Shown here: piece by piece, positions 1 to 64,000 of the stretch
Position numbering within the stretch: position 1 is the stretch's first letter
Layout of the letters: every line of letters begins with the position of its first letter
Sequence record: MT932213.1
Reading direction: 5' to 3' (one strand)
DNA from: Escherichia phage VEc74
DNA length: 64,000 nt
Notes under the pieces: model-generated
What the model saw: the letters and a program-made list of their open reading frames with translations, nothing else
Told to the model about the DNA's origin: nothing
Databases searched by the model: none
Made by a program: the position numbers and the translations under genes

Positions 1-2178
1 TTAGGCCGCAAGGGCCTTCATAGTTTTAGCGATTTGGGAAACTTCATCATCACTTAAAGAGTTGCGATAACCGATGAAGTCAGAAACAATACGGAATTTC
101 TTGGTAAACTCAGCAACCATTTTATCACTGTTTTTTGAAGCATTATTTGATAATACATCAAAAAGATTAGTTACTGTCCAGATGTCATGACCGATGGTAT
201 CTCTTCCACCATTAAAATATACACCCTGTAATGAACTAACCATATTAGCAAGTCGTGTATATTCTTCAGAAACTTCATCTACACTGAAGTACTTCATCAT
301 AAAATCTAACTCAGGATACTTGATAATTTTATCAATATATCGTTTAGCTGAACTTGAATAACCTACATACTTATCATAATCTACATCATCAAAAGCATCT
401 ACATATAAATCACGCAAAGCTTCAAAAATACATTGGCACTGACCGAGTTCTTTTACCTTTTTCTGTAAAAGCGGACGAATAACATAAAATTCATTAATTC
501 CAATAAGATTAGCCATACGAATCAAAATATTCATAGATGGATGACAAAGAGATGTAGTACCATCCATAGAGAAAATATCAGAACGATGCATATACGCTAC
601 ATAACCAGTAATTTCATCTGCTTCTGACGTAAGTGTAAATAGTTCCTCTTTTTCCCAACGCCCATCTTTAATTTCAAACTTAAATGCTGTAGCAGCTTTA
701 GGACGAGGAGCTTTACTTTTAACTACCTTTGGAATATAGCTTTTAACTAAAGCTTCAATTTCTGACAAATAATGAATGTTAACTTCATCACTTTCGAACA
801 TCGCCATAATATCAGGGAGTAAATCAATCTGCGATTCTACTTCTGGATTAATAAACAGAAGACGCTCATTGTGATGAATATTCAAAGTGTTATTAAATTC
901 ACTATCATCTAACGCACGTGCTAATCCACGGACAATATTAACACGATTTTTAATATCATCAATAACGATATTAATTTTTGTTGTATTAATACCAAACAGA
1001 CGATAGCTTGATGCAACGGCTGAAGTTTCATGGCTTTGCTTAATACGTTTCAGCCGAGGGTCAAGATTTACTTCATACACAACTCCTGCATTGCATAACT
1101 TACTATCAGGTTCAAACATGCTCTGCATCTTTTTATATGACAGATTTTTAGTCGTGAATTTGACTGAATTACTAATCATATAATCTCGAGCAGAATACCC
1201 CATCTTCATCAATTCACGATATGTATGACGAGGAGATGTAGATTCTTTAAATCGTTTTACATCTTCATTAAATGCTTTCTCACTGAGTTCTTTAACTCGT
1301 TCAATAATATTTTTACGAGTACGATCATCCAGTGAAAGAGCCTCGCGAGATGGAGCAATATCAAGTGAACCCATTGGAAACTTAATGTAATTCACTTCAT
1401 TGCGAATGCTTAGCCAGTTACGGTCTCTAATAACACCATCGATAGGATAAACAATACCGCCGTAGATAGCATACAATCCACCACGATCAGGCCAGTATCT
1501 TTCTGGATTTACGCCGTAATAATCATCGAAATCCGGAAAATAATCAATTTCGCGGTCAAGACCATTAATGATAGCCAAATCTTTGAACGGTCGCATGATA
1601 TAAGAAACTTCATAAGCAAAGTTTCTAAAGTCTTTTTCTTCAACTGGAACTACGATTTCAATACCAGTTTTATCATCTGGACCCATTTCTTTTACGAATG
1701 TAGGTTTAATTTGTGGACCATCGCCATCCATGTAAGCTACATAACCACGAATTTCACCTTTATGATATGAAGTAATACTAAACGTATCAGTATAACTAAA
1801 CGGAGATTTAGAACCTAAACCAAATCCGCCAATAAAGTCATTAGATTCAGCTTTAGATGAACTGAAGTATGAATTATACAGACCAGGAGAATTATCATCA
1901 CCTTGAATATCAAAATCACTCATACCCGGACCAAAATCTCGGCAAACAAATCGCGGGTCTAATCGTCCTGGAACTTGAATGATAAATTTTTCAGGATTTC
2001 CATTGAGAGCATGGGCATCAATCATGTTAGTAATCAATTCACGGACTACTGCGCGAATCTTGTTTGTATACAAATCAGATGACAGAATTTTAAATACTTT
2101 AGGAGATGCTGTGATGCTAAATGCTTTTGATTTAGAACCATTACCAAGAATTGTTTCTTTTTCAGTGGTGATAATCAT
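1..2178 (-). CDS. rIIA: rIIA protein (rapid-lysis / exclusion locus)
   Basis: 725-aa ORF whose stop codon is at the window edge; length and position directly upstream of the gene 39 region match T-even rIIA. Confidence 0.85.
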
Positions 2179-2188
2179 AATTTCCTCA

Positions 2189-2392
2189 TTAATTCATATT
2201 ACGTTTAATAACTTCGGCAACTTCTAGTAGTTCATCTTTAGTTGCAGTGTCGGATTGAATTTTATCTCTAATATCTTTAAAGCGGTTTTTAAATTCTTCG
2301 GCTTCTCCCATATCGAAAAAGCGTTGAATGATTCTATATTCTCGATGAACTGCTTTATCAAAAAGTTCTAAATTTACTTTATATGATTTCAT
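2189..2392 (-). CDS. small hypothetical protein (rIIA.1 position)
   Basis: 67-aa ORF between rIIA and gene 39, same strand, preceded by an early promoter. Confidence 0.5.
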
Positions 2393-2417
2393 TTCAATAT
2401 CCTCATTTGCCCAATTA

Positions 2418-2447
2418 ATTATACCACATCCTTGTGGTAAAGTAAAC
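2418..2447 (-). promoter_or_regulatory. T4-type early (sigma70) promoter
   Basis: minus-strand GTTTAC, 17-bp spacer, TGGTATAAT extended -10, 26 nt upstream of the 2392 start codon. Confidence 0.6.
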
Positions 2448-4264
2448 TACTGGCTCATCCATTCTTTGCGAAGGTCAGCATTATCTCCCATGAGCATTTC
2501 AAAAAGCTCTTTCCAGTTCTCAGGAAGTTTAACAACATCATATACTGGGTTTTGAATCATCTCACGATATTCAGATTTTTCCAAAGAGCCAAGTCCTTTA
2601 ATATAACGGATGCTATGTTTAGGTAGAGCATCTTTGGCACTCTCATATTCAGCGACTGTATAAAACCATTCTTGTTTTTTACCGACCTGAGCGATGATTA
2701 CAGGAGTTTTGACAAAGCGAATTCGTCCTTGCTCAAACAGTTCTGGCCAATTACTAAAAAATCCGAGCAGAGAAGGATAAATGCTTCCTAGACCATCATG
2801 GTCAGCATCAGTCATAATAGCAATATTATGATAATTCAAGTTTTCAGCTTTTTCACCAAGAACTAATCCAGTGATTGCGCAAATATCAAATAGTTCTTTG
2901 TTTTTAAGCATATCTGCATAAGACATACCCCAACTGTTGAGAACTTTACCACGCAATGGATAACCACCGTGAAGTTCTTTATCACGAACATCAATAAGAT
3001 ATCCGATAGCCGAATCACCCTCAGTCAAGAAAAGAGTAGTGTCAGCATCTTTACCACAAAGATTCGCTTTGATATGTTTATGAACCTTAGCTTTAGAAGC
3101 CTTTTTAGCTGCTTTAGTTTCTGCTGCTTTTTCTGCCGCCAATTTACGAGCCAAAGCAGCTTCAATAATCGGCATTAGAATTGCTTCATTATTTAGAATA
3201 GCACGTGAAATCTTTTTAGCATCAAGTTGAATATGACTACGAATTTCGCCAAATGGAGAAGTCAAACGCTCTTTAGTTTGAGAATCAAATCGCATGTTTT
3301 TCATATCACGGACAAACATAACGATAGTCAAACATTCTTTGACACGCGCTTTAGTCACATCAATTTTGAACTTACGTTTGATTTGTGGAATAAGGTCTTC
3401 ACAAATATCATCCATAACACAGTCAATATGATGGCCACCATTCTTAGTATGAATGTTATTCACATAAGTTAATTGACGAAAACCATCCGGTGAACGACCA
3501 ACCGCAATAGAACAATTTTCTTGTTCTTGAACAATAGCATGTTCATCATACTGTCGTGCATATTTCTTAAAATTACCCTGAACCTTTTTACCATTAAAGG
3601 TAAATTGAATATCAGGATAAACAACAGCAAGTGTCTGGAGACGATCTAATGTAATGTCAAGATAAACTTGGGACAGCTCATTAGTTTCAAATGACATAAA
3701 ATCAGGAATGAAAGTAACACGAGTTCCTTTCCATTTTCCAGGAATATCTTCCCATGATTTATTTTCCATGCCATTTGAACAACGAACTACAATATTATTT
3801 TGACCGTCGCCAGTTTCACCGACAAACATCACAGAAAAAATGTTTGTCAAACTAGAACCAACACCATTCATACCGCCAGTGACGCGCTCTTTATCATCAC
3901 CGAAGTTACCACCTGCTTTTGGAATAGTCCATGCGGCAACAGGACCAGGAATTTCTTCACCGGTAGGTGTTTTAACCATCGCCTGTGGAATACCACGACC
4001 GTTATCTTCAACTGTTACTTGATTGTTTTTAATAGTAACATTAATTTTATTTGCGAATTTAAACTTAGTACGAATACCTTCATCTACTGAGTTATCGATA
4101 ATTTCATCAATAAGCTTAACAAGACCAGGTACATACTGAACACTTTCCCATTTACCAAACAGAAAGCGCTCATGCATTTCATTAGCTGAAGAGCCAATGT
4201 ACATGCCGCTACGCTTTTTGATATGTTCAATATCGCTCAGAATTTTAATTTCATTCTTAATCAT
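2447..4264 (-). CDS. 39: DNA topoisomerase II large (GyrB-like ATPase) subunit, continuous gene 39+60 form
   Basis: 605-aa ORF with GHKL ATPase and TOPRIM-like motifs; uninterrupted, unlike the split 39/60 arrangement of T4; ATG is the second codon of the tracked ORF. Confidence 0.9.
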   Translation of the reverse strand: MIKNEIKILSDIEHIKKRSGMYIGSSANEMHERFLFGKWESVQYVPGLVKLIDEIIDNSVDEGIRTKFKFANKINVTIKNNQVTVEDNGRGIPQAMVKTPTGEEIPGPVAAWTIPKAGGNFGDDKERVTGGMNGVGSSLTNIFSVMFVGETGDGQNNIVVRCSNGMENKSWEDIPGKWKGTRVTFIPDFMSFETNELSQVYLDITLDRLQTLAVVYPDIQFTFNGKKVQGNFKKYARQYDEHAIVQEQENCSIAVGRSPDGFRQLTYVNNIHTKNGGHHIDCVMDDICEDLIPQIKRKFKIDVTKARVKECLTIVMFVRDMKNMRFDSQTKERLTSPFGEIRSHIQLDAKKISRAILNNEAILMPIIEAALARKLAAEKAAETKAAKKASKAKVHKHIKANLCGKDADTTLFLTEGDSAIGYLIDVRDKELHGGYPLRGKVLNSWGMSYADMLKNKELFDICAITGLVLGEKAENLNYHNIAIMTDADHDGLGSIYPSLLGFFSNWPELFEQGRIRFVKTPVIIAQVGKKQEWFYTVAEYESAKDALPKHSIRYIKGLGSLEKSEYREMIQNPVYDVVKLPENWKELFEMLMGDNADLRKEWMSQ

Positions 4265-4291
4265 CACTTATCCTCGTTTGGTTTCGGGAAT

Positions 4292-4317
4292 ATTATACTC
4301 CGGTAATCATAAAGCTA
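4292..4317 (-). promoter_or_regulatory. middle-promoter candidate (MotA box TAGCTTTA, 12-bp spacer, TATAAT)
   Basis: minus-strand TTTAGCTTTATGATTACCGGAGTATAAT about 28 nt upstream of the gene 39 ATG. Confidence 0.35.
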
Positions 4318-4334
4318 AAGGCCCGAAGGCCTTT
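4317..4334 (-). terminator. GC hairpin (GGCC-UUCG-GGCC) followed by a U-rich tract
   Basis: inverted repeat aaaggcc cgaa ggccttt immediately 3' of the 4334 stop codon. Confidence 0.45.
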
Positions 4335-4603
4335 TATTTAAAACGAATAGTTGAATCCTTAAAGAACAGCCCAGAACATACTGTTCCTTCTACTTTCTGC
4401 CCGGTAGGTCCAATAGCACGAAATCCAGTATGCTGGAAATCATTTTCAGAGCAACCGAACCAATTATATCCAGTGATTTCAATATTAGTAAAACCACTTG
4501 AAGACAAAACTTTAGTTGCATTATCAGCATCAGTACATCCTACTAAAGACACTGCTAATACTAATGCTGCGATAGAACGATTAATATATTTCATAATTTT
4601 CAC
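4334..4603 (-). CDS. predicted lipoprotein
   Basis: 89-aa ORF with signal peptide and lipobox (LVGC). Confidence 0.5.
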   Translation of the reverse strand: MKIMKYINRSIAALVLAVSLVGCTDADNATKVLSSSGFTNIEITGYNWFGCSENDFQHTGFRAIGPTGQKVEGTVCSGLFFKDSTIRFK

Positions 4604-4971
4604 TTAAATTTAATGGCTTGAAGAAGACTAATAACTCTCAAGCGACTTCTTTCATCTTTAACTGTAAAGGAAAGAGGGTCACCAGATTTCATAGTGATAG
4701 TACATGCAAAATCAAAATCTTCTGTGACTTCTTCGAAGAAGTCAAATTCTTCATCATAAATTAGAACACTACTTTGCAGACTGTGAAGAGTTTTTCCAGC
4801 ATTTCCAGATGCTGTACCAATCATTGTAACATTATGACCTTTCATATCTTCAACGATAAATTCACTAGTCAATATTACAGCATTAATAGAACTATTCCTA
4901 TTACTAGCAGAAAGTAGAAATTTCTGTTCTTCACCTTCGCGAATACGATATTTCTTATCCATTTTAAACAT
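4600..4971 (-). CDS. hypothetical protein
   Basis: 123-aa ORF, start overlaps the stop of the upstream gene. Confidence 0.45.
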   Translation of the reverse strand: MFKMDKKYRIREGEEQKFLLSASNRNSSINAVILTSEFIVEDMKGHNVTMIGTASGNAGKTLHSLQSSVLIYDEEFDFFEEVTEDFDFACTITMKSGDPLSFTVKDERSRLRVISLLQAIKFK

Positions 4972-4973
4972 AA

Positions 4974-5150
4974 TTATCCCTTAAGTAAGTCGTAAAATCC
5001 GCCATTCACATGCTTAGGAGCAGAAGCCCGACGAGTAGACAAACGATGACATTTAGGGCAAACATCATTTTCTCGTTCAGAAATCTTTTTAATTTTTTCA
5101 TATTCATGCCCGCAATCTTCGGATTGGCATTTATAATCATACATTGGCAT
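4974..5150 (-). CDS. small zinc-ribbon protein (CxxC...CxxC)
   Basis: 58-aa ORF MPMYDYKCQSEDCGHEY...CPKCH, hand-translated; fills the gap between two tracked ORFs. Confidence 0.4.
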   Translation of the reverse strand: MPMYDYKCQSEDCGHEYEKIKKISERENDVCPKCHRLSTRRASAPKHVNGGFYDLLKG

Positions 5151-5152
5151 AA

Positions 5153-5572
5153 TTATTCCTTAAAATGTGCTTTCAACATCTGATACAAGGACCATGCCTG
5201 TTCATTATTTTCAATAGTAACTTTCATTACCGGGAATTCTGTGAAATCTTCTATTTGTTCTTGCTCTTCCTGCTCTTGTTCTTCAGCAGCCTGATATGGA
5301 TTTTCCACTTCATCAAAGAACCCAGCTTCGTTAGTAGAGAGCCAGATAAAGTTTTCGTCAAGAATATCACCGTGTTTTGCATATCCAATTGTGCCAGTAG
5401 ATGTCACAATTTTAGTAGGACGCCCAAGATAATCAGCATCTAAAATTTTAAAAGGTTCCATACCTAAACGTCGTGCGTAGATTCCGTTATCAGTATGGTC
5501 TTTAATAAAATTTTCTTGAGCTTGTTTATTTTTGAATTGATACCATTTATTAACTTCAAATTTAATAGCCAT
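5153..5572 (-). CDS. hypothetical acidic protein (goF position)
   Basis: 139-aa ORF with an [10 protein letters not shown] acidic tract. Confidence 0.45.
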
Positions 5573-5787
5573 TAATAAATTTCCTTCCAGTAAGTTGTGC
5601 CATCTTCAGTAATTTCACGAAATACACCGTAAATTGGTTGTTTATCACCAACCTTTTCATACACATAAACCGAAGTCAAGTGAGTAAACTTAATGGTGTG
5701 TTCCTTTTGAACTACTACCAAATCTGGATCAAATAATACATCTTCAAATTCGTCATTAGTGCAGTTCTGAACAATTTTACGTTTCAT
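5572..5787 (-). CDS. hypothetical protein (cef position, 71 aa)
   Basis: 71-aa ORF with ATGA-type overlap to the upstream gene. Confidence 0.4.
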
Positions 5788-5800
5788 TACAATTTCCTCA

Positions 5801-6070
5801 TTAATTGAACAGTGGAGCGATGCGTTTCAGAAGAGTAGCAGTACCTTTGGCAAATTTTACATCATGAAAAACAGTTTCTTCTTCTGTAACAACACGAACT
5901 TTAATGTTTTCACAATCCCAATTTTTACGAACAATCTTCAAAAGCTCCAGTAAATCTTTACATTCAGCAATATCGATAACACATCCACGAGAATCTTCCA
6001 TTATCGCACGATAACCGTAAGCCATACCATAATCGTTGAAAGATTGCTCGATGATAATTAAGTTTTCCAT
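5801..6070 (-). CDS. hypothetical protein
   Basis: ORF starting MENLIII at the ATG; the tracked upstream extension uses a TTG. Confidence 0.45.
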   Translation of the reverse strand: MENLIIIEQSFNDYGMAYGYRAIMEDSRGCVIDIAECKDLLELLKIVRKNWDCENIKVRVVTEEETVFHDVKFAKGTATLLKRIAPLFN

Positions 6071-6091
6071 TTTATTCTCCAAGTTGTTTTC

Positions 6092-6140
6092 TGCATCAGT
6101 AGTTGATATTGATATAGTACCATAATCAACTACTGATGCA
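6092..6140. repeat. perfect 16-bp inverted repeat (stem-loop) with a 17-nt loop
   Basis: TGCATCAGTAGTTGAT ... ATCAACTACTGATGCA; the loop carries a promoter -10-like TGGTACTATA. Confidence 0.7.
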
Positions 6141-6168
6141 TATAGTTTTATGAAAAAAATTTTAAACT

Positions 6169-6657
6169 TTATGCATAGAGAGCATTGCTATAGTGTTTAA
6201 TCCAGCTTTCAGGAATGACTTTATATGTTCCTAAAAATACCACATTGTACAGCTTAACGCCATCTTCTACCCATTGATCAGTAATGTATCCACACATAGC
6301 GCGAGTATAAACAGCCTTTCCATCATCTTTGATAAATTTAAATTCACAAGGAGCAATGAACTTGATAGCTTGACCGAGTTTCCACTTAAAGTCTACACCT
6401 ACATGCGAAGTATCAATCGTTTCAATTCCTTTAGCAGGAACAGCTTTCAAAAACGCAGGCTCAAGAAATTTCCATCGAACATAACCAAACTGAGGTTTAG
6501 ACTTTCCATCTTTAGGAATGATACGCACTTTTACTTCAGAATCTTCATCTTTAACACCATGTTTAAGCTGAATGCTTACAATTTCAACCAATTTTCCTGC
6601 TGCCTTAGAACGGGATTTATCAGATACACGAGCAATTTCACCGATATTAATATTCAT
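6169..6657 (-). CDS. motB: MotB-like protein
   Basis: 162-aa ORF at the motB position (T4 MotB is 162 aa). Confidence 0.5.
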   Translation of the reverse strand: MNINIGEIARVSDKSRSKAAGKLVEIVSIQLKHGVKDEDSEVKVRIIPKDGKSKPQFGYVRWKFLEPAFLKAVPAKGIETIDTSHVGVDFKWKLGQAIKFIAPCEFKFIKDDGKAVYTRAMCGYITDQWVEDGVKLYNVVFLGTYKVIPESWIKHYSNALYA

Positions 6658-6733
6658 AATTATCTCTCACTTGTTAAAAAGATTTTATACTCCACAGGAC
6701 CATTATACTCTGGTCCCAAGAGTTTGTAAACTA

Positions 6734-7273
6734 TTAATTCAAAATAGCTACCACTGCACTACGAGGTACTACGCTAAAATCACCTGCATGAACAACGTTC
6801 AGAAGTTCAACACCATCTTCAATCCACTGGTCTGTTACCCAACCACAGACCGAAACAAATGGGGTCTTGATAGCTACAGCACGAGTTAGAAGGTCAGTAG
6901 GATCGCATTCTTGAAAGAGGATGAACTCTGCTTCAAAAACTATAGTTTTAATTACTTCATCATTATCTAAACGGTGTACTCGAATCACGTAAGCTTTATT
7001 CTTATCATACCAGTTACTTTTTGAAAAGCTTTTAATCACAAACTCGCCTTCACCAAAAACATTAGTCAATGCTTTATAACCCAAATTTAGTTCAGTAGTT
7101 TTAATTTCAGTTTCAACCAGTTTGTAGGTTTTGCCGATTTCAATAGCGGTAGTCATAGTAGGTTCCTTAATTTCCAGCGGTTTAACAGGGCATACATAAG
7201 TGCTTACAACATCAAAATCAATCAGCTTAGCTACCGGATTTGGTGTGTATTCAGGATTATAATTAAATTTCAT
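6734..7273 (-). CDS. MotB-related paralog
   Basis: 179-aa ORF whose C-terminus (GWVTDQWIEDGVELLNVV) parallels that of the adjacent MotB-like protein (GYITDQWVEDGVKLYNVV). Confidence 0.45.
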   Translation of the reverse strand: MKFNYNPEYTPNPVAKLIDFDVVSTYVCPVKPLEIKEPTMTTAIEIGKTYKLVETEIKTTELNLGYKALTNVFGEGEFVIKSFSKSNWYDKNKAYVIRVHRLDNDEVIKTIVFEAEFILFQECDPTDLLTRAVAIKTPFVSVCGWVTDQWIEDGVELLNVVHAGDFSVVPRSAVVAILN

Positions 7274-7275
7274 AA

Positions 7276-7776
7276 TTATCTCATTTCAATAAAATCTACG
7301 AGTTCAGCATGCGATTTGCGGAACATTACTTGGTGCCCACCAATGATAACTTCATCTTCAGGAACTTCATATATAGCAAGATAAAATCCTTTAGAAGCTA
7401 ATTCTTCACGCTCTTCTCGTGTGAACCATCTCATCATATCATATTCACTAGCGAAAGCAAAATGATAAAGAGCTATAAACCATCCTGGAATATGATATTC
7501 TACTCCAACATAATCTTTCTTGAACTTAGTATTAATTACTATATTAGCGTTTTTAACTAATAGTTTATCTTCGTGTGGTAAAGGAATTCTTTTATTATTA
7601 TCGCTATGATGCATAAAATTAGGTCTGTCATAACCTACGTGTAATAGCCACTCTTCGCTCCATGAATCTATTATACTCCTGTACGGCGTTATTTGAACAC
7701 AAAGATTTCGACGTATTGTTATAGCATCTTCATAATCAAGAATACTAAACGATGATTCAACACGATAAATTTTCAT
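7276..7776 (-). CDS. hypothetical protein
   Basis: 166-aa ORF downstream of an early promoter. Confidence 0.45.
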   Translation of the reverse strand: MKIYRVESSFSILDYEDAITIRRNLCVQITPYRSIIDSWSEEWLLHVGYDRPNFMHHSDNNKRIPLPHEDKLLVKNANIVINTKFKKDYVGVEYHIPGWFIALYHFAFASEYDMMRWFTREEREELASKGFYLAIYEVPEDEVIIGGHQVMFRKSHAELVDFIEMR

Positions 7777-7803
7777 TTTATTATCCTCAGTAGCTATGGT
7801 GTT

Positions 7804-7833
7804 ATAATACCATAACTAACCGAGGAAGTAAAC
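7804..7833 (-). promoter_or_regulatory. T4-type early promoter
   Basis: GTTTAC, 17 bp, TGGTATTAT on the minus strand. Confidence 0.5.
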
Positions 7834-7839
7834 AACTTT

Positions 7840-8523
7840 TTATCGTTTTGTTGGAAGAGACAGAGGATCGCAATCTTCCTCTGACGGAGCATCTTCAAGA
7901 CCCATAGCGTATCGCAAAGCATACTTCATCATCAGGATGTCTTTCGCACAGTCATGAATAGAATCATGCGCAACGAATCCATCTAAAGTTCCTTTTGGAA
8001 GAGGACACGTGGTCATATCACGAACAAGCAGAAGTGCTTCAATTCTGGTACGAATATCACGCTGATTCCAGAATTTACATGGTTCTAACTTAAATGTGTC
8101 AAGCTCATTCTCAGAAACACCATTAAAACGTTGAATATCACGAATAAGATCGACTAAAATTGGAAAATCAAACGACATTCCACGGCACCAGCCTTGAGAT
8201 TTCCAAGGATCGATATTATGTGCATTGATGTAATCATTAAATTTTGCAATACCGTCAATAGTGCTTACATCTTCATCTGATGGTGCAATATTTTTTCTAG
8301 CTTCAGGTGATTGATTTTTCCACCATTCAATAGTGCTTTTAGTAAAAAGACGATGTCCTTTTTGGCTTTTTAAATCAAATTTGATTTTAATGCCACGTGA
8401 AACTAATTCATCAAACGTTTCAACGACTTCTGGATTAGGGTCAAAAGCAATTACAGCCAAATCAATAACAGCTGCTTTTTCACCACTTCCCATTGTTTCA
8501 AAATCTATAATAAAATCAAACAT
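7840..8523 (-). CDS. dexA: exonuclease A (DnaQ-like 3'-5' exonuclease)
   Basis: 227-aa ORF with an N-terminal DxE exonuclease motif (FIIDFETMG). Confidence 0.8.
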   Translation of the reverse strand: MFDFIIDFETMGSGEKAAVIDLAVIAFDPNPEVVETFDELVSRGIKIKFDLKSQKGHRLFTKSTIEWWKNQSPEARKNIAPSDEDVSTIDGIAKFNDYINAHNIDPWKSQGWCRGMSFDFPILVDLIRDIQRFNGVSENELDTFKLEPCKFWNQRDIRTRIEALLLVRDMTTCPLPKGTLDGFVAHDSIHDCAKDILMMKYALRYAMGLEDAPSEEDCDPLSLPTKR

Positions 8524-8765
8524 TAAACTTTCCTCGCTAAATCGCGAATTTGGCCTACAGTATAGTCTTGAATATAAACTTTATTAATAGGTTCATCAAT
8601 AAATTTTGCCATAGATTCAATATCTTTTTGCATCTCTTCAAGACTGTATATTATCTTTAAAGCTTTTTCGCGAATAGTAATATTTTCAGGACCAGAATTT
8701 TTCTCAATGACAGCTTTAACATTTGTCATAAGAGATTTAAATTGGTACCAACTTAATTCAATCAT
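8523..8765 (-). CDS. hypothetical protein (dexA.1 position)
   Basis: 80-aa ORF. Confidence 0.4.
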   Translation of the reverse strand: MIELSWYQFKSLMTNVKAVIEKNSGPENITIREKALKIIYSLEEMQKDIESMAKFIDEPINKVYIQDYTVGQIRDLARKV

Positions 8766-9018
8766 TAATAATCGCCTTATAAAGATAGCTAATTTCGCCT
8801 AAAACATAATCATTGATTGTAACAGTTTTCACTTCACCGCAAAAGAATTCTAACGCAATTAAATCTCGTTCAATTTCTTCTAATTGAAGCATCAACTTAC
8901 TAGATTCAATTTTTACAGTTTCACGATTTTTGCTATAAGCTATTTCATAAATTTCGCTTACTTTATCTTGAAGAAGATAAAACTGATCTTTAGTTATTTC
9001 CACTAATAGCTTCCTCAA
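8758..9018 (-). CDS. hypothetical protein (dexA.2 position)
   Basis: 86-aa ORF. Confidence 0.4.
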   Translation of the reverse strand: MRKLLVEITKDQFYLLQDKVSEIYEIAYSKNRETVKIESSKLMLQLEEIERDLIALEFFCGEVKTVTINDYVLGEISYLYKAIIND

Positions 9019-9024
9019 ATTTAA

Positions 9025-10344
9025 TCATACATAAAATACATCATAACGACCACGGGTAACACCAACATAAAGAAGTTGTTGAGCTAATTCAGCATCTGCA
9101 TAATGAATACAAGGCGTATAAATGAAAGCACGGTCTACAGACATACCCTGAGCTTTATGGAATGTTGATGCAGGAAGTGCTTTCACTTTACTGAACTGTG
9201 ATTTAGCATCCCAAAAATCGCTCCATGGGGCTTTTCCGCCTTTATTCCAATTTTTATAAGTTTCTGCCGTTTTACCTAAAAATAGGTTAAACTTATACAA
9301 TTCTTCATCGGATGAAATTATTTTAATCTTTTCACGATAATATTCATCATCGCCGTAAGTTTCTACTGTTAAATCCCAATGACGAATTAGATATTCTCCA
9401 GGAACACCACGAGCTTTAACAAATGTTGATGTATACTCTGCTTCTATAATACGAACTAATTGTCCGTTATTAAAAATAATTTCTGACACAGGCTTTCCAT
9501 CAATTTTATATGTTTTAATTAATGGTTCCTGCATTACAATAATTTCACCGACAATAAAATCTTTATCAGTTTCAAAAATCTTTTTACGAATAATGCTATT
9601 TAACTTGTCAACAGATTTATTCGTAAATGCCATTACGCGATTTTCAAACAAATCATCTAGTGATTTGACGATTGAAAAATAATTTACCATAAAATCGCGT
9701 AAAGCGGTATCACCAGTAAATCCACGTACTCCATGCCCGTCAACAACTTTATCATAAATCCACTTACCGTTACGAACGTCAGTAGCTACATCAATAATAG
9801 GAGCATTACTGCGTTTAACTTCAGTAAGTTCACACTGATAAAAATCTTTGTGTGTAAAGAATGGACTGATATAAGCAGTATTTTCTCCTGGGTCAACAGG
9901 TCTAATTTGCTTATTATCACCTATTCCAATTATAGTACACCAAGGTGGAATAGTTGAAAGCAAAATTTTAAATAGCTTTCTATCATACATTGACACTTCG
10001 TCGCAGATTAATACTCTGCATTTAGCTAAATCCGGTACTTCTTTTTGTTCAAAAAGAACGTTTTCTTCATATGTTACCGGGTTAATTTTAAGAATACTAT
10101 GAATAGTACTTGCTTCTTTCCCTGATAGTTTTGAAAGAATCTTTTTAGCTGCATGAGTAGGAGCTGCTAAAATAATACCAGTTTCACCCGTAGATATTAA
10201 AGCTTCAATGATGAACTTAGTAAGAGTAGTCTTACCAGTACCAGCAGGTCCATTAATAGTTACATGATGTTTCTTTTCTTTAATAGCCTTCATAACAATG
10301 TTAAAGGCATTTTTCTGGCCTTCTGTCAAATCATCAAATGTCAT
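9025..10344 (-). CDS. dda: Dda DNA helicase (SF1B)
   Basis: 439-aa ORF with Walker A GPAGTGKTT and helicase motifs; matches T4 Dda length. Confidence 0.85.
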   Translation of the reverse strand: MTFDDLTEGQKNAFNIVMKAIKEKKHHVTINGPAGTGKTTLTKFIIEALISTGETGIILAAPTHAAKKILSKLSGKEASTIHSILKINPVTYEENVLFEQKEVPDLAKCRVLICDEVSMYDRKLFKILLSTIPPWCTIIGIGDNKQIRPVDPGENTAYISPFFTHKDFYQCELTEVKRSNAPIIDVATDVRNGKWIYDKVVDGHGVRGFTGDTALRDFMVNYFSIVKSLDDLFENRVMAFTNKSVDKLNSIIRKKIFETDKDFIVGEIIVMQEPLIKTYKIDGKPVSEIIFNNGQLVRIIEAEYTSTFVKARGVPGEYLIRHWDLTVETYGDDEYYREKIKIISSDEELYKFNLFLGKTAETYKNWNKGGKAPWSDFWDAKSQFSKVKALPASTFHKAQGMSVDRAFIYTPCIHYADAELAQQLLYVGVTRGRYDVFYV

Positions 10345-10652
10345 CGGAAAGTCCCTGCAATTGGAATACTAACAATACGCCCAGTATCTAAAATTCGCTG
10401 ATATAATCTTTGTGTGTCTACGTCAGGCTTAACATGTTTAACTTCTATTTTATTAAACCAAAATTTACGTGGAGTCTCAACTAATCTTGGAATTCCCTTA
10501 CCTAAAGCTAGTTGATACTGCTCTTTAAGAGTGGTAAATACTTTATCAGCAATCTTCCATTCAAAAAATACAGCAGGGCGATGTTCATCAAGCGGAACTG
10601 GCGCCGTAAATCCGTCTTTGTCTCGGTAAACTATCGCATATACATAAACCAT
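10341..10652 (-). CDS. hypothetical protein (dda.1 position)
   Basis: 103-aa ORF. Confidence 0.45.
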   Translation of the reverse strand: MVYVYAIVYRDKDGFTAPVPLDEHRPAVFFEWKIADKVFTTLKEQYQLALGKGIPRLVETPRKFWFNKIEVKHVKPDVDTQRLYQRILDTGRIVSIPIAGTFR

Positions 10653-10653
10653 A

Positions 10654-11400
10654 TTATCCTCGGATAAGTTTAAAAATTGAACAATTCAGCGGATATCCTT
10701 TTTTCAGTTTAAGTTTATCAATAAAAGACAAGTTTTGATACCGCTCTACACCTTGAATAATTTTATCACACATATCATATTGCATTTCTGCTTCTGACAA
10801 CTTTTTCACAATTTTCCAATCCGAGCCTTTAAGAAGAACGTTCAGTTTAACAACTTCAGCGCCTTCTGCTATGCGAGAACCATCAATACGAGCTTTAAGT
10901 GCTATAATCCTCAGCTTAATGTCAGAGGTCTGTTTTGATTTAGAAAGCTGAGAAATGTGTTCAATTCGGTTTTCACGTTTTTTCTGTATAGCTTTAATTT
11001 GATTATAAGTCTTTTTGATTTTAGCCCATTTCTTTTCATCTAAATTTAGTTTATGAACTTTTTTCGCAGATGAACGACCAATTCGCAAAGCAAATAAATC
11101 ACGCTTTTCAATCAACTCTTCTAAAGTATAATCAGAACGAAATGTATTATACTTTTTCTTTACTGCAATAACATTCCCTTTAATGTATCCAATGTTATTA
11201 TCAAAACGTTCTAATGATAATTTCTCTCCTTCAATACGATTATCAAAAGGTTCTCCTGAGTAAGCACAAACTTTTTGATCTAAAATGTTCTTAATGTAAT
11301 TGAAGTCTAAGTTAAAATCTTTAGAACGTCTTTTTGCAGATGCCTGAGTATGCTCTAGACGACGTTTAATTTTACGAATTTGATTATTAGACAGTTTCAT
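10654..11400 (-). CDS. hypothetical basic protein at the srd position
   Basis: 248-aa lysine/arginine-rich ORF between dda.1 and modA. Confidence 0.4.
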   Translation of the reverse strand: MKLSNNQIRKIKRRLEHTQASAKRRSKDFNLDFNYIKNILDQKVCAYSGEPFDNRIEGEKLSLERFDNNIGYIKGNVIAVKKKYNTFRSDYTLEELIEKRDLFALRIGRSSAKKVHKLNLDEKKWAKIKKTYNQIKAIQKKRENRIEHISQLSKSKQTSDIKLRIIALKARIDGSRIAEGAEVVKLNVLLKGSDWKIVKKLSEAEMQYDMCDKIIQGVERYQNLSFIDKLKLKKGYPLNCSIFKLIRG

Positions 11401-11437
11401 ATTTTTCTCACATCTTACGGACGGGTTAACTACTTAT

Positions 11438-11467
11438 ACTATAACATTTTTACTTTAACTTGTAAAC
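11438..11467 (-). promoter_or_regulatory. T4-type early promoter
   Basis: GTTTAC, 17 bp, TATAGT, with an A/T-rich upstream element. Confidence 0.5.
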
Positions 11468-11523
11468 AACTTTATGAAAAATGCTTTAAAACTTTCATGG
11501 TATAATGAATCTAAGTCCTTCCA

Positions 11524-12126
11524 TTATAGATTAAATCCTTCAAAATCAAGAGTATAGATAGTGTATGTTGAATACTTTTTGTACTCATATCTATCTGCAA
11601 TTCTAAATACACTTCCAGCTGGTATCATTACTTCTTGTTCATCTGAAACTAATTCCATATTACGATAACGATGACTATCCGGAAACTTAAAGTTTGGATT
11701 GTATTCTTTACAGCGTAGAGCTTTTATAGCATACTCCTGGAAATTGAATACCATAGGAGCTTTGAATTCAAAAATAACTTGTGTGTTATATTCTAAACCA
11801 GAAGCAAAATGTAGAGCTATATTTTTATCATATGAAGCTGATACTACTTTATCAAATGTAATAATATCAATTCCTTGATTTAATACTTGTTTAGTCTCAG
11901 CTGGAACACCTCTCCAAAGAGGTTTATCGTTTGGTTCCAAACGAGATTTGATTATTTCATTTAACCAAGTATGGTCATCTGGCTTATTAGTAATACAATG
12001 AATTAAAAGTTCAATTTCAGATAAATTAAACCCTTCAGAAAGTAATTCTTCACGAATAGAAGCACGCACCGATGCATCCATTGATTTTATTTTAAAATCT
12101 TTTAGTTGCATTACTGAGTATTTCAT
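11524..12126 (-). CDS. modA: ADP-ribosyltransferase ModA
   Basis: 200-aa ORF with R-S-E type motifs (LWRGV, VSAS, EQEVMIP); tandem with a ModB paralog. Confidence 0.75.
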   Translation of the reverse strand: MKYSVMQLKDFKIKSMDASVRASIREELLSEGFNLSEIELLIHCITNKPDDHTWLNEIIKSRLEPNDKPLWRGVPAETKQVLNQGIDIITFDKVVSASYDKNIALHFASGLEYNTQVIFEFKAPMVFNFQEYAIKALRCKEYNPNFKFPDSHRYRNMELVSDEQEVMIPAGSVFRIADRYEYKKYSTYTIYTLDFEGFNL

Positions 12127-12746
12127 TCAACTACCTCAATATCATAAACTTTAAATGTTCCAAATGAATCGTGTAATTTTTCTTTTGAAATAGAAGTTAT
12201 TCTATACTTTCCAGTTGGAATCATCCATTCTTGTTCACGCACAATCATCATTAAGTTATCAGTACGCTCTGAATCTAGCCCATCAGTATCTTCATACGTG
12301 TACTTAAACTCAGTATTAGGAGAAGAAAGTATAATATCGCTGATATGGTCAGAGTAATTAAAAGCTTTATCAGTTTTTAAACGAAGTATTGTTTCAGTGA
12401 AATATTCAGCATAAGAAAAAGAACACGCTGTATGCAAACTAGTAGTAAATGAATCTACCCTATTTGTTGAAAATACATCTCCAACCTGTAAATTTTCTAT
12501 TATTTCTTTTGTCGATTTTGATATACCACGATATAATTGATAAGGCGATTTAGTTAAATGCTTTTTAATGATTTCATTTAAATGCTTATGAAGAGCTTCA
12601 TTCTTTTTGGCTTCCATACATTGCCAAAGAATTGACTGTTCAAAGTCAGTAAATTTTTCACAGACCTTTTTATACATATCATATTGAAAATCAACGCTTT
12701 CAGCTTTTATAGATAACTGTTCAACATCTGCAAGATTAATAATCAT
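12123..12746 (-). CDS. modB: ADP-ribosyltransferase ModB
   Basis: 207-aa paralog of ModA (YRGIS, EQEWMIP). Confidence 0.75.
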   Translation of the reverse strand: MIINLADVEQLSIKAESVDFQYDMYKKVCEKFTDFEQSILWQCMEAKKNEALHKHLNEIIKKHLTKSPYQLYRGISKSTKEIIENLQVGDVFSTNRVDSFTTSLHTACSFSYAEYFTETILRLKTDKAFNYSDHISDIILSSPNTEFKYTYEDTDGLDSERTDNLMMIVREQEWMIPTGKYRITSISKEKLHDSFGTFKVYDIEVVE

Positions 12747-12772
12747 GATAGCCTCCGTATACTTCAGAAGCT

Positions 12773-12802
12773 ATCATATCATTGTTAGAAAGGAAAGTAA
12801 AC
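12773..12802 (-). promoter_or_regulatory. T4-type early promoter
   Basis: GTTTAC, 17 bp, TATGAT upstream of modB. Confidence 0.5.
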
Positions 12803-12813
12803 AACTTTTTGAA

Positions 12814-12996
12814 TTATTTTGCCCAGGGAGCCCAAGGCGGAGGGTCAAGATGGTATGAAGCTAGTTCTTCTAGAAGAGCATCTGGGGCTTCAATTCCATA
12901 ATTCTGTAATACTATACGGTACTCTTTCTTATAATCACTAGAATCATTCTGGATATTCGTAGAATGATTATCTTCTAACATCTCAAATAAATCCAT
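12814..12996 (-). CDS. hypothetical protein
   Basis: 60-aa ORF. Confidence 0.4.
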   Translation of the reverse strand: MDLFEMLEDNHSTNIQNDSSDYKKEYRIVLQNYGIEAPDALLEELASYHLDPPPWAPWAK

Positions 12997-13004
12997 ATTA
13001 ATTC

Positions 13005-13475
13005 CTAGCGATAAAAACCAAATTGACGATTAGCTTCAATAATCTTTCTTTCTTCTTCGGACATTCTCCAGCGTAGTCCAACATCAAAATGAGCCCAGAC
13101 CATCTTAACAAATGCGTGTATGTCTTTAATATCTTCAATAATGAACGTTTTACTTTTAAAAGGCTGACTCGCTAATTTAACTTTATCATCTTCAAACAGG
13201 TCAAAAAGACCGTATTCATGAGCTCTTTTATAGCCTTTAATAGTTAAAGCCTCAGAAGAAGAAAACGGTGAATCGGTATTATGCAAAATATCTTCAGTAT
13301 GCTTTATAATTAGAATAACATTTTCTGGATATTTTCTTTCTTTTATATCTTTAATTAAACTATCTGGATTTTCTGCTAAAGGAATAATCAATGAGCAATT
13401 TTTATCAAGCGTATTTACTGATTTACCTTCTTTAGACATAAATTCTATTGAATAATGTTTTGCTACTTCAATCAT
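13005..13475 (-). CDS. hypothetical protein
   Basis: 156-aa ORF. Confidence 0.45.
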
Positions 13476-13632
13476 GTGATTTCCTTTTGCCTACTAATGG
13501 ACCGTCGGGAATTTTGTTTTCCTGGATATACTTCTCATTTTCTTCCATCATTTTACTACCAATTTTAAGAAGCAAATCCATTGCTTCATTTGCTTTAGCT
13601 TTAGCCTCTTCTAACGTCATATCTTTGTTCAT
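13468..13632 (-). CDS. small hypothetical protein
   Basis: 54-aa ORF with ATGA overlap at both ends; hand-translated. Confidence 0.35.
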
Positions 13633-13832
13633 GATTTATCACCATAGATGTCTCTCATCAATTTAAGCGCTGAGCGTTCTAATTTCTTTTCTTTCTCAGC
13701 ACTAATCATTGATTTCATCCATTCTTCCGATTCATTCTGCATTTCTTTATTTGCTTGTTCAACCCAACCATCATCAATATACATTGAGTTTGGTCTACTG
13801 AACCATTCAAGCATCTTCTTCAGAACTTTCAT
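13629..13832 (-). CDS. hypothetical protein
   Basis: 67-aa ORF. Confidence 0.4.
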
Positions 13833-14304
13833 TTGTTTTACCTAAAACAATAGTAGGAGCATCGTCAAATTCATGAATTTTGAGTAAATTTGGATTTAAA
13901 TTATTCCATACATAATAAATAAAGTATGATAAAGCATCTTCACTCGCAATTATAAATTTATTTCCTTTATCTATTTTCCAGTCATATACTGAATCGTACG
14001 AATAAAAAGATAAAGGGTTATCATTATATTGTTCTGCGCTAACATTAATGTATTCGGATTTAGTAAATGCTTCAATTGCTCTAAACGGACTATTTGACAC
14101 AGTTTCAATAATTCCGATCTTTTTAAGTTTTATTTCAGCATCTTCTGGAACTGGCATTGAAACGAAATTTTCTACGAGATACATAGGGTTACGATAACCC
14201 TTATCAATCATTACGGCTACAGTAATTGGAACATCTTTAGCAAACGACATACTATTACTGCTAATATACATTTCAAACAAAATCGCTTCCATAATTTTCC
14301 TCAA
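13807..14304 (-). CDS. hypothetical protein
   Basis: 165-aa ORF. Confidence 0.45.
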
Positions 14305-14642
14305 TCACAAGATGTAGATGAACAACTAGAATCACAAGAACTTCCACATGAATCGCCCGTCCATACATGAACAGGAACATTAGTATCATATGAATCAGAA
14401 CTAGACTGTGTATTCTGTGTATTAGATGATGTAGTAGGTGTTGACCAGCGCCAAGGATTTTTATAATATTCTTGGGCTTCTTCATAAGTCATAGTAACTG
14501 CTTCTACTGTTCCATCTCCCATATAAACATATTCAACTACAGTTAAAGGAAGGTAATCGTTTGAAATAGGAACTACACCTTCCCCAGGAGTTGTAGAGAA
14601 AAAATCCGTAAAGAAACTTTTAAACCAATTAAAGATAAACAT
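14301..14642 (-). CDS. hypothetical protein with a Cys/Ser-rich C-terminal tail
   Basis: 113-aa ORF ending [18 protein letters not shown]. Confidence 0.45.
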
Positions 14643-14854
14643 TACAAAAAGCCTCTTTGAAATTCGACTCTTTGAAATCCACCCCAGTCAGTGTATCGCA
14701 TTTCAGCATTGAACTCGACTGAACCATCTGCATGCATCATGAATGAATGCGTGACGATATCACAATCCCAGCTTTTCATACCCCATTTATCAGAGATAGC
14801 TTTATCAAGAACCTTCTGGAGGTCTTCATTTGGTTTAATCCAACGATTTAACAT
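14642..14854 (-). CDS. hypothetical protein
   Basis: 70-aa ORF downstream of a hairpin-plus-promoter unit. Confidence 0.4.
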   Translation of the reverse strand: MLNRWIKPNEDLQKVLDKAISDKWGMKSWDCDIVTHSFMMHADGSVEFNAEMRYTDWGGFQRVEFQRGFL

Positions 14855-14880
14855 GGTGTTCTCCTCTATAAGATATTTTT

Positions 14881-14910
14881 ATTATACCATACTCATTTTG
14901 GAAAGTAAAC
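14881..14910 (-). promoter_or_regulatory. T4-type early promoter (part of a PeSL-like unit)
   Basis: GTTTAC, 17 bp, TGGTATAAT. Confidence 0.55.
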
Positions 14911-14924
14911 CGTTTAAATGAAAA

Positions 14925-14946
14925 AAGGACTCCCGAAGGAGTCCTT
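14925..14946 (-). terminator. rho-independent terminator after soc
   Basis: GGACUCC-UUCG-GGAGUCC hairpin followed by UUUUUU on the minus strand. Confidence 0.65.
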
Positions 14947-14950
14947 AAAT

Positions 14951-15196
14951 TTATTCACCAGTTACTTTCCACAAATCTTCATTTGCAGCAATCCATGCAG
15001 CACGTTGATTTTCTTCATATACTGTAGAATATGCTGCTTTTTCTGAAGGGAATATCTGGTAATGAGCACCAGAAATTTTGTGAACGTCAGAATAAAGAGG
15101 GAAAGCTACAGAAATTTCCTTTCCTTCAATTTTCTTATTTCCATCTAATTTCTGCTCAAATGTTTTGATATTAACATAACCGCGAGTACTAGCCAT
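14951..15196 (-). CDS. soc: small outer capsid protein Soc
   Basis: 81-aa ORF between the mod region and gene 56, with a late promoter and terminator. Confidence 0.75.
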   Translation of the reverse strand: MASTRGYVNIKTFEQKLDGNKKIEGKEISVAFPLYSDVHKISGAHYQIFPSEKAAYSTVYEENQRAAWIAANEDLWKVTGE

Positions 15197-15226
15197 GTAA
15201 TTCTCCTTTTATTTAAATTACATGAT

Positions 15227-15234
15227 TATTTATA
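15227..15234 (-). promoter_or_regulatory. late promoter (TATAAATA)
   Basis: exact TATAAATA on the minus strand about 30 nt upstream of the soc ATG. Confidence 0.6.
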
Positions 15235-15278
15235 ATAATTCTCACGGCTTTTAAGTCGTCGTTTAAATAAACGAGCTA

Positions 15279-15797
15279 TTAATAACCTCGGTCTTGACGT
15301 GCGAAATTTTCAGCATTTTTCAGGTAATAAAGTTTAAAGATTTCTTCAGCCGTAAGACCAAGACCTTGGAACATGTTCAGAACAAAATGGAGAATATCAA
15401 TCATTTCAAATTTAATTTCCAACTGGTCTTGTGGAGACAAATCAGTAATCAAAGTTTCACGGCGTTCACCATGCTGCGACTTCCAAGGTTTCCATACAGC
15501 AGATGCATCTTTTTCGCCGTTGCTCATACCACCAAGAGAAGTCAAAAGTTCGCGGAATTCATCATCAATATAATCTTTCTGATTGCGCAGCCAATCAACA
15601 ACTTCACCTGCAGTAGCCAAATCATCAGGATGACGGTTATATTCAGGTTTATCTTTAGCTAAACGAACCTGCAAAGATTTCTGCATATCAAGCATAACTT
15701 GCAGCGGGTCTTTTTCATCACCGAGAATATCCCAGTATTCATTTTGAGCTTTATCAGCGCCTTCGATCAATTGTGAACATTCATTAAAGTATGCCAT
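15279..15797 (-). CDS. 56: dCTPase/dCDPase gp56 (MazG-like)
   Basis: ORF starting MAYFNE at an internal ATG with an AAGGA RBS; the tracked N-terminal extension is hydrophobic and likely spurious. Confidence 0.7.
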   Translation of the reverse strand: MAYFNECSQLIEGADKAQNEYWDILGDEKDPLQVMLDMQKSLQVRLAKDKPEYNRHPDDLATAGEVVDWLRNQKDYIDDEFRELLTSLGGMSNGEKDASAVWKPWKSQHGERRETLITDLSPQDQLEIKFEMIDILHFVLNMFQGLGLTAEEIFKLYYLKNAENFARQDRGY

Positions 15798-15868
15798 TAT
15801 TTTTCCTTTCAATTCATGGATTAGTAGATTAATTATACAATAAATATATAAAGCAATAAGGAGGACAT

Positions 15869-16069
15869 ATGGTACAAAAATTAATGGCACTTGTTAATGC
15901 CATCAAAGGTAATAAAAAGCGTATAGCTTTTACTATTTCTGCTATGGTAGGAATTTTACTCTGGAACTTTATTTTATCACCTGTTGCAATTGCGCATGGT
16001 ATTAATATTCCAGTAGTTACTCTTGATACATTCGTAGATTTAGCATTTGCTTTAGTTGGGTTAATTTAA
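15869..16069 (+). CDS. small hydrophobic protein encoded on the opposite strand
   Basis: 66-aa ORF with two predicted TM segments, AAGGAGG SD before the ATG, no minus-strand ORF in the 56-61 intergenic interval. Confidence 0.35.
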   Translation: MVQKLMALVNAIKGNKKRIAFTISAMVGILLWNFILSPVAIAHGINIPVVTLDTFVDLAFALVGLI

Positions 16070-17094
16070 ATCTTAGCATATTTAGATAACCGCATTTTAG
16101 CCATCAACCCCTGGGCAATATTATTTTTCATATATTCCATAATTTGTTCAGGGGTTGCACCTTCCTTTCTAATCATATCATTAACATCTTTTGATTTCCA
16201 GGGAGATTTATCCCAAAACATAACCCTTTCTCCTGCATCAACTAATTTAGTCATTCGCTTAATAGTGTCAGGATGACGAGGTTCATTATCTAAAACCCAC
16301 ACTCGTCTATCTTTAAATGGAACAATTTCTAGGTCTAATTGACCACCCGTAATAGCTATACCATTTTCAATAAAAAGTGAATCTATAGGTCCTTCTAGAA
16401 CATATACATCGCCATCTTTAACTCGTTCGACTCCATAGATTTTTGTTGCCTCAGGATAAGCTTTGATGGTGATATATTTTTGAGGAGCATCTTTCTTTAA
16501 TGCACGTCCTTGAAAAGACTCAGCTTTTCCACTAGCATTATAAATTGGAATAACGAGACGAGGCTCAGGTATTTCCTTTTTATATGTTCCCGGTGCTATG
16601 CTATTAACTAATTTAGGCCATTCAGTTGTAAACCAAAGATATTTCCATTTATCCTTTGGAATACAACGAGCTTTTACGTATTTTATAATTGGATGGTCTT
16701 CCGTCAGTTTATCTAATCTAACACATGACGGAAGAGATTTAATTATTTTCTTCTCAGGTTGTTTAGGAAGTTCTTTAGGTTTTTCTACTGGACGACTTTT
16801 ACCTTTTTCTTTTCTTATTTCAAAGATATACTCACGATATAAATCAGGTTCAAACTCCTTTAAATATATTCCGATTGGTGCATGATAGTTACAGTTATAA
16901 CAATGAATATTTCCTTCATTATTATCACCATAATACCATCCACGAGCTTTATTCTGGTCGGTTTTTGAATCTCCACAAACAGGGCATCTAAACCGTAATT
17001 TAAAAGTTGAACTATTATTTACTTGTGTGAATTTAGGTAAATGAGCTAATGCACGATACGCAAACTCATTATCAATCCAAGGTATTGATGACAT
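16066..17094 (-). CDS. 61: DNA primase gp61
   Basis: 342-aa ORF with an N-terminal zinc ribbon (CPVCGDS...HCYNC) and a TOPRIM-like core. Confidence 0.85.
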   Translation of the reverse strand: MSSIPWIDNEFAYRALAHLPKFTQVNNSSTFKLRFRCPVCGDSKTDQNKARGWYYGDNNEGNIHCYNCNYHAPIGIYLKEFEPDLYREYIFEIRKEKGKSRPVEKPKELPKQPEKKIIKSLPSCVRLDKLTEDHPIIKYVKARCIPKDKWKYLWFTTEWPKLVNSIAPGTYKKEIPEPRLVIPIYNASGKAESFQGRALKKDAPQKYITIKAYPEATKIYGVERVKDGDVYVLEGPIDSLFIENGIAITGGQLDLEIVPFKDRRVWVLDNEPRHPDTIKRMTKLVDAGERVMFWDKSPWKSKDVNDMIRKEGATPEQIMEYMKNNIAQGLMAKMRLSKYAKI

Positions 17095-17096
17095 TT

Positions 17097-17261
17097 TTAC
17101 TCTTCTTTTTCTTTAGATTCCTCTTTTTTCTTTTTAGGAATCTGTTCAGGACCTTTATTTACTACAGCGCCTGACGTTGTTCCGGTAGAGATATTTTCAG
17201 GATTACCACCTGAATCTCCAGCGACCATATCTTCTTTGATAAATTCTTTATATGTTTTCAT
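17097..17261 (-). CDS. small protein with a capsid-targeting-sequence-like N-terminus
   Basis: 54-aa ORF MKTYKEFIKE..., GAGG RBS, start abuts the stop of the upstream gene; hand-translated and below the ORF-track cutoff. Confidence 0.4.
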   Translation of the reverse strand: MKTYKEFIKEDMVAGDSGGNPENISTGTTSGAVVNKGPEQIPKKKKEESKEKEE

Positions 17262-17262
17262 A

Positions 17263-17889
17263 TTAACCTCTATTCATAAAAGCATTAAAAATTTGGTCAT
17301 CAATAGAAACATTTACTTTAGACTGTTTTTCTGATGGTAATTCATATCCACATATTACAATTTTGTGATCAATATCAAAATACACAGAAGCAATATGATT
17401 AATGATGTTTTCAGTAAAGTCTAAATCAACATCAATATCTTTTTGACCACAGCCCAAAGGATAAATAATGCGAGTAATTCGATTATCTTTAACAAAGATT
17501 CCACCGACATACTCTGTGCTGCGTTTAAAGTCTACACGCCGACGAAATGAAAAATATTCAGGCTCTTTATGAGCTCGGCTCATAGGGCACAACGAATAAC
17601 TAGAATAAGAGATGTCAAATCCTACGCCTTCAATATGAACTAAATTGTCATGATTAAACCAATTATAATCATATGCCAAGTCCATTAGATTGTCATATGT
17701 GAAAGGCACCGGATTAACATCATTGGTCACAAGCATATAATTGGCAACTGCTATAATTTCATTATTTTTAACGAATACAAACCGTGATTGATGCGAATGA
17801 CCTGGACCTGCGTTTTCACGATTAATGATATAACACTGGGCACCTTTATATTTGTACGTGTCTTTACACTTGTGCATTTGATAAAGCAT
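17263..17889 (-). CDS. hypothetical protein (61.1/61.2 position)
   Basis: 208-aa ORF. Confidence 0.5.
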   Translation of the reverse strand: MLYQMHKCKDTYKYKGAQCYIINRENAGPGHSHQSRFVFVKNNEIIAVANYMLVTNDVNPVPFTYDNLMDLAYDYNWFNHDNLVHIEGVGFDISYSSYSLCPMSRAHKEPEYFSFRRRVDFKRSTEYVGGIFVKDNRITRIIYPLGCGQKDIDVDLDFTENIINHIASVYFDIDHKIVICGYELPSEKQSKVNVSIDDQIFNAFMNRG

Positions 17890-18182
17890 TATTCACCTAC
17901 TACTTCAGCGATGATATTTTTATTATTGAAGTTTTTATCGCAATACAGAACATAATTATACTGCATTACACCACCAGACTTAAGTTGTTTTTGCACTTCA
18001 GCTTTCATTTCAGGACGATCGCGCTCAACGATATTCATAATATCTGCTTCAATTTGAGTTTCAACCTCAGTCTGATCAGCAGTCATAGACCATTCGCACA
18101 AATCTTTATCATAACCTGCCATAGCAGGCTGAGCAGCACAAGAAGCTAAAGCAAAAATTGTAGCAAAGATAAATTTTTTCAT
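17889..18182 (-). CDS. sp: Spackle periplasmic protein (superinfection exclusion)
   Basis: 97-aa ORF with a signal peptide at the 61.3 position; T4 Sp is 97 aa. Confidence 0.6.
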   Translation of the reverse strand: MKKFIFATIFALASCAAQPAMAGYDKDLCEWSMTADQTEVETQIEADIMNIVERDRPEMKAEVQKQLKSGGVMQYNYVLYCDKNFNNKNIIAEVVGE

Positions 18183-18210
18183 GATAATCTCCTCAGTAGT
18201 TTATGTTTAT

Positions 18211-18240
18211 ATAGTATCTCAATTTCCAATAAAAGTAAAC
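18211..18240 (-). promoter_or_regulatory. T4-type early promoter
   Basis: GTTTAC, 17 bp, TACTAT. Confidence 0.5.
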
Positions 18241-18242
18241 AG

Positions 18243-18539
18243 TTATTTTAAAACTTTTGCATAATCACATGTTACAAACTGTTTCTCTAGCTTGACGATT
18301 TTACGAAAGTATCTTTTGCATTGACGAATCTGCCTCTTCGTAGGACGTACAGCAAACTTAATAAATTCCACTCGACCAAATGGAGGACTTTCTTCTGCTG
18401 GAATATCTAACACCAATTCCCACGTATCTGCAATAAGTGCTTTGAATTGCGTATTTTTCCTGACGTTATACGGAGTAGGTTTAAATAAAACAATATGCAT
18501 ATTATCCTCGGCAATCCACTTCACATACTTTCTTGTCAT
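18243..18539 (-). CDS. hypothetical protein (61.4 position)
   Basis: ORF overlapping the dmd 3' end; start taken at the first ATG. Confidence 0.4.
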   Translation of the reverse strand: MTRKYVKWIAEDNMHIVLFKPTPYNVRKNTQFKALIADTWELVLDIPAEESPPFGRVEFIKFAVRPTKRQIRQCKRYFRKIVKLEKQFVTCDYAKVLK

Positions 18540-18684
18540 CAATGAAAGCTTTAACTAATGCTTTATTAACTTCAGCATATTGAGTAGTAGCCCATTGAAC
18601 GTCATCTTTCATCATTGTGATTTCTTTAGTAAACATGCTTTCATTCTTAAACCACCCCATAAAAACTACCTTTACCAATTCCAT
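18502..18684 (-). CDS. dmd: Dmd (discriminator of mRNA degradation)
   Basis: 60-aa ORF immediately downstream of gene 41; size and position match T4 61.5/dmd. Confidence 0.55.
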   Translation of the reverse strand: MELVKVVFMGWFKNESMFTKEITMMKDDVQWATTQYAEVNKALVKAFIDDKKVCEVDCRG

Positions 18685-18713
18685 AACAATCTCCTCATTT
18701 AACCAACAAGACT

Positions 18714-18743
18714 ACTATACCATAGTCTTGTCAGCTTGTAAAC
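18714..18743 (-). promoter_or_regulatory. T4-type early promoter
   Basis: GTTTAC, 17 bp, TGGTATAGT; the -35 overlaps the gene 41 stop codon. Confidence 0.5.
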
Positions 18744-20170
18744 TAAAATTTTAATTCATTTGCCAAAGCATCTAACTGAGCTCGAGCTGATTCGTTTCTT
18801 TGATAGCGATTCTGTTCAGCCTGAATCTGTTGTGAACCTGCTACTTCGTTCACTTCAGTTGGAGTAGAATCTTGTTCAATTTCTACCCATTTCTGATTTC
18901 CTTTTTGAACACCCATCAAAAACTTATTCCATTTATTCTTATCACCATATCGTGATTTGATTTGCTTAATGAGCTGTTGTTCAGCAGCTGCTAGCTCCTC
19001 GGTTTCAATGACCGCAAGCATAAAATCAGCTGTTGCTGGAAGACCAGCAGATTCTGCAATATCGCTCATGTTAACATCAGAAGAATCCCAAGCTTGTTTG
19101 CCGACCTGTGCTGCAGTCCAAAGAACAGTTTCGGTTTCAACAGCCAAAGCACGCAATTCCTCTGCAATAGCTTTAACAGTTGTGTAACTATTTTCTGAAT
19201 AAACTCTGATGCGGCAAGATTTACAAATACCTAGATAGTCGACAATAATGATTGTTGGAACAAAATTCTTTTTGAGCTTCAATTCGTTTAAAAGTGATCG
19301 AAATGTATTAGCATCTGCTCCGCCAGTAGGATACTGTTTAACGATTAAACGACCGAGAGTAGATTTCTCACGCCATTTTTCCATTTTTCCTTTATACTCA
19401 GCGTAAGAAATATGCCCATCATCAATGTCATCAAGAGAAACATCAAGCATATTAGCATCAATACGTTTAGCACAGACTTCTTCTGCCATTTCCATGGAAA
19501 TGTAAAGAACATTATGTCCGAGCTGCAAATAATCTGCTGCCAATGAACACAATCCTAATGACTTACCAACGTTAACGCCAGCCATTAAAACGTTCAGTGT
19601 TCCAGTCTCAGCTCCGCCTTTAGTAATTTTGTTTAGAATTCTGAGTTTAAATGGAACCTTACGAGCTTTATTCATATAAGATAGCCAACGTGCTTCGTAG
19701 TCATCCATCCAATCATGACCAACGTAGCTATCAAATGAAATAGATAATGCTTGGCGCATGATGTCAGGAATAGCACCAACGTCCGGCATTTTCTTATTTC
19801 GTTTTTCCGGAGGAAGCTCAGCATTAGTTTGAATTTCGATTATTTTAGACGTAGCATTAAACATCGCCCTTTGCTGAACATATTTTTCTGTTTCTTTTAT
19901 TAACCAACTGTGGTCTTCTGGAGAATCAGCTAGTTTTGAAATAAGTGTTTTTACACCAGAATATTCTGTTTCAGTAAATGAACTATTTTCTAATGCAACA
20001 TTTAACGCATTAATAGATGGAACGCTATGATACTCATTGACATGAGATTTAATTAATTTGAATGTATTTTTAGCTGGACCACTTTCAAAATATTCTGAAT
20101 CCATATATGGCCAAACTTTTGAAAAATAAGCTTGATCAAATATGAGATGAGAAAGAATAATTTCTACCAC
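18743..20170 (-). CDS. 41: replicative DNA helicase gp41 (DnaB-like)
   Basis: 475-aa ORF with Walker A GVNVGKS and DnaB-family motifs. Confidence 0.9.
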   Translation of the reverse strand: MVEIILSHLIFDQAYFSKVWPYMDSEYFESGPAKNTFKLIKSHVNEYHSVPSINALNVALENSSFTETEYSGVKTLISKLADSPEDHSWLIKETEKYVQQRAMFNATSKIIEIQTNAELPPEKRNKKMPDVGAIPDIMRQALSISFDSYVGHDWMDDYEARWLSYMNKARKVPFKLRILNKITKGGAETGTLNVLMAGVNVGKSLGLCSLAADYLQLGHNVLYISMEMAEEVCAKRIDANMLDVSLDDIDDGHISYAEYKGKMEKWREKSTLGRLIVKQYPTGGADANTFRSLLNELKLKKNFVPTIIIVDYLGICKSCRIRVYSENSYTTVKAIAEELRALAVETETVLWTAAQVGKQAWDSSDVNMSDIAESAGLPATADFMLAVIETEELAAAEQQLIKQIKSRYGDKNKWNKFLMGVQKGNQKWVEIEQDSTPTEVNEVAGSQQIQAEQNRYQRNESARAQLDALANELKF

Positions 20171-20179
20171 ACTTACTCC

Positions 20180-20524
20180 TTAAAAGAATTTAAATTTTTT
20201 CTTTGACCTTTTATTAAATGCATCTTGTAGTTGCATTGTAATACATTTTTCTACATGAGGAGCTAACTCAGCTTTTCTTTCTTGGTCAAGAACAGCAAAG
20301 TCCATTACAACCTTTCCATCAACCCAATCCAGTTTAGTTACATACACTATATGTGTAGAACCATCTTCTAGTTTAATGACAATCTCCTGGATAACATTTT
20401 CCATAGCGGATTTAATTATCTTAAGAGACTCATTAAAAAGACGTTCTTTTCTTTCTTCTTCCCCCTCCGAAGAGGGGGATTCATCGATAATTTCTAGATC
20501 TAAATCTAAATCATCTTTATTCAT
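20180..20524 (-). CDS. 40: gp40 (head vertex assembly chaperone)
   Basis: ORF of about 114 aa between uvsX and gene 41; start placed at the ATG overlapping the uvsX stop. Confidence 0.5.
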   Translation of the reverse strand: MNKDDLDLDLEIIDESPSSEGEEERKERLFNESLKIIKSAMENVIQEIVIKLEDGSTHIVYVTKLDWVDGKVVMDFAVLDQERKAELAPHVEKCITMQLQDAFNKRSKKKFKFF

Positions 20525-21698
20525 TAAATTCTTCCATATCACTTAACTGTTCGAGGTCAGTTTCTAAATCAGCTGCTGATTTACTTTTACTTTCTGGAGA
20601 TTTAAATTTTTCAACCTTTGAGTTAATCAATTCATCAACTTCAGCTTCAACAATTTCATTACTATCAATAGCACCTAACTGATAAGCACGTTTAATAGCA
20701 TCTCGGAATGGTTGATGCTTAAATAAAGGCCCCCAGAATGTAGTGCAGTTAGTATCTTTTGCACGCCAAGATTTTTCTTCGCGAATCATCTCGCCGGTTT
20801 CTTCATCAAGAAATTCACGAGCATACCAACCATTCTTAGGTTTTACTACAAATCCTAATTCTAGAGCCATATCTAACAATCCAGAATAAGGATCGATACC
20901 ACCGTCAAATTTAACATCAATAAAGAATTTACTTTTTTCTTTAACTGTACGAGATTTTTCTACATTTAGAACAAATTGATACCCCTGAAGATCAGAACCA
21001 TCTTTAATTTGACGCTTACCGATAATGAATACGGTATCAGCCGAATACATTACGCCTGTACCACCTGTCATCACGGTTTTACTGAACATTTCAATGGTTT
21101 CAATTGTATGGTTAACCGCGACGCACGGAATATTTTTAATGCTAAAATAAGGAGTAACAATACGGAATAATGACTTCAGTGATTTAGCACGAGTCATATC
21201 TGCCACAGATTTTTCATTCAAGGCATCTTCCGTTTCTTTCTTAGAAGCCATATTACCGATTGAGTCGATGAATACAATAACTTTTTCACCGCGCTCAATA
21301 GCTTCAAGCTGATTCACCATATCAATTTTCAGTTGTTCAACTGACTGGATTGGCGTATGAATTACTCGTTCCGGGTCAACTCCCATAGATCGCAAATAAG
21401 CTGGAGTGATACCAAATTCGCTATCATAGAATAGACAAACCGCGTCAGGATATTTGTTCAAATACGCCGCAACCATAGTCAAAGACATATTTGATTTAAA
21501 GTGTTTAGAAGGACCTGCAAAAATGGTTAAACCAGACTGCATACCGCCATCAATCGCACCGGAAATAGCGATATTAAGCATTGGAATTTTAGTACGAATT
21601 ACATCCTTTTCATTAAAGAATTTAGATGTAGTCAGTTCAGCAGTCATTTTAGAAGTGGAAGCTTTAATCAAACGGGATTTTAAATCTGCAATAGACAT
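20517..21698 (-). CDS. uvsX: UvsX recombinase (RecA-like)
   Basis: 393-aa ORF, clearly T4-UvsX-like over the N-terminal region but not identical. Confidence 0.9.
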   Translation of the reverse strand: MSIADLKSRLIKASTSKMTAELTTSKFFNEKDVIRTKIPMLNIAISGAIDGGMQSGLTIFAGPSKHFKSNMSLTMVAAYLNKYPDAVCLFYDSEFGITPAYLRSMGVDPERVIHTPIQSVEQLKIDMVNQLEAIERGEKVIVFIDSIGNMASKKETEDALNEKSVADMTRAKSLKSLFRIVTPYFSIKNIPCVAVNHTIETIEMFSKTVMTGGTGVMYSADTVFIIGKRQIKDGSDLQGYQFVLNVEKSRTVKEKSKFFIDVKFDGGIDPYSGLLDMALELGFVVKPKNGWYAREFLDEETGEMIREEKSWRAKDTNCTTFWGPLFKHQPFRDAIKRAYQLGAIDSNEIVEAEVDELINSKVEKFKSPESKSKSAADLETDLEQLSDMEEFNE

Positions 21699-21775
21699 TC
21701 ATTTTTTCCATAGGCATCATTATATTTTCCTCACTGGTTAAAGATAGAGTAATTATAACACAATAAATTTAGGCA

Positions 21776-22624
21776 TTAATCAACTGCTATTGGATGAATA
21801 GCATTAAACTTATGAAATGCTTCTGATTTTTCTTTACGCGAAACACACATGCGAAGAACCTTTAATGGCTCGTCTTCTTCACCCAACGATTTTCGTTTTT
21901 CAATATTCGATGTTTTCCAACGAGCTTGCTCTGGAAACTCTCTATTGATTTGCTCAAGCGCTCTATTATGTTTAGAATTACTACGAATTGAACTGCACCC
22001 ACCAGGAGCTTGTGCTTTTCCAGATACAACCAGATATTTGAACAAGGCCAAATGCGGATAACCTTGATTAATTAAATTGAGAAATGCATACATATCTTCA
22101 CATAAATCAATTTTTCCATACCCAATTTGTTCTGTCGTAAGTTTTCCGAGGTCATACCATGTATTCGTGAATCCATATGAATTTTCACGATAATTACCCC
22201 AAGATGAAGTAATTTTAAAAATAGGTAGACGAGCATGGCCATGATAATACCCACAATCCATGGCATCTTCAACGTATTGAATCAATTCATAGAACTGTTC
22301 ACGAGTTAATTGATTGACTTTATCTACGCAACGCCGATCATCTCTTTTTCGCATTGAACTCATACGAATAGTAGTATCATCGTCAATCATCCAAATTCGT
22401 TGACCTGCATACATATCAGTAATTGCTTTACGAGTTCCAGCAATTCCGTTTACATCATCAGGAATAGTTATAATTTTAGCTCTAGACCCATAGGCATCAT
22501 AATAAGCTTTTTCTTCATGTTCACGCACTACAATATGCGGTTCATAATCAGTCGGAAACATATCAAGGGCAGAAACTGCCCCGACACGCTGATAACTTGG
22601 AATTACGAATTGAATCATTTCCAC
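21776..22624 (-). CDS. putative DNA (hydroxymethylcytosine) glycosyltransferase at the beta-gt locus
   Basis: 282-aa ORF with a DDD (DxD-like) motif, between uvsX and gene 42 where T4 encodes beta-gt. Confidence 0.4.
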   Translation of the reverse strand: MEMIQFVIPSYQRVGAVSALDMFPTDYEPHIVVREHEEKAYYDAYGSRAKIITIPDDVNGIAGTRKAITDMYAGQRIWMIDDDTTIRMSSMRKRDDRRCVDKVNQLTREQFYELIQYVEDAMDCGYYHGHARLPIFKITSSWGNYRENSYGFTNTWYDLGKLTTEQIGYGKIDLCEDMYAFLNLINQGYPHLALFKYLVVSGKAQAPGGCSSIRSNSKHNRALEQINREFPEQARWKTSNIEKRKSLGEEDEPLKVLRMCVSRKEKSEAFHKFNAIHPIAVD

Positions 22625-23355
22625 TCACCTTTATAGTCTTTTTTCACAATATGAGTTTCGCCAGTATTCCACCAATGATCAACCAAGTAAAAATGACGAG
22701 AATATACATGAAGACTTCCAACATTCCATATAATAGAACCTGCTTTATACTGACGAGTTGAATCGCCTGCATTCAAATCAGATACTAATTTATCTAATAC
22801 GTATTTTTGCCATGCATAATCATTACGGAATCCGAAGACCACGTCATTTGAGCGCATGCTTACTACTGCATTGACTTTCTTATCACGAATCAGGTATTGT
22901 ACTGTATTAGTACACATGAAATCTGACATACCATCTTTATTGTAGTCAAATTGCATGGATGGACGAGTATAAATCATGATACCACGTCGAGAATCAGGAT
23001 TTTGACCAAGTTCAGCTAAACACATATCATACTGAGCATAGTTATCTTCTGACCAGATAGCCCAACCATAATTCGAGTTAATTTCACCTTTAGAAGATGC
23101 TACTTGTTGCCAAATCTTCGGTGTTTCACCCGGAATATCTTTAACGAACAAGCTTTTAGATTTATACCATTCAAGTTCACGCTGAATGTATTCATCATTA
23201 AGAGCGCCAAAAATAAACGGTTCATCTGCTACAAATGATGCGCCAATAATTTCAATAGTTTTAACGCCGGTTTTATCAACTACGAAATCTTTTTCCTTTA
23301 ATGCAAGTCCCAAATGAAGACGGATTTCTTCAACTGTCATAGAGTCACTAATCAT
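22615..23355 (-). CDS. 42: dCMP hydroxymethylase gp42
   Basis: 246-aa thymidylate-synthase-fold ORF; T4 gp42 is 246 aa. Confidence 0.9.
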   Translation of the reverse strand: MISDSMTVEEIRLHLGLALKEKDFVVDKTGVKTIEIIGASFVADEPFIFGALNDEYIQRELEWYKSKSLFVKDIPGETPKIWQQVASSKGEINSNYGWAIWSEDNYAQYDMCLAELGQNPDSRRGIMIYTRPSMQFDYNKDGMSDFMCTNTVQYLIRDKKVNAVVSMRSNDVVFGFRNDYAWQKYVLDKLVSDLNAGDSTRQYKAGSIIWNVGSLHVYSRHFYLVDHWWNTGETHIVKKDYKGEWK

Positions 23356-23362
23356 TTAAACC

Positions 23363-23512
23363 TCAATTGATACATTCATATTTAACTTGTAACAGTAATA
23401 AGCTCCAACCTAAAATAATAGTTGGAATCATAAGAGGAACCGTTACACTATAGTATATACTTATTATAATCATCAAGATTAAAAGCAACACTGCTATAAT
23501 TTTGCTTTTCAT
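23363..23512 (-). CDS. small membrane peptide
   Basis: 49-aa hydrophobic ORF with ATGA overlap to the imm stop; hand-translated. Confidence 0.35.
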   Translation of the reverse strand: MKSKIIAVLLLILMIIISIYYSVTVPLMIPTIILGWSLLLLQVKYECIN

Positions 23513-23760
23513 TCCTTCTCTCTGATGATAATTACTTGATTTGGCTGTGCAGACTTTTTGGTTTCACCCGCAATTGACCAAATAAATGTAATAAACCAAC
23601 CAATAATTGACCAGTTAAACAGTAAAGACGTGAAAAAGATTCCTACTGTCGATTTTGACCCACGCATCAAGGCGATGAACCATGGAAGCATGTATATAAT
23701 AATAGCCAACACGCCTGAAACTAAAACCATAAAAATCGAACCTGCTACTAAAGTTTCCAT
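23509..23760 (-). CDS. imm: immunity (superinfection exclusion) membrane protein Imm
   Basis: 83-aa two-TM ORF between gene 43 and gene 42. Confidence 0.8.
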   Translation of the reverse strand: METLVAGSIFMVLVSGVLAIIIYMLPWFIALMRGSKSTVGIFFTSLLFNWSIIGWFITFIWSIAGETKKSAQPNQVIIIREKE

Positions 23761-23767
23761 CTTTTCC

Positions 23768-24148
23768 TCACTTAGTCAAATTTTTTACGCATGAATTATA
23801 AGAATTCACTACATACTCCATCGGAGCATTTTTACCAGTACGCCATTGGTAATTATTAGCCCAATTAGCCCAAATTTCGGCGCAGTAGTTTTCAATTTTT
23901 TCTTCGCGTGTAATTACATCCGAATTACGATATGCTTGAGCAGATTCATCTGGACGAATAGCTTCGTCAAAATTCGCCTGCATTTGTTCTACTGTTTGCT
24001 TTGGAGCTTCTTTATAACACTTGACATTAGGATTATAAAATTTGCTTGAACAGTTTACAATTTTTCCTACATCAGACTGATTTACTACCGGTCCTTGAGC
24101 TACACAACCAGTAAGACCTAATGCAATAACCAAAATAGCGATTTTCAT
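23768..24148 (-). CDS. predicted lipoprotein
   Basis: signal peptide with lipobox (LTGC); start taken at the ATG, the tracked start is a TTG. Confidence 0.5.
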   Translation of the reverse strand: MKIAILVIALGLTGCVAQGPVVNQSDVGKIVNCSSKFYNPNVKCYKEAPKQTVEQMQANFDEAIRPDESAQAYRNSDVITREEKIENYCAEIWANWANNYQWRTGKNAPMEYVVNSYNSCVKNLTK

Positions 24149-24182
24149 TTCATTCTCCAAATCCGTATCAGTTGATAGTTGT

Positions 24183-24212
24183 ATAGTACCATGGAAGAAC
24201 AGTCTTGTAAAC
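24183..24212 (-). promoter_or_regulatory. T4-type early promoter (part of a PeSL-like unit)
   Basis: GTTTAC, 17 bp, TGGTACTAT, plus an A/T-rich upstream element. Confidence 0.55.
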
Positions 24213-24295
24213 AGTTTTGTGAAAAATTTTTTAGGGAATTCTAAAGGTCCAGAATCATCTGTTTTTCATAAGTATAGATTTATATTACTTGTATG

Positions 24296-24320
24296 AAAAA
24301 GGGACCCGGAGGTCCCTAGA
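24296..24320 (-). terminator. rho-independent terminator after gene 43
   Basis: GGGACC-UCCG-GGUCCC hairpin followed by UUUUU. Confidence 0.6.
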
Positions 24321-24329
24321 TTTATTCTA

Positions 24330-27026
24330 TCAGCCAAACAGGAAGTCTAACGAAGCTTTTTCTTCATAGTCCATACCAGCCGATTCACACATGCCCGCAA
24401 GCGGTTTAACAAACGATTTTTGGAACAAAGTTGAGTAGTCAATCCAAGATAGTACATCAGAACGAATTTCTTTTGGAAGTTCTGTGCCCGACGGCCAAGC
24501 AATGCACTTGTCACCAAATGGATTTCCTTCACGTAATGGAAGAACCATTACTTTATTTCCATCCAAAATTGGAGCTACACCCAGACCGCTAACAGCTCGA
24601 CGATAAGTTAGCACACCACGAATATGGAACGGACATTTAAATCCTGGCCAACCTTTATCATCATATTTCGCTATATCGTTCGCAGTTTTTACTTCAGCAA
24701 TAACTTTATAGTCGAGTTGACGATATTCTTTCTCGAAGTTCTTGTAATATTCTTGGACAGACTCTTCACCTTCTTGAAGAATACGCCGAATACTTTCTTC
24801 GAGAGCTTCTTGCACTGCTTTTGGTGTTGAACTCTGTTGAGTTTCCATACCCATGATTTTTAGATGCGGTTCAGCAAATCGCTTATCTTCCATATCATAA
24901 ACGTTCAGAGCATAACGTTTTTTCGCTTTCCAAAATCCACCAACGCCCTTTGAACCAAGTGGAGGACAAGAAATAGCTTCACGGTCCATATGCATCAGAT
25001 GCTCGCGGTTATTCATATAATCACATAACTCGCGATATGCAACATCAATCATAGGTTCCATCTTTTTCTTACCGAACTGATTCATGAATTCAACCAAATC
25101 GTTCTGCTCTTTGAATCGGTCAAGACCAACTTTTTCAATAACTTTATCTACACAAACATATACCGAATCAGTATCACCTGCTGCGATGAAATCTTCACCA
25201 TTAGTTCCGCATACTTTATTCAGATATTCATTAATTTTACGAGCAATCCACTGAATACCAACTTGACCGAAAATTGTGATAGCAGTAGCATTTCGCAAAT
25301 CATAATAACGGAAATGAATATTACCAAGAGCACCATAAAGACTGTTAATAAGAATTTTACGGTTCAGCTGATTTGTATTAGCAAGTGTAGCTGCTTTTTC
25401 ACATTCCTCAATCAGACTATTGAGAACAGATTCAGTATAATTCGATAGTTCATTTAAGAAATCATCACTGAACTTAACATATCGTTCAACTTCTGGTTTA
25501 GTTGAACAGGACCCTGCGCCTTTCATAATAATCTTTTTAATAGCTTCGGCATTCATTTCTTCAGCGAACATTTTCTTTTTCCAATCTTTACGCTGGAAAA
25601 ATACTTTAGCGATTTCCTTTGGAATGATACCTTCTTGATGCTTATCATACATCCATCCATTCGGAGAACAAGAATATTCATCACTCGGTTTAGGAGCTGT
25701 TCCTGCGATATATTCATGAATTGGATGAACTTTAAACTGCCCACGAATAGTCTCAGGACTAATGTTAACCTGACGAATAATGCTCGGATACAGAGACGTC
25801 AAGTCAAAACTCATAATATATCGACGAGCAATTGGTTTAGGTTCAAATACAAATGCACCCGGAAAACTTTGTTTAACGTGCGAACCTTGCTGAGGAATAA
25901 CCTTATGTTCACCTTTCAATGAGTTAAAAATAATAGCATCCCAAGTTTTAATAGGACTCATTACACCAGAAAAAGGCATTTTAGCATAATAAGACATACT
26001 TAAAACTAGATCGATAAACCCACGAATTTTATCAATTGCTTGAACTGATTCTACGTCAATGATGTTATAACTAATGTATCGTTGATGATTAGTCTCACGA
26101 AGTTTATTAATAGGACCGTCGTATGGTAATTTACCCTTTTTGGTTTCATGTTGAGCAACTGATTCCAAAGAGAATGACGGCAAATTAGTAAAAGCGAATT
26201 TCTTGTACAAATCTAAATAATCAAGAATAGATACGCCATCAATAGAATAAATTTCTTTGCTACCGTACATATTTTGAATTAGTTTAGATTTTACCCGACC
26301 GATTGGAGAGAAGCGTTTCATACTACGTTCACCGAGAACCATTTTAACGCGATTCATGATATACGGAACGTCAAATCCCTCAATATTCCAACCAGTAAAA
26401 ATAGCAGGTCGTTTCTGTTCCCAGAGATTGATATATTCCATGAGCATATCACGCTCATTATCGAATGGCATATAAATTACTCGGTCAAGAATTTCTTGAG
26501 GAACTTCATCACCACCTTCACAGTCAAGCTTAGCAGCTAACTTTGCATCCCATTTTGATACTGAACCATACATTGAATTCAAAAGGTCGAAAACATAAAA
26601 ACGATCATCAATTGAATCATAATGAGTGATAGCATCAATTTCATATTCAGCTTTCATTGGGTCAGGAAATTTATCACCAGTAACCTCAATGTCACAATTA
26701 GCTACACGAACAAATTTTCGGTCATAAACAATTTCTGAACCGTATGTATCACTGATATAAGCGAGTTTAAAATCGTTCATACCGAGAGCTTCGAGACCGA
26801 TGTCTTCCATTCGTTTCATCCAATCTCGAGCATCTTTCATTGATGGAAATTTTTGAGGAGCACAGTTTTTACCATAGATGTCTTTATATTTTGACTCTTC
26901 CTTACAATGCCTAAACATAGTTGGAAGATATTCTACTTCACGAGTACGTTCCTTTCCGTTTTCATCAATATAACGTTCAACAATGTTATTTCCGACTGTT
27001 TCGATAGAGATATAAAATTCTTTCAT
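24330..27026 (-). CDS. 43: DNA polymerase gp43 (family B)
   Basis: 898-aa ORF with exonuclease and polymerase motifs; identical length to T4 gp43. Confidence 0.95.
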   Translation of the reverse strand: MKEFYISIETVGNNIVERYIDENGKERTREVEYLPTMFRHCKEESKYKDIYGKNCAPQKFPSMKDARDWMKRMEDIGLEALGMNDFKLAYISDTYGSEIVYDRKFVRVANCDIEVTGDKFPDPMKAEYEIDAITHYDSIDDRFYVFDLLNSMYGSVSKWDAKLAAKLDCEGGDEVPQEILDRVIYMPFDNERDMLMEYINLWEQKRPAIFTGWNIEGFDVPYIMNRVKMVLGERSMKRFSPIGRVKSKLIQNMYGSKEIYSIDGVSILDYLDLYKKFAFTNLPSFSLESVAQHETKKGKLPYDGPINKLRETNHQRYISYNIIDVESVQAIDKIRGFIDLVLSMSYYAKMPFSGVMSPIKTWDAIIFNSLKGEHKVIPQQGSHVKQSFPGAFVFEPKPIARRYIMSFDLTSLYPSIIRQVNISPETIRGQFKVHPIHEYIAGTAPKPSDEYSCSPNGWMYDKHQEGIIPKEIAKVFFQRKDWKKKMFAEEMNAEAIKKIIMKGAGSCSTKPEVERYVKFSDDFLNELSNYTESVLNSLIEECEKAATLANTNQLNRKILINSLYGALGNIHFRYYDLRNATAITIFGQVGIQWIARKINEYLNKVCGTNGEDFIAAGDTDSVYVCVDKVIEKVGLDRFKEQNDLVEFMNQFGKKKMEPMIDVAYRELCDYMNNREHLMHMDREAISCPPLGSKGVGGFWKAKKRYALNVYDMEDKRFAEPHLKIMGMETQQSSTPKAVQEALEESIRRILQEGEESVQEYYKNFEKEYRQLDYKVIAEVKTANDIAKYDDKGWPGFKCPFHIRGVLTYRRAVSGLGVAPILDGNKVMVLPLREGNPFGDKCIAWPSGTELPKEIRSDVLSWIDYSTLFQKSFVKPLAGMCESAGMDYEEKASLDFLFG

Positions 27027-27084
27027 AGATATTCCTTAGTTTATAGCCCGAGTTATTAGGCTCTTGATATATTATACTCCAATT

Positions 27085-27102
27085 AAGGGGCCGAAGCCCC
27101 TT
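27085..27102 (-). terminator. GC hairpin (GGGGC-UUCG-GCCCC) between regA and gene 43
   Basis: inverted repeat directly 3' of the regA stop; weak U-tract. Confidence 0.45.
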
Positions 27103-27104
27103 GC

Positions 27105-27473
27105 TTAATTACCAATCGTATATTTAGGAACGAGTTTCCATTCATGTTTTTGTTTAAAAGAAATAACTCGGAAGTTATTAGTTAAATCTTTCATAAAAGT
27201 TCTTTGACCAGGAACGATTTCAATCAGTCCCCAATCTTCTAATAGCCATGCAATCGAATCACGACGAACTTCATCTTCTTCTGTCATTTCAACTTGGCGA
27301 CCATCCATACGAAGCATTTCTTTAAAATGAACGATATAGTATAGTCCTTTTTTCTGAAGAATATGACAGGACTGATACAGAACTTTATCTTTATTATTAG
27401 CAATTCCCATACGAGTCAAAGTTTCTTTTACTTTCAGAAAATCTTCAGGTTTTTTAAGAGTAATTTCAATCAT
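27105..27473 (-). CDS. regA: translational repressor RegA
   Basis: 122-aa ORF between gene 62 and gene 43. Confidence 0.8.
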   Translation of the reverse strand: MIEITLKKPEDFLKVKETLTRMGIANNKDKVLYQSCHILQKKGLYYIVHFKEMLRMDGRQVEMTEEDEVRRDSIAWLLEDWGLIEIVPGQRTFMKDLTNNFRVISFKQKHEWKLVPKYTIGN

Positions 27474-27474
27474 T

Positions 27475-28038
27475 TTACCATTCCAATGCTAGTTTTTTGA
27501 GTTGTTTCTGTTCTTTTACGTTCTTAGTCACTTCTTTCAAAAAATCATCCGTGACTAAACCTTTTAGTTCTTTTAATACTAAAGGTAGTTTTCCGTTTTT
27601 AGTAAGAATTGATTTATAGTTAATTGCATCATTTGTATTAACTTGATACCGCTTAGCAAGTAACTTAATAATCAATACTTCGGTGGAATCTTCAACCAGT
27701 TTTGCCCATTTACCATATCTTTTACCACGAGGAACTGCAGCCATCAGATAATTAAAATGAGCTTCATCACTTAATCCAGAACCGATTAAATTCATAGCAT
27801 ATACAGCTGGCATGCACTCTGGAAATTGTGATAATGCATTTTCGACCATGAATTTTGAATAATCTTTTTGAGCAATAGAGCATTTAGTTTTATTATTAAT
27901 AGCTCCAATTATTTCAAAAAATTCATTTTCAGCTTTTTCCTTAAAAGAATCAGCAGCAGATTGGACAGCTGTCCAATCTTTTGAATACCAAGCAACTTGA
28001 TGCTCGTTTAATTGAATATCATCTTCAAATAAGCTCAT
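27475..28038 (-). CDS. 62: clamp loader small subunit gp62
   Basis: 187-aa ORF adjacent to gene 44. Confidence 0.8.
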
Positions 28039-28039
28039 A

Positions 28040-29014
28040 TCACTTCCACTGCATTTCGCATGCCAATTGAATGAAAAGATATGCTAAATGTAACTCAGTA
28101 TTAGCCGCAATTCCATGATACTGGTTATTTTCACCAACAATTTCATACATACGAATAATACTTTGCGGAGTTACACGTGAATAAATTTCTTCGGCAAGTT
28201 TACCTACGAACCACGAATAATCAGCTGCATATTTTGGCGCTAAAGCTCTGAGCTGTTTAACATCTTTATTTTTGAGAGATTCAAGAACATCATCAATAGC
28301 ACCACGATCGTTAGTAACCAGTGATAAAATACCAGCATCCAAAACACCTTTAGATGAATAACTATCGAGCTCACCAATAGTTTTACGAAAATCAGGAAAA
28401 TTCTTTTTAACCAAAGCTGCTACAACTTTCATATCAGCTATAGCAATTCCTTCGCGCTTACAGATTTCAGTCAATCGCCGAATCATCTGCTTCATCATTT
28501 CAATTTTATCTTCATCGGTCGGTTGACCGAACGTAATAACTCGGCAGCGTGACTGAAGCGGTTTAATAATACCATCAATATTGTTAGCAGTAATAATAAT
28601 ACTACAGTTTGAACTATAAGCTTCCATAAAGGAACGAAGATGTCGCTGAGACTCTGCTAACCCTGAACGGTCAAATTCATCAATAACAATTACTTTTTGA
28701 CGACCATCAAATGAAGCTGCACTAGCAAAATTAGTCAAAGGACCACGAACGAAATCAATTTTACAATCTGACCCATTCACAAACATCATATCAGCATTTA
28801 CGTCATGACACAATGCTTTTGCTACAGTTGTTTTACCTGTTCCTGGAGAAGGAGAATGAAGAATAATATGTGGAATCTTACCTTTACTTGTAATAGATTT
28901 AAAGGTTTCTTTATCAAAGGCGGGAAGAATACATTCATCGATAGTAGATGGACGATATTTCTGTTCAAGAATGTGTTCTTTTTCATTTACAGTAATCATA
29001 ATTTCCTCATTCAA
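28040..29014 (-). CDS. 44: clamp loader ATPase gp44 (RFC-like AAA+)
   Basis: 324-aa ORF with Walker A SPGTGKTT and Walker B VIVIDEFD. Confidence 0.9.
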
Positions 29015-29030
29015 GTTTTAGTGTAAATTA

Positions 29031-29050
29031 TAAAGGGCCGAAGCCCTCTA
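29031..29050 (-). terminator. GC hairpin (GGGC-UUCG-GCCC) after gene 45
   Basis: inverted repeat followed by UUUAUAAUUU. Confidence 0.45.
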
Positions 29051-29737
29051 TTAAAAATCGTGGGTAGAATCAGCTTCAAGAGCTACTACATAATTCGCAT
29101 GTTCACCTTCAAATTTAGCAGCACCTTGTTTACCTTTTGCCCAGAGCAGAAGTTTATAATTTCCTGGTTGCATTTTCATATTTGCCATATTGATAATGAA
29201 ATTAAATGTATTTTCACCATCATAATCACCAAGAGTCAAAGAATATTTAACACGAGTCAAAGCAGAATCTTCTACTTTATTAAAACCGTTAATTACGATT
29301 TTACCTTCTTTTACTGTGATAGCAATTGTATCAATCTGCAGACCACGAGATACACGCAACAGCTGTTGAAGGTCTTCAGCTTTAATTTCAGTAACAACAG
29401 ATGCTACCGGGAATGGAATTGGTTTATTAGGAGCAACTACTGTACTCGGATCGGCTGCTGGCCAAAAAATTGTTGAGCGGGCATCAGCAATTTTAATATT
29501 TCCATCTTCTGACTGGGAAATTTCTGCATCATCATTAACTAGAGACAGAATACCGAGAAAACCGTTCAAATCGTAAATTGCTACATCAAAATCAATAACG
29601 TCAGAAATATTTGCTTCCGCATAAGTTGTACCATTAACTGCACGAGTCATAATAAATTGACCAGATTTAAGCATAATACCGGAGTTAATAGTAGCGAAAT
29701 TTTTAAGCAGAGCAGTAGTATCTTTAGACAGTTTCAT
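29051..29737 (-). CDS. 45: sliding clamp gp45
   Basis: 228-aa ORF; length and position match T4 gp45. Confidence 0.85.
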   Translation of the reverse strand: MKLSKDTTALLKNFATINSGIMLKSGQFIMTRAVNGTTYAEANISDVIDFDVAIYDLNGFLGILSLVNDDAEISQSEDGNIKIADARSTIFWPAADPSTVVAPNKPIPFPVASVVTEIKAEDLQQLLRVSRGLQIDTIAITVKEGKIVINGFNKVEDSALTRVKYSLTLGDYDGENTFNFIINMANMKMQPGNYKLLLWAKGKQGAAKFEGEHANYVVALEADSTHDF

Positions 29738-29766
29738 GTAATTTCCTTCAATTCAAATGAGATTTA

Positions 29767-29792
29767 ATTTTATAACTAATTTAATAAAGCAA
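29767..29792 (-). promoter_or_regulatory. middle-promoter candidate (MotA box TTGCTTTA)
   Basis: TTGCTTTA followed 11-12 bp later by TAAAAT/TATAAA upstream of gene 45. Confidence 0.35.
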
Positions 29793-30182
29793 TTAACGAT
29801 TAAAATCAGCTGCGATTGTTTCGGCAACAATTTGAGCAGCAACAATCAGACGTTCATCTGCATTACCGCAATAATCATCTTCAAGACGTTCACCACATGA
29901 AGTCATAATAAATTTAGCACCGGCGTTTAGGGATTCTGCAGTATGTTTGCGCATTAGTTCAATCCATTTATTACTTACTTCACGATCGATAGCTTCATAA
30001 TACGCATGACGAGCAGGTGCAGATTTAATTTTATTCTGAATAACTTCCATTGCGTTATCAGAAAGAGACAAAACCCATGCTCGACGAATTTTATTTTGGT
30101 TTTGTGGATTTGATTCAGAACGCACGTGTTTTGGCTGAATATCTTTTACATCAACAGTATAATTCACAGTAATTTTAGTCAT
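29793..30182 (-). CDS. rpbA: RNA polymerase-binding protein RpbA
   Basis: 129-aa ORF between gene 45 and gene 46. Confidence 0.55.
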
Positions 30183-30191
30183 AATACACCT

Positions 30192-30380
30192 TTAGTCATA
30201 ATAATCAGTAACAGTCCAAGCTTCATTTCTATTGGACATTATTTTCGTATATTCTGCTTTAAATGCATTCTTAAGCATAGATTCAGTAACTATATGCTCT
30301 TCATTAGAAAAATTATTTCTCAGAATATATCGTTTTATTTCAGGAATAGTTAATAGATGCTGTCCAGTTGAATATTCCAT
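30192..30380 (-). CDS. hypothetical protein
   Basis: 62-aa ORF. Confidence 0.4.
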   Translation of the reverse strand: MEYSTGQHLLTIPEIKRYILRNNFSNEEHIVTESMLKNAFKAEYTKIMSNRNEAWTVTDYYD

Positions 30381-30435
30381 GTTTTTCCTCCATAGAGATT
30401 ATACTCTAATAAATTAAAGCATAATCTCTTATAAA

Positions 30436-32118
30436 TTAAACCATTACAGTAAATCGACCAACTTTTTTCATTTGAAGATGCTGACCATATGCTTGTGGGT
30501 CATGGTCTCTATGTGAAATAACAAAAACATTAGTATTTTTTAAACTATCTAAAATAGTTGAAATAGCTTTTACGCCTTCAACATCAGTTGCTGAATCAAA
30601 AACTTCATCAAGAATTAGTGTGTTTATTTTAACACCTGAAACTTTTTCAGCAATATCGCGCCAAGTAAATAAAAGAGCAATATCAATTCGTGCTTTTTCA
30701 CCTTGACTAAATGAAGCATAACTAAAATCTTCACGACCACGGGATTTAATTGTCTCATTAAATTCTTCATCTAATGTAAACACATAATCCGCTTCCATTA
30801 TTTTAAGATAATGGTTAATCTGCTTATTAAATAATGGAATGTACTTTTTAATAATAGCACCTTTAATACCAGAATCTTTGAGCATATCAGTCAAAATTCC
30901 TCTGTGGTATTTTTCCATTACTAAATTAGTTTTTGTCTTAACAATTTTATCAAGTTCTTCTTGAAGCAGTGCTATTTCATCGGCATGGTCAATAAACTCA
31001 GATGATGCTTTTTCTATAGCCGCTTTAACTTTTTTAGCTTTATCTACCGTCGTGATTAGAGATTGCTTTTTATTGCGAATATCATTTGCCAACGTCTGCT
31101 GGGTTTTAATATTATCTCGGTATTCATCAACAAGAACTTTTAAATTATCACGGTGTGTTGAAAGCTGTTCAAACGAATGCGTGCATTCAGAAACTTTATC
31201 TTTAATTTTAGAAACAACTTTATCACCGGAACTTAATTGTGACAAACAGGTTGGACATAATCCACCTTCGTGATACATATTAATGACTTTATTATACGAG
31301 TCAATTTTTGATTTAATTAAAAATGCTTCTTGGCCGATTTTATTAAATGCATCAGTCGGGTCTTCATCCAAAACAATATTAACTAATCTTTCATTAGCTT
31401 CTTCTATTTCCGATTTTAGCGTTCTAGCTTCCTTTGCCAAATCGTCATACATATTCTGTAGACGAGTAAGGTTGTCACCAGACAATTTTTTCTGTCGTTC
31501 AACATTATCGTTATATATTTTAATTTGTTGGATAATACTATCTTTTTTAACATCAAGCACTTGGTTTTGTGAATTTAATTCACGTATTAGTGCTTTATTA
31601 AGCTTATCCATTTCAGCTAATGTTCCTACCTCGAGCAGGTCTTCGACAAGTTTTCTTCTTGCAGGAGTGGATAGGCCCATAAAAGGGGTATATCCAGCCG
31701 TGCCGAGTACGACGATCTGTTTGAAACTGGCGTATGACATTCCGATAAGCTGTTCAAATTCTGCTTGGAAATCTTTACTGCTGGCAGATTCATTAAGACG
31801 TGTACCGTTAACGGTGATTTCGAAAACATTTGGTTTTTGTCCTCTTTTAATATAGTATTTTTTCTCATCATATTCCATCCACAATTCAACTAAAAGTTCT
31901 TTCTTATTTGTACTGTTTATTAATTGGCCTTTCTTTACATCACGAAATGGCTTGCCAAAAAGCCCAAATGTGATGGCTTCTAACATAGTAGACTTTCCAC
32001 CGCCATTTCGTCCAGTAATAAGAGTTTTTTGAACCTTATCTAATTGAATGTCAATAGGATTTCCACCTACTGACATTATATTTTGATACCTAACTCGGTT
32101 TAGTTTAAAATTCTTCAC
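30436..32118 (-). CDS. 46: recombination endonuclease subunit gp46 (Rad50/SbcC-like ATPase)
   Basis: 560-aa ORF with Walker A GRNGGGKST, central coiled coil with CPTC zinc hook, and C-terminal signature/Walker B. Confidence 0.9.
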   Translation of the reverse strand: MKNFKLNRVRYQNIMSVGGNPIDIQLDKVQKTLITGRNGGGKSTMLEAITFGLFGKPFRDVKKGQLINSTNKKELLVELWMEYDEKKYYIKRGQKPNVFEITVNGTRLNESASSKDFQAEFEQLIGMSYASFKQIVVLGTAGYTPFMGLSTPARRKLVEDLLEVGTLAEMDKLNKALIRELNSQNQVLDVKKDSIIQQIKIYNDNVERQKKLSGDNLTRLQNMYDDLAKEARTLKSEIEEANERLVNIVLDEDPTDAFNKIGQEAFLIKSKIDSYNKVINMYHEGGLCPTCLSQLSSGDKVVSKIKDKVSECTHSFEQLSTHRDNLKVLVDEYRDNIKTQQTLANDIRNKKQSLITTVDKAKKVKAAIEKASSEFIDHADEIALLQEELDKIVKTKTNLVMEKYHRGILTDMLKDSGIKGAIIKKYIPLFNKQINHYLKIMEADYVFTLDEEFNETIKSRGREDFSYASFSQGEKARIDIALLFTWRDIAEKVSGVKINTLILDEVFDSATDVEGVKAISTILDSLKNTNVFVISHRDHDPQAYGQHLQMKKVGRFTVMV

Positions 32119-32330
32119 AAAAGATTCCTTTTAATGTATCTTTTAGACCATTCTATCATATCATCATAATCTAAAAAGTATTCATCAAATTCAGCCATGC
32201 AAACAACACCTTGTGCTGCTTTTGATGTGATATAAATTATTCCAACATATCTAGAATCTTCTTCGGTGTAATCAATATTTGCTATGAATTCATCGTTAAT
32301 GTCAAATGTCGAAAACTTCACAGTATGCAT
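32115..32330 (-). CDS. hypothetical protein (46.1 position)
   Basis: ORF starting at the internal ATG (MHTVKF). Confidence 0.4.
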   Translation of the reverse strand: MHTVKFSTFDINDEFIANIDYTEEDSRYVGIIYITSKAAQGVVCMAEFDEYFLDYDDMIEWSKRYIKRNLL

Positions 32331-32565
32331 CCTTAATACAAGATACAGCCATATCTTGTAATGATTTAGGTGTGTCATTATCTAAAATGTTGAAGTTAAA
32401 AGATACAGCCCAGTCAGTGCAGACCGTAACCTTTTTAATACAATTATCTTCAACCTCTAGTGGTTCAAACCAGTATTCAATAATTTCTTTATGCCCAATA
32501 TCATCTTTTACTTCGCATTCAAAATGCTGACTCATCATAACATTTTTAAATTCATCAAAAGTCAT
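32302..32565 (-). CDS. hypothetical protein (46.2 position)
   Basis: 87-aa ORF. Confidence 0.4.
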   Translation of the reverse strand: MTFDEFKNVMMSQHFECEVKDDIGHKEIIEYWFEPLEVEDNCIKKVTVCTDWAVSFNFNILDNDTPKSLQDMAVSCIKDAYCEVFDI

Positions 32566-33581
32566 TGTGTTGCCTCTACATATAACTGATTTGCATATTG
32601 AATAAGTGCTTCGCGATCAGAATCAGTGATGTCTGGAATTGCATTAATGTATTCTTCCATCAACGTCTGAAGAGATTGAACTTCAACCTCTTCGCTATCA
32701 TCTGACTCGACAGAGTTATCAATCTTTGACACAACTCGTAATGAATGCACAACTTTTTCTAGTTCAGATTCGAACTTCGTCAGATTTTTGTCTACCTCAG
32801 TTACTATAACACGTACTGATAGATTTGTAAAATCTTTATAGTCAATTTTTCCCTTAAATGGATATTGAATTCGACGATGCCAGGTAGTGTTGTTTGGAAT
32901 AAATTCCATTCGTTCTGTTTCTGTATCAAACATCCAGAACCCACGAGGGTCATTCTCGTCACCTGCTGTTAGTGTCCATGGTGTCCCAATATATCTGACG
33001 TTAGCAGCCTCAGAGATAGTATGGAAGTGACCAGACCACACCTCTTTATAAGTCTTAAGGAAATCAGGTTCAAGACCGTGAGATTTCATTCCTTTATAAA
33101 AATAAAATCCATTCAGCTCCCAATGACCAACACAAAAAGAAGCAGATGAAGTTTTGATGTGTTCAAGAATTTCACCAGTATTTTCTTCACACATCCAAGG
33201 AATTAAATCAATCAAGCATCCGTCAAAATCTACTGTAGTAGGCTTATCATATACTTTAACATTAGGATATTTAGCTAAAAGCTCAGTAGAAGCATTTGGA
33301 GTTAAAGTATTTTTAAAGTGCATATCATGGTTTCCTACAACAGTATGTAGGGTAATACCAGCATCATCAAGCATTTGAACTATTTCACGGGCAAACTCCA
33401 TAGTTTTATGTGTGATTGCTTTTCGCACATCAAAAATATCGCCGTATTGAATCCATGTAGTAATTCCGTTTTTCTTAGAATATTCTATCGCTTGCTTAAT
33501 TCCATCTAATTGGATTGATTGAATCCACTCATCATCAGCTTTAACGCCTAAATGCCAATCACCTAAATTTAAAATTTTCAT
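32562..33581 (-). CDS. 47: recombination endonuclease subunit gp47 (Mre11/SbcD-like phosphoesterase)
   Basis: 339-aa ORF with metallophosphatase motifs (GDWH, GNHD). Confidence 0.9.
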   Translation of the reverse strand: MKILNLGDWHLGVKADDEWIQSIQLDGIKQAIEYSKKNGITTWIQYGDIFDVRKAITHKTMEFAREIVQMLDDAGITLHTVVGNHDMHFKNTLTPNASTELLAKYPNVKVYDKPTTVDFDGCLIDLIPWMCEENTGEILEHIKTSSASFCVGHWELNGFYFYKGMKSHGLEPDFLKTYKEVWSGHFHTISEAANVRYIGTPWTLTAGDENDPRGFWMFDTETERMEFIPNNTTWHRRIQYPFKGKIDYKDFTNLSVRVIVTEVDKNLTKFESELEKVVHSLRVVSKIDNSVESDDSEEVEVQSLQTLMEEYINAIPDITDSDREALIQYANQLYVEATQ

Positions 33582-33718
33582 ATATCAAGAACCGTCATTG
33601 AAATGCAAAATAAAATTATTGAAATAAATCCATCTGGAGTGCTAAAGAACCCAATCCAACATGCTCTAGTGAATAGATAAAATGCGAGAAAAAGTATCAC
33701 ATATCCAAGAAATATCAT
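33578..33718 (-). CDS. small hydrophobic peptide
   Basis: 46-aa ORF MIFLGYVILFLAFYLF..., stop overlaps the gp47 ATG; hand-translated. Confidence 0.35.
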   Translation of the reverse strand: MIFLGYVILFLAFYLFTRACWIGFFSTPDGFISIILFCISMTVLDI

Positions 33719-33741
33719 TATATCAAACTCCGTATAAAGCT

Positions 33742-33759
33742 AAAGGGCCGAAGCCCTTT
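33742..33759 (-). terminator. GC hairpin (GGGC-UUCG-GCCC) overlapping the alpha-gt stop
   Basis: inverted repeat followed by UUUAGCUUUAUA. Confidence 0.45.
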
Positions 33760-34960
33760 ATTTTGTAATAATGTCAAACTGCTCTTTAAAGCAGAAGCTT
33801 GAATCTTGATGCTGATACAAAAATTCATAAGCTTTTTCGCGTTCACGGTCATAAAGAGCTCGGTCAGATGACAGTTCTTTAATACGTTCAAATGTTGATT
33901 CCATGTCATTTTCATCAAACCAAACGATACCGCTATCGTGCGAAATTAATGGAGTATTATCAACACGGAATTTTAAATTTTCGCCAGTAGATTTCCAAAA
34001 TACTGGAATTGTTCCACATGCACCAAGCTCGAGATGAGTATATTCTAAAGAACGCTGTAGATATTTTTTATCTAATTTACTCAGCTGATAACCAAATCCG
34101 GATTTACTCATGCGTTCAAGCATTTCGCTATTTACATAACGGTCGAGAATTTGCGTCGGCAAATTAGGAGCAATTTTAATTTGGTCTACTTGATGAAGAC
34201 GATAATACTCGTATGGAATTCCTTTTTCTTTAATAGGAATGAACGCTGGAGAACGTTCCAGACCTTCCATAATAGTACTTAGTCCTGCAGGTTTAAGATG
34301 TTTTTCGTGAAAATCAAACATCTGATAAAAGCCTTTCCATGTAGTAGTACGACCAATCCAACGATTGATATTCATGTTAATTTCAGAAACATCTTTCCAG
34401 TAGGTTGATCGAACCTTCGCAATATCCATGGGAGGCTGAAAGTTATATACGGTCGGTGCTTCTTCAATATCATCAAATAGAGAAACAGTTTCCGGATACC
34501 ATTCTTTCATCAGAACTTTATTAAAATCACCATTATCAGAATGGCTAAAAATAACATCAGCCCGACGAACAGTTTCTTCTAATCCCAAATTTCGACGCAA
34601 AGAAAGAGAAGAATGGTCATGCTGATAAACTACAACACGAACCGAAGGTTTAATGTTATCAATAATTTTTTTATAGTTATTAATGGTGTCTTCTTCAACT
34701 GAAGTAGCAGGAACTGAATTGATAACTAGAATATCACAATCATTTACCAGCTTAAGCGTTTTATCGTATTCTTTTGCCAATAAAACCGGAATTGAAAATG
34801 ATTTATAATCATGCGCGCAATTACGAGTAAATGATTTATCTTTAGCATAAACCAAAGTTACTTCATGACCATTTTTAATAAACCAATCACGCTGCTCAAG
34901 AGAAAATTTAGTTACACCGCAACCTTCAAGACCTCGAGCCATAAAAATGCATACTTTCAT
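33758..34960 (-). CDS. agt: DNA alpha-glucosyltransferase
   Basis: 400-aa ORF; length and position (between 47 and 55) match T4 alpha-gt. Confidence 0.8.
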   Translation of the reverse strand: MKVCIFMARGLEGCGVTKFSLEQRDWFIKNGHEVTLVYAKDKSFTRNCAHDYKSFSIPVLLAKEYDKTLKLVNDCDILVINSVPATSVEEDTINNYKKIIDNIKPSVRVVVYQHDHSSLSLRRNLGLEETVRRADVIFSHSDNGDFNKVLMKEWYPETVSLFDDIEEAPTVYNFQPPMDIAKVRSTYWKDVSEINMNINRWIGRTTTWKGFYQMFDFHEKHLKPAGLSTIMEGLERSPAFIPIKEKGIPYEYYRLHQVDQIKIAPNLPTQILDRYVNSEMLERMSKSGFGYQLSKLDKKYLQRSLEYTHLELGACGTIPVFWKSTGENLKFRVDNTPLISHDSGIVWFDENDMESTFERIKELSSDRALYDREREKAYEFLYQHQDSSFCFKEQFDIITK

Positions 34961-34984
34961 TTAATATCCTCATTGTTTTGGTTT

Positions 34985-35009
34985 ATTTTACCAAAAATTT
35001 ATAAAGCAA
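34985..35009 (-). promoter_or_regulatory. middle-promoter candidate (MotA box TTGCTTTA, TAAAAT)
   Basis: box and -10 correctly spaced, about 25 nt upstream of the alpha-gt ATG. Confidence 0.3.
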
Positions 35010-35026
35010 TATAGGAGCCGAGGCTC

Positions 35027-35200
35027 CTATCCGCATAATACGCCATACAGAGGCTCATTAGAGCTTCTAAATTTTATGCGCTTATATGTTATAGTTCCTT
35101 CTGCTTTAGCTTTATCGTGAGCCTCTTTAAAGCGTCTCATCATTTCTACTTTAGAGGAACGAATTTTATTATAATCTATTTCAGAAGTCTGGGTGTTCAT
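35027..35200 (-). CDS. small basic protein
   Basis: 57-aa ORF, hand-translated; its stop overlaps a GGAGC/GCUCC hairpin. Confidence 0.35.
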   Translation of the reverse strand: MNTQTSEIDYNKIRSSKVEMMRRFKEAHDKAKAEGTITYKRIKFRSSNEPLYGVLCG

Positions 35201-35203
35201 CTT

Positions 35204-35410
35204 TCACAGTTGCCACCATTTTTTGACTTGATAAGAATCAACCCACACTTTCATATTAGGGTCTGCTCTTACAATAGGAGGATTAACTTCTTTAATTGAA
35301 CTATCATGGTATTCTTTTTCAGAAATTTTCACACAAAGATGACCGTTCAAAGATTCAGTAAATCCTGCATTAATTTTAAGACGCTTGAATTTTACGTGTG
35401 TAAGCATCAA
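35204..35410 (-). CDS. hypothetical protein
   Basis: 68-aa ORF. Confidence 0.35.
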   Translation of the reverse strand: MMLTHVKFKRLKINAGFTESLNGHLCVKISEKEYHDSSIKEVNPPIVRADPNMKVWVDSYQVKKWWQL

Positions 35411-35693
35411 TCATATCCTCAATCTGCGATCTAGTAGTCTTCCAAAGAATACTAATGAGTTCATCATTATATGGCTGTTTTAGAATATCCCGACTTTTCT
35501 TGATAGCATATTCGTATTGAGCAAAATTATTGTTTTCAGCTGCAATTTGAGCGTGTTTATAAAGACGGTTCAGTTCGCGTTTGTTTTTAGACAATAACTT
35601 ATTTGCTTTTCTTTCTGCTTCAAGACGGTTCTTTTCTTCAATAGAAGAAATAAGCTTTTCCACTTCATCATTAATTTCGGGTTTATCAGTCAT
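35376..35693 (-). CDS. hypothetical protein
   Basis: 105-aa ORF. Confidence 0.45.
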   Translation of the reverse strand: MTDKPEINDEVEKLISSIEEKNRLEAERKANKLLSKNKRELNRLYKHAQIAAENNNFAQYEYAIKKSRDILKQPYNDELISILWKTTRSQIEDMIDAYTRKIQAS

Positions 35694-35694
35694 A

Positions 35695-35913
35695 TTATTT
35701 CTCTAATATAAAATAAAAATCATCATCTGTTAAATGATACCGATAGTTTAATTCTACACCATTAGATTTAAAAGCGGTATCATACGGATTTTCTGGATCA
35801 ATATCAATGTCAAGAGCTAAAACTTCCCTGAGATACATTTTAAGTAAATAGGGAATAGCTTCAACTTCAGGTATTTCTTCCAAGAATCCGGAGAGGTTAA
35901 TCGTTAGCCTCAT
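35695..35913 (-). CDS. hypothetical protein
   Basis: 72-aa ORF. Confidence 0.4.
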
Positions 35914-36460
35914 ATAAAAAATCCAAACTAGGAGAATCGTCTACAACACTTTTCTTTTCAGCCCCTGGTGTTCTATAGGTTGATTCTTCGTAATGCGTCA
36001 TTTTATCGTAGATGTCTTGAATAAAAGTTTCATCTACTAACGCAACCATATCGTCGTCACGACTGTCATAGACATTGTGAACGAAGTAACTATATTTCTT
36101 TGCAACTTCCTTACGTTCTTTTTTAATACGTTGGACGAATGCATTAAAACAAGCTTGAGTTATATATGCATGTGGGTTTTTATATTTCGTTTCATCAAAA
36201 TTATGAAGTCCCTTAATAGAAGCTTCTATACCATCTGCAATCATTTCTTGTTTCCAAGACTGGGTGTATCCTGAAAAGTTGAAACGTTTAGATAAGCCTT
36301 CTGCAATAAGCATAATGGCTAATCCGATAGTATCATTCTGACGAACTACTTTATTTGGGTCTTTATTATTTGCTAATTCTGTTTTCCAATCAATAATAGC
36401 TTGTAAAAGCTCTTTATTGTTTACGTAATTATATTTAGGCTTAGTTTCTGGCATTTTCAC
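35897..36460 (-). CDS. 55: late-transcription sigma factor gp55
   Basis: 187-aa ORF at the expected position; true start may be 2 codons downstream. Confidence 0.85.
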
Positions 36461-36534
36461 CTCTTAGCTCAATTCATAGATCTATTATATCATAATATTT
36501 GAAGATCTATCTTAAAGCATAGAGGATGAATCAG

Positions 36535-36804
36535 CTATCTAAGTAAACAGTATGCTTGGAATACTTTCTCCATCATCTTTTTAAATTCATGAATATCTAT
36601 ATAATGACTAGTTAAATCAGCATGATATAAAAAGTCTAAAAACTTTTCATGTGTGCTAACATATTCGCTTTCATTTAATTCAGAAACATGGCTTTCCCAA
36701 TATCCAACACCAGTCTTATTTGGGAAAAATGAAATTTTCATGTATTGGTCAACATAGAAAATGCCATAATTTTCAATAGTAATAGAAATATTAATAAATT
36801 TCAT
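36535..36804 (-). CDS. hypothetical protein
   Basis: 89-aa ORF. Confidence 0.4.
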   Translation of the reverse strand: MKFINISITIENYGIFYVDQYMKISFFPNKTGVGYWESHVSELNESEYVSTHEKFLDFLYHADLTSHYIDIHEFKKMMEKVFQAYCLLR

Positions 36805-37016
36805 ACATTCATCAACTTAGCCGCTTCAAGAGCTGCATCTAGTGAATCAAATTGATCGACATATTCAATCAATTCGCCGTAATTAGCATATAACCACCAT
36901 TGGCTAAATTCATACTCAAGGATAAATCCATTTCCTTCAATTTGAGTTAAACCAATGCCATTTGTATTTACTTCATATCCGGCAAGACGCAAATCATTGA
37001 TAAGAGATTCATTCAT
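36801..37016 (-). CDS. hypothetical protein
   Basis: 71-aa ORF. Confidence 0.4.
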   Translation of the reverse strand: MNESLINDLRLAGYEVNTNGIGLTQIEGNGFILEYEFSQWWLYANYGELIEYVDQFDSLDAALEAAKLMNV

Positions 37017-37018
37017 AA

Positions 37019-37345
37019 TTATACCTTAGTAATTTTCAGATCAGCAAATTTTTTCTTGCGTTGATTTTTCATACGACGAATAGTTTTATCAGAAATTTCA
37101 TGCTTTTGATAAGCTTTAGATTCTACACCAAAAGCTTTAACATCAAATTCTGACAAGATATATTGAACCAACAATTCACGAATAGTATTTCGTCCAATTT
37201 TCTGATCATTCTGTTTCATCATCTGATGAAGCTCTTTTTCCCATTTATCCAAAATTTGAGGAGTTACAATATCGCCTTTTTCTAGCAGAGAAACTACTTT
37301 ATCATATGCATAAGAATTGATGGCGTTTTTAATTTGAATAGTCAT
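37019..37345 (-). CDS. hypothetical protein
   Basis: 108-aa ORF. Confidence 0.45.
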   Translation of the reverse strand: MTIQIKNAINSYAYDKVVSLLEKGDIVTPQILDKWEKELHQMMKQNDQKIGRNTIRELLVQYILSEFDVKAFGVESKAYQKHEISDKTIRRMKNQRKKKFADLKITKV

Positions 37346-37380
37346 ACATTATCCTCAATTGCGTTAAAATTTTATTATCC

Positions 37381-37400
37381 AAAAAGGGCCGAAGCCCTTA
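37381..37400 (-). terminator. GC hairpin (GGGC-UUCG-GCCC) followed by UUUUU
   Basis: inverted repeat overlapping the 37398 stop codon. Confidence 0.55.
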
Positions 37401-37598
37401 GCTAAACTGTTTGGCGCCCTTCCAGCCTTCGTACATCATTGCGGCTGATATTAATATTGCTCCTGCGCATTTTGAATATTTGTGATTCCAAAACCAGTTC
37501 AGAAAAACTTCGTCATCAATACCTTGTGCTATCATATTTTCAAAGAACTGACGACGAGCTTCAGCAATTCGCTGCGATAATTTAGATTCAGGATTCAT
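37398..37598 (-). CDS. hypothetical protein
   Basis: 66-aa ORF. Confidence 0.4.
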   Translation of the reverse strand: MNPESKLSQRIAEARRQFFENMIAQGIDDEVFLNWFWNHKYSKCAGAILISAAMMYEGWKGAKQFS

Positions 37599-37737
37599 TT
37601 AAATTTCCCAATTACCGTTTTCATCAATAAATTTAATCCAGTCATTTACTGACCATTTGGTCGTATCGCCTTTTGGAGAAACATTTAAAGTGTATAGCCC
37701 TTGCTTAAAAAGCATGCGTTTGATATTCATATTTTCC

Positions 37738-38031
37738 TCAGCTGTAACGATAACACTCGTTTGATTTACGTTTAGCAACTCGTTGAGAAGTATTATAATC
37801 AAAATCATCGTCAATGTAAACTGATTTTTTCAACTTTCTCACTTCGCCGCGTAATTGACGATTTAACTCATCTTTAACTTCTGAATCAATGCCTTTCATT
37901 CTACGCCATTTATCTGAGCGAAAAATGTTTTCAACCATATCTTTATGACTTACACCATCAGGAGCTTTACGCTTTCCGAAATAGTCATAATCACGCACTT
38001 TTAAGTCTTTACGACGATACGTTTTACCCAT
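37738..38031 (-). CDS. hypothetical basic protein
   Basis: ORF starting at the internal ATG (MGKTYRR); the ATG overlaps the stop of the upstream small ORF. Confidence 0.4.
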   Translation of the reverse strand: MGKTYRRKDLKVRDYDYFGKRKAPDGVSHKDMVENIFRSDKWRRMKGIDSEVKDELNRQLRGEVRKLKKSVYIDDDFDYNTSQRVAKRKSNECYRYS

Positions 38032-38200
38032 GGAGTTTAATTTCCTTAGCAACTGAACTAAATACAGCACGATCACAAATCATACGTTTGTTCCATTTAA
38101 TCACAGTATAATGAACATCTAGATCATCGACTGCTGTAACAATAACGATATGTCCGTTAACACGATAATACTGGTCAATTTTAATCTCTTTATCAACCAT
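38024..38200 (-). CDS. small hypothetical protein
   Basis: 58-aa ORF downstream of an early promoter; hand-translated. Confidence 0.35.
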   Translation of the reverse strand: MVDKEIKIDQYYRVNGHIVIVTAVDDLDVHYTVIKWNKRMICDRAVFSSVAKEIKLHG

Positions 38201-38230
38201 ATCAATTCCTCAAAGGTAATTCATATGTTA

Positions 38231-38260
38231 ATAATACCACGGTTTGAACTTGTTGTAAAC
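38231..38260 (-). promoter_or_regulatory. T4-type early promoter (part of a PeSL-like unit)
   Basis: GTTTAC, 17 bp, TGGTATTAT with an A/T-rich upstream element. Confidence 0.55.
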
Positions 38261-38340
38261 AACTTTGTGAAAAATATTTTAGGGAATGATAAGAAAGGAA
38301 CGATAGCTTAGAATGGTAATATACAGAATGTGAGAAAGAA

Positions 38341-38356
38341 AGGCCCAGAGGGCCAG
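38341..38356 (-). terminator. GC hairpin (GGCCC-UCU-GGGCC) followed by a UUUCUUUC tract
   Basis: inverted repeat directly 3' of the nrdH-like stop. Confidence 0.5.
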
Positions 38357-38358
38357 TC

Positions 38359-38682
38359 TTAATCTTCTATGATATCTCTATCATATCCAAGTGAAATGAG
38401 AGTTTCTTTGAAGTGTTTAATGTTCTTTTGTCTAGAATCATTAATGAAAATGACTGGATAACGAATGTTAAGAGATGTGAATCCAGCGCGTTTAGCAAGA
38501 GATACAATCAGCGGACGATCATACTCAATCTTACCATTATTTGTAAGAACTTTATAGAAAGTAAAAGGAGCATTGAGCTCCTTTAGAAGTTTTGTAACTG
38601 ATTGACATCCAGGACAACGACCTACTTCATCTGGAATTCCATAGACTTCAATCTTATTCTTTAAGTTCGAGTTTTGTTCCAC
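38359..38682 (-). CDS. nrdH: glutaredoxin-like protein NrdH
   Basis: CPGC active-site motif; start inferred at a GTG preceded by AAGGAA, since the tracked N-terminal extension overlaps the next ORF. Confidence 0.5.
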   Translation of the reverse strand: MEQNSNLKNKIEVYGIPDEVGRCPGCQSVTKLLKELNAPFTFYKVLTNNGKIEYDRPLIVSLAKRAGFTSLNIRYPVIFINDSRQKNIKHFKETLISLGYDRDIIED

Positions 38683-38965
38683 GAGAAATAATTCCTTGGT
38701 AAGCCCAATAAGGAGGATTAACAGAATCCTCACCAGAGTTTTCTTCAGGAAAATAAACCTGGATAACGAAGCCGGATTCATCAAAGGTGAAATAAGTAGT
38801 AGGCAGTTCACCTAACAAATCGGCACGAGCGTTGATTTCTTCGAGGTCTTGTTCACGTCCAGCCCAGAAGCTTGGGTTCAGACTACATTCATAGAAATAA
38901 TAGTCATTACCGAACATATCAAAACCATTCCAACTCTCTACTACATACCGCTCAAAACTAATCAT
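38654..38965 (-). CDS. hypothetical protein
   Basis: 103-aa ORF. Confidence 0.45.
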   Translation of the reverse strand: MISFERYVVESWNGFDMFGNDYYFYECSLNPSFWAGREQDLEEINARADLLGELPTTYFTFDESGFVIQVYFPEENSGEDSVNPPYWAYQGIISRGTKLELKE

Positions 38966-38967
38966 AA

Positions 38968-39183
38968 TTAAGCCTTTTTATCAAGAACCGCATTCAGCTT
39001 GTTAGTAATTTTATCCAGACGCTCATTGAACTCACTAGAAGATAAGCCCTTTTCTGGAGAAATTAAACTAATCACGAAAAATATAGCAATAAAAGGAATA
39101 AGGAAAATAGCTCCAACTGCCATAAACAGAAAGAATGTTACAGTTGTAAGAAAATCAGCTAAACCTTTACGAAATTTATACAT
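38968..39183 (-). CDS. small membrane protein
   Basis: 71-aa ORF with two hydrophobic segments. Confidence 0.45.
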   Translation of the reverse strand: MYKFRKGLADFLTTVTFFLFMAVGAIFLIPFIAIFFVISLISPEKGLSSSEFNERLDKITNKLNAVLDKKA

Positions 39184-39298
39184 ATTTTACCCTTAATTGA
39201 TTAACCAAGCATTGATAAGCACTAAACTATACTGCGAATAAAATTCTGGACCAAAATGAAAAATCATATCATTTATAGTATCCATAATATAATTCAAT

Positions 39299-39769
39299 TT
39301 AATCATGTTTCCACACCCCATCGGTATTTGACCAAAGTCGCTGATTATCTGATCCTCGCCACAGCTTTTTAGTCGGAAGATTTTTCTCATACTTCCCATC
39401 AATAATAACATCAACATATTTAAGCATTTCTAGTTGTTTAATATCTTCAAATTTATATCCTGTCCACAACCAAATGCTTTTATTGGGATAAAGATTTTTT
39501 ACTGTTTGAACGATGCAATGAATAACATCTCGGTTATCAGGATAGAGAGGGTCTCCTCCAGTTATAGTTAATCCTTCTATATAATCATTATTCAAACATT
39601 CAATTAATTGTTCTAGTGTTTCACCAGTGAATGGAATACCATTTCTAGCATTCCATGTTGATTTATTATAACACCCTTCACATTTATGCAAACAACCTGT
39701 AACGAAAAGAACGACCCTGCAACCAGGGCCATTCACAAAATCGCAAGGATAAAATCTATCATAATTCAT
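39299..39769 (-). CDS. nrdG: anaerobic ribonucleotide reductase activating protein NrdG (radical SAM)
   Basis: 156-aa ORF with a CxxxCxxC cluster (CLHKCEGC). Confidence 0.9.
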   Translation of the reverse strand: MNYDRFYPCDFVNGPGCRVVLFVTGCLHKCEGCYNKSTWNARNGIPFTGETLEQLIECLNNDYIEGLTITGGDPLYPDNRDVIHCIVQTVKNLYPNKSIWLWTGYKFEDIKQLEMLKYVDVIIDGKYEKNLPTKKLWRGSDNQRLWSNTDGVWKHD

Positions 39770-41583
39770 TGGTGTTTAACCCTATGCATGATTTCTTTAT
39801 TTTTGCCGAGATTAAATCCACGTTCGTTCGGATTTCCCAAATAACCACATGTTCTTCTTATGGTATTCATCTTTTTAGGATCAGTTTCTCCACAAATAGA
39901 ACAAACAAATCCGTTTTCAGTAGGAGTCATTTCATGGGTACTTCCACATGTAAAACATTTATCCACTGGCATATTAACACCAAAATAATCTAAATGTTGT
40001 GCAGCATAATCCCATACGGCCTCAAGACCTTTCAAGTTATTTTTCATATCAGGAAGTTCAACATAAGAAATGTGACCACCTGTCGCAATGAAATGATATG
40101 GCGCTTCACGAGAAATCTTTTCAAACGGAGTAATATTTTCTTCTACTGAAACATGGAAACTGTTAGTGTACCAGCCTTTATCGGTAACATCTTTTACACT
40201 TCCATATTTTTCTGTATCAAGTTTACAGAAGCGATAACAAAGGTTTTCAGCAGGAGTCGAATATAAACTAAAAGCAAATCCGGTTCTTTCAGTCCACTGT
40301 TTAAGATGAGCATTCATTTTAGTTAAAATTTCTCGTCCAATATCACGACCGGCAAGAATATTCAATTCGTGAATACCAATGTATCCTAAAGACACTGAAC
40401 TTCTGCCGTTTTTAAATAACTCAATTATATCGTCATCAGGTTTAAGACGAACCCCGAATGCACCTTCTTGATAAAGAATAGGAGCAACAGTAGCTTTAAC
40501 TCCTTTTAAGGAACTAATTCTACACATCAAAGCTTCAAAACATAAATCCATTCGCTCATTGAACAATTCGATAAATTTCTGTTCATTGAACTGTGTTCCA
40601 ATATAAGAATCTAATGCGATACGAGGAAGATTCAGTGTTACAACACCAAGATTATTACGTCCATCAAGAATTTCATTACCGGTTGAATCTTTCCACACAC
40701 CCAAGAAACTGCGGCAACCCATTGGAGAAACAGGAATAGATGAGCCGGTGATAGCTTTATTGTTCTTAGCTGAAATAATATCAGGATACATTCTTTTGCT
40801 TGCGCACTCTAGAGCAAGCTGCTTAATATCATAGTTCGGATCGTCTTTATAAAGATTAACACCTTCTTCAACAAACATAACAAGCTTAGGGAAAATAGGA
40901 GTTATCCCATCACGACCAAGACCTTTAATACGATTTTTCAGAATTGCTTTCTGAATCATTCGTTCAGTCCAGTCAGTTCCCGTACCAAATGTAATTGTTA
41001 CAAAAGGCGTTTGTCCGTTTGAACTAAAGAGAGTGTTTACTTCATATTCATAAGCTTGAAATGCATCGTATACGTCTTTTTCTGTTTTAGATTGAGCATA
41101 ATTCAACGCATCAGCGATTTGCCATTTTTCTGCATCCTCAATATGTTTTGCATAGGTGCGTTTAACATAAGGAGAAAGTACTTTATCTACATTCGCAAAA
41201 GTCGTTCCGCCGTATTGGTGAGAAGCAACCTGTGCAGTAATTTGTGCCATAATTGCAGTAGCAACACCGATTGATTTAGGAGTTTCAATCTGTGCATTAC
41301 CAAGCTTAAATCCATTCTCAAGCATTCCTTTTAAATCTACTAAACAACAATTAGTAAATGGAAGAGCAGGGGAATAATCAATATCGTGGAAATGGATAAT
41401 TCCGCTTTCATGCGCTTTCATAATAAAAGACGGGACCATATTTTTGGCAATGTGTTTAGACACAATACCAGCCATAAGGTCCCGTTGAGTTGGAAAAACA
41501 CGAGAATCTTTATTAGCATTCTCGTTTAAAAGGTCTTTATTAGTTTTATGAATCAATCCTTCAATTTCTTTTTCAATTGTCAT
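39766..41583 (-). CDS. nrdD: anaerobic ribonucleoside-triphosphate reductase NrdD
   Basis: 605-aa ORF with a C-terminal zinc ribbon and glycyl-radical region; T4 NrdD is 605 aa. Confidence 0.9.
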   Translation of the reverse strand: MTIEKEIEGLIHKTNKDLLNENANKDSRVFPTQRDLMAGIVSKHIAKNMVPSFIMKAHESGIIHFHDIDYSPALPFTNCCLVDLKGMLENGFKLGNAQIETPKSIGVATAIMAQITAQVASHQYGGTTFANVDKVLSPYVKRTYAKHIEDAEKWQIADALNYAQSKTEKDVYDAFQAYEYEVNTLFSSNGQTPFVTITFGTGTDWTERMIQKAILKNRIKGLGRDGITPIFPKLVMFVEEGVNLYKDDPNYDIKQLALECASKRMYPDIISAKNNKAITGSSIPVSPMGCRSFLGVWKDSTGNEILDGRNNLGVVTLNLPRIALDSYIGTQFNEQKFIELFNERMDLCFEALMCRISSLKGVKATVAPILYQEGAFGVRLKPDDDIIELFKNGRSSVSLGYIGIHELNILAGRDIGREILTKMNAHLKQWTERTGFAFSLYSTPAENLCYRFCKLDTEKYGSVKDVTDKGWYTNSFHVSVEENITPFEKISREAPYHFIATGGHISYVELPDMKNNLKGLEAVWDYAAQHLDYFGVNMPVDKCFTCGSTHEMTPTENGFVCSICGETDPKKMNTIRRTCGYLGNPNERGFNLGKNKEIMHRVKHQ

Positions 41584-42053
41584 TTTAAACTCTTTCTAAG
41601 CTGCTTCTTAAATGAAGCTATTAACTGTGTTTTGGTGTCAGATTCATTATATTCAAATCCTCTTTGAAGCATCTCGGCCATCATTTCCTCTTTTCCTAAA
41701 CGAGAAAATTCCTTTGATTTATCTCCAACAAAGTTAGGGTGAATATTATTTTGGGTGTAATCGGATTTTAAATAAGTAAGTAAATTTTCTAACCATTCAA
41801 GATAATCAACACCTTGTCCCTTTAAGCCAGAACGATTAAATTTATGCTTCATTTGACCTTCTGCGGCATTGCAGAGATTACAAAGCAATCCACGCACCTT
41901 TCCTGCTTTTGGTCCATTTAATTCATGGTCATGGTCAAGATGATTAGCTTGAACATCAGGATTTAGTTCTCGTTGGCAAATTAAGCATTTACCGTTTTGT
42001 GCATCATAAAATTTCTGTTTTTCTTCTTTATATAATTTGCCAGTCAATAACAT
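41580..42053 (-). CDS. 49: endonuclease VII gp49 (Holliday junction resolvase)
   Basis: 157-aa ORF with an N-terminal CxxC zinc site and HNH-like core (DHDHE). Confidence 0.85.
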   Translation of the reverse strand: MLLTGKLYKEEKQKFYDAQNGKCLICQRELNPDVQANHLDHDHELNGPKAGKVRGLLCNLCNAAEGQMKHKFNRSGLKGQGVDYLEWLENLLTYLKSDYTQNNIHPNFVGDKSKEFSRLGKEEMMAEMLQRGFEYNESDTKTQLIASFKKQLRKSLK

Positions 42054-42094
42054 AATAAACCCTTACCTTAAATAGATAAGGGTATTTATTATTT

Positions 42095-42580
42095 TTAAGT
42101 ATTGTAAAACATTTGATGCAATCGCTTATATTGCCGAATCATTTGGTCAGAAAAAGAAATTTGAGTTTCAAGCCATTCAATGTACTCTGCGGCAGCTTGC
42201 ATTAAATTTCCTTCATAACCATCGTTATTTTCTTGTGCAGCTAATTTAGCTAATGCGTATGAAATATGTTCACCTTGAAAATCGGCTTTAGGCTTCTGAA
42301 CAACTTGATTAGTTCGCTCTACAACTTCTTCAATTTCGCCATTTTCGACTGATTCAGTATTCCACAAACACCAATACGTAATTGGTTTATCGTAGATGTT
42401 AATAATCTTTCCATCAGAAAGTTCAATTTCAATAATTCCAGTATCAGGCTCTATATCATCTTCACATTCTTTTGCAAGTTCACGAACTTTAAAGACAGTA
42501 CCTGCGCTAAGTTCCGGCCAGTAATTACATAGCCCTGTATCAGCACGATTAATTCTAAACCACTTATCTACTGTAATCAT
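42095..42580 (-). CDS. pin: Pin (inhibitor of host Lon protease)
   Basis: 161-aa ORF from the ATG, at the expected position after gene 49. Confidence 0.5.
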   Translation of the reverse strand: MITVDKWFRINRADTGLCNYWPELSAGTVFKVRELAKECEDDIEPDTGIIEIELSDGKIINIYDKPITYWCLWNTESVENGEIEEVVERTNQVVQKPKADFQGEHISYALAKLAAQENNDGYEGNLMQAAAEYIEWLETQISFSDQMIRQYKRLHQMFYNT

Positions 42581-42703
42581 GTCCCATCTCCATATCAATT
42601 AAGTCATTTATCGTTGGTTCATTATATACTGTTTCTTCATCAGTGTAAACCGGTTCTTCCGGCTCTGGCTCTACAGTTTCCCATCTAGCCGCCCACCAAG
42701 GTT

Positions 42704-42889
42704 TTATAGCGTAATCCATTCTCGTACTGTCTGAGTTACTACACGTTCTCGAAGCTCAACCAGTTCAACGGTAGGAACTGCATAATACCAGTCAGAATGA
42801 TAAGAACCTGAGCGAGATTCATTTACAGCCACATGTACATTATGTTTTGGACTAAAAATAAACACACTGACGATATTGGCATTTACCAT
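42704..42889 (-). CDS. hypothetical protein
   Basis: 61-aa ORF. Confidence 0.4.
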   Translation of the reverse strand: MVNANIVSVFIFSPKHNVHVAVNESRSGSYHSDWYYAVPTVELVELRERVVTQTVREWITL

Positions 42890-43036
42890 CTTGCACCCAG
42901 TCTTCTATTTCGATAGGTTTAAGATAATCGGAAAAATCGAAATCATAGTTTTCTGAAAATGCATCGTGGTCTTCGATGATTTCGCTCAGAACTGCATCAA
43001 CATCTAATTTATTTTCAATAGTCATTTTTTCACCAA

Positions 43037-43246
43037 TTAATTTCGCAATTTATTAAGTTCTTCATAATCAATCCAGGATTCTAATCCTGATGGCAAATCA
43101 GATTCAATTTCCCAAAGAAGTTCTTCAATTTTATGAAGACGATCTAATTCTTCAGCTGGAATAGTAACCATTGATGGAGTTCTTGATACACTAATATCGT
43201 AAATCATATTTACCCCAGTTTGACCATACAATCGCCGTATTTCCAC
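43037..43246 (-). CDS. hypothetical protein
   Basis: 69-aa ORF. Confidence 0.4.
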   Translation of the reverse strand: MEIRRLYGQTGVNMIYDISVSRTPSMVTIPAEELDRLHKIEELLWEIESDLPSGLESWIDYEELNKLRN

Positions 43247-43425
43247 TTAGAAATAGACTTTTCGCCGTTAGAATAATAAACTTCGAGTTTAGCACGATTA
43301 TTTTTAATTTGAATAACCTTGGCTGTCATCAAAGTTCCATACCCATAGTAAACTGCAACTTCATCACCTACATATACCGCGCTTCCGCGATAATCATGGA
43401 TATAATCAGTTCCTTCGAGCATCAT
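43210..43425 (-). CDS. hypothetical protein
   Basis: 71-aa ORF. Confidence 0.4.
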   Translation of the reverse strand: MMLEGTDYIHDYRGSAVYVGDEVAVYYGYGTLMTAKVIQIKNNRAKLEVYYSNGEKSISKWKYGDCMVKLG

Positions 43426-43685
43426 TTAAAGTATTCCCGCAATTGGTCAAATCCACCAATATGACTTCCATCAGGAGCAAATACCTGGGGCATTGTCAAG
43501 CCGATTTGAGTATCACGACCTAGTTTAGTCAGAAGCTCAGCGATTTTCTCATCATCAAAAACACCTTTTTCCGGCATAATGTTGATAAATTCAAACGGCT
43601 GTTTCTTCACGGTCAAAAGACGTTTTGCATTATCGCAATACACACATTTATGAATGTTGCTATCATAACCATATACTTTAAACAT
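43422..43685 (-). CDS. nrdC: glutaredoxin/thioredoxin NrdC
   Basis: 87-aa ORF with a CVYC active site; T4 NrdC is 87 aa. Confidence 0.8.
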   Translation of the reverse strand: MFKVYGYDSNIHKCVYCDNAKRLLTVKKQPFEFINIMPEKGVFDDEKIAELLTKLGRDTQIGLTMPQVFAPDGSHIGGFDQLREYFK

Positions 43686-43686
43686 A

Positions 43687-43929
43687 TTATTCCTTAATTC
43701 CTAGTACTTGTTTAAAAGTCTCGTCGTAATCAAGACTTTGGCCCGTTTGTTCTTTATGTTTGTATATAATATCACTTACTTCTGATAGCATATTTTTATA
43801 TGAACGAGTTAAAGCAGATTTAAGCACGCTGTATCTATCAGGAAATTTACCATGTTCATTATAATAAGCTATTGCTAATTCACGGACTGCCTTTTCAGCA
43901 GTCTCCATATATTCTTTACGCTTGGTCAT
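43687..43929 (-). CDS. hypothetical protein
   Basis: ORF from the internal ATG (MTKRKEY); the tracked extension overlaps the upstream gene. Confidence 0.4.
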
Positions 43930-44230
43930 TTTCTTCTCGGTCAAATCGGTGTTTACAATGGCGACATTTATAACGAAGATTATTAGTCTGCCAATGGACC
44001 AATTGCACCTGTTCAGTTCCACATTCAGGGCAATTAGGAACGTTTTTAGAAGCGCGTTCGCGGCGTTCAACCATGACCATTACAGAATCCCAATTAATAG
44101 GGCTGCTATAATCATCACAACCATGAATCTTTCCACGCATTTCCAAATCGTCTTCTTCACCAGCCATAATAATTTTAATTAGACTAGAATTACTTGAAGC
44201 TGCAATGTCTTCTAATAGACGCTTTTTCAT
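43916..44230 (-). CDS. zinc-ribbon protein
   Basis: 104-aa ORF with CPEC...CRHC. Confidence 0.45.
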
Positions 44231-45153
44231 TTCAATACCTCAATAGCATTACGTAAACCATTTGCTTTTGCATTAAGAGCTTTTAACAATTTGGTGTGTT
44301 CTGCAATTTGGGCTTCAACTTCAATCAAACGAGCATTGAGATATTCGCGTTCTTCTTTCATAGTATCATTCCCATGATTGGATTTTGGCGTAGGTTTAAA
44401 TTCACTAGGGTCCTTTAATTTAATAACAAATTTAGTTTCAAACAGTGAAAGACCATAATTCGTATTATCATCAAAGGATTTGACTACATCCATATCAGAT
44501 AATAACACGCGCAAATTATAAGCCAAAGAACTAATAGTTTCGTTATGTTTATTAGCTTCGCGTGGTTTCATATATGGAAGATTTTTATATATCTCGTGCG
44601 GAGCACAAATGATAATTGACAATTCAAATTGTCCATTTTGGGATGATGGAGTGAATTTAGCCGTAACCCAGTCTTTTACATTCACATTAATAGTACGGTT
44701 ATCACCATGACAAAACAGTCTACGAGAATGCTTAAAAAGCATATTCACGTTATTATTGAATTCGTGTGAAAATTCACTAGCAAATTTTTCTTTACTATCT
44801 TTAGAAAACCATTCTTCTAAATAAGTTCTTTTCACGTCGTTAATAATATTAAATGTAACAACACTAGCATTTGATACATTAGTCTCAATGTAGTTTGGAT
44901 ACATAAATTTTTTAACATTATTAACAGCTATCACAGAAGATAGTAATCGGGAACGTTTGAACCACTCGAGCAAAGAACCAAGAGAATGTGAATACGCATT
45001 TTGTGTATCTTTACAAATATGGTTTTCCCATCCAATATAGTCTAAAAAATCACGAAGAATATTATTGATTACTGCTCTGTGTCCGATCTGATAATTACGG
45101 TGTTTAGTAATAAGACTGTCAAAATAATCAATATAATGTTTACGAGTTTTCAT
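44227..45153 (-). CDS. hypothetical protein, member A of a four-gene tandem paralog family (C-terminal coiled coil)
   Basis: 308-aa ORF; shares central and C-terminal heptad-like motifs with the next three ORFs. Confidence 0.55.
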   Translation of the reverse strand: MKTRKHYIDYFDSLITKHRNYQIGHRAVINNILRDFLDYIGWENHICKDTQNAYSHSLGSLLEWFKRSRLLSSVIAVNNVKKFMYPNYIETNVSNASVVTFNIINDVKRTYLEEWFSKDSKEKFASEFSHEFNNNVNMLFKHSRRLFCHGDNRTINVNVKDWVTAKFTPSSQNGQFELSIIICAPHEIYKNLPYMKPREANKHNETISSLAYNLRVLLSDMDVVKSFDDNTNYGLSLFETKFVIKLKDPSEFKPTPKSNHGNDTMKEEREYLNARLIEVEAQIAEHTKLLKALNAKANGLRNAIEVLK

Positions 45154-45207
45154 GTTCTTCTCACTTGGTTAATGGTTTATACTCCGAGCCATCCTTGGCT
45201 TTAAATT

Positions 45208-46209
45208 TTACTTAATTAACTGTAAAGCTTGTTCAAGACGATCCAGGCGATTAACAGATTCTTCCCAAATCCTTTTAGCCTGCTCATATTCTTTCTGCGC
45301 TTTGTTAGAAATTTCTAGAACTTCTTTATAAGCTTTTTCTAGTGCAATAACTTCTGGACGAATTTCTACCGGTTCAGGTGAATCATCAAGATTATCCATT
45401 AGTTCCTCAAGGGTAGTTTCTTCTTTAGGAGTATTCACAATTTCATCACATTTTTGTTGGTAAATTTCTTTATCAGTAGGTGAATAAGCACATTTCACTT
45501 CACGAAGACTAATTACAATTTTATATCCTTCCCAGCCGCACATATTCTTAAAAGGATATGTATGAATATTTTCTACTGTTTCCATACAAAGTAATGCGGT
45601 CTCTAATTGACGAGTTATAGTGCTAGCAATTGAGAAAAATTTATTAATATTCTTTTGGTTAGCTTCTGGTGTAAAAAATCCATAATTCACAAAAATAGAT
45701 ACTTTATTTTTATCAAGTTCATATTCTTTTATGATAATCATATCAGAAGCCAAAGGATGAATTTGACGATAATCGCCATAACATAATTTAGAAGCTGATT
45801 TTAGAATTTGCTTCTTAAAAAGTCTGAAATTACTAATCCAACGACGAGTAAAAATATTCTCAGGGTCTTCTTTGACATTAAGATGATAAGAATTAACATC
45901 ACCGAACCAATTATATCCTACTACATCTTTGGTTCGTTTAATTTCTTTCCCAAAATTACCAAGAATATCCCGATTAACCAAATATGAAAGAAGACGAGAC
46001 TCTTTAAAGGTTTTCTTGATAACATCTTTATCTACACGGCTAGAAATTTTACGAATTTCATGAATAAATTTAGTAGAAGAAACAATACTTGCATCAACAC
46101 TATTGAGCCACTGATTGATAATAGAAATAACGCTATTTTGGCCAAACATCGGTATAGCTTTACCATCAATAACGCTATTGAATGATTTGATATATTCGTT
46201 ACGAGTCAT
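45208..46209 (-). CDS. hypothetical protein, paralog family member B
   Basis: 333-aa ORF from the ATG (MTRNEY); the tracked TTG extension lies inside the promoter. Confidence 0.55.
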   Translation of the reverse strand: MTRNEYIKSFNSVIDGKAIPMFGQNSVISIINQWLNSVDASIVSSTKFIHEIRKISSRVDKDVIKKTFKESRLLSYLVNRDILGNFGKEIKRTKDVVGYNWFGDVNSYHLNVKEDPENIFTRRWISNFRLFKKQILKSASKLCYGDYRQIHPLASDMIIIKEYELDKNKVSIFVNYGFFTPEANQKNINKFFSIASTITRQLETALLCMETVENIHTYPFKNMCGWEGYKIVISLREVKCAYSPTDKEIYQQKCDEIVNTPKEETTLEELMDNLDDSPEPVEIRPEVIALEKAYKEVLEISNKAQKEYEQAKRIWEESVNRLDRLEQALQLIK

Positions 46210-46237
46210 AATAATCTCCTCAGTAGAAAGTAAGAAC

Positions 46238-46267
46238 ATTATACCACATCCTTGTGGCAAAGTAAAC
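46238..46267 (-). promoter_or_regulatory. T4-type early promoter
   Basis: GTTTAC, 17 bp, TGGTATAAT; near-identical to the promoter at 2418-2447. Confidence 0.6.
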
Positions 46268-47286
46268 TAGTTCAGTGCATTTAGTGCATTGTTCAGTTTA
46301 GAACGTTGCTTTGTCAGATTTTGAACCCTTGACTGAGCTTGTTCTAACGCCTTTTCAGCTTCTAACACTTCATTGGTCGCTTTAACGAGTTCATCATCTA
46401 CTGCCTTAAGGGACTTCTCAATCGCATCCGCGTGCCATTTTTCAACAGGTTTAAGACTCGGATTTTCAATAGGAAGAAAATTCACTTTATTGAATTTCCA
46501 TGCATCTTTATTACCTGAACTATACATCCAAAATTTAGGATCATTTGACGAGTAATTAGATAAATTTAAGTTATCTTGCACTTCCTGCTTTTTCTCTTGC
46601 GGGACTTCGTCCTTTCTCAAAAAATCGTATTTAAATGAAACGATCATATCAAGTTCATATGATGTTGTATCTAACTTAAATCGTTCAAAACGAGGTAAAA
46701 TCTTAGATTGAACAGCAGCAACAACATCCATATACTTAAATGCTTCTGTCAACTGTGATTTAAGGCATTCACAAATTGAAAGAGAATTTTTTGTATTAGG
46801 TTTAAAGCTAATTCGTGCAGTTCTATTATTTTCTTTTAACGGTCTTACTTCCATCTGAAGAGTATAACCATCAAATTTCAGATTCTTTAAGTTAATATCA
46901 GAGCCTTTTAATCGACTAGCAGTAGACAAAATTTGCTTTAATTGTCTACGGAACAGAGCAATAAATCTCCATTCAATACGATAATGATTTGGATTGAAAA
47001 ATCCAGATGATAAATCGACCTTACTTTGACCAACGCCTTGAACAAATAGAGGATTTTTATAATCAATAGTTTTACAGAAATCGGTGAGCTGCTCACGAGC
47101 AGTCATTTGTGTAATATACCCCGCTTTATTAAAATGACGTAACCATTCACTGCTATTCATATATTTAAAGTGAATATCACGATTAACTTTATCAGGGTCT
47201 AAATTATTTTGGCACAAAAATGTCATAACATCACGAGTATAGCTGGCATTACGAACCATATCTTCAATTTGAGAACGAGTTTTCAT
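46267..47286 (-). CDS. hypothetical protein, paralog family member C
   Basis: 339-aa ORF. Confidence 0.55.
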   Translation of the reverse strand: MKTRSQIEDMVRNASYTRDVMTFLCQNNLDPDKVNRDIHFKYMNSSEWLRHFNKAGYITQMTAREQLTDFCKTIDYKNPLFVQGVGQSKVDLSSGFFNPNHYRIEWRFIALFRRQLKQILSTASRLKGSDINLKNLKFDGYTLQMEVRPLKENNRTARISFKPNTKNSLSICECLKSQLTEAFKYMDVVAAVQSKILPRFERFKLDTTSYELDMIVSFKYDFLRKDEVPQEKKQEVQDNLNLSNYSSNDPKFWMYSSGNKDAWKFNKVNFLPIENPSLKPVEKWHADAIEKSLKAVDDELVKATNEVLEAEKALEQAQSRVQNLTKQRSKLNNALNALN

Positions 47287-47294
47287 GGTGTTCC

Positions 47295-48209
47295 TTAAGA
47301 TTTAAGTAAATCAACAATTTTAATTAACTTTTCACGCTCAGATTTAGCTTTACTACTCAATCCGGATAGTCTGAAAATTTCATCGTCATATTGTTGAATA
47401 GAAATATTCAGCTCTTCAATTTGCTTATTAAAATAATCAATTTGTTCAGAATGTTTTTCGTTACTACGAACTGGTACAGGTTTTGTAGGCAATTTAGTTA
47501 AACTGGATTCATCCGGGCGATAAATTAAAATGCAATTTGAACCAATAGGGCATTTTGCACCAGATGAATATTCTAATGTTCCGGCTTCTTTTAAAACTTC
47601 AAAAGCTAAACAGAGATGATGCCCCATATTGACATAATCTGTAGAGTGAGCGCTGACGTAATAATCATCTCCACGAGTACTAAATTTAAAGCATTTAAGG
47701 TCTTCTGTATTATTAGTTTTAAAAATCATTTGTTTATCTAGACCTTTAGCCAATCGAGCGCCTAATGCTAATAATCGTCGTTGATTTTCCCACAAATCCG
47801 CAATCATTTGGTCGAATGATAATTTCGGCATTAGTCGACCATAAAGGTCGTATCCTTTATTATAATTGCGAAGGATTTCACTCGCATTAATACGAGACAA
47901 TGCTCCAATTTTATTAAGGGCTTTCATAATGCGATTAGATAAACTCATTCCAGACCCGTTTGTTCGCTGTAAATGTTTTTCTAATCCAAATCCAATATCA
48001 ACTTTAAATTTATCTAAAATTTCAGCATGAACATCTCTGTCAATAACATTCAAATCCAAAGTTGGGTTAAATCTATGAAAAAATTTATCTGGCTCTCCAC
48101 GACGAAATACAGTCCATTCATTCATCATTTTTTTATTAACTAAAGATTTAATTACTGCATTGACATTATTAATTACTACTGACATATTTTCCTCACTCAA
48201 TTTTACCAA
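47295..48209 (-). CDS. hypothetical protein, paralog family member D
   Basis: 304-aa ORF. Confidence 0.55.
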   Translation of the reverse strand: MVKLSEENMSVVINNVNAVIKSLVNKKMMNEWTVFRRGEPDKFFHRFNPTLDLNVIDRDVHAEILDKFKVDIGFGLEKHLQRTNGSGMSLSNRIMKALNKIGALSRINASEILRNYNKGYDLYGRLMPKLSFDQMIADLWENQRRLLALGARLAKGLDKQMIFKTNNTEDLKCFKFSTRGDDYYVSAHSTDYVNMGHHLCLAFEVLKEAGTLEYSSGAKCPIGSNCILIYRPDESSLTKLPTKPVPVRSNEKHSEQIDYFNKQIEELNISIQQYDDEIFRLSGLSSKAKSEREKLIKIVDLLKS

Positions 48210-48594
48210 TTACGCGGAATAAGATTGAACAGACTATATAAGTACCACATATAGATTGAACTAATGCCATTCCAAAGAACCAAACAATATTATCAAACCA
48301 TGTCTGTTTTACGTCGAAAGGACGTAAACTTACAGTAATATTATCACCTTTTTCTATTGATGAATACATCTCTGGGGAAATATATTCGCTAAATCTATAA
48401 CCGTCTTTGAGTTCATATACAGCAATAAACGATAAACTAGACCCCTTTCCTTGAGTTCCTGTAAGGGTATTAACTACAGTAACATCATAATCTTTATAAT
48501 GCATATAATCATTAATAGCATAATAACCATATGCAACTACTACACATAAACAGCATATCAATAAATTCAATCTTTTAATTATCAACTGTTTCAT
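48193..48594 (-). CDS. membrane protein
   Basis: 133-aa ORF with N- and C-terminal hydrophobic segments. Confidence 0.5.
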   Translation of the reverse strand: MKQLIIKRLNLLICCLCVVVAYGYYAINDYMHYKDYDVTVVNTLTGTQGKGSSLSFIAVYELKDGYRFSEYISPEMYSSIEKGDNITVSLRPFDVKQTWFDNIVWFFGMALVQSICGTYIVCSILFRVIGKIE

Positions 48595-48623
48595 AATAAT
48601 CTCAATTAAAAGGGCTTAGAACC

Positions 48624-48648
48624 ATTATACCATCCTTAGTATAAAGCG
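48624..48648 (-). promoter_or_regulatory. middle-promoter candidate (CGCTTTA box, TGGTATAAT)
   Basis: box, 12-bp spacer, and extended -10 upstream of the 48594 start. Confidence 0.3.
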
Positions 48649-48649
48649 G

Positions 48650-49177
48650 TTATGCGAGTACCGTCTTTAACCGTTCTTCAAACTTCCGAAGAGTATTCTG
48701 GCGTTCAGCTCTTTGCTTTTTGTAAGTTTCGATACGCTCTGAAATGAGAGTGTATCGTTCATTTACTGATTCTTTCATAAAATCAGGAATTTCACGAGAA
48801 GCTTTAATCTCGTCAAATTTATCAATAACAGCTTGCTCTTCAGCAATTAAGTTATCATACATCAAAATATCTTTCTTGATGAACTCAATATCTTCTTGAG
48901 TTACACGAGATAATTTAGATGCTTTATCCTTTTTGTACTGTTCGTTAGTATCACGAGACCAGTGTAATGTACGATTTTTATTCGTATTTTTGTAAATTTC
49001 TACAATACCAATCTCATCAATAATAACGATCCAATTCCAACGTGATTTGTAAATTTGTCCTCCATCAACAGTGATTTCACCTCCGATTGAGATGTCATTA
49101 AAGAACTTGCTTTGTGCTTCAGATTTAAATTTACCATCGTTGTAATTTACCAGGTTGAAAATATCTTTAGCGTTCAT
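48650..49177 (-). CDS. hypothetical protein
   Basis: 175-aa ORF. Confidence 0.5.
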   Translation of the reverse strand: MNAKDIFNLVNYNDGKFKSEAQSKFFNDISIGGEITVDGGQIYKSRWNWIVIIDEIGIVEIYKNTNKNRTLHWSRDTNEQYKKDKASKLSRVTQEDIEFIKKDILMYDNLIAEEQAVIDKFDEIKASREIPDFMKESVNERYTLISERIETYKKQRAERQNTLRKFEERLKTVLA

Positions 49178-49205
49178 TTTGTGTTCCTCCGTAGTTGATA
49201 GTTGT

Positions 49206-49235
49206 ATAGTACCACAGAGGAACAGTCTTGTAAAC
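49206..49235 (-). promoter_or_regulatory. T4-type early promoter
   Basis: GTTTAC, 17 bp, TGGTACTAT. Confidence 0.55.
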
Positions 49236-49237
49236 CA

Positions 49238-49552
49238 CTAAAAGAAACTTCTTTCACAATTTTTTCCACTGAACCACGCGCTCACTGCTTTCTTAGTCTC
49301 AGGAGCAGTGTTATCCATAAACCATTCAAAGGCAGCCTTTTTATGATTCTGGAGGGCTTCTCGGGCTTTAATCTGTTCACGGTCTATTAACACTAACATA
49401 TGAGCCTTTCTTGTCACCATGGGCTTCTTATGATTTTTTGAATATTCCCAATCATTTGTCCATCGCATCGTTGTTGCGAATTGAAGTACAGCTTCTTTAA
49501 TCTTAGTTTCGTAAATTTCACGAGCCTTTGAGTATAACATCACTACCTCCAT
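49238..49552 (-). CDS. hypothetical protein
   Basis: 104-aa ORF. Confidence 0.45.
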   Translation of the reverse strand: MEVVMLYSKAREIYETKIKEAVLQFATTMRWTNDWEYSKNHKKPMVTRKAHMLVLIDREQIKAREALQNHKKAAFEWFMDNTAPETKKAVSAWFSGKNCERSFF

Positions 49553-49641
49553 TTACCAGTTTAATTCTAGTCATCTTTTTAATGGCAGTCCATATAATCT
49601 ATTTCTGAACTGCCTTTTTGTCTTAGAAGGCCTCTTATGAA

Positions 49642-50610
49642 TTATTTCAGAAGAGTAACCTCAGCAATTTCTTCCCAACCGTTTTTGTCGGTCATAATAA
49701 AGTCAGCAAGATAAAGAGCAGTACGCAGTGAAACATTGCGTAAACGGTTAACATTGACTTTCATCCATGATAATGCTTTATAAGTTTCTTCATCAGAAAG
49801 ACCGCGCTTTTGCATCATGTCGGTTGAAAGAATAACATCTTCAACCCTGACCATAATTTCTTCATTAGTGTGAACACCCAAATCCAAATAAACTGAGCGG
49901 GACACTAATGCTTGTAAATGTGGAGCAAGTTTAGTACCACGGTCTAATTCGCGGTCAATATCAACGTTTGTGATAAAAACAATCGTTCCTTTAAATTCAA
50001 ACTCACGGTCAATGCCTTTTTCTTCTAAGTAAGAAGATGCAGTGCTCCAGCAGACTTTACGGGTCTCTCCAGTGTCCAGAGCAGCTTTCAGAAGATTAAG
50101 AATGTCCATATCAGAGAAAACATCCACATCATCAATCAAAAGGACAGAATTCTCTTCACGATTATTCCAAAGCTGCTCATAAAGACCGATACCCGAGATT
50201 TTACCATTGATGCTTTTATATTCAATGTATCCAATATCATTTGCTTTATTCAAAGCTTTATCTAAAGAATACGTTTTACCAATACCTGCTGCTCCCGAGA
50301 TAATTAATGAACGAATGTTTCCGTTAATAATACCATTCGTCATCATTCCCATAACATTAAATCTTTTATTAATGCGGGTTTTCATATCTTCATATGATTC
50401 TTTAACTTCTTCAACTTTTACACCATCATATGAAATGTCTGATTTGTAAACCCAAACACCGCGACGTTTACCATCAATTTCAACAAAAACTTTACCATCT
50501 CCTTGTGCATCTACCGGAGCATTATCTGGGAACCATTCGCCTAAGAGCTCAAAAGTTCCAGAGATTTCTTTACCGAAGTAGATACCCTTATTGATAGTTA
50601 CAGTTTTCAT
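49642..50610 (-). CDS. AAA+/P-loop ATPase
   Basis: Walker A GAAGIGKT and Walker B VLLIDDVD; start at the ATG (MKTVTI), the tracked start is a TTG. Confidence 0.6.
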   Translation of the reverse strand: MKTVTINKGIYFGKEISGTFELLGEWFPDNAPVDAQGDGKVFVEIDGKRRGVWVYKSDISYDGVKVEEVKESYEDMKTRINKRFNVMGMMTNGIINGNIRSLIISGAAGIGKTYSLDKALNKANDIGYIEYKSINGKISGIGLYEQLWNNREENSVLLIDDVDVFSDMDILNLLKAALDTGETRKVCWSTASSYLEEKGIDREFEFKGTIVFITNVDIDRELDRGTKLAPHLQALVSRSVYLDLGVHTNEEIMVRVEDVILSTDMMQKRGLSDEETYKALSWMKVNVNRLRNVSLRTALYLADFIMTDKNGWEEIAEVTLLK

Positions 50611-50644
50611 TTTATTCTCCAAATCTGTATCAGTTGATAGTTGT

Positions 50645-50674
50645 ATAGTACCATAAAGCTTTATGCTTGTAAAC
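50645..50674 (-). promoter_or_regulatory. T4-type early promoter (part of a PeSL-like unit)
   Basis: GTTTAC, 17 bp, TGGTACTAT. Confidence 0.55.
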
Positions 50675-50699
50675 AGTTTTGTGAAAAATTTTTGAAATA

Positions 50700-50722
50700 A
50701 AAAAAGGAGCCCGAAGGCTCCC
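50700..50722 (-). terminator. rho-independent terminator
   Basis: GGAGCC-UUCG-GGCUCC hairpin followed by a run of 7 U. Confidence 0.6.
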
Positions 50723-50724
50723 TA

Positions 50725-51738
50725 TCATTTATAATAACTTCGGTGGTTTTCAAGATAAACCTTCTCAAGGAAGTCATCCCAAAAACCCATGTCTACTTTT
50801 TGCTGCATACCGTTCTTAGAAGCTTCAGTAGATGCTGCTTCTACTTGATCGACCACATCTTCCAAAAACTCTTGAACCGTTTTAAATGGATGTTTACCCA
50901 ACTTCACGTCGAGAATAAATGGAGCGTCTTGAAGTGGATAAACCAAGTCACCAGTTTTGTAAATTTCCAATAGTTGAAGTCCACCACGACAAGCATGGCT
51001 CAGAGCTTTCCAGTCAATACCTTCGTTGGCTTCGGCCTTACGGGCACGTTCACCATATTCAGCATCTAATTTGTTCAGTGACTGCTTAAGCTCAATAAGA
51101 GAAAGCGTTGTCTGATATTTACGACCCAACACAGTGTAGAACGTTTGTGGGCCTGTTTTCTCATGATTATGGAACACCCATTCACAGAATTCGTTTTCTG
51201 GAAGACGATGCTTAATATCTTCAACTTTAGTACGACGCTGCTTAATGGAACCGTCTTCTTGGTAATCAACCCATTGCTCAGGGATTTGATTAACTACTTT
51301 CAATACATCACGTAATGCAGCCAAACGAGAACCCTTGACCCCGTATTTAGAAGCTTGCTTACGGACATATCCTAAATAGGATTTCATGTTAGTCGTATAA
51401 AAACGAGAACGGTTGTCTTGAATAAACTTCCACACATCAGGCAAATCAGATTTAACCATTAGTTCAGGTGGAGTGTGAAGCATATCTAATGCTACGGTTT
51501 CACCATCTGCTGCTAATTTAAAGAAATATTTAAGACTGTATAGTTCATGGTCAATATCATCTTTAGTGTTTTTAGATGATGTGTTGTTAGTGTTTTTACT
51601 CATGTGCTCTTTGACATTTCCGATAAGAATATCACGAGCAGGAGGAACAAAAATTTCTTTAAAATCTACATCAGATTCTGGGGTAGAAGTTCCATAAAGA
51701 TGACTACCAAAATAGCTTTTCATTACTGTTTTCATCAT
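50725..51738 (-). CDS. predicted nucleotidyltransferase (Pol-beta superfamily fold)
   Basis: N-terminal GS-x9-DVD motif (GSHLYGTSTPESDVDF) with downstream acidic residues. Confidence 0.55.
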   Translation of the reverse strand: MMKTVMKSYFGSHLYGTSTPESDVDFKEIFVPPARDILIGNVKEHMSKNTNNTSSKNTKDDIDHELYSLKYFFKLAADGETVALDMLHTPPELMVKSDLPDVWKFIQDNRSRFYTTNMKSYLGYVRKQASKYGVKGSRLAALRDVLKVVNQIPEQWVDYQEDGSIKQRRTKVEDIKHRLPENEFCEWVFHNHEKTGPQTFYTVLGRKYQTTLSLIELKQSLNKLDAEYGERARKAEANEGIDWKALSHACRGGLQLLEIYKTGDLVYPLQDAPFILDVKLGKHPFKTVQEFLEDVVDQVEAASTEASKNGMQQKVDMGFWDDFLEKVYLENHRSYYK

Positions 51739-52196
51739 TCAGCCTTATATTCAATAACAGGACATACTTTAGCTTTACGAGCTTTTAAAAATTCGACGAT
51801 AATCGATTTCTTGGGTTGAATAGGAGGTAAACCTTTATACGCCCTATCAATATTTTCTACGTGTAAAGCATAATCCTTTTTCCATTTATAGTCTTTATAT
51901 TTTTCATGCAAATGTGCAGGAATAACAAATGAACCGATAATAAGTAAAACAACCAAAAGCGCAAGTATAAATGCCGATGGAAGAAGAGTCCATAAACTAC
52001 CGAAAATAAGCCAACGTTGTAGGCTTTCTGCACAAATAATTGTTAGCCCTACGAGTATAGCACACCCAAAAATAGAAACGAAAAATGTAGGAATGGCAAT
52101 AGACCAAAAATATGCGCATAGTGTCTTAGGTCGTTGCCATTCATCGTTAAACAATTTGAATAATTTATAGTGCCAAGAGTTTTCATTAATAATCAT
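51735..52196 (-). CDS. membrane protein
   Basis: 153-aa ORF with three or four hydrophobic segments; ATGATGA overlap with the nucleotidyltransferase start. Confidence 0.5.
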   Translation of the reverse strand: MIINENSWHYKLFKLFNDEWQRPKTLCAYFWSIAIPTFFVSIFGCAILVGLTIICAESLQRWLIFGSLWTLLPSAFILALLVVLLIIGSFVIPAHLHEKYKDYKWKKDYALHVENIDRAYKGLPPIQPKKSIIVEFLKARKAKVCPVIEYKAE

Positions 52197-52198
52197 AA

Positions 52199-52720
52199 TT
52201 ATCCTTTCATTGAAGGCGTAACGGTTGTTAAATACTTAATCATAGCTTCAGCTTCTGATTTTGATAATGAAATTTCTCCATTGTTTTGACGAATAGAAAT
52301 AAAATCCGGATGACGGTCACCACCAGCTTTTAAAACACACATATAAGTATCAGTTTCATCTTCAATATCTGAAATGATTGAAGCAGTTCCACACGAATGT
52401 GGTTTTTGATAAATCAATACAGCTTTTCTTCCACCGTTTGACTGTTCATAAACTTTTAACACATCAAACAAATCACTTCTTTTATCAATAGCTAAGATGT
52501 TGTTTTCATCTTCAATATTAAATCCTTCGGATACTTCATAAAGTGTCACCCATAAATCACCTATATCGATAGTAGCATTTTCCTTTCCATGACTTTCAAG
52601 AGCATGACAAATTTTCTTAATTTCGTCATAACTCATTTTAATAATATCATCTCCTTGACTAAGGAAGATGTCATTTTTAAATTCAACACGAATTAAACCG
52701 CTTCCACTTGAAATAAACAT
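52199..52720 (-). CDS. hypothetical protein (paralog pair, member 1)
   Basis: 173-aa ORF; C-terminus resembles that of the next ORF. Confidence 0.5.
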   Translation of the reverse strand: MFISSGSGLIRVEFKNDIFLSQGDDIIKMSYDEIKKICHALESHGKENATIDIGDLWVTLYEVSEGFNIEDENNILAIDKRSDLFDVLKVYEQSNGGRKAVLIYQKPHSCGTASIISDIEDETDTYMCVLKAGGDRHPDFISIRQNNGEISLSKSEAEAMIKYLTTVTPSMKG

Positions 52721-52726
52721 ATTTCC

Positions 52727-53260
52727 TCACTTTGAAATCATAGTTGGAATAACAGAATCAAGATAAGTTTTTAGTGCAATAGCTTCGTCTTTGTTTAATG
52801 TAATGATATGTGATCGAAAATCGTCAATTTGACGAATAGATACTATATTTCCCTCTTCATAGCATTTTGACACATTTAAAATAGTTTCATCATTATGATT
52901 ACAGGAGTTAGTAATAATAGCATTACATTTTTTAAACCATTTTAAATTATGTTTTATTTTAGTAGAATCATAAAAATATTTAATGTTAGTTATAAAATTA
53001 TCCCAATTATTAATTGATAAGCACATTGACTCGCTTTTAATATTAAATCCTGGGCATGAAGAATAAAAATGAATTTTATGCTCATCATTAATGCTTACAA
53101 TTTTATCAGTGTAAGCATATTCAATTTGGGTTAAACGAACAATTTCGCTAAGCGTAAAATATAACATGTCATCTTCTTGCGTCAAACGATACATGTTATT
53201 TACTTTTTCTATAGCCAATTCACCAAAAAGTGGACTAACTTCTAATACTAATCGTTTCAT
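52727..53260 (-). CDS. hypothetical protein (paralog pair, member 2)
   Basis: ORF from the ATG (MKRLVLEV); C-terminal similarity to 52199-52720. Confidence 0.5.
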   Translation of the reverse strand: MKRLVLEVSPLFGELAIEKVNNMYRLTQEDDMLYFTLSEIVRLTQIEYAYTDKIVSINDEHKIHFYSSCPGFNIKSESMCLSINNWDNFITNIKYFYDSTKIKHNLKWFKKCNAIITNSCNHNDETILNVSKCYEEGNIVSIRQIDDFRSHIITLNKDEAIALKTYLDSVIPTMISK

Positions 53261-53419
53261 ATTGATTCTCTTCGACTCGCTCACAATTACATACTCCTTT
53301 GAATAATATCAATAATGTTGTTCACCAAATTATAAGTAAACATTGGGTAATTATATTGAATCATCACATACACAACAAACAAAACTTTCATTCTCTTCTC
53401 CTTGGCAGTTGACAAGATT

Positions 53420-53449
53420 ACTATACCATAACCTTGCCAACTTGTAAAC
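53420..53449 (-). promoter_or_regulatory. T4-type early promoter
   Basis: GTTTAC, 17 bp, TGGTATAGT. Confidence 0.5.
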
Positions 53450-53451
53450 CA

Positions 53452-53625
53452 TTAAATGACGTTTTCAATAAAATTCTGAAGCTTTGTGTGAGCATCAACC
53501 ATGATTTTCATTTCTTCTTTGGCGAAAGCTGTACCTCTTTCCCGAGAAGAATATTCATAGTCAGAAACTGCATTAGCATATTCTTCAATTAGCTTCATTA
53601 AAAACATCTGCTTTTCAGTTTTCAT
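53452..53625 (-). CDS. small hypothetical protein
   Basis: 57-aa ORF with a GGTGG RBS; hand-translated. Confidence 0.3.
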   Translation of the reverse strand: MKTEKQMFLMKLIEEYANAVSDYEYSSRERGTAFAKEEMKIMVDAHTKLQNFIENVI

Positions 53626-53809
53626 TATTCCACCTAATCATTTCAAGATATTGAACTAACTTAGCTTTAGATTTGTCCAAATCCTTTTTAGTTGCTTCTA
53701 TACCGTCGTATGAATATCCTTCACAATGCTCAACTGCCAATTGATATGAATCTATTTCAATATCACGTGCTAATTTAATGATTTTTTCAAACTGTTCACG
53801 TGTTAGCAT
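53615..53809 (-). CDS. hypothetical protein
   Basis: 64-aa ORF. Confidence 0.4.
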   Translation of the reverse strand: MLTREQFEKIIKLARDIEIDSYQLAVEHCEGYSYDGIEATKKDLDKSKAKLVQYLEMIRWNNEN

Positions 53810-53811
53810 AC

Positions 53812-54015
53812 TTAAACTCTCGTATTATGATCGATAATTTCATCAAGAAACATATCTAACGCTTCTAAAGCATTATCCACTTTAGTTTCAAAGTCTTTAA
53901 TGCCTTTATTCGAAATACCCGATGAATACCAAGCAAAGTCAATCAGCTCTTCATCTGCTTTACGAATTAAAGCTACCAATTCCTTAATTTTATCCGCTTG
54001 TTCGATACTAATCAT
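53812..54015 (-). CDS. hypothetical protein
   Basis: ORF from the internal ATG (MISIEQ). Confidence 0.4.
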   Translation of the reverse strand: MISIEQADKIKELVALIRKADEELIDFAWYSSGISNKGIKDFETKVDNALEALDMFLDEIIDHNTRV

Positions 54016-54203
54016 TATTCCACCACATATGAAAGAGAGAATATTGCACACGCCATGTGAGTTGCAACTTCATCACACATATTATAACGTTTCTTGAGAA
54101 GTTCTACAAGTTCTTCACTAGTAACTTCATCCATGTCGACGAAAAAATCACCATTAATGATGACGTAGATATTTCCTTCTTGATTAAGTGCTTCAATTTT
54201 CAT
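54015..54203 (-). CDS. hypothetical protein
   Basis: ORF from the ATG (MKIEALN) with an AAGAGGAG RBS. Confidence 0.4.
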
Positions 54204-54231
54204 GATGTTCTCCTCTTTATCCGATGGTTGT

Positions 54232-54261
54232 ATAGTACCACAGCTCAAACGGAAAGTAAAC
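54232..54261 (-). promoter_or_regulatory. T4-type early promoter (part of a PeSL-like unit)
   Basis: GTTTAC, 17 bp, TGGTACTAT. Confidence 0.55.
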
Positions 54262-54271
54262 CGGTAAAATG

Positions 54272-54296
54272 AAAAAAGTCTCCCGAAGGAGACTAA
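54272..54296 (-). terminator. rho-independent terminator
   Basis: GUCUCC-UUCG-GGAGAC hairpin followed by UUUUUU. Confidence 0.6.
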
Positions 54297-54298
54297 TG

Positions 54299-54685
54299 TT
54301 ATTCGAGGGAAAGAAGATACTTACTTTGGTAAAACATTCCAGTAATATCATCTATCGTGCTTTGAATGGCTGGAGGCATTTCTTTATAAATGCTGTTAGA
54401 TTGATCTAGTATGTGATCAATCATTTTAATTGTGTCGGTAGGAAGTTTACTGGCATCTGGAATTGAAGGTGTGTATTTTCTACCAGAATACCCCAAATAT
54501 TGCTCACCAAATTTATCAATCAAATCTGGCAACTCGGAGAAAATAAAATCGTATGCTTTGTGTCTAGCATAACTTTTAGTTTCAAAATGTGCAGAATGAA
54601 AATAAGCTTGTGCAGCCATTAATAAACCTAAGTATTCATCTGCCTTTGAAGGTTTTCCACTTTGTGAAAAGTCGCTGAATTTCAT
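54299..54685 (-). CDS. hypothetical protein (rI.-1 position)
   Basis: 128-aa ORF. Confidence 0.45.
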
Positions 54686-54975
54686 TCAGTCTCCAATTTA
54701 ATGTTCATAATTCTAGCGTATGATTGTGCCATCTCCGCGCCTCGCTCTATACATTCAAAATCAGAAGAGCACGGGTCATTTTTATAGGTCGTTCTCATAA
54801 AACTATAGAATTGTTCAGACGATTCTACGCTTTTATTTTCAAAAAGCATATAAACGTGCCTAATACCAGATTCCATAAATTTATCAAAATGAGGATCGAC
54901 ATTCGCTTCAATCGATGGAGATAAAACAAATGACAATCCTAGCATGGCAAATAGTGCCGTTGCTTTTAAGGCCAT
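54682..54975 (-). CDS. rI: lysis-inhibition regulator rI (periplasmic)
   Basis: 97-aa ORF with a signal peptide directly upstream of tk; T4 rI is 97 aa. Confidence 0.65.
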   Translation of the reverse strand: MALKATALFAMLGLSFVLSPSIEANVDPHFDKFMESGIRHVYMLFENKSVESSEQFYSFMRTTYKNDPCSSDFECIERGAEMAQSYARIMNIKLETE

Positions 54976-54987
54976 AAAGGCCTCCTA

Positions 54988-55200
54988 TCATTTTTGTCCT
55001 GTATTTACTTTATGCCGATGCACGGCCTTAACTTTATCAAGGTATTTTTCAAAATTTCGCAATCTAGTATAGTCTGCCGGAGATTGGTTGAGTGATACTT
55101 CTCGACGCAAAGCTGAAATGATATTTCCAACTTCCCTACGAATTTCATCTAATTGAAGCACAGTAAGATTGCGAAGTTGCTTTTCAGTTAATTGTAGCAT
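54988..55200 (-). CDS. hypothetical protein (rI.1 position)
   Basis: 70-aa ORF. Confidence 0.4.
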
Positions 55201-55242
55201 ATATACCCCTTTAGTTAGATAAACCTATTTATAACTTTTGCA

Positions 55243-55824
55243 CTAACCGAGCTTTTTAGTTAATTCATTCCAATGTTTTCTACACAAAGAAACATAAATT
55301 TCATCGCCAATACAGATTTGATTACCTTCTTTAACTGGTGTTCCATCTTCCATTAATCGAGCTGTCATAATCGCTTTTTTACCACAATGACAAACTGCTT
55401 TTAGTTCAATAAGTTTATCTGCAATCGCTAAAAGTTCTTTAGAACCTTCAAATAATTTTCCAGCGAAATCAGTCCTTAGCCCATAAGCCATAACAGGAAC
55501 ATTATATGTATCAACAATTCGACTTAATTGATGCACTTGTTCAGTTTTTAAAAACTGAGCTTCATCTACAAATACGCAATGAATATCTTTTTGTGCTTCA
55601 GCCCATTTATAGAACTCGAAAATATCCATATCATCTGTAATAATATTCGCTTCCTGCTTAATTCCAATGCGAGAAACGACTTCACAGACAGAATCGCGAG
55701 TATCAATAGCAGGCTTAAGAACTAATACACTCATTCCACGCTCTTTATAATTATGCGCAGCAGTCAAAAGAGAAGCAGATTTTCCAGCATTCATTGCTGC
55801 ATAAGTAAAAATTAAACTCGCCAT
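55243..55824 (-). CDS. tk: thymidine kinase
   Basis: 193-aa ORF with P-loop AAMNAGKS and a C-terminal zinc site (CHCG...C). Confidence 0.9.
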   Translation of the reverse strand: MASLIFTYAAMNAGKSASLLTAAHNYKERGMSVLVLKPAIDTRDSVCEVVSRIGIKQEANIITDDMDIFEFYKWAEAQKDIHCVFVDEAQFLKTEQVHQLSRIVDTYNVPVMAYGLRTDFAGKLFEGSKELLAIADKLIELKAVCHCGKKAIMTARLMEDGTPVKEGNQICIGDEIYVSLCRKHWNELTKKLG

Positions 55825-55825
55825 C

Positions 55826-56014
55826 TTAGTCCTTAGTTAAATTTTCTAAATATGTTTCTAAATCATTTTCAGCTTTATCGATAGATTTTACTAATTCGTA
55901 ATATGTTTCGGCATCTCCATAATCAGAAGATAATTCAAAAGACAAATCCTTTTCTAAACTAATAATTTCACCAACTAAAAATAATATTTCGTTCTTTTGT
56001 TCGCGAGTAATCAT
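55826..56014 (-). CDS. hypothetical protein
   Basis: 62-aa ORF. Confidence 0.4.
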   Translation of the reverse strand: MITREQKNEILFLVGEIISLEKDLSFELSSDYGDAETYYELVKSIDKAENDLETYLENLTKD

Positions 56015-56202
56015 AAGGAATTTATATAATCAATGAGTTCTTGTTCTTTATTATCGAATTCTTTAGAAAGTTCTTCATACTCGTTTGCACTAAAAGGACC
56101 ACATTCATTACAAACTTTTTCCAATTCACTATTTTTATCCATAACTTCGTGGATAAGAGAAAAGAGTTTGTCTTTTTGTTCTTTGCTTAAACTCATAACC
56201 AT
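56011..56202 (-). CDS. hypothetical protein
   Basis: 63-aa ORF. Confidence 0.4.
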   Translation of the reverse strand: MVMSLSKEQKDKLFSLIHEVMDKNSELEKVCNECGPFSANEYEELSKEFDNKEQELIDYINSL

Positions 56203-56420
56203 GTCACCTTTAAGCAGTATTCTTCTACATGCTGTTTACGACCTTTCTTATCAATAAAGGTATATTCAACGAATGTTCCAATGTAGTCTTTATCTACATC
56301 ATGTGGACTATTAATTGGACATTTAGTGCGACAAATGCGTTCCCATTGACGAATAATTACTGCCTTATTCTTTGGGTCATATGGATGTGGATAATGTATA
56401 TTCATAATAATGGTTCCCAA
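56193..56420 (-). CDS. hypothetical protein
   Basis: 75-aa ORF. Confidence 0.4.
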   Translation of the reverse strand: MGTIIMNIHYPHPYDPKNKAVIIRQWERICRTKCPINSPHDVDKDYIGTFVEYTFIDKKGRKQHVEEYCLKVTWL

Positions 56421-56869
56421 TCAACAATCACAATTTCTAATTTAGAGGAATACGTATCTAAAATCCCCTCAATAATATCCCAGTTCCCTTTACCTATGCC
56501 TGCACCAATCCTAGGCATATAGATTGTAGGTTTAATCAGTTTATTTTCACCGAACTCATTTAATTCTAACATACAATTCATTAAAGCGGAATATTCAAAA
56601 TGAGGTCCTGGTTGAAATTGAGTATAAAGATTAAAGCAGTAAGCTTTATGAGTCCTAAAGTATTTTTCATAAACTGAGTAAGAACCAAGTTTAGTTACAT
56701 CACCCCATTCAGTCTGTAATTTATCAGCTTCCAAAATTTTAGGGAAAGCTTTGGTTAATTGACCCGCTACGCCTGAACCCATAGTATGAAAACAATTGCA
56801 TCCATGCGCAATATTTTTACCTTCAGCGAAAAGGGCGACAATATCGCCCTTGATATATTTTACAATCAT
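56402..56869 (-). CDS. macro-domain protein (ADP-ribose binding/processing)
   Basis: 155-aa ORF with macro-like motifs (HGCN...MGSGVAG; IGAGIGKG). Confidence 0.5.
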   Translation of the reverse strand: MIVKYIKGDIVALFAEGKNIAHGCNCFHTMGSGVAGQLTKAFPKILEADKLQTEWGDVTKLGSYSVYEKYFRTHKAYCFNLYTQFQPGPHFEYSALMNCMLELNEFGENKLIKPTIYMPRIGAGIGKGNWDIIEGILDTYSSKLEIVIVDWEPLL

Positions 56870-57213
56870 CTAGTACTCAATCCTCGATTATAAGAATCTA
56901 CCAAACGGTCAACCATTGAATGACAAGCGGCTTTATCTTTCTCCTCCGCAACTGAACATTCTAAAGTATTCCACTTTTTAGCATATCGTTTTAATAATGT
57001 ATCGTTTTTGTATCTGCTTGATTTATCTCTTTCTCCGTCTTTATATGCATATATTAATTTCTGTGCAAATTCAGCTTGGCATGCTTTATTTTTCCCACAA
57101 TAATCTGCCGCAGTGCGGTTTACATATTCTCTAATTTCAGTATATGATGTATCTGCTGACGCAGAAGCAGAAAATGAAATTAATCCTATACATAAAACCA
57201 AAATTTTAGTCAT
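56866..57213 (-). CDS. secreted protein (vs position)
   Basis: 115-aa ORF with a signal peptide. Confidence 0.45.
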   Translation of the reverse strand: MTKILVLCIGLISFSASASADTSYTEIREYVNRTAADYCGKNKACQAEFAQKLIYAYKDGERDKSSRYKNDTLLKRYAKKWNTLECSVAEEKDKAACHSMVDRLVDSYNRGLSTR

Positions 57214-57751
57214 TTACTATTTCCAAAAGTTTATTATTTTTAAGGTAATTAGCCTTTTCTAGGACTTCAGAAGCATATTTAGAACCAGCTTTAACATTCC
57301 ATCCCGAATTATAAGAGGATATTGCTTTTCTTATATCGCCCTTATGTATATTTAACCAATAAGAAAGTTCAATGTACGCCCAGGAAGCTGAATTGGATCG
57401 TTTATTCAACATTCTTTTTATTTCAGCATCGGTCATATTATAACCAAGTTCCTTAACTCTCGCTCGCATAGTAGGCAAATAATTTTGGAACATTCCATAA
57501 GCGTGATGCTTTGGTTTAGATTTTAAATTAACTCCGCCAGAGCTTTCTTGCCATAAAATAGCAGCCATTATATGACCTAATCCGCTCTTGTGGATATTTT
57601 TATGTGTTTTATATTTTCCATCCTTAGAAAATTGTTCCCCGAATTGATACGCGTAACGCATGTTATCGAGTTGGACATTACTGAAAGTATGCTCGGAGCT
57701 ATGTGCCATCATTGAAATGGCCAATAGACCAGCGAGTAGTGCTTTTCTCAT
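57206..57751 (-). CDS. periplasmic lytic-transglycosylase-like protein (SLT domain)
   Basis: signal peptide plus ILWQESSG...GMFQ motif. Confidence 0.5.
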   Translation of the reverse strand: MRKALLAGLLAISMMAHSSEHTFSNVQLDNMRYAYQFGEQFSKDGKYKTHKNIHKSGLGHIMAAILWQESSGGVNLKSKPKHHAYGMFQNYLPTMRARVKELGYNMTDAEIKRMLNKRSNSASWAYIELSYWLNIHKGDIRKAISSYNSGWNVKAGSKYASEVLEKANYLKNNKLLEIVND

Positions 57752-57758
57752 GCTTACC

Positions 57759-58220
57759 TCATTGAGTTTTAATTACTGCTTTAGAAGCCTTTCCTGGTAA
57801 ACGACGACTGTTAATAATTGCCATCCTGCATTGAAGCGACGGGTCTTTGAACTTCGCATTAGGTTTACAAACTGTAAATCCAAGCCAAAGATTTCCATCT
57901 GTGATTTCTAAACGTCCAGGACGATATTCAACCCCATCAATAAAATCCTCGTCAATGTCAGGACGCGGAGGCATACTCAGGAATTCATTAACTTCTAAAA
58001 CATGGTCTTTTATTTTATGGAATAATTCAAAAACGTATGTCTCATCAATCTCCCGTTGAATTGCGCGATCAAGAAGATGCTGAGAATATTTTAGATGAAA
58101 CGATGAGACTCCTGCTGCTTTTGACGCCTCACGAATCTCATTGTTAATTTGACGAAACTCCGACTCAAAGTGACGACGAAGCTTATTTCGACGGATAAAA
58201 ACTTCTGTATTGATAGTCAT
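57759..58220 (-). CDS. regB: RegB endoribonuclease
   Basis: 153-aa ORF; size and position match T4 RegB. Confidence 0.7.
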   Translation of the reverse strand: MTINTEVFIRRNKLRRHFESEFRQINNEIREASKAAGVSSFHLKYSQHLLDRAIQREIDETYVFELFHKIKDHVLEVNEFLSMPPRPDIDEDFIDGVEYRPGRLEITDGNLWLGFTVCKPNAKFKDPSLQCRMAIINSRRLPGKASKAVIKTQ

Positions 58221-58247
58221 GTTATTCTCCTCTTAACTGATAGAAAA

Positions 58248-58277
58248 ATTATACCACAGTCAAGAGGAAAAGTAAAC
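58248..58277 (-). promoter_or_regulatory. T4-type early promoter
   Basis: GTTTAC, 17 bp, TGGTATAAT upstream of regB. Confidence 0.55.
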
Positions 58278-58279
58278 AG

Positions 58280-58600
58280 TTATTCTTTAAATCTAATCAA
58301 TTTATTCATAGACTTTGAAACTTCGGCACGAACCTCATGTAGATTTTTGAGCTGTTCAAGACGCTGCGTATAGTAAGCAATTTCATCTTCTTCGAGACAG
58401 TCCTGTGAATCTTCTTTAAGATAACGTGCATAGTCCTGGAAAGCTTTACGGACTACTTCCTGGAAGTCATCAAGACTTTGAATTTTCTTAGGAGCAACAG
58501 ATACACGACGAGGGGCAGTATAATACTCATAACCAAACCCTGCGCTTAATTGAGCCATTAGTATTTTTCCTCTGGTTGGAACACTGCACGACAAGCCCAC
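58280..58600 (-). CDS. hypothetical protein
   Basis: 106-aa ORF. Confidence 0.4.
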
Positions 58601-58860
58601 ATACTGGCTTCTTTGAGTTTCGTTTTAGCAATAGTTAACTGATCGAGGCTTTCGGCGTAATTCTTCGCGAGTTCATCATCTTCACAGCTATCAAATGCTT
58701 CCCAAAATTCATCGTATAAAGCATCAAAGATAAGTCCTAAACGAACTTCAGCGTCTTTAATAGCATTTACTTTACCGATTTTTTCGTCGGTATGTGGCTT
58801 ATAACCTTTAATATCTTCAATCATATTTGACTTCCTCACCAGTACATAAATCGTATTCAA
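58558..58860 (-). CDS. hypothetical protein
   Basis: 100-aa ORF. Confidence 0.4.
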
Positions 58861-59038
58861 CTAAACGAATAGGTTCATGAATGCCATATCCCTGAACAGA
58901 AATTTCTGTAGTAGGATAAATTCCATTAATATCACCCATGTTCCATGCTTCGTTAAATTGCTGTTCGCCTGAATTACTAAACCATTCGGCGAAAGCATTT
59001 AGCACATCTTCAGAACCTTCAATAATTATCTTTGCCAT
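58817..59038 (-). CDS. hypothetical protein
   Basis: 73-aa ORF. Confidence 0.4.
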   Translation of the reverse strand: MAKIIIEGSEDVLNAFAEWFSNSGEQQFNEAWNMGDINGIYPTTEISVQGYGIHEPIRLVEYDLCTGEEVKYD

Positions 59039-59400
59039 TACAAACTCTCGGTAAAGGTACGAGCGATAACATCGCGCTGCTGTTCCGGAGTCAGAGAGTT
59101 AAAGCGAACTGCATAACCGGATACACGAATGGTCAGCTGCGGATATTTTTCCGGATGCTTAACTGCATCTTCCAGAGTTTCACGACGCAGAACGTTAACG
59201 TTCAGGTGTTGACCACCTTCAATTTTAACTGTAGGCTGTGGCTCAATTTCAATTTCACGGGCATGCAAACCATAGAAAATTTCTGGGTCTACAAAAGAGT
59301 CCTCTTTAAAGGTTTTAGAAACGATAATTCGTGCTTGAATACCATCTTCAAAATAAATAGTACCTTTATGTGTGCCTTCAAGAATTTGATATGCTTTCAT
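59038..59400 (-). CDS. autonomous glycyl radical cofactor (GrcA/YfiD-like)
   Basis: 120-aa ORF with the glycyl-radical signature RVSGYAV near the C-terminus. Confidence 0.75.
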
Positions 59401-59407
59401 ATAAACC

Positions 59408-59740
59408 TCAATTAGAAAATAAATTTATCCAAGATTGTTCTTTAATTAAAAATGGCTCAGAATCATATGCCATTAAACTCTGTGTGATTAGTCCTTTAAA
59501 AGGCCCATCAATAAATTCCATGGTAAAATATGGAATTTTATTCATTAGCCGTGCATTAGGAGCAGTGCACAAAACTCTGCATCCTTTGAATACACCTTTT
59601 TGTAATTTGTATTGTTTGGGATAAAATTCGCTTAAAATGTTGTTATTTGCCAAAATTTCAAAATGATTCACCAATTTATTTTTAATAGTTTTTGGCGAAA
59701 AATAAAGATATTCGAAAAGCTGAGTGTCTGTCATCATTGC
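59408..59740 (-). CDS. hypothetical protein
   Basis: ORF from the internal ATG (MMTDTQ). Confidence 0.4.
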
Positions 59741-60273
59741 ATTCCAATTACGAAAAACTGTGGACGAGTAATACCACCAATACAACATTTAATATTACAG
59801 CAGCAGTGTACAGTGTCAATATGGACACTATAAATCTTATCCATATCAGGAGATTTGACAGGCTCATCAATTATATATAAAATTCGCGAAAGCGATAAAC
59901 CTCTGAACTTGCTTCCTTTATTACCAATAAAACTGCGCACAGAATCAGTAAATAAACGAAAACGTATATCATCATTAGAATAACGCGAAAATTCCTTTTT
60001 AATGTTATTTGCAGAAATTTTAGCGTAAGCTGAAGTATTAGAAAGAACAATAACTGTTCCGCCATCATACAACCAATTAGCAGCAAAGTTAGTCACAGCA
60101 ATTGATTTACCGGATTGACGTCCACCATCTAGTCGAAGTGTACAATACTGTTTAAGTAAGTCTTCAAATGGCGGGATATATTCGTTTTTACAAATTTCTT
60201 CTACTCTAGCATCAGAATGGTGTGTAAAAGCATTCATCAGGGATAGATAAGGACCAGTTAAAAATGTTCTCAT
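59734..60273 (-). CDS. P-loop NTPase-like protein
   Basis: Walker A GGRQSGKS and Walker B ILYIIDEP; start at the internal ATG (MRTFL); the Cys-rich C-terminal tail overlaps the next ORF. Confidence 0.4.
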   Translation of the reverse strand: MRTFLTGPYLSLMNAFTHHSDARVEEICKNEYIPPFEDLLKQYCTLRLDGGRQSGKSIAVTNFAANWLYDGGTVIVLSNTSAYAKISANNIKKEFSRYSNDDIRFRLFTDSVRSFIGNKGSKFRGLSLSRILYIIDEPVKSPDMDKIYSVHIDTVHCCCNIKCCIGGITRPQFFVIGMQ

Positions 60274-60309
60274 TTTATTCTCTCTAAATTTGGGCCATTC
60301 CATGGCGCA

Positions 60310-60341
60310 TGAATTGTCCATTTCTGTATTTACCCATTACC
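60310..60341. repeat. 32-bp direct repeat, copy 1 (flanks the ip cassette)
   Basis: TGAATTGTCCaTTTCTgTATTTACCCATTACC; 30 of 32 identical to the copy at 60946-60977. Confidence 0.6.
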
Positions 60342-60414
60342 GCACTTGGGCTCGACCTTATTACAGGTTGGCGGGAATCCCTCACAGAATCATGAGGTCC
60401 AGGTTGTTCCCATG

Positions 60415-60888
60415 TTATTTGAACGATTTAACGTACTGAATAGAACCTTTACTATTCACAAAGGCAATTTTACCATTTTTGTTATACATAGTAGCAGTAC
60501 GTTGATAGCCATAAGTTTGCTTACCAGATTGATAACCAACTAATGCAAAATTATCTTCACCCATTTTATTCTGTTTAGCGCGAATGCGTTCATGACCATG
60601 TGCCATAAGAACCTTAGCATCACCAGTTGCAATGGATCGACGAGTTTTTTCATCTTCAACTGTATTAACAAAGTCGTCAAATGAATCAAATTTAGCATGA
60701 GATTTATTATACAGTTTTCCATCTACTGCATAATTATATCCTTGTACATCCATCTCAACTTCTGTACCATCATCTAATACAGCAGTAATTTTCTGTCCTT
60801 TTTTAAATTTCAAAAGATCAGTAAAAGATTCAGCAATAATTTGAGAATTAATAGCTGCCTCAGTAATAAATTCTTGATATGTTTTCAT
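60415..60888 (-). CDS. internal protein with capsid targeting sequence (IPII-like)
   Basis: 157-aa ORF starting MKTYQEFITE, the CTS shared by T4 internal proteins. Confidence 0.6.
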   Translation of the reverse strand: MKTYQEFITEAAINSQIIAESFTDLLKFKKGQKITAVLDDGTEVEMDVQGYNYAVDGKLYNKSHAKFDSFDDFVNTVEDEKTRRSIATGDAKVLMAHGHERIRAKQNKMGEDNFALVGYQSGKQTYGYQRTATMYNKNGKIAFVNSKGSIQYVKSFK

Positions 60889-60945
60889 GTATATCCTTTA
60901 AATGTAAATAGTTTTATTCTTTAAGTTTTGGACAATTCATGCGTG

Positions 60946-60977
60946 TGAATTGTCCGTTTCTATATTTACCCATTACC
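60946..60977. repeat. 32-bp direct repeat, copy 2, preceded by a 10-bp stem hairpin
   Basis: TGAATTGTCCgTTTCTaTATTTACCCATTACC with GGACAATTCA/TGAATTGTCC hairpin at 60930-60955. Confidence 0.6.
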
Positions 60978-60996
60978 AGGTTCGAACTCGGCTTTA

Positions 60997-61561
60997 TTAA
61001 GAATTACCGCGGGCTGCATTAGCAACGGCGTAAGCGTACTGAACATTAGCGTCTTTAAACGTACCTTTAGAGGTATCTAGTTCTGCCTTAAAGCCACCTT
61101 TAGTCATAACCTCGGCGAATTCTTTACGGAAAGCCATTGCATCAAGACTTCTCCATGATGATTTGTGCTTGGCGAATTCAAGACCAGCGTAGTTGACAGC
61201 CTTAGCTAATTTATTATCAATAACCCATTTACCAGCTTTAGGCACAAACACCGGGCCTTTCTGTTTAGAGAACAGTTTTAAATTCCAGCGACGAAGGTCA
61301 CCGTCGGCTTTAACAAAAGCTGCGTCTAAGTTACTAGCAACAACATCCTGAATATGGCCAAATTTAAGCCCATCAACTTCAATATTTAGATCGGTACGCC
61401 AGCGAAGTCCTTCCCAAGCGAAAGCTTTAAAGTCGGAAGCCTTTGTAGCTAAGTACCGTTCAATAGGAGCCGTTTCCCGATCGATAGGTCCACTCATCTT
61501 TATTAATGCCTTTGGCCTTTTCCACAGAAGCTTCAGCGATAAATTCTTTATACGTTTTCAT
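60997..61561 (-). pseudogene. internal protein III-like gene with its CTS leader in a different reading frame
   Basis: 33-codon ORF MKTYKEFIAEASVEKAKGINKDEWTYRSGNGSY (61460-61561) overlaps the 166-aa body ORF (60997-61497) in another frame; the junction lies at a G-run. Confidence 0.45.
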
Positions 61562-61577
61562 GTGTTTCCTTTAATTT

Positions 61578-61895
61578 TTATTCTTTAGGGAAGTTTTTAG
61601 AATATGCATCATAAAGCTTATTTCCAATACGGCGGAAAACTCTAGCCGCAAAACGATTTTCTGGGTTTTTAATCATGATTTGCATCATATAAGTACCCGC
61701 GTCAGAAAGAGCTTCTTCATAGTACCCATTAATTTCTTTAAGAGTCCTACGTTTACCACCAGGACCATCAACAGTGATTTTCCATTTACCTGTAGAAGTG
61801 CGACTTGGCGGCTCAACTTGTTCAATCCAGATATAACCACCTTCTACACGTTGTCCTGCAGCAGATTCTGCAATAAATTCTTGATAGGTTTTCAT
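61578..61895 (-). CDS. internal protein with capsid targeting sequence
   Basis: 105-aa ORF starting MKTYQEFIAE. Confidence 0.6.
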   Translation of the reverse strand: MKTYQEFIAESAAGQRVEGGYIWIEQVEPPSRTSTGKWKITVDGPGGKRRTLKEINGYYEEALSDAGTYMMQIMIKNPENRFAARVFRRIGNKLYDAYSKNFPKE

Positions 61896-61949
61896 GTGTT
61901 TCCTTTAAATATTTTAATTAGTAATTTGTCTCTTCAAGTAACTGTGAAT

Positions 61950-61979
61950 ATACTATCACAATTCCAAGAGAAAGTAAAC
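61950..61979 (-). promoter_or_regulatory. T4-type early promoter
   Basis: GTTTAC, 17 bp, TAGTAT. Confidence 0.45.
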
Positions 61980-61983
61980 AACT

Positions 61984-62952
<969 letters not shown>

Positions 62953-62971
<19 letters not shown>

Positions 62972-63315
62972 TCACTCACAAACTCTTTCATTGACTCATT
63001 TTCAATATAAGACATGTAGCTATTATATTCCTTTAATTGTATTTTGTAATCCTTTTTTCTTTGCCAATTTATTTTAAAATTATCATAATGAAAATATAAA
63101 ATGATACCAAAGAATGAAAACAATGAAATAATTTTAGTATAACAAAGCTCACTCCAAACTTCTGTTATATTTACTGTGCCGTCGATGTTTAAAATAAGAC
63201 AGTCAATTAACAATCCAAAAAGACTACCCGCAAGAGCTGCAGCCAACGCCACAGCAAAAATTAAAAATGACTCAGGAAACGAATATTTGACTTTATTTAG
63301 TTTTGGCTTTTGCAT
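62953..63315 (-). CDS. membrane protein
   Basis: 120-aa ORF with two hydrophobic segments. Confidence 0.45.
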
Positions 63316-63689
63316 CGTGATTCCTTAACAAATTTCATAATTTCATCAAATTCATACGCAGCAAGTTTAAGCTGATGTTCCTTTTTAATCTTTTTACACT
63401 GTGCTTTCCAATCACGTACGCGTTTACGATAATGTCTTCCTTGATACCAGTATCCTACCCAATTTACGGGTACTAATAAAAGTGGAACTATTAATGGAAG
63501 AATTAGCATTAACACAAGTATTTCGCCAGAATCAATATCAGTCATAACATCTAAAACACCTCCAATAATCAATAGAATTACAAATGATATAAGTATAACA
63601 GGACCTATTAATACATCAGTAGAAATTATCTGACGCTTTAATTCATACTTCAACGGTTTACTTGGAAGGTATAGTGATGGTTTTGACAT
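63297..63689 (-). CDS. membrane protein
   Basis: ORF from the internal ATG (MSKPSLYL) with two TM segments. Confidence 0.45.
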   Translation of the reverse strand: MSKPSLYLPSKPLKYELKRQIISTDVLIGPVILISFVILLIIGGVLDVMTDIDSGEILVLMLILPLIVPLLLVPVNWVGYWYQGRHYRKRVRDWKAQCKKIKKEHQLKLAAYEFDEIMKFVKESRCKSQN

Positions 63690-64000
63690 ATTCTCTACAT
63701 TCCTTAACAAATTTTTCTAGTAATAAATCACTTTCAAAATTAGGATTTTCCACTAATTTATCAAAAAGATCATCAACAATATTCAAGATATTTCTTTTAC
63801 TAAGAATACGTTTATTTTCATGCTTCGTTTCAGAATCAACTATAAGAGTAAAGAAATATTTCTTTCCCTGAAATTTTACCGTAGTATCAATATAGAATAA
63901 ATTTGACTTTTGTAAGTTACGTTTAAACCATGCGTCACTTAAACTATAAACACCGAGATAATCAAAATCGTCGTTTAAATAACAAACTGTCCATTCAGGA
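63670..64000 (-). CDS. hypothetical protein, 5'-truncated by the window edge
   Basis: open minus-strand frame from the window end to a stop at 63670-63672; hand-translated. Confidence 0.35.

Follow-up and report, generated by a model that had tools for sequence, protein, structure and literature searches.

Mrh.1, a T4-type early phage protein of the DUF7206 family, ends in an acidic, predicted disordered tail with a conserved Cys...Cys-Asp-COOH motif

The DNA analysed here, called the window, is a stretch of 64,000 nucleotides from Escherichia phage VEc74 (record MT932213.1). On its minus strand, the 113-residue open reading frame (ORF) that the first-pass annotation had placed at 14301-14642 is intact and correctly delimited (Table 1). 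It is almost certainly mrh.1, an early accessory gene of phage T4 that belongs to the Pfam family DUF7206. The ORF is orthologous to T4p027 (NP_049642; UniProt P20706) and belongs to PF23836 and PHROG 2031: residues 3-113 align with positions 1-107 of the PF23836 HMM at 103.1 bits (cut-off 25.6), and phrog_2031 matches the protein with an E-value of 3.7e-33. The protein is 97-100% identical in amino acid sequence to T4 Mrh.1, a single difference separating it from T4's own (Thr at residue 95, Ala in T4). The locus is 98-99% identical in nucleotide sequence to T4-type phages and the gene is annotated as mrh.1 in T4. The family hallmarks are all present, i.e. the N-terminal M-x-x-[WF]-[LI]-K, the EYVYMGDG stretch and the C-terminal ...C...C-D. 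With a full-length HMM match and the same neighbours on either side (soc and mrh.2; mrh, srh, modA.x and modB), it is the same gene as in T4 and nothing material differs. mrh.1 is already catalogued in T4 and its family carries no assigned function; a literature search on mrh.1 and DUF7206 found nothing relevant in main texts, the gene being named in supplementary tables only.

The DUF7206 family is confined to T4-like phages of Enterobacterales (Tevenvirinae-type, 165-178 kb). A profile search for Mrh.1 relatives returned 117 clusters, every one of them belonging to PF23836, and the gene is present in at least 775 sequenced phage records from T4-like phages of enterobacteria. One variant, P0003, bears a 51-residue in-frame insertion and keeps the tail. 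An N-terminal truncation of mrh.1 in Shigella phage Sf23 was considered and rejected, this copy being of full length with a GTG start.

In every case mrh.1 is found in the early host-takeover block, flanked by gene 56/soc on one side and by the Mod ADP-ribosyltransferases and dda on the other; the neighbours recorded across all loci read comprise 56, soc, mrh.2, mrh, srh, modA.x, Mod_ADP_RT, Y01A and dda. Its position in the window is orthologous, with soc and mrh.2 upstream and with mrh/srh and the Mod ADP-ribosyltransferases downstream. A homolog of mrh.2 precedes mrh.1 in the T4, Sf23, RB14, VR26-type and JS98 loci and is absent upstream of mrh.1 in the locus of Serratia phage PS2. Since the mrh.2 stop codon overlaps the mrh.1 start codon in the window, the two genes are probably translationally coupled. 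That mrh.1 is an early gene, as had been supposed, is borne out by the sigma70-like promoter upstream and by the early class given to its transcript by T4 RNA-seq (PMC9697503 Table S2). The gene was scored as 'Semi-fit' in a genome-wide CRISPRi-ART knock-down screen (0.79, P = 0.069, below significance), its neighbours being 'Not fit', and it was non-essential in transposon mutagenesis, with 31/31 sites hit. Mrh.1 was undetected in T4 proteomics; this carries little weight, since trypsin digestion of the protein would yield 8-, 53-, 4- and 48-residue peptides. A PADLOC search returned zero matches.

Table 1. Features of the mrh.1 locus and of the encoded protein, in window coordinates
Feature	Coordinates	Strand	Basis or remark
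mrh (Pfam T4_MRH), downstream gene	13807..14292	(-)	Its Shine-Dalgarno, GAGG, overlaps the stop codon of mrh.1 (TGT GAT TGA GGAAAATTATG)
mrh.1 ORF, 113 aa + stop	14301..14642	(-)	ATG at 14642, stop 14301-14303
Residues 94-113, tail	14304..14363	(-)	C107, C112 and D113 form the family-wide invariant Cys...Cys-Asp-COOH
Residues 67-93, Ser/Thr/Asn/Gln-rich linker	14364..14444	(-)	Predicted disordered; length and sequence differ among genera
Residues 34-66, beta-hairpin (34-40, 46-52) and short helix	14445..14543	(-)	Sole confidently folded part, AF2 pLDDT 76-86
Residues 37-44, EYVYMGDG, near-invariant	14511..14534	(-)	Invariant alignment columns
Residues 1-15, N-terminal amphipathic helix	14598..14642	(-)	AF2 helix 3-15; hydrophobic moment; motif table
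mrh.2, 70 aa, upstream gene	14642..14854	(-)	Stop overlaps mrh.1 start (TAATG)
Sigma70-type promoter-like site, TTTACT-17-TATAAT	14881..14909	(-)	10/12 + TG, consensus match only; upstream of mrh.2/mrh.1, just past the soc terminator
Intrinsic-terminator-like hairpin after soc	14925..14946	(-)	Divides soc from the mrh.2-mrh.1-mrh early unit

The N-terminal consensus of the family reads M-[IF]-x-[WF]-[LI]-K-x-[LF]-F, followed by Pro. The corresponding helix covers residues 3-15 in the AF2 model of T4-type Mrh.1 and residues 3-8 in that of P0015, and its hydrophobic moment ranges from 0.41 to 0.63. Across the family, the N-termini are amphipathic helices of 9-15 residues with a central Lys. The window protein had been described as having a hydrophobic N-terminus; this part is indeed hydrophobic and aromatic, but it extends over just 15 residues and is broken by K8 and D13. 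Export and membrane insertion were assessed with a Kyte-Doolittle window of 19 residues (threshold about 1.6) and by inspection of the N-terminal motifs. The best segment reached 0.84 in the window protein and at most 1.09 among 113 relatives, and neither a signal peptide nor a transmembrane segment was detected in any family member by hydrophobicity or N-terminal motifs. Since both are missing, Mrh.1 is predicted to stay in the cytoplasm.

The AF2 model is of low confidence outside residues 34-66, and its comparison with the PDB by Foldseek gave nothing with an E-value below 1. A sequence/profile search of the PDB gave one meaningless match (E = 4.1). In relatives, the linker includes the helical segment LNSKKLKEHL and a short patch of hydrophobic residues, IVVTAAAV. 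A profile comparison between Mrh.1 and the product of the neighbouring gene srh aligned the 15 N-terminal columns only (P = 0.0012, probability 19.5%), which is insufficient for homology.

The last 20 residues read as first reported, but the cysteines among them number four and not five (residues 99, 103, 107 and 112; CX3CX3CX4C). The claim that such a tail is unusual holds for this genome region: among the 340 window ORFs, Mrh.1 has the C-terminus richest in Ser, Asp, Cys, Gly and Tyr (17 of its 20 residues, against 11 in the runner-up) and the sole Cys-Asp end. With the window's own Cys frequency (1.35%), the probability of finding at least four Cys in a given 15-residue tail is 4e-5, and 0.003 for the 72 long ORFs, so that chance does not account for the tail.

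The conservation of the tail was followed in T4-like phages of enterobacteria, with 114 cluster representatives. Position -2 from the C-terminus holds Cys in all 114/114, whereas the final position (-1) has Asp in 112/114 and Asn in the two others. A second tail Cys lies 4-10 residues upstream of the penultimate one and is directly followed by Asp in 100/114. C99 and C103 are found in the T4 group only, with Ser or Tyr at these positions in relatives, and most relatives carry two tail Cys only. Elsewhere in the protein Cys is nearly missing (0.1% of the remaining residues of the 114 representatives), while His amounts to 0.4% of the family tails and Lys/Arg to 1 in 2850 residues. The tail consensus, strongly acidic and rich in Ser, Gly, Asp and Tyr, ends in ...Y-D-S-G-(S)-S-C-D-S-[S/G]n-S-C-D-COOH. 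It is predicted to be disordered in both AF2 models, where pLDDT falls below 50 almost throughout (residues 88-109 in T4-type Mrh.1; 88-98, 101-103 and 105-110 in P0015) without secondary structure. No description of a Cys...Cys-Asp-COOH motif was found in the searchable literature. A profile search with a 44-residue tail gave four matches with E-values of 0.4-6.4 that are leads only. Candidate tail-like modules were noticed on the unrelated small phage proteins P0122 and P0125.

Codon comparison shows that selection acts on the residues of the tail. Over the last 13 codons, the VR26-type and JS98 genes show 7 synonymous and 0 non-synonymous differences; synonymous sites of the tail are near saturation while the residues are unchanged, and the Ser codons alternate between TCN and AGY among genera. 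At the upstream tail positions, Tyr and Cys are swapped (TAT GAT TCA versus TGT GAT TCT). The first-pass annotation had made its observation depend on conservation of the tail and on a coding signal in relatives: the former extends to 114/114 representatives and the latter is clear. Because the tail is so strongly conserved across T4-like phages of enterobacteria, it is predicted to be functional. The strict C-terminal position of the Cys-Asp pair argues that the free carboxylate takes part in this function, and the interchange of Tyr and Cys is easier to reconcile with ligand or redox chemistry than with mimicry by acidity alone.

As judged from composition only, metal binding would be the leading chemical reading of the tail. 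Our best guess, put forward tentatively, is that a tethered thiol-carboxylate end of Mrh.1 captures a metal ion or attaches to the metal site of a partner. The folded N-terminal part would anchor the protein, probably peripherally at the inner membrane through a MinD-like helix, or else on a partner protein. The flexible tail would then expose a chelating end whose donors are the thiolates of two Cys, the side chains of the neighbouring Asp residues and the free carboxylate of the C-terminus. Such an end could coordinate a soft or borderline metal ion (Zn, Fe, Cu or Ni), or it could supply ligands to a metal centre in a protein of the host or the phage. In the T4 lineage, the site would have been strengthened to four thiols by replacement of two upstream Tyr/Ser positions with Cys, whereas relatives with two Cys would need Tyr/Asp ligands or dimerisation to complete it. 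Several observations speak against metal binding. With the two Cys and no His of most members, a monomer could not complete a classical tetrahedral site, the spacing between the Cys is variable (4-10 residues) and CxxC is absent. Neither CxC, CxxC and CC clusters of the metallothionein type nor His runs were found, the arrangement being CX3CX3CX4C in the T4 type and a single CX4-10C elsewhere. Searches with Foldseek against the PDB, by sequence/profile against the PDB and against NCBIfam gave no match to characterised metal-binding families. Moreover, Ser/Asp-rich acidic tails of phage proteins can act as protein-docking or nucleic-acid-mimic elements. The tail has no structure in AF2, and the dispensability of the gene, its sub-significant CRISPRi score and, weakly, the proteomic non-detection count on the same side.

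In a bolder version, drawn by analogy and highly improbable, Cys-Asp-COOH would be a 'warhead' on a flexible, membrane-held tether that plugs the metal of a host metalloenzyme, and Mrh.1 would represent a new class of phage metalloprotease inhibitors. The most attractive target might be the membrane-bound zinc protease FtsH because it degrades sigma32 and mrh.1 sits with mrh and srh, two T4 genes linked to sigma32. The mode of inhibition would resemble the cysteine switch of pro-metalloproteases and thiol drugs such as captopril, and the target would be that of lambda CIII. If so, the modules on P0122 and P0125 would mark a portable effector tail.

Docking without any metal is a less probable alternative to the tethered thiol-carboxylate chelator. 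The tail would be a tethered short linear motif or a decoy whose acidic Ser/Gly/Tyr stretch and Cys-Asp-COOH end enter the pocket of a host or phage protein, which is thereby recruited or blocked. Acidic C-terminal tails are known to dock into partners in SSB, T7 gp2.5 and T4 gp32, and the succession of a conserved anchor domain, a variable linker and a conserved extreme C-terminus is the typical layout of a tethered peptide ligand. An end that never varies in position hints that the free carboxylate is recognised, and mrh.1 stands among host-takeover genes acting on host proteins (mrh, srh, modA and modB). Nevertheless, an invariant Cys is unusual in disordered docking motifs unless its thiol is chemically active, Cys and Tyr replace each other at two positions and a candidate partner is lacking.

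The two invariant Cys lie in a disordered acidic C-terminal tail, with a flexible Ser/Gly loop of varying length between them, and would also suit a redox-active dithiol. Such a dithiol would recall the C-terminal Cys pair of class Ia ribonucleotide reductase R1. It would serve as a 'swinging arm' or as a decoy substrate of thioredoxin/glutaredoxin, shuttling or diverting reducing equivalents or sensing early thiol stress. T4-like phages do encode redoxins, nrdC and nrdH being listed in T4 Table S2, but mrh.1 has no positional or phyletic link to nrd genes and is placed by mrh and mod in all loci read. Such a role is considered improbable: the flanking Asp raise the thiol pKa and disfavour reactivity, and Mrh.1 has no enzyme domain for the arm to serve.

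Covalent modification of the tail, either as a RiPP core or through thioether, thiazole/oxazole, ADP-ribosylation or glycosylation, is very improbable. Its Ser/Thr/Cys-rich composition is like that of lanthipeptide or thiazole/oxazole cores, and residues 95-109 weakly match the FxLD lanthipeptide precursor TIGR04363 in NCBIfam (E = 0.034, 14.1 bits); this score is nonetheless far under the curated cut-off of 30 bits. The FxLD leader motif is absent from Mrh.1, as are dehydratase, cyclase, YcaO and radical-SAM genes from all loci read, and membership among lanthipeptide precursors was rejected on these grounds of score, leader and enzymes. Mod ADP-ribosyltransferase genes occur just downstream in every locus, but the Mod/Alt enzymes of T4 act specifically on arginine, a residue missing from the tail.

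The disulfide-rich secreted or periplasmic peptide suggested at first is scarcely credible: apart from the hydrophobic N-terminus and the even number of Cys of the T4 type, which would agree with it, no member reaches the hydrophobicity threshold of a transmembrane segment or signal peptide, relatives start with M-I-K-F-I-K-N-L-F-S-P, a 9-residue amphipathic helix and not an n-h-c signal, and the predicted disorder and the mere 2 Cys of most members leave no folded disulfide-stabilised domain. The first-pass annotation is thus upheld for the ORF and for the unusual, conserved tail, corrected for the five cysteines and unsupported for the secreted peptide. Finally, functionless low complexity or a constraint at the DNA/RNA level is practically negligible: although the Shine-Dalgarno of mrh overlaps the stop codon of T4-type mrh.1, a ribosome-binding site as the cause of the conserved SCD-stop was rejected by codon and downstream-sequence comparison, because Ser codons switch and other genera, entirely different downstream, keep S-C-D-stop with invariant residues, saturated synonymous sites and no exception among the representatives.

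T4 is the reference phage, about half of whose early genes are functionally unassigned. The present data define a sharply conserved motif of suggestive chemistry at the C-terminus, Cys...Cys-Asp-COOH at the tip of a disordered acidic tether, that makes mrh.1 directly testable. Were the tail to bind or block a metal site, as in the thiol-carboxylate reading that we prefer, it would constitute a new phage route to disturb host metal or protease homeostasis. If it is an ordinary docking element, the practical gain would be a better annotation of DUF7206.

Several known systems can be compared to parts of Mrh.1. Its N-terminal helix recalls the membrane-targeting sequence KGFLKRLFGG of Escherichia coli MinD (PMC5471200), with which it shares a short amphipathic helix and an aromatic-L-K-x-L-F core (consensus WLKNLF in Mrh.1, FLKRLF in MinD; hydrophobic moment of 0.5-0.63 for Mrh.1 in this comparison). 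The MinD motif is C-terminal whereas the Mrh.1 helix, a putative membrane anchor, is N-terminal; the T4-type helix moreover has a 4-residue insertion and is more aromatic. The likeness to the FmdB zinc-ribbon family (PF09723/TIGR02605 'CxxC_CxxC_SSSS') is compositional only, i.e. a small size, a short N-terminal module and a degenerate Ser/Gly/Cys-rich C-terminus, and a search with the tail-only profile picked up one FmdB member, P0123, at a non-significant E-value of 1.6. FmdB proteins have an N-terminal double-CxxC zinc ribbon and their tails have no Cys-Asp end; Mrh.1 has no Cys outside its tail and no PF09723 match. FxLD lanthipeptide precursors (TIGR04363) have a similar Ser, Thr and Cys-rich C-terminus and differ by their leader and nearby enzymes, neither of which accompanies the sub-threshold match of Mrh.1. 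The R1 subunit of class Ia ribonucleotide reductase possesses a flexible acidic C-terminal tail with a Cys pair. Disorder, acidity and two Cys a few residues apart near the C-terminus are common to both proteins, but in R1 the tail works for an active site of its own polypeptide, while Mrh.1 has no catalytic domain and its Cys spacing is variable. Unstructured metal-binding tails rich in Cys, His and Asp occur in proteins of the SlyD/HypB type, and phytochelatin, (gamma-Glu-Cys)n-Gly, is a thiol-carboxylate chelator. Mrh.1 differs from them in the absence of His, CxxC and CC, in its mostly two Cys and in a strict register at the C-terminus, which is not a feature of known metal tails. It shares with them a flexible acidic terminal segment and repeated thiol-plus-carboxylate units, and the donor set of phytochelatin PC2 equals that of the two Cys-Asp units and the terminal carboxylate of Mrh.1.

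The 113-codon reading frame corresponds to mrh.1 of T4 (T4p027, NP_049642, 'Mrh.1 hypothetical protein'), in a stretch that about 500 T4-type phage genomes match at 98-99% DNA identity. Its product differs from T4 Mrh.1 solely at residue 95 (Thr for Ala). PF23836 (DUF7206) covers the full-length protein at 103 bits (cut-off 25.6), and PHROG 2031, whose function is unassigned, is the second family match. The reading frame is therefore a catalogued gene without assigned function, and it belongs to the DUF7206/Mrh.1 family, all tested features of which it possesses. Gene and family were already on record; the C-terminal Cys...Cys-Asp rule appears to be undescribed in the literature searched. No fold or sequence match was found for Mrh.1 in the PDB and no match in PADLOC. 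Certain T4-type phages use a GTG start codon for mrh.1, in a TAGTG overlap with mrh.2 (Shigella phage Sf23, L015:1147-1479; P0004), so that some annotations begin at the internal Met41 and list no more than 70 aa, a start-codon annotation artefact.

The first-pass annotation located the gene, which lies on the minus strand, correctly and quoted its Ser/Cys-rich tail (residues 94-113) accurately, yet counted five cysteines in it. There are four, at residues 99, 103, 107 and 112 (CX3CX3CX4C), and they are the only cysteines of the protein. The tail is indeed unusual, far beyond chance. If Cys is assumed to occur as often as it does across the long ORFs of the window (1.35%), the probability of at least four in a given 15-residue tail is 4e-5, or 0.003 over 72 ORFs. 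Ser, Asp, Cys, Gly and Tyr make up 17/20 C-terminal residues against 11 in the runner-up among the 340 window ORFs of at least 40 aa, where the Cys-Asp ending is unique to mrh.1.

The main result is that this tail is conserved in the family. A single-sequence search recovered T4-type copies only; IMG/VR loci and a profile search yielded 117 clusters at 90% identity, all with PF23836. Named sources include JS98, IME08, CJ20, Edwardsiella PEi20, Serratia PS2 and Muldoon, Enterobacter ENC9 and Cronobacter VP8. At least 775 phage records were matched in tblastn by a member of the VR26-type, a group with two-Cys tails, and their hosts include Escherichia, Shigella, Klebsiella, Yersinia, Salmonella, Citrobacter, Enterobacter and Serratia. 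Counted from the C-terminus in 114 representatives (see the table), the tail is clearly kept in relatives, its penultimate Cys without exception, with the consensus ...S-S-Y-D-S-G-(x)-S-C-D-S-[S/G]n-S-C-D-COOH. Strong purifying selection acts on the tail, which ranks among the family's two most conserved elements. The four-Cys state is an outlier proper to the T4 group, whose C103-D-S aligns with a near-invariant Y-D-S of relatives (TGT GAT TCT versus TAT GAT TCA) and whose C99 stands where relatives have Ser or Tyr.

Features of the mrh.1 region in the window, of the Mrh.1 model and of the family tail
Feature	Position	Strand	Description
Terminator-like hairpin after soc	14946->14925	-	strong; AAGGACTCC-TTCG-GGAGTCCTT then T run
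Sigma70-like site before mrh.2	14909->14881	-	TTTACT-17-TATAAT with TG; strong, near-consensus extended -10
mrh.2	14642..14854	-	70 aa, PHROG 1873
mrh.1 ORF	14301..14642	-	ATG to TGA, 113 codons
Helix	residues 3-15		AlphaFold2
Beta-hairpin	residues 34-40 and 46-52		AlphaFold2, pLDDT 76-86; holds near-invariant EYVYMGDG
Helix	residues 53-66		AlphaFold2
Disorder	residues 69-86 and 88-109		AlphaFold2, pLDDT < 50
Tail, Cys	position -2		114/114 representatives
Tail, Asp or Asn	position -1		Asp 112/114, Asn 2/114
Tail, Ser, Gly or Thr	position -3		114 representatives
Tail, second Cys	4-10 residues upstream		modes 6 and 8; 114 representatives
Tail, Asp	next after second Cys		100/114
Cys outside tail	rest of protein		0.1%; 114 representatives
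Lys/Arg	last 25 residues		1 in 2850; 114 representatives
Tail make-up			Ser 43%, Asp 14%, Gly 14%, Cys 8%, Tyr 8%; 114 representatives

The AlphaFold2 model built with the 114-sequence alignment is of low overall confidence (mean pLDDT 59.5) but coherent in what it shows; averaged over blocks of 10 residues, pLDDT is 40-48 everywhere from residue 71 to the C-terminal end. In the model of P0015, a VR26-type member, residues 3-8 form a helix and 28-42 a hairpin, the middle segment contains two weak helices, and pLDDT in the tail is ~45-51. In outline, a small N-terminal module is folded, the linker after it is variable and disordered, and the acidic C-terminus is invariant, its thiols (two in the family, four in T4) adjoining carboxylates in an exactly conserved terminal register.

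Searching with a profile built from the 44 C-terminal residues brought up four proteins, none of them significant (E = 0.4-6.4). Three are small metagenomic proteins with Mrh.1-like ...SYDSGSSC...CD-COOH tails on differing N-terminal parts. P0124 (71 aa; L025:397-612) starts MTFFKNLFRKPG, an Mrh.1-like helix, and ends ...SCDSGGGGSCD, without the EYVYMGDG hairpin; in P0122 (77 aa; L023:151-384) a CxC...CPxC zinc ribbon is followed by ...SSSYDSSSSCDSSSSSGCD; P0125 (60 aa; L021:1859-2041), on a contig resembling actinobacteriophages, has a basic segment and ends ...SYDSGSSCTDTSSSFSSGCD. The fourth, P0123, belongs to the FmdB family and combines its zinc ribbon with a Ser/Gly/Cys tail. P0124 is probably a real, reduced family member because its N-terminal motif was not part of the query, which would suggest that helix and tail form the functional core. 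The matches hint at a portable tail module, at E-values too weak for a claim. Mrh.1 itself lacks at least one tested defining feature of each of the signal-peptide-bearing secreted peptides, lanthipeptide precursors, metallothionein-like proteins and FmdB zinc-ribbon proteins, and was rejected as a member of all four.

Since invariant Cys residues lie in a disordered segment, Cys and Tyr interchange, Asp follows each Cys and a free C-terminus seems to be required, we infer a thiolate/carboxylate chemistry. In its simplest form, these groups would chelate a metal ion or ligate a metal centre in a partner. Such binding is the best available, if tentative, reading of the tail; what counts against it is that the majority of members possess just two Cys, variably spaced, and lack His. 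A metal-free docking motif or decoy is a somewhat less probable role. A redox swinging arm or redoxin decoy, suggested by analogy with the C-terminal Cys pair of R1, is unlikely. Very unlikely is a substrate for modification: the FxLD lanthipeptide match is sub-threshold (14 versus 30 bits), the leader motif is absent and no peptide-modifying enzyme gene occurs nearby or in any mrh.1 locus read.

The first-pass annotation also considered a disulfide-rich secreted peptide, which is hardly credible. Kyte-Doolittle means over 19 residues peak at 1.09 across the family and at 0.84 for the window protein, nowhere approaching transmembrane-like hydrophobicity, and the N-terminus (consensus M-[IF]-x-[WF]-[LI]-K-x-[LF]-F, then Pro) is a short amphipathic helix (hydrophobic moment 0.41-0.63). 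Mrh.1 is thus expected to be cytoplasmic, possibly peripheral on the membrane, and not exported via a signal peptide. The core of the N-terminal helix, WLKNLF, is similar to KGFLKRLFGG, the membrane-targeting sequence of E. coli MinD (PMC5471200); by sequence logic only, the N-terminus might act as a tether of that type.

A non-functional tail, or constraint at the DNA level, is practically negligible: in T4-type phages the mrh.1 stop codon and the Shine-Dalgarno of mrh share bases, but S-C-D-stop is kept in other genera before wholly different sequences (TAA-ATGAGA..., TAATGAAACC..., TAACTGTTT..., TAATTTTAAA...) and tail Ser codons alternate between the TCN and AGY families, Cys and Asp codons varying too, so that conservation acts on the protein. 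The coding signal expected in relatives is present: between VR26-type and JS98 loci the last 13 codons hold seven synonymous and no non-synonymous differences (pS = 0.84, pN = 0). P0003 (Escherichia phage 235Ecol030PP, 164 aa; 17 member sequences) combines a T4-type N-terminal half and a still terminal four-Cys tail with a 51-aa in-frame insertion, a VR26/JS98-type middle segment (MEEIIRQPEKAGNVG...IDTAPIITATAVSS). This mosaic is evidence for inter-genus recombination inside mrh.1 that left the tail in frame. Several metagenomic or genomic copies frameshifted or truncated after residues 15-60 were also found (L007:1501-1587; P0005, P0006, P0008, P0009); they may reflect a dispensable gene or assembly errors.

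In T4, mrh.1 is preceded by mrh.2 and soc and followed by mrh, srh, modA.4-.2 and modB. The promoter-like site, less than 20 nt past the soc hairpin, marks the start of an mrh.2-mrh.1-mrh early unit, to which mrh.1 belongs. Stop codon of mrh.2 and start codon of mrh.1 have one base in common (TAATG); no Pfam family was found for mrh.2. Of the loci read, those of T4, Sf23, RB14, the VR26-type and JS98 have an mrh.2 homolog directly upstream of mrh.1, and that of Serratia phage PS2 has none there. Mrh.2 and Mrh.1 may work as a pair. Every locus read has mrh.1 between gene 56/soc and Mod ADP-ribosyltransferase gene(s) with dda, usually as mrh.2 homolog, mrh.1, then a T4_MRH-family gene or srh; PS2 and Muldoon, both Serratia phages, have the Mod-type gene straight after mrh.1. 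In the window, gene 56 (dCTPase) is directly followed by soc (14951..15890, minus strand) without the SegF homing-endonuclease gene found between them in T4 (NC_000866), and the middle part of gene 56 differs from T4's, making the phage a T4 relative with a segF-less junction. Srh, a postulated sigma32 decoy (13629..13832, minus strand), shares W-L-K-x-[WLF]-[LF]-x(2-3)-P-G with the Mrh.1 N-terminus (14598..14642, minus strand); VR26-type Srh begins MRITSWLKDWLVTPG and Mrh.1 MINWLKNLFKTKPG (srh loci L008:1840-2034, L010:1848-2048). Exactly those 15 N-terminal columns align in a profile-profile comparison (P = 0.0012, probability 19.5%), which could reflect a common docking or membrane motif of adjoining early genes, or chance.

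No main-text discussion of mrh.1 was found in the literature searched; three supplements carry data. Its transcript is of the early class and its protein 'NA', i.e. not detected, in T4 time-resolved omics (PMC9697503 Table S2). Little weight attaches to this absence, since Lys/Arg are few: trypsin sites K8, K61 and R65 predict peptides of 8, 53, 4 and 48 residues. In CRISPRi-ART, mrh.1 is 'Semi-fit' (fitness 0.79, threshold 0.7; K-S P = 0.069), one of five such T4 genes of purely unknown function according to the authors, and mrh.2, mrh, srh and soc are all 'Not fit' (PMC11879866). HIDEN-SEQ transposon mutagenesis hit 31/31 mrh.1 sites, hence the call 'Non-essential'; in the accessible part of its differential fitness data, neither mrh.1 (log2 fold change -0.16, q = 1) nor the Bas37 counterpart adjoining mrh (bas37_0138) changed significantly (bioRxiv 10.1101/2025.11.20.689424). 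We describe mrh.1 as a dispensable accessory gene whose laboratory fitness contribution is at most modest.

As to the tentative metal-binding reading, a known system offers a parallel. The phytochelatin PC2 has two S- and three COO- donors, and the Mrh.1 tail presents the same donor set.

Follow-up and report, generated by a model that had tools for sequence, protein, structure and literature searches.

Terminator and early-promoter boundaries in Escherichia phage VEc74: probable vertical inheritance of T4-type elements, and promoter-bounded cassettes in related phages

Introduction

Do repeated units of a hairpin and an early promoter mark the genes behind them as recent arrivals in a T4-like genome, or do they belong to its ordinary transcriptional punctuation? 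The question is raised by Escherichia phage VEc74 (MT932213.1), where a stretch of 64,000 nucleotides, referred to herein as the window, contains five such units. Tuerk et al. are said to have described, in 1988, intrinsic terminators with a C(UUCG)G tetraloop in the intercistronic regions of T4. UUCG-tetraloop terminators in T4 intergenic regions are also mentioned in a later report (PMC1702504), and T4 early promoters are built from UP, -35, TGn and -10 elements, in which GTTTAC occupies -36 to -31 (PMC2988021; PMC1524935). The PST/T4 type of PeSL (promoter-early stem-loop) was defined by Comeau, Arbiol & Krisch (2014) as an early promoter matching TTTACW-N17-TAYWAT, with a stem-loop shortly before it and a Shine-Dalgarno sequence and an ATG after it (PMC4122927). 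In the present study, the results indicate that the five sites, read on the minus strand, are very probably vertically inherited transcription-unit boundaries in the T4-like genome of VEc74.

Results

The window is a segment of a Tequatrovirus, a T4-like coliphage, with its genes on the minus strand and about 97% identity to phages FL33, fPS-90 and PST (96.8% to PST with a 20-kb query). The original prediction of a hairpin, a T-rich tail and an early promoter at five sites was confirmed at the minus-strand positions given below, and the same order of stable GC hairpin, T-tract, T4-class early promoter (GTTTAC, TGnTAnnnT), Shine-Dalgarno sequence and ATG was observed at all five junctions, namely soc/mrh.2 (site 1), gene 43/imm.1 (site 2), nrdH/55.6 (site 3), nrdC.11/nrdC.10 (site 4) and rI.-1/mobD.5 (site 5). 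At every site 2-13 nt separate the upstream stop codon from the start of the hairpin, with the T-rich tail behind the hairpin, and the predicted RNA folding ranges from -10.8 to -15 kcal/mol (z = -3.1 to -4.5 against dinucleotide shuffles). By the length of sequence between hairpin and -35, the sites form two groups: sites 1, 4 and 5 have 14-29 nt, and sites 2 and 3 have 81-87 nt. The motif GTTTACW-N14-TGNTANNNT is matched 15 times in the window, always on the minus (gene) strand and against a chance expectation of 0.08, and the five sites belong to these matches. Of the 17 strong early-promoter motifs in the window, only those of the five sites are preceded by a stable hairpin with a T-tract at most 130 nt upstream; none of the other 12 early promoters has one over the same distance. 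A search of both strands of the whole window against Rfam 15 returned no match at the gathering score.

At site 1, the putative terminator after soc (14925..14946, minus strand) is AAGGACTCC-TTCG-GGAGTCCTT in the DNA and AAGGACUCC-UUCG-GGAGUCCUU in the RNA, then UUUUUCAUUU, with a folding energy of -15 kcal/mol (z -4.5). The early promoter (14881..14910, minus strand), consisting of GTTTACT, a 14-nt spacer and TGGTATAAT, is 92-96% identical to its T4 and PST orthologs and would serve mrh.2 (70 aa; 14642..14854, minus strand). Site 5 has the hairpin AGUCUCC-UUCG-GGAGACU after rI.-1 (54277..54294, minus strand; -10.8 kcal/mol, z -4.4), also followed by UUUUUCAUUU, and the promoter GTTTACT ... 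TGGTACTAT (54232..54261, minus strand) ahead of mobD.5 (62 aa; 54015..54203, minus strand); 108 nt of this unit, hairpin included, are 78% identical to site 1. In T4, a primer-extension stop or 5' end is assigned to the mobD.5 promoter in a figure legend of PMC1702504.

At site 2, the candidate terminator AGGGACC-UCCG-GGUCCCU after gene 43, then UUUUCAUA (24300..24317, minus strand; -13.9 kcal/mol, z -3.5), precedes the promoter GTTTACA ... TGGTACTAT (24183..24212, minus strand), which is flanked by the A/T tract AAAAAATTTTTCACAAAACT upstream and the leader ACAACTATCAACTGATACGGATTTGGAGAATGAAATG downstream and faces imm.1 (126 aa, lipoprotein-type signal LTGC, DUF5481; 23768..24148, minus strand). 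About 90 nt are 84-86% identical to site 4, where the predicted terminator GGGAGCC-UUCG-GGCUCC after nrdC.11, then UUUUUUUAUUU (50704..50723, minus strand; -14.6 kcal/mol, z -3.1), is followed by the promoter GTTTACA ... TGGTACTAT (50645..50674, minus strand), with a leader that ends in the RegB/S1 consensus GGAGAATAAAATG. The gene downstream, nrdC.10 (322 aa; 49642..50610, minus strand), gave weak AAA/STAND NTPase matches below the Pfam cut-offs. The RegB/S1 cleavage consensus GGAGAAUAAAA (PMC1702504) is exact in the Shine-Dalgarno leader of nrdC.10 and has a one-base mismatch at imm.1. At site 3, the hairpin GGCCC-UCU-GGGCC after nrdH (38342..38354, minus strand; -12.3 kcal/mol with the outer helix, z -3.5) is followed by the interrupted U-tract UUUCUUUCUC, the promoter GTTTACA ... 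TGGTATTAT (38231..38260, minus strand; 95-96% identity to T4 and PST orthologs) and the 58-aa gene 55.6 (38024..38200, minus strand).

The features of a Rho-independent terminator (GC stem, short loop, U-tract, position after a stop codon) are clear at sites 1, 2, 4 and 5, with 5-7 T in the first 8 nt past the stem, and weak at site 3. Because of its UCU triloop and interrupted U-tract, site 3 ranks lowest of the five as a candidate terminator, and, given the short stem and broken U-tract, it may provide attenuation only. The UUCG/UCCG loop and U-tract that had been predicted throughout hold at the other four sites and fail at this one, and the predicted -10 sequence TGGTA(C/T)TAT was found at sites 2-5 but is replaced at site 1 by TGGTATAAT. 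The promoters show the marks of the T4 early class, including the GTTTAC -35, the TGn-extended -10, the UP-like A/T tract and the orientation 5' of an early gene.

In an alignment of the five units, invariance is confined to the ATG, the GTTTAC -35, the TGGTA..AT portion of the extended -10 and a few positions in the leader and Shine-Dalgarno sequence. The units had been expected to resemble one another more than generic promoters do, but promoter-core identity was 0.61 within the five, against 0.60 for comparisons with the remaining 12 early promoters, which reach 0.59 among themselves. Extended homology was observed in two pairs only, one formed by sites 1 and 5 and the other by sites 2 and 4, whose leaders share 95% identity over 40 nt, the stretch ACAACTATCAACTGATACRGATTT included. 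Since both pairs exceed the similarity needed for promoter function, it is likely that the units recombined or were duplicated to some degree in the past; since orthologs (92-99% identical) are far closer than these paralogous units (78-86%), no recent copying between units is indicated. Judged by these alignments, the five units do not constitute a single repeat family. The UP-like tract TTTTTCACAAA is present also at srd, which is without a hairpin.

All five junctions are orthologous in T4 and PST, with 92-99% identity and the same flanking genes, and they are colinear in 492 (soc/mrh.2, through mrh.1), 496 (43/imm.1, flanks), 504 (nrdH/55.6), 764 (nrdC.11/nrdC.10, reaching other genera) and 498 (rI.-1/mobD.5) phage records. 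Therefore, the downstream genes are not recent insertions, in disagreement with the proposal that they had been recently shuffled, and the synteny comparison found mrh.2, imm.1, 55.6, nrdC.10 and mobD.5 to be conserved and colinear rather than variable insertions. The composite layout recurs in other genera at two junctions: after soc in Mosigvirus MM02, where the hairpin carries a compensatory C:G to A:T stem change relative to site 1, and after rI.-1 in Moonvirus Merlin, where the site 5 layout and UUCG loop are kept with a different stem. Of the 23 indels that distinguish the window from T4 and PST, none falls inside a distance of 320 bp from the -35 in any of the five units, and only 3 adjoin any early promoter, one of these being an internal gene deletion. 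On the sequence comparisons, the five units appear as orthologs of the elements of T4 itself, with no mark of recent acquisition in the VEc74 genome.

Cassette polymorphism was observed in other phages at two of the five junctions, 43/imm.1 (site 2) and nrdC.11/nrdC.10 (site 4), where additional cassettes of small ORFs, with early promoters at their borders, are present in relatives. In other words, one part of the mobile-cassette idea is borne out at sites 2 and 4 in other phages, but the window has the empty alleles. At site 2, one ORF is found in about 321 records and another in 31, and an estimated 144 or so are empty (the 496 flank-colinear records minus the two ORF alleles); all three alleles have the same left breakpoint, located in the leader ACAACTATCAAC. 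At site 4, cassettes were found in 140 and 162 records, and one, two or three promoter-led units stand between nrdC.11 and nrdC.10 in MLF4, SG1 and BYEP02, inserted at the site 4 promoter and leader. The allele breakpoints at both junctions are located directly past the -10, in CTATCAA. In addition, a cassette with a 66-aa ORF in Tequatrovirus MLF4 recurs with 97.5% identity in Mosigvirus APCEc01, where it occupies another locus with unrelated flanks, compared with only about 74% identity for conserved genes nearby between the two genera; the shared 358 bp start inside one early promoter and end inside the next.

Discussion

Herein, we propose that at each boundary a Rho-independent terminator (GC stem, mostly UUCG-type tetraloop, U-tract) would end the soc, gene 43, nrdH, nrdC.11 and rI.-1 units, and that an early promoter 14-87 nt downstream of the hairpin would restart transcription by the host sigma-70 RNA polymerase. 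This promoter would act through an A/T-rich UP-like tract, a GTTTAC -35 and a TGn-extended -10, and a short leader with a GGAG Shine-Dalgarno would then lead into mrh.2, imm.1, 55.6, nrdC.10 and mobD.5. Both terminator and promoter activity at the five sites are suggested by sequence and by analogy with T4.

A reading of the five units as a mobile PeSL cassette in several copies, with the VEc74 ORFs downstream as recently shuffled modules of horizontal origin, is highly improbable. The agreement of the composite layout with PeSLs, the extended homology within the two pairs, and the movement of early-promoter-bounded cassettes in relatives speak for it, but T4 and PST have every one of the junctions and downstream genes, colinearity extends to some 500 or more records, nrdC.11/nrdC.10 is kept outside the genus, and so are the composite units after soc and rI.-1. 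Orthologs are much closer than paralogs, and in their promoter cores the five are as similar to one another as generic early promoters are. The members of the two homologous pairs lie 26 and 39 kb from each other with essential replication genes in between, so that excision would presumably be lethal. It is also improbable that the hairpins are mainly 3'-end stabilisers, mRNA processing barriers or read-through attenuators that stand near promoters for want of intergenic space. UUCG-tetraloop hairpins are exceptionally stable and site 3 lacks a clean U-tract, as this explanation would have it; against it, four of the five hairpins carry the T-rich signature of an intrinsic terminator, in related phages other annotators have placed predicted terminators at these junctions, and a PeSL stem-loop of RB49/phi1 reduced lacZ expression about as strongly as the rrnB T1 terminator (PMC2839356).

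Selection for the binding of RNA polymerase, alpha-CTD, the ribosome and RegB/S1 might alone account for the similarity, leaving no role for recombination or plasticity. The restriction of invariant columns to functional positions, the presence of TTTTTCACAAA at the hairpin-less srd, the identity of GGAGAAUAAAA as a RegB/S1 site and the few indels that adjoin early promoters are consistent with such convergence; we nevertheless give it little credence, because the near-identical site 2 and site 4 leaders include ACAACTATCAACTGATACRGATTT, which has no known binding role, the allele breakpoints at 43/imm.1 and nrdC.11/nrdC.10 fall right past the -10, and the cross-genus cassette has both ends inside promoters. 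Across the phage population, it appears to be the promoter with its leader, and not the hairpin, that serves as the repeated sequence for gain, loss or exchange of small ORF cassettes, and the likely route of exchange is ordinary homologous or minihomology recombination. A more speculative and rather unlikely reading is that these modules (GTTTAC...TGnTAnnnT, CTATCAA, often a stem over the -10) go beyond passive homology and act as favoured joints, perhaps with the help of an enzyme, in an integron-like cassette system that moves small early ORFs across loci and genera. The promoter-bounded 66-aa cassette in MLF4 and APCEc01 supports this reading, under which sites 2 and 4 of the window would be empty landing sites.

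For the VEc74 window itself, the significance of vertically inherited boundaries is small, as they are T4's own terminator and early-promoter boundaries, helpful in the annotation of transcription units but without novelty. The general idea that regulatory punctuation also provides joints for recombination and lets phages swap small early genes, which bears on the adaptation of T4-like phages to hosts and defences, has already been proposed by the Krisch laboratory. The contribution made here is a set of clean examples from public data, consisting of the 43/imm.1 and nrdC.11/nrdC.10 allele series and the cross-genus 66-aa cassette, which could seed a population-scale test.

Comparison with known systems

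The composite terminator and promoter layout is already known, having been published as the PeSL of the PST/T4 pair (PMC4122927), and the resemblance to PeSLs that was originally predicted stood at all five sites under that definition. TTTACW-N17-TAYWAT is matched at sites 1-5 (TTTACT..TATAAT, TTTACA..TACTAT, TTTACA..TATTAT, TTTACA..TACTAT and TTTACT..TACTAT, respectively), and the stem-loop lies 14-87 nt upstream of the -35 at each; the stem-loop, early promoter, AT-rich upstream tract and 3' Shine-Dalgarno with ATG are all shared with the PeSLs described there. The units are also PeSL-like in relatives, where indels and ORF swaps adjoin two of them and one cassette lies between two promoter elements. 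Several differences were observed. The stem AGNA-loop-TCNT, frequent and not universal among PST/T4-type PeSLs in that report, is strict only at site 1 (AGGA...TCCT), the stems of sites 2, 4 and 5 being related but different and that of site 3 showing no fit. The conserved copies of about 100 bp typical of PeSLs, which suffice for homologous recombination, are absent across the five, where similarity is pairwise only and hairpins differ in one pair, and the genes adjacent to the VEc74 units are conserved, unlike the variable ORFs and indels that PeSLs preferentially adjoin. The general definition of PeSLs also includes demonstrated promoter and terminator activity and the formation of mini-circles by neighbouring copies. 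No PeSL features are annotated in the GenBank record of PST. In the PeSLs of RB49/phi1 (Arbiol et al. 2010, PMC2839356), unlike the five VEc74 sites, the stem is mostly inside or over the promoter.

Compared with the C(UUCG)G intercistronic terminators of T4, which PMC1702504 mentions, the hairpins share a GC stem, a UUCG/UCCG loop at four of five sites, a U-tract and a position directly past the stop codon, site 3 differing through its triloop and interrupted tract. The closest likeness is to the early promoters (Pe) of T4 (Hinton 2010, PMC2988021; Nolan et al. 2006, PMC1524935), with which the five sites share the GTTTAC -35, the TGn-extended -10, the A/T-rich UP, additional consensus positions and the orientation toward early genes; there is no material difference, and the five sites are T4 elements, 92-99% identical, in a close relative.

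Results

On the basis of the annotated T4 and PST records, the five hairpin and early-promoter units, all read on the minus strand, are located at the junctions soc/mrh.2 (site 1, 14881-14946), gene 43/imm.1 (site 2, 24183-24320), nrdH/55.6 (site 3, 38231-38356), nrdC.11/nrdC.10 (site 4, 50645-50722) and rI.-1 (mobD.6)/mobD.5 (site 5, 54232-54296). The same order of parts is observed at each: the stop codon of the upstream gene, a GC hairpin starting 2-13 nt after it (five of five sites), a T-rich tail, a promoter of the form GTTTAC(A/T), 14-nt spacer, TGGTAnnAT, a Shine-Dalgarno sequence and the ATG. RNA folding of the five hairpins gave -10.8 to -15 kcal/mol and, relative to shuffled sequences, z-scores between -3.1 and -4.5. 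The motif GTTTACW-N14-TGNTANNNT occurs 15 times in the window, always on the gene strand, against a chance expectation of 0.08, and exactly these five of the 17 strong early-promoter motifs have a stable hairpin and T-tract within 130 nt upstream. The hairpin, T-tail and early promoter of the original prediction were confirmed at every site by sequence check and folding with minor corrections, and its details mostly hold, except that the loop at site 3 is UCU with a broken U-tract and the -10 element of site 1 is TGGTATAAT. Its gene descriptions are consistent with Pfam wherever matches are given: imm.1 encodes a DUF5481 protein whose signal is of the lipoprotein type, and nrdC.10 has weak AAA/STAND NTPase matches. 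In addition, nrdC.11 is an RlaP-type nucleotidyltransferase. No Rfam family was found across the whole window, the PST GenBank record contains only CDS features and no annotation of promoter-early-stem-loop (PeSL) elements, and a literature search for T4 transcription-start or Term-seq papers returned no match.

The window begins with rIIA and carries essentially all of its genes on the minus strand. With a 20-kb slice as the query, ~500 Tequatrovirus (T4-like) genomes match at 95-99% identity, most closely FL33, fPS-90 and PST (~97%). T4 and PST carry the intergenic sequences of all five sites as well, with 92-99% identity. When ~0.9-1.4 kb across each junction was used as the query and coverage of at least 80% in one place was counted as colinear, 492, 496, 504, 764 and 498 phage records were colinear at sites 1 to 5, respectively. 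These numbers take in practically all Tequatrovirus records of the collection, with nrdC.11/nrdC.10 also found in other genera. After soc, Mosigvirus MM02 has the same composite layout, with a compensatory C:G to A:T change in the stem and the UUCG loop kept; after the rI.-1 homolog of Moonvirus Merlin, a wholly different stem keeps the UUCG loop and is followed by a T-tract and GTTTAC...TGATACTAT. The window is separated from T4 and PST by 23 indels, and clustering of these at the five units was rejected, as none falls within 320 bp of the -35 of a unit and the nearest is at 324 bp. The downstream genes had been proposed as recently shuffled modules; with T4/PST orthologs, colinearity in hundreds of records and no indel nearby, this proposal fails by the refuting condition that was set for it, and genome comparison shows that these genes are not recent arrivals.

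The T4-specific insertions are mostly homing-endonuclease genes or the nrdD intron. Missing from the window are the mobA region (without it, genes 60 and 39 make up a single 606-aa ORF), the homing-endonuclease genes segF, segA, mobB, mobC and mobD, the nrdD intron with I-TevII and the dam methyltransferase gene. As in PST, the beta-glucosyltransferase region has been replaced. The regions of the window without T4 insertions, or replaced, are 2447-4267, 15234-15858, 21686-22633, 34951-34976, 39749-41048 and 51739-52702.

The original prediction also described the five units as repeated and as resembling mobile PeSL cassettes. Aligned in register, the promoter cores of the five have an identity of 0.61 to one another and of 0.60 to the cores of the other 12 early promoters, which show 0.59 among themselves; for the spacers, identity among the five is, if anything, lower. 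All five units agree at the GTTTAC -35 box, TGGTA..AT of the extended -10, a few leader/Shine-Dalgarno positions and the ATG, and at no other columns. Moreover, the direct repeats of the window group into families that are subsets of the early promoters, the hairpin-less nrdC.8, srd, dmd and rIIA.1 promoters among them. The promoter cores of the units are no more like one another than like generic early promoters, and by these alignments the units are not a single repeat family. Nevertheless, two pairs do have more in common than function requires: sites 1 and 5 show 78% identity across 108 nt, hairpin included, and sites 2 and 4 show 84-86% identity across ~90 nt from a UP-like tract through the ATG, with different hairpins and with 95% identity between their 40-nt leaders. 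Part of the leader common to sites 2 and 4 is accounted for by function, because GGAGAAUAAAA is the RegB/S1 cleavage consensus overlapping the Shine-Dalgarno sequence of T4 early genes (PMC1702504). Since orthologs resemble each other far more than paralogs do, there is no sign of recent copying between sites. The promoters at 50674 (site 4) and 49235, which flank nrdC.10 and nrdC.9, are homologous neighbours.

Sites 2 and 4 (two of the five) are polymorphic across the population, and the window has at both the empty form, without the extra small-ORF cassette that other phages carry there. Three alleles are observed at gene 43/imm.1: the empty allele of the window, T4 and PST (an estimated ~144 records, obtained by subtracting the two ORF alleles from the 496 records with colinear flanks), an 83-aa ORF in RB27 and T2 (31 records), and an unrelated 78-aa lipoprotein-like ORF in EC121 and Kelasse (321 records). 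All three are identical across the terminator, the promoter and ACAACTATCAAC, and divergence begins right after ACAACTATCAAC. In the window, imm.1 has the leader sequence of the 78-aa ORF, joined at an 8-nt repeat, ATGAAAAT. This fusion looks like a minihomology deletion, with the direction of the event inferred; such deletion has been experimentally shown in T4 (PMC8262927).

At nrdC.11/nrdC.10, MLF4 carries one extra 66-aa ORF, SG1 an extra pair (49-aa and 87-aa, the latter DUF4031), and BYEP02 both the 66-aa ORF and the pair. Successive units in SG1 and BYEP02 are separated by a GTTTAC...TGATACTAT promoter that carries a stem across its -10 and has a CTATCAAAACAAA leader. In all three phages, the first unit past nrdC.11 uses the resident site 4 promoter, and nrdC.10 follows a promoter-like element of a similar kind, also with a stem. 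The 66-aa cassette is also present, at 97.5% identity, in Mosigvirus APCEc01, flanked by a DUF7275/DUF7277 gene and a gene for a small, apparently membrane-associated protein, neither of which has a homolog in the window. The stretch common to MLF4 and APCEc01 is 358 bp long; it begins in the UP/-35 region of one promoter and ends in the leader of the following one. The high identity of the cassette at a different locus, compared with only ~74-76% between Tequatrovirus and Mosigvirus for conserved neighbours such as nrdC.10 and nrdC.11, is good evidence that cassettes bounded by early promoters move between loci and genera in these relatives, as the PeSL model would have it. For the cassette ORFs of the relatives (RB27_048, MLF4 gp155, and SG1 gp043 and gp044), no tblastn match was found elsewhere in the window, T4 or PST. 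A simple promoter-to-promoter deletion of the MLF4 allele was rejected as the origin of the window allele, as the leader sequences do not fit. In BYEP02 (~680-700 of its sequence), the nrdC.11 terminator loop is inverted on an unchanged stem, GGGAGCC-CGAA-GGCTCCC, the window counterpart (50704-50723) being GGGAGCC-TTCG-GGCTCC.

Several other loci were noted. Near-identical spacers occur in some early promoters, namely rIIA.1 (2418-2447) with nrdC.4 (46238-46267), 97% identical across 32 nt, and dmd (18714-18743) with mobD.2a (53420-53449), 87% identical. Several early promoters bear stems that lie in the spacer or overlap the -10 (dmd, 9 bp; rIIA.1, 7 bp); as a general feature, stems over the -10 were rejected, the excess being modest (at least 8 bp in 3 of 18, against 2.9% of random windows). 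At 5801-6146 (minus strand), an 89-aa ORF (5801-6070) between motB and cef is driven by a promoter of the early type whose -35 is degenerate and whose -10 is bracketed by the perfect 16-bp inverted repeat TGCATCAGTAGTTGAT...ATCAACTACTGATGCA. This ORF is intact in the window and ~260 records; T4 and PST have a ~200-bp internal deletion, and therefore the motB-cef 'intergenic' region of T4 is a gene remnant. The window-specific 200 bp (5862-6063) was thus rejected as a promoter-adjacent cassette, the deletion not being promoter-mediated. Another 89-aa ORF (DUF7200, 36535-36804), between 55.1 and gene 55, is missing from T4 and PST (256-bp indel); just downstream, the two arms of an 8-bp inverted repeat, ATAGATCT...AGATCTAT, flank the -10-like box that precedes gene 55. 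At a-gt.2/a-gt (34960-35030, minus strand), where T4 has mobB inserted, the hairpin ATAGGAGC-CTCG-GCTCCTAT immediately precedes a MotA-box middle-promoter-like ATTGCTTTA-N11-TAAAAT, a 'PmSL'-like layout. Inside the nrdG start (39709-39734, minus strand), at the exact spot where T4 and PST have mobC, there is a strong hairpin that ends in a T-tail (GAATGGCCCTGG-TTGC-AGGGTCGTTC), and TTTGCA-N16-TGTTATAAT comes after it. Finally, a repeated 5' coding sequence, ATGAAAACATAT(C/A)AAGAATTTAT... (MKTY(Q/K)EFI...; 17231-17261, 60858-60888, 61531-61561 and 61865-61895), is common to three internal-protein-region ORFs and the 54-aa ORF 61.1, and looks like the leader that targets T4 internal proteins to the capsid.

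Discussion

The arrangement of the five units suggests that the hairpin and U-tract stop or attenuate transcripts arriving from upstream, among them those of the late gene soc and of the replication gene 43, and terminators annotated by others at the same junctions in related phages are consistent with this role. The UP/-35/TGn/-10 promoter would recruit the host sigma-70 RNA polymerase immediately after infection, as established for T4, where a 5' end has previously been assigned to the mobD.5 promoter. In VEc74, the GGAG leader would serve translation and, if AAUAAAA comes next, RegB inactivation as well. The promoter and leader recur many times in a genome (4-8 places per record), and through this repetition they probably also supply, as a side effect, homology and minihomology for UvsX-driven exchange.

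The upside of the present study is modest and lies in the population-level cassette evidence. Composite terminator/promoter elements were first named PeSLs in RB49/phi1 (PMC2839356); a later, explicit description covers the PST/T4 pair and places the stem-loop just upstream of a promoter with the consensus TTTACW-N17-TAYWAT (PMC4122927). All five sites match the latter description, in agreement with the PeSL resemblance originally predicted; they are regulatory boundaries known from T4, and elements of this kind had been published as PeSLs for a near-identical genome.

Follow-up and report, generated by a model that had tools for sequence, protein, structure and literature searches.

The stretch of DNA analysed here (the window), 64,000 nt from Escherichia phage VEc74 (sequence record MT932213.1), is the early region of a Tequatrovirus (T4-type) genome, in which the minus strand carries nearly all genes. 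Within it, a 268-nt gap between the start of gene 56 (ATG at 15797) and the stop of gene 61 (16066) harbors an open reading frame (ORF) of 66 codons on the plus strand, raising the questions of whether this frame is a gene, when it would be expressed, and what its product may do. The 2-kb region around the ORF shows 96-98.6% identity to hundreds of T-even phage records, and 61.1, 61.2, and spackle are further neighbors of the locus. The genes and signals of the region that are referred to below are:

14951-15196, minus strand: soc
15279-15797, minus strand: gene 56, dCTPase, divergent from the ORF, 73% identical to T4 gp56
15858-15864, plus strand: Shine-Dalgarno sequence AAGGAGG, 4 nt ahead of the ATG
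15869-16069, plus strand: CDS with ATG start, 66-aa small membrane protein (RB32ORF030w / VR7ORF033w / phrog_2024 family), MVQKLMALVNAIKGNKKRIAFTISAMVGILLWNFILSPVAIAHGINIPVVTLDTFVDLAFALVGLI
16066-17094, minus strand: gene 61, DNA primase, convergent with the ORF, 98% identical to T4 gp61
17889-18182, minus strand: spackle (sp), about 2 kb from the ORF
61984-62478, minus strand: e, 46 kb from the ORF

An earlier note on this DNA had described the 66-codon plus-strand ORF and its AAGGAGG sequence, and both were confirmed (ATG at 15869, Shine-Dalgarno sequence at 15858-15864). The 268-nt gap was also rightly said to lack a minus-strand ORF, as only a GTG-started, in-frame upstream extension of gene 56 (15279..15890) enters it, and no separate gene. 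At its other end, the stop codons of the ORF and of gene 61, both TAA, share bases (TTAA, 16066-16069). A rough scan for plus-strand ORFs of at least 40 aa lying mostly outside minus-strand ORFs found nine in the 64-kb window, only one of which, the present ORF, combines an ATG with a full Shine-Dalgarno sequence, in agreement with its description as the sole convincing plus-strand candidate. Three stretches of 240-330 nt in the window (34961-35203, 38077-38358, and 53285-53614) are free of minus-strand ORFs of at least 60 aa and have no convincing plus-strand ORF; small genes, RNAs, or regulatory regions are possible there.

The conservation and codon-substitution analyses that the earlier note had proposed were carried out across related phages. 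The ORF protein matched 696 phage records by tblastn, and the frame is not broken in close relatives, as at least 80% of it is carried by 686 of the 696, that is, near full length. Identities were 90-100% within Tequatrovirus and 38-56% in other genera, and a query with a second subtype of the protein matched 945 records, including phages of Klebsiella, Enterobacter, Citrobacter, and Salmonella. Both position and strand are shared by homologs from at least five Tevenvirinae genera. Flanked by the gene 56 side and the 3' end of gene 61, the homolog is the only gene on the plus strand there in Mosigvirus, Gaprivervirus, Kanagawavirus, and Jiaodavirus, and a metagenomic T4-like contig carries it in the same syntenic position. 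A ribosome-binding site of the GGAGG/GGAG type is found upstream in every homolog. The dN/dS ratios within genera (Nei-Gojobori, n = 19 DNA sequences from five genera) were mostly 0.1-0.35, with values of 0.15-0.3 among Tequatrovirus, 0.10 between the two Mosigvirus phages moskry and phiC120 (11 synonymous and 4 non-synonymous changes), and 0.14 between pKp20 and Metamorpho; two Jiaodavirus phages were separated by 20.5 synonymous versus 13.5 non-synonymous changes. Variable columns at codon positions 1, 2, and 3 numbered 32, 5, and 51, respectively (chi-square p = 1e-8; 19 homologs), and frame +1 alone is open in all 19 homologs. The dN/dS ratios, the codon-position pattern, and the open frame together indicate a protein-coding gene under purifying selection, and the ORF is almost certainly a genuine, conserved accessory gene of T-even-type phages (Tevenvirinae).

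Some variation was noted at the start of the gene and behind it. In T6 (locus 1462-1662, plus strand) ATT replaces the first ATG, and the annotated start is the Met6-equivalent codon, 20 nt farther from the Shine-Dalgarno sequence. Lambda S has a dual start, and a similar arrangement here (Met1, Lys4, Met6) was dropped as a feature of the family, given that conservation of Met6 does not extend beyond Tequatrovirus. In Gaprivervirus phages the first copy is directly followed by an unannotated second one in tandem (VR7 locus 2001-2270, plus strand), a paralog that belongs to a Kanagawavirus-like subtype (MGTLFYQIWKL...), and TH15 also shows two matches. The second-paralog frame of VR7 continues into DNA antisense to the primase gene and may be frameshifted or decaying, and TH57 has only a 109-nt remnant gap.

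The ORF sits antisense inside the early 61-to-56 transcription unit, and its first dozen codons are overlapped by a further element of the minus strand:

15871-15906, minus strand: terminator-like hairpin (15906..15881, 11 pairs) followed by a TTTTTG run, specific to Tequatrovirus

Other annotators have marked the same hairpin in ASO78A and fPS-90, and have annotated minus-strand early or middle promoters just upstream of the ORF in related phages. The hairpin is absent at the Mosigvirus, Kanagawavirus, and Jiaodavirus loci. Where present, it would end gene 61 transcripts near the first ORF codons, so that their 3' untranslated region would be antisense to the whole ORF. These minus-strand elements, together with the unannotated interval in the T4 reference records, could be taken to mean that the interval is regulatory DNA (the gene 61 3' untranslated region, a terminator, and dam/56 promoters near oriA) in which a frame is kept open by chance. 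Such DNA does not account for the three-base periodicity of the substitutions (32/5/51) with dN/dS of about 0.1-0.35, for a frame that stays open across genera at 21-55% amino-acid identity, for motifs conserved at the level of protein and not of DNA, or for homologs in unrelated contexts (prophages, and downstream of gene 49); these comparative data effectively refute the non-coding reading, leaving it only a very slight probability. The hairpin was also ruled out as the cause of ORF conservation, as it is missing outside Tequatrovirus while the protein is conserved.

The location of the ORF had been described in the earlier note as the place where T4 carries dam, which proved mistaken: T4 has both dam and the ORF. 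The T4 copy, 97% identical, is found at 17738-17938 (plus strand) of the T4 record, within a 309-nt gap that extends from dam (16846-17625, minus strand) to gene 61 (17935-18963, minus strand), and the ORF is therefore no replacement for dam. In comparison with T4, dam and its flanks, about 900 nt, are missing from the window, with 20 nt at 15838-15857 in their place, and neither dam nor segF was found anywhere in the 64-kb window. The dam insertion or deletion coincides with a mosaic boundary (window 15712-15857 versus T4 record 16700-17725), on whose flanks gp61 is 98% and gp56 only 73% identical to T4.

Annotation of the ORF differs among records. The interval bears no annotation in the T4 reference records NC_000866 and AF158101, and is annotated in the newer T4 record OZ209057.1; most relatives annotate a hypothetical protein (e.g. 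RB32ORF030w, VR7ORF033w). The family is already catalogued as hypothetical in databases and was overlooked in the T4 reference records, and a literature search found no paper on the ORF. Two names found in databases, "putative head morphogenesis protein" in the T6 record and "Holin" in UniProt for the OE5505 homolog, were excluded as evidence because they are unsupported transfers; the unexplained "Holin" label of that one UniProt entry is the only prior trace of the holin relationship described below. Another database "homolog", P0135, corresponds to the T4 ORF after replacement of each C by T (changes of A to V, T to I, S to F, P to L, H to Y, and R to C), evidently an assembly of bisulfite-converted reads and a database artefact.

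Expression of the ORF had been regarded in the earlier note as uncertain, as no canonical late promoter was seen upstream. The exact late -10 element of T4, TATAAATA, is indeed absent upstream on the plus strand, but a natural variant of it, AATAAATA, is present, and the uncertainty drawn from the missing motif is not supported. The two sites at this end of the locus are:

15839-15846, plus strand: octamer AATAAATA, late-promoter-like, which differs from the T4 late -10 element TATAAATA by A at -13 and lies 22 nt upstream of the ATG
15227-15234, minus strand: soc late promoter TATAAATA, just past gene 56

Among 50 late promoter sites listed for T4, 32 are perfect copies of TATAAATA and nine have A for T at -13, the commonest natural variant, with the caution that in vivo activity has been demonstrated for not all of the 50 (Geiduschek and Kassavetis, PMC2988020). 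Early and middle transcription of T4 is all counterclockwise (PMC2988020), and therefore a plus-strand gene at this place can only be late. The octamer at 15839-15846 also fits the layout of T4 late genes, whose expression depends on gp55, gp33, and gp45 and on DNA replication, and whose transcripts start about 6 nt downstream of a TATAAATA-type -10 element that has no -35 partner.

In the 64 kb, AATAAATA occurs four times against 15.0 +/- 3.8 expected, TATAAATA four times against 11 expected, and the heptamer ATAAATA 10 times against 41 +/- 6 expected, a fourfold depletion; the late-promoter motif is under strong negative selection in the window. All five minus-strand copies of ATAAATA (15227, 42083, 55226, 62492, and 62505) lie immediately upstream of soc, gene 49, rI.-1/rI, and e (two copies), which, following the T4 literature, we take to be late-expressed genes. 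The full motif upstream of rI spans 55226-55233, and the AATAAATA variant is also found 25 nt upstream of the gene 49 ATG in the window. The other four plus-strand copies of ATAAATA (13915, 17461, 59353, and 62901) are not followed by an ORF and might give rise to late antisense transcripts.

At the ORF itself, ATAAATA stands 12-22 nt ahead of the start codon in every genus, the remaining upstream DNA being unalignable. Both Kanagawavirus phages have TATAAATA as the octamer; the window, T6, and Mosigvirus share AATAAATA; T4 has GATAAATA; and Gaprivervirus and Jiaodavirus have CATAAATA. The AATAAATA copy of the window falls within the 20 nt that are not homologous to T4 DNA, and the separate GATAAATA copy of T4 (17709-17716) stands at an equal distance. 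We propose that gp55-RNA polymerase would transcribe the ORF only late, from this variant late promoter, with a predicted transcript start at about 15852 and a leader of about 17 nt that would contain the Shine-Dalgarno sequence.

By profile comparison, the window protein is the Tequatrovirus member of phrog_2024 (E = 1.4e-31; residues 2-66 against profile positions 1-65 of 65), a PHROG family of unknown function (pVOG VOG1982) whose T4-type members are 60-69 aa long. RB32ORF030w and VR7ORF033w belong to the same family and show no material difference in length or in their opposite-strand location between genes 56 and 61. An exhaustive HMMER search of 1.8 billion representative proteins found only 22 clusters, all of 33-99 aa. 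Searches of Pfam, NCBIfam, and PDB sequences with the window protein and the T4-type alignment gave no significant match, and scattered sub-threshold matches (YwcE, SspI, Ldr, YejA, and others) were treated as noise. With the metagenomic members P0137 and P0130 as queries, tblastn found no match in GenBank phages.

Members outside Tevenvirinae all match phrog_2024 (E = 1e-6 to 3e-21). Those in E. coli and Leclercia prophages are encoded at the prophage end, downstream of tail-tip genes, as the last or next-to-last gene before host DNA; one from Leclercia has 83 aa. They lie 1-5 genes from a gene for a soluble T4-type lysozyme, with a SegE-like homing endonuclease gene nearby; as the lysozyme gene is on the opposite strand, it shares no operon with the family member. 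In diverged T4-like contigs the member follows tail-fibre genes and overlaps the endonuclease VII gene at the end of the latter. The prophage ends (loci L024-L028 and L032) share a cassette consisting of tail-tip genes, a gene for an 81-95 aa protein with an N-terminal membrane helix and a coiled coil, the T4-type soluble lysozyme gene on the opposite strand, the SegE-like GIY-YIG endonuclease gene, the phrog_2024 member, and then host DNA. A similar 94-aa membrane and coiled-coil protein is encoded ahead of endonuclease VII and the member in two T4-like metagenomic contigs (L030 and L031). This prophage-end cassette may be an unrecognised lysis module.

The N-terminus of the protein is basic (K4, K13, K16, K17, and R18) and has no acidic residue, and it is therefore placed in the cytoplasm. 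Of the two hydrophobic helices claimed in the earlier note, that of residues 19-42 is strongly hydrophobic in all family members examined, whereas the second is not hydrophobic in all genera: residues 51-66 have this character in Tequatrovirus and Mosigvirus, and only weakly in Kanagawavirus and Jiaodavirus. Because of this uneven hydrophobicity of the C-terminal segment, the conserved architecture is one transmembrane helix plus a short C-terminal helix. An AlphaFold2 model from a 29-sequence alignment (pLDDT 78) has helices at residues 2-12, 16-42, and 52-63, the C-terminal one of only 12 residues, and a Foldseek search of viral structures with this model returned family members only. The helix of residues 19-42 is followed by the loop HGINIPVV and by a final segment that contains D53 and D57, has no charge beyond D57, and ends in ...AFALVGLI. 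W32, N33, and P38 form an invariant core, and G44, P48, and G64 are invariant or nearly so. The product would insert in the inner membrane with its basic N-terminus in the cytoplasm, its single transmembrane helix (about residues 19-42) bearing the invariant W-N-(F/Y/L)...P motif, followed by a conserved loop G-x-x-(L/I)-P predicted to be periplasmic and by the short C-terminal helix, which would re-enter the membrane or lie on it. We consider it probable that the ORF product is both expressed late and inserted in the membrane.

A relationship to holins emerged from the distant members of the family. Three of them match Pfam PF11351 (GTA_holin_3TM, "Holin of 3TMs, for gene-transfer release") weakly but in one register (E = 0.03-0.1), and three match the PHROG holin family phrog_3427 with E = 5e-4, 2e-3, and 0.15. 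The PF11351 scores of the distant members, 13.6-15.3 bits, are below the gathering threshold of 24.8, which was exceeded by all seven phage holins used as a control set (up to 78.5 bits); four of the six control neighborhoods examined had an annotated endolysin-type gene adjoining the holin. Neither the window protein nor any of 29 mainly T4-type members matched PF11351. In hhalign comparisons with the seven holins, the distant members were aligned over 54 columns with a probability of 94% (E = 8e-8, score 44.4), the whole family with 88% (score 36.6), and the T4-type subset, in the same register, with 23% (E = 9e-4, score 24.4), while a reversed alignment and 120 column-shuffled ones never rose above a score of 16.9. 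The holin link is thus transitive, via the distant members, given that the window protein has no Pfam hit and the T4-type subset reaches only 23%.

Only holin columns of about 70-129 are aligned, which correspond to the last two holin membrane helices with their connecting loop and contain the core aromatic-x-F-h-h-x-P ... G ... P-x-(I/V)-(D/E) ... G-L, and the T4-type protein stops where the charged holin tail R-(S/T)-(F/Y)-E-K-x-K-G starts. Members of 80-99 aa look like intermediates, P0131 for example aligning to PF11351 positions 30-116. The family would be derived from the last two membrane helices of the PF11351 "3TM GTA-type" holins, with loss of an N-terminal region of about 65 residues and of the charged C-terminal tail, and the protein appears to be a truncated variant relative to these holins. 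On these alignments, descent from the PF11351 holin family is somewhat more likely than not, at a confidence clearly below that for late expression and membrane insertion. The name of PF11351 refers to the gene transfer agent of Rhodobacter capsulatus, whose endolysin-holin locus rcc00555-rcc00556 is needed for lysis and release (PMC5026251).

Like the holins of PF11351 and phrog_3427, the ORF product is a small phage membrane protein, with late expression in its case predicted from the promoter. On the other hand, PF11351 holins have three hydrophobic segments and the N-terminal region of about 65 aa, whereas the ORF protein has one firm and one doubtful membrane helix and no such region. Holins generally also have a hydrophilic, highly charged C-terminal domain, which the ORF protein lacks, and a gene that is adjacent to or co-transcribed with that of the endolysin, whereas the ORF in T4-type genomes is not beside e, t, or the spanin genes. 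Class II holins carry a charged cytoplasmic C-terminus; together with pinholins such as S68 of phage 21 they resemble the ORF protein in size (about 65-70 aa), in a possible two-helix hairpin, and in a cytoplasmic N-terminus. The likeness to the S68 type is one of size and topology by description, and autonomous pinhole formation is disfavored by the behavior of T4 t mutants. The main holin of T4 is T, and t mutants do not lyse, their phage production going on and their metabolism not being stopped. The ORF protein is thus neither an autonomous holin nor a lethal pinholin at its natural level, and a role as main holin is excluded by the failure of t mutants to lyse, by the missing holin C-terminal tail, and by the lack of linkage of the gene to e. 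T4 T (holin) and RI and RIII (antiholins) are late proteins, small (RI, RIII) or membrane-bound (T, RI), that act at the inner membrane, as predicted for the ORF protein. No sequence relationship was found between the ORF protein and T, RI, or RIII, and the periplasmic domain of RI comprises about 70 residues, while the ORF protein would expose at most about 25.

Holin descent, the predicted late timing, and the placement of family members near lysozyme or late modules elsewhere suggest a role at the inner membrane around lysis. Late in infection, the protein would oligomerise or pair with another membrane protein via its conserved helix-loop core, and would thereby act as an accessory factor, holin-like or holin-modulating, that modulates the integrity of the inner membrane or the timing of lysis. 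Taken as a whole, the statement that the ORF encodes a late, holin-derived accessory inner-membrane protein that modulates membrane integrity or lysis timing falls a little short of even confidence, and a lysis-related role as such is possible but somewhat doubtful. A more specific version, in which a two-helix remnant of an ancestral 3TM holin tunes or triggers T-dependent lysis or lysis inhibition as a co-holin or antiholin and is also gated by the antisense gene 61 transcript, is improbable.

The protein could instead be a late membrane protein unrelated to lysis, acting in superinfection exclusion or immunity, in resistance to lysis from without, or in the modulation of host membrane proteins, its holin likeness reflecting a shared ancestral hairpin. 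The position of the prophage members, past the tail-tip genes and last or next-to-last before host DNA, would agree with this, as prophage ends are typical places for exclusion or conversion genes; so would the distance of only about 2 kb between the ORF and spackle (sp) in T4-type genomes, the absence of a charged C-terminal tail, and a lysis set of T4 that is already complete. However, imm and sp, the exclusion genes known in T4, are expressed early, and Imm-type proteins block incoming DNA, whereas expression of the ORF appears, from its strand and promoter, to be late only. In addition, a holin family is the sole database family with any similarity, and no similarity to known defence or exclusion families was found in the databases searched here (Pfam, NCBIfam, PDB, and PHROG), so that we regard a function unrelated to lysis as rather unlikely.

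A different possibility is a small toxin-like hydrophobic peptide gated by convergent antisense transcription, as in type I toxin-antitoxin systems; the early mRNA of gene 61 would silence the ORF until this mRNA decays. As in hok/sok and ldr, a small hydrophobic peptide would be fully overlapped by an antisense transcript: early minus-strand transcription crosses the ORF in every genus, and the Tequatrovirus hairpin near the ORF start codon would build in a full sense-antisense overlap. Yet this hairpin is not conserved outside Tequatrovirus, and the antisense partner would be the 3' end of a protein-coding early mRNA, whereas type I systems have a dedicated small antisense RNA. One member weakly matches Pfam Ldr_toxin (E = 0.1), but this single sub-threshold match is one among many of like weight, and the ORF family has no significant sequence match to type I toxins. 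As the late promoter alone accounts for the timing and there is no sign of toxicity, such a toxin is very improbable, and an accessory role at the inner membrane around lysis remains our preferred reading.

T4 serves as the reference organism of its virus group, and the genetic inventory of its lysis system is considered complete, with T, E, RI, RIII, and the spanins as components. Since the ORF is absent from the T4 reference annotation, analyses bound to the reference gene list, such as arrays and targeted screens, miss it, and proteomics likely misses its product as well, because trypsin yields only one peptide of usable size (LMALVNAIK). The firm part of these results is a conserved, late-promoter-associated gene for a small inner-membrane protein, and the tentative part is its function. 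If the protein has no role in lysis, it would be one more uncharacterised accessory gene product of T4, and the outcome would be a correction of the T4 annotation only. If the lysis role is true, the gene would add a new player to a textbook system, and its product would be an example of a holin whittled down to its helix-loop-helix core.

What the first reader, a model, noticed from the sequence alone, without database searches (positions are those of the whole stretch)
17097..17261. 54-aa ORF with a capsid-targeting-sequence-like N-terminus beside the primase gene
A short ORF between gene 61 and the 208-aa ORF begins MKTYKEFIKE. This closely matches the MKTYQEFIAE leader found on the internal-protein ORFs in this window (60415-60888, 61578-61895) and known from T4 internal proteins, including an I-x-E site of the kind cut by the prohead protease. 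The rest is a low-complexity Gly/Ser/Lys/Glu-rich peptide. It has a GAGG RBS and its ATG abuts the upstream stop codon. This would be a head-packaged peptide encoded in the early replication gene block.
Basis: partly seen in the sequence, partly recalled or inferred. Interest (0 to 1): 0.7.

Follow-up and report, generated by a model that had tools for sequence, protein, structure and literature searches.

The report
Capsid-protein mimic peptide with head-targeting leader
This 54-codon gene (T4 gene 61.1) is real and conserved. It encodes a head-targeting-type leader and a protease cut site, followed by a copy of the short "N-fist" segment of the major capsid protein, so it is probably a small peptide processed in the phage head, which nobody has yet tested.

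Summary
The ORF at 17097-17261 (- strand) is T4 gene 61.1 in a T4-like phage. It has a GAGG ribosome-binding site, and its ATG lies one base after the stop of 61.2 (adfA). Its first ten residues, MKTYKEFIKE, match the internal-protein capsid targeting sequence (CTS) at 8 of 10 positions. No other non-ip start codon in the window exceeds 4 of 10.

Residues 2-38 are homologous to gp23 residues 57-93, which span the maturation cleavage junction and the N-fist of mature gp23. A search of all PDB sequences returns only gp23. Glu10 aligns exactly with gp23 Glu65, where the gp21 prohead protease cuts.

The family occurs across T4-like phages, always between genes 41 and 61. Members are either short forms or about 155-aa long forms carrying an N-terminal domain. 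A hydrophobic-x-Glu junction precedes the conserved core in nearly all members. The core is under strong purifying selection (dN/dS 0.04-0.15). In five related clades an exact late promoter (TATAAATA) sits 21-29 nt upstream of the start codon; the T4 genus has none.

Best reading (confidence about 0.5): a prohead-targeted pro-peptide cut by gp21. Packaging itself is untested. The gene is dispensable in a laboratory host.

The parts
17097..17261 (-). Gene 61.1: 54 codons plus a TAA stop (17097-17099).
   Evidence: ORF list and sequence. PHROG 1823, E 7e-34. Annotated as 61.1 in T4T and RB32. dN/dS over the whole gene is 0.06-0.15 against other genera.
17267..17270 (-). Shine-Dalgarno GAGG, five nucleotides upstream of the ATG. 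It lies inside the last codons of 61.2.
   Evidence: Read directly from the sequence.
17232..17261 (-). Codons 1-10, MKTYKEFIKE: a CTS-type leader ending in the I-K-E gp21-type site (codons 8-10 = 17232-17240). The predicted cut is after Glu10.
   Evidence: 8 of 10 identical to MKTYQEFIAE and the only non-ip start in the window above 4 of 10. It fits the natural ip-leader consensus MK[TM]Y.EF[IL].E. Glu10 aligns with gp23 Glu65. The L/I-X-E motif is from PMC9026906.
17148..17231 (-). Codons 11-38, DMVAGDSGGNPENISTGTTSGAVVNKGP: homologue of the N-fist of mature gp23 (gp23 residues 66-93).
   Evidence: BLASTP: 43% identity, ungapped, E 1e-8. hhalign: 96.5% probability, E 8e-10. The PDB-wide search returns only gp23. 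Core (codons 11-42) dN/dS is 0.04-0.15. AF2 predicts no stable fold.
17100..17147 (-). Codons 39-54, EQIPKKKKEESKEKEE: a charged, Lys-rich tail. Its sequence varies but it is Lys/Arg-rich in nearly all family members.
   Evidence: Alignments. The T6-type frameshifted variant keeps a Lys-rich tail.
17092..17099 (-). TAA-AA-ATG junction with gene 61 (primase, 16066-17094). It could allow translational coupling and is specific to the T4 genus.
   Evidence: Sequence. In the other genera inspected, the 30 nt after the stop carry an inverted repeat (a possible hairpin, not folded here).
17263..17889 (-). Upstream neighbour 61.2 (adfA). Its stop abuts the 61.1 ATG, and it occupies the position where other genera have a late promoter.
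   Evidence: PHROG 3781. The adfA name is from Srikant et al. 2022. Promoter comparison.

Best explanation
gp61.1 is a small pro-peptide of the phage head pathway. Three steps are inferred, none demonstrated:
1. The N-terminal decapeptide MKTYKEFIKE acts like the CTS of the T4 internal proteins and carries the peptide into the assembling prohead core.
2. The prohead protease gp21 cuts after Glu10 (I-K-E|D). This is the position that aligns with the gp23 maturation cut at Glu65.
3. The cut releases a 44-residue, intrinsically disordered peptide (DMVAGDSGG...): a paralogue of the gp23 N-fist followed by a Lys-rich tail. It would stay in or on the head.

Shown here: the leader match, the aligned cleavage motif and its conservation, the homology to gp23, purifying selection, and late promoters in related genera.

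The ancestral form is an approximately 155-aa protein in which a 110-aa domain sits where the leader is. In the T4 genus and several others that domain has been replaced by a 10-25-aa leader. This is what one would expect if the upstream part is a removable targeting region. What the mature peptide does is not known.
For: Leader:
- It is a unique outlier in the window.
- It fits the natural variation of ip leaders at all constrained positions.
- Any protein fused to the CTS is packaged and cut once after it (PMC8442874; PMC3012670).

Cleavage site:
- gp21 cuts after L/I-X-E (PMC9026906).
- Among 139 distinct family junctions, a Glu lies 2-4 residues before xGD in all of them, and P3 is L/I/F/M/V in 113.
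- Some long forms read YLTEAE-VAGDSGG, almost the same as gp23 FLTE|AEIGGDHG.

Homology to the gp23 junction and N-fist:
- BLASTP E 1e-8.
- hhalign 96.5% and 96.9% probability.
- The PDB-wide hmmsearch returns gp23 only.
- The gp23 N-terminal region is disordered inside the prohead and orders on the outer surface only after expansion (PMC9958956). This matches the disorder predicted for the 61.1 module.

Timing:
- An exact TATAAATA lies 21-29 nt before the ATG in 15 of 27 loci, representing 5 clades.
- The motif is depleted in the window: 4 sites against 11 expected, one before soc and two before e.
- In T4 the ip genes are also early-RNA genes.

Selection and spread:
- Core dN/dS is 0.04-0.15 with synonymous sites saturated.
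- More than 1400 phage records carry a match, across Enterobacteria, Aeromonas, Acinetobacter and Vibrio phages.
Against: - There is no direct evidence that the peptide is in heads or is cut.
- The protein received no class in the T4 infected-cell proteome. This is weak evidence, because gp56 also received none.
- In the T4 genus the gene has no late promoter and its RNA is classed early.
- The leader is not conserved as a CTS across the family. Phages with the 61.1 leader MKSFKEVMNE still have MKTYQEFIAE on their ip genes, and an RB49-like phage has MIGFKQFVEENKLKE.
- The gene lies in the early 41-61 block next to anti-toxin genes, not in an ip locus.
- The mature T4-type peptide has a net charge of about -2, unlike the basic internal proteins (counted from the sequence).
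- Knock-down has no fitness effect in a laboratory host (PMC11879866), so it is not needed for head assembly.
- The N-domain of the long form is well conserved, which is more than a simple targeting signal would seem to need.
Confidence: 0.5

Rival explanations
1. A cytoplasmic mimic of the gp23 maturation junction and N-fist that is not packaged. It could act as a decoy or antagonist for a host factor that recognises the N-terminal part of the major capsid protein, such as a capsid-sensing defence. Alternatively it could be a competing substrate or regulator of gp21.
For: The homology to gp23 is firm. In T4 the gene sits in what Srikant et al. call an anti-TA island: dmd, tifA and adfA are its neighbours, and they name other genes there as candidates. 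Its RNA is early in T4. It is dispensable in a laboratory host, as accessory counter-defence genes usually are.
Against: No known sensor targets gp23 residues 57-93. From my own knowledge, the Gol peptide that activates Lit lies just after this segment. This reading does not explain why the T4-type leader fits the CTS consensus so closely. It does not explain why the part upstream of the conserved Glu is freely exchangeable between a 110-aa domain and a 10-aa leader. The island context holds only for T4-type genomes; in Aeh1 the gene lies directly between 41 and 61.
Confidence: 0.2
2. A small accessory factor of the replication module. The Lys-rich tail would bind DNA or the primase-helicase, and the gene would be co-inherited and co-expressed with genes 41 and 61.
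For: The gene lies between 41 and 61 in every T4-like genome examined. It is translationally juxtaposed to gene 61 in the T4 genus and has a Lys/Arg-rich tail.
Against: Late promoters directly upstream in five clades do not fit a replication role. The only detectable homologue is a capsid protein segment. The coupling to gene 61 is absent outside the T4 genus.
Confidence: 0.1
3. The peptide has no function of its own. The ORF would serve only to bring ribosomes to the poorly initiated gene 61, or it would be a decaying fragment of a gene 23 duplication.
For: The TAA-AA-ATG junction with gene 61. The protein was not classified in one proteome. Knock-down gives no phenotype.
Against: Amino-acid sequence is under strong purifying selection with saturated synonymous sites. 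The family is conserved in genera where the intergenic sequence before gene 61 carries an inverted repeat (a possible hairpin) in place of the TAA-AA-ATG junction. It spans the whole T4 superfamily.
Confidence: 0.04

Closest known systems
[quoted passage not shown]
   Same: An N-terminal decapeptide of the form MKTY.EF[IL].E ending in a gp21-type L/I-x-E site. They are small, dispensable in laboratory hosts, and transcribed early in T4.
   Different: - 61.1 is encoded between 61.2 and 61, not in the ip loci beside e or 57B.
- Its cargo is a 44-residue disordered peptide homologous to gp23, not a folded basic protein.
- Its leader is not conserved as a CTS across the family.
- Packaging is untested.
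N-terminal region of the major capsid protein gp23 (end of the propeptide, Glu65 cleavage site, N-fist of gp23*)
   Same: Ungapped alignment of 61.1 residues 2-38 with gp23 residues 57-93 at 43% identity. The cleavage Glu is in register. Both share the GD.G....IA.G.TSGAV...GP signature.
   Different: 61.1 has no HK97-fold body. Where gp23 continues as AVMGMVRRAIPN, 61.1 has a Lys-rich tail. 61.1 has GDSGG where gp23 has an almost invariant GDHGY. It is an old paralogue, not a recent copy.
Long-form gp61.1 (PHROG 2086) of Mosigvirus, CC31, Aeh1, KVP40, RB43 and Acinetobacter phages
   Same: The same genomic position and the same C-terminal module, about 75% identical between the T4 type and Mosigvirus. 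The same Glu junction.
   Different: The long form carries a conserved, mostly helical N-domain of about 110 aa with unknown fold. The T4 type has only ten residues there.
Ejection or head proteins of giant phages (SPN3US, phiKZ) with long N-terminal propeptides removed by the prohead protease
   Same: The architecture of a propeptide, then a cut after Glu, then the mature part. Propeptide length ranges from about 10-20 to more than 100 residues (PMC5694885), which parallels the short and long 61.1 forms.
   Different: No sequence relationship. Those proteins were found in virions by mass spectrometry, and 61.1 has not been.

Membership tests
CTS-bearing T4 internal proteins | N-terminal decapeptide matching the capsid targeting sequence MKTYQEFIAE. 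| tested here: met
   8 of 10 identical. It fits the consensus MK[TM]Y.EF[IL].E derived from 27 ip-locus ORFs. It is a unique outlier among 1623 starts.
CTS-bearing T4 internal proteins | A gp21 cleavage motif L/I-X-E at the end of the leader. | tested here: met
   I8-K9-E10. The motif is from PMC9026906. The junction is conserved in the family.
CTS-bearing T4 internal proteins | Physically incorporated into the prohead core and present in mature heads. | not testable with these tools
   No virion proteome that lists the protein was found. It was not classified in the infected-cell proteome.
CTS-bearing T4 internal proteins | Cleaved by gp21 in vivo. | not testable with these tools
   Only the sequence motif and its alignment with the gp23 cut site are available.
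CTS-bearing T4 internal proteins | Encoded in the polymorphic ip loci. | tested here: not met
   The gene lies between 61.2 and 61. The ip-type ORFs of this window are at 60415-61895.
CTS-bearing T4 internal proteins | Similarity to an internal-protein family beyond the leader. | tested here: not met
   PHROG 5341, 'internal virion protein', matches residues 1-25 only, at E 0.076.
Major capsid protein gp23 family (Pfam PF07068, HK97 fold) | Significant sequence similarity to gp23. | tested here: met
   Met, but only for gp23 residues 57-93. With the long form the match extends to gp23 33-102.
Major capsid protein gp23 family (Pfam PF07068, HK97 fold) | Possession of the capsid-protein body (HK97 fold) and a match to the Pfam model. 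| tested here: not met
   The protein is 54 aa and has no Pfam match at E up to 10. It is therefore not a capsid protein, although some database records call homologues 'major capsid protein'.
gp61.1 family (PHROG 1823 short form; PHROG 2086 long form) | A profile match and a position between genes 41 and 61. | tested here: met
   PHROG 1823 E 7e-34; PHROG 2086 E 2.6e-16 over its C-terminal part. Synteny.
Anti-toxin proteins of the T4 dmd-tifA-adfA island | Inhibition of a host toxin or defence system. | not testable with these tools
   Only adjacency is shown. No sequence relationship to Dmd, TifA or AdfA was looked for or seen.

The most novel reading that the evidence does not exclude
gp61.1 could be a free-standing copy of the capsid-stabilising N-fist. 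It would be carried into the prohead by a removable leader or domain and released by the same gp21 cut that frees the N-fist of gp23. It would then dock on the expanding shell. Possible docking places are N-fist sites that have no gp23 donor, next to the gp24 pentons and the portal. It might also compete with gp23 N-fists and so tune expansion, Soc binding or head stability. That would be a capsid protein segment acting in trans as a separate gene product.
Probability: 0.12. Interest if true: 0.85.

Novelty: new variant of a known kind. Interest (0 to 1): 0.6.

Why it matters
The T4 head is one of the best-studied assembly systems, and its list of gp21 substrates and CTS-bearing proteins is regarded as essentially complete. 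This gene is conserved across the T4 superfamily and duplicates the exact maturation junction and N-fist of the major capsid protein. It carries a CTS-type leader in T4 and a late promoter in sister genera. If it is processed in the head, it would add a new substrate to that list. It would also suggest that the CTS itself mimics the end of the gp23 propeptide.

It gives a direct handle on what the N-fist does during capsid expansion. On a practical level, it shows that database labels of 'major capsid protein' on these 50-160-aa ORFs are misleading.

Tried and rejected
- Pfam scan of the 54-aa protein: no match.
- AF2 model of the long form (pLDDT 61) and Foldseek against the PDB: nothing below E 3.7, so the fold of the N-domain remains unknown.
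- AF2 model of the short form: only a helix over residues 4-13, pLDDT 59.5.
- Co-variation of the 61.1 leader with the phage's own ip leaders:
  - In the RB49-like phage kaaroe, no ip-type ORF shares the leader. The nearest is a 78-aa ORF annotated as UvsW helicase, at 6 of 10.
  - In the first 50 kb of Klebsiella phage EI nothing shares MTLLEKYKQSLSE. I did not fetch the rest of that genome.
  - In Dhaka-type contigs the ip leaders stay canonical while the 61.1 leader has drifted, so there is no strict co-variation.
- Co-variation of the 61.1 core with the phage's own gp23 N-fist: abandoned, because the gp23 N-fist is nearly invariant over 68 contigs and the test has no power.
- The idea that the 26 of 30 nt identity with ip leaders proves recombination: rejected as independent evidence. 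The shared residues use low-degeneracy codons in an AT-rich genome. MAFFT also aligns the leader with the KEIFKELPLFE segment of the long form.
- Literature: no paper in the library discusses the function of gp61.1. The T4 genome review PMC150520 is not held.
- A first attempt to fetch gp23 loci with alignment A4 failed for lack of conserved columns. It succeeded with A6.

Full report
**What the window is and what the ORF is**

The window is a Tequatrovirus. The stretch 16900-18200 is 98.2% identical to T4 and 99.8% identical to phage FL23. On the minus strand the gene order is:
- 41 (18743-20170)
- a 60-aa ORF at the position of dmd (18502-18684)
- an ORF at the position of 61.4/tifA (18243-18542)
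- sp (17889-18182)
- 61.2/adfA (17263-17889)
- the ORF in question (17097-17261)
- 61, the primase (16066-17094)

The ORF is annotated as 61.1, a hypothetical protein, in T4T and RB32. It matches PHROG 1823 end to end (E 7e-34).

**Checking the observation**

- The sequence gives GAGG at 17267-17270.
- The stop of 61.2 is at 17263-17265, and the ATG of 61.1 is at 17259-17261.
- The 61.1 stop, two bases, and then the ATG of gene 61 follow at the other end.
- I compared the first ten residues after each of the 1623 start codons that have at least 30 codons downstream with MKTYQEFIAE. All score 4 or fewer identities except four: the three ip-type starts at 61895, 60888 and 61561, and this ORF at 8 of 10.
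- ORFs in ip loci of other T4-like contigs carry natural variants of the leader: MKTYKEFIAE, MKTYQEFITE, MKMYQEFIVE and MKTY[SNA]EFL[STN]E. The constrained pattern is therefore MK[TM]Y.EF[IL].E. MKTYKEFIKE fits it at every constrained position.

**The body of the protein is a copy of a capsid-protein segment**

Several public records label homologues as 'major capsid protein', so I compared the ORF with T4 gp23.
- Residues 2-38 align without gaps to gp23 residues 57-93, at 43% identity and E 1e-8.
- A profile of short forms against a gp23 N-terminal alignment gives 96.5% probability, E 8e-10.
- A profile of long forms gives 96.9% probability. That alignment extends back into the gp23 propeptide, covering gp23 33-102.
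- Unbiased searches of all PDB sequences with either profile return T4 gp23 and nothing else (E 8.8e-7 and 1.2e-5).

In the alignment F7-I8-K9-E10|D11 lies on F62-L63-T64-E65|A66. By established knowledge, that is the bond gp21 cuts to make gp23*. The next 25 or so residues of gp23* are the N-fist. This segment is disordered inside the prohead. After expansion it moves to the outer surface, touches four subunits and helps form the Soc site (PMC9958956).

So the Gly/Ser/Thr-rich core is not low complexity. It is a conserved paralogue of that segment. AlphaFold predicts no stable fold for it in either the short or the long form, which fits a segment that orders only on a partner.

**The family**

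- A profile search of 1.84 billion representative proteins finds 50 relatives.
- tblastn finds matches in about 1500 phage records from enterobacterial, Aeromonas, Acinetobacter and Vibrio T4-like phages. Some of the weakest may be gp23 itself.
- Members are of two kinds. Short forms are 50-70 aa. Long forms are about 130-165 aa (PHROG 2086), with a conserved N-domain preceding the same C-terminal module.
- The long form is the '61.1' of Mosigvirus, CC31, Aeh1, KVP40, RB43 and Acinetobacter phages, and it always lies between 41 and 61.
- The Mosigvirus module is about 75% identical to the T4-type peptide. The T4-type gene therefore looks derived, with the N-domain replaced by ten residues.

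Across 139 distinct junctions, a Glu lies 2-4 residues before the xGD core in every case. The P3 residue is L, I, F, M or V in 113. Some long forms read YLTEAE-VAGDSGG or LLGEAEVAGDSGYNAQN, nearly the same as gp23. gp21 cuts after L/I-X-E (PMC9026906). What is conserved, then, is a gp21-type site, an N-fist-like core and a Lys/Arg-rich tail. What lies upstream of the site is exchangeable.

**It is a real coding gene**

Against other genera, synonymous sites in the core (codons 11-42) are saturated while dN is 0.06-0.22, giving dN/dS of 0.04-0.15. The tail keeps its composition rather than its sequence. The T6-type variant has a frameshifted tail that is still Lys-rich.

**Timing**

An exact TATAAATA, the T4 late-promoter consensus by established knowledge, lies 21-29 nt before the ATG in 15 of 27 IMG/VR loci. 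These represent five clades. In those 5-kb loci the motif occurs on the coding strand at most once more, about 2 kb downstream, probably before soc (not checked). Near-matches occur in three further clades.

In this window the motif is depleted: 4 sites against 11 expected. Three of the four stand before soc and before the lysozyme gene e. This supports reading an exact match as a real late promoter.

The T4 genus has no such promoter. Here 61.2 abuts the ATG, and T4 61.1 RNA is classed early (PMC9697503 supplement). The same data set classes ipI, ipII and ipIII as early-RNA, late-protein genes. Early transcription therefore does not argue against a role in the head.

**What experiments say**

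- The T4 infected-cell proteome did not classify gp61.1. It did not classify gp56 either, so this says little.
- In the CRISPRi-ART screen, knock-down of 61.1 had no fitness effect (score -0.84, p 0.93; PMC11879866 supplement). The guide sequences in that data set show that T4 itself has MKTFKEFIKE.
- No paper in the library discusses the function of the protein.
- Srikant et al. describe this part of the T4 genome as an anti-toxin island and name other genes there as candidates.

**Interpretation**

gp61.1 is a pro-peptide that enters the prohead by its leader. In long forms the N-domain would do this job. gp21 cuts it at the position equivalent to the gp23 cut, and the mature product is a free N-fist-like peptide with a charged tail.

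Arguments in favour:
- The leader fits the CTS consensus.
- Any protein fused to a CTS is packaged and cut once (PMC8442874).
- The junction is conserved and in register with the gp23 cut.
- Sister genera have late promoters.
- The pro-region is exchangeable. This parallels the 10-20-residue CTS of T4 and the propeptides of more than 100 residues in giant phages (PMC5694885).

Arguments against:
- No physical evidence exists.
- The leader has drifted in some clades whose ip genes keep the canonical CTS.
- The gene lies in an early gene block.
- The mature peptide is not basic.
- The N-domain of the long form is better conserved than a mere signal would need to be.

I put this reading at about 0.5. 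The rivals are:
- a cytoplasmic decoy or regulator that mimics the gp23 junction (0.2);
- a replication accessory protein (0.1);
- no peptide function at all (0.04, largely excluded).

**Novelty**

The gene is annotated but uncharacterised. Annotation pipelines have picked up the resemblance to gp23, but it is not discussed in any paper I could search. I did not find the CTS-type leader on this gene described anywhere. If true, it would be a new variant of the known class of gp21-processed head proteins. Its unusual feature is that the cargo is a paralogue of a capsid-protein segment.

The boldest reading the data allow is a trans-acting N-fist that docks on the shell. I give it about 0.12.

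Noticed in passing
window 61460-61561 (-) and 60997-61497 (-): A CTS-bearing internal-protein gene (PHROG 5341, 192-aa profile) is split. A 33-aa ORF, MKTYKEFIAEASVEKAKGINKDEWTYRSGNGSY, covers profile positions 1-31. A separate 166-aa ORF covers positions 32-192. This is a frameshift: a pseudogene, a sequencing error or a slippage site.
   Followed up: partly
window 15227-15234, 55226-55233, 62492-62499, 62505-62512 (all -): There are only four exact TATAAATA sites in 64 kb, against about 11 expected from shuffles. One lies just before soc (14951-15196) and two lie before the lysozyme gene e (61984-62478). The late-promoter octamer seems to be purged from this early region except where it is used.
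   Followed up: partly
L001 925-2490 (T4T gene 23) and kaaroe gene 23 (MN850574 10806-12404, -): The last ten residues of the gp23 propeptide resemble the CTS (MKTYQEFIAE|A): AQAFGSFLTE|A in T4 and VEAFGGFIAE|A in the RB49-like phage. The CTS may imitate the end of the capsid-protein propeptide.
   Followed up: partly
L014-L025, L034-L036 (about 2463-2487 in each locus): An exact late-promoter octamer lies 21-29 nt before the 61.1 homologue in five clades. In L018 it is followed by a short inverted repeat around the ribosome-binding site, and the 30 nt after the stop carry an inverted repeat without a T-run in the loci inspected; neither was folded.
   Followed up: partly
proteins P0040, P0054, P0058 (metagenomic): In these proteins the 61.1 module and its Lys-rich tail are followed by a second leader-like motif (M.E..FK.F[VM]E) and an extra domain of about 90 aa. 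They look like two leader-plus-cargo units in series, or two genes read through.
   Followed up: no
protein P0002 (T6 type); corresponds to window 17097-17135: In T6-type phages a frameshift in the A-rich 3' end gives a 62-aa product with a different but still Lys-rich tail. That product must overlap the start of gene 61.
   Followed up: no
kaaroe MN850574 2605-2841 (-): A 78-aa ORF annotated as 'ATP-dependent DNA helicase' (UvsW) starts MISFKRFLVEAA. This resembles the RB49-type 61.1 leader MIGFKQFVEE at 6 of 10 positions. Such N-termini are therefore not confined to candidate head proteins.
   Followed up: no
window 17263-17889 (-) and public records: Several GenBank and UniRef records name 61.1 homologues 'major capsid protein' or 'major capsid domain-containing protein', for example Klebsiella phage EI 16013-16180. 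These labels come from the 37-residue similarity and are misleading.
   Followed up: yes
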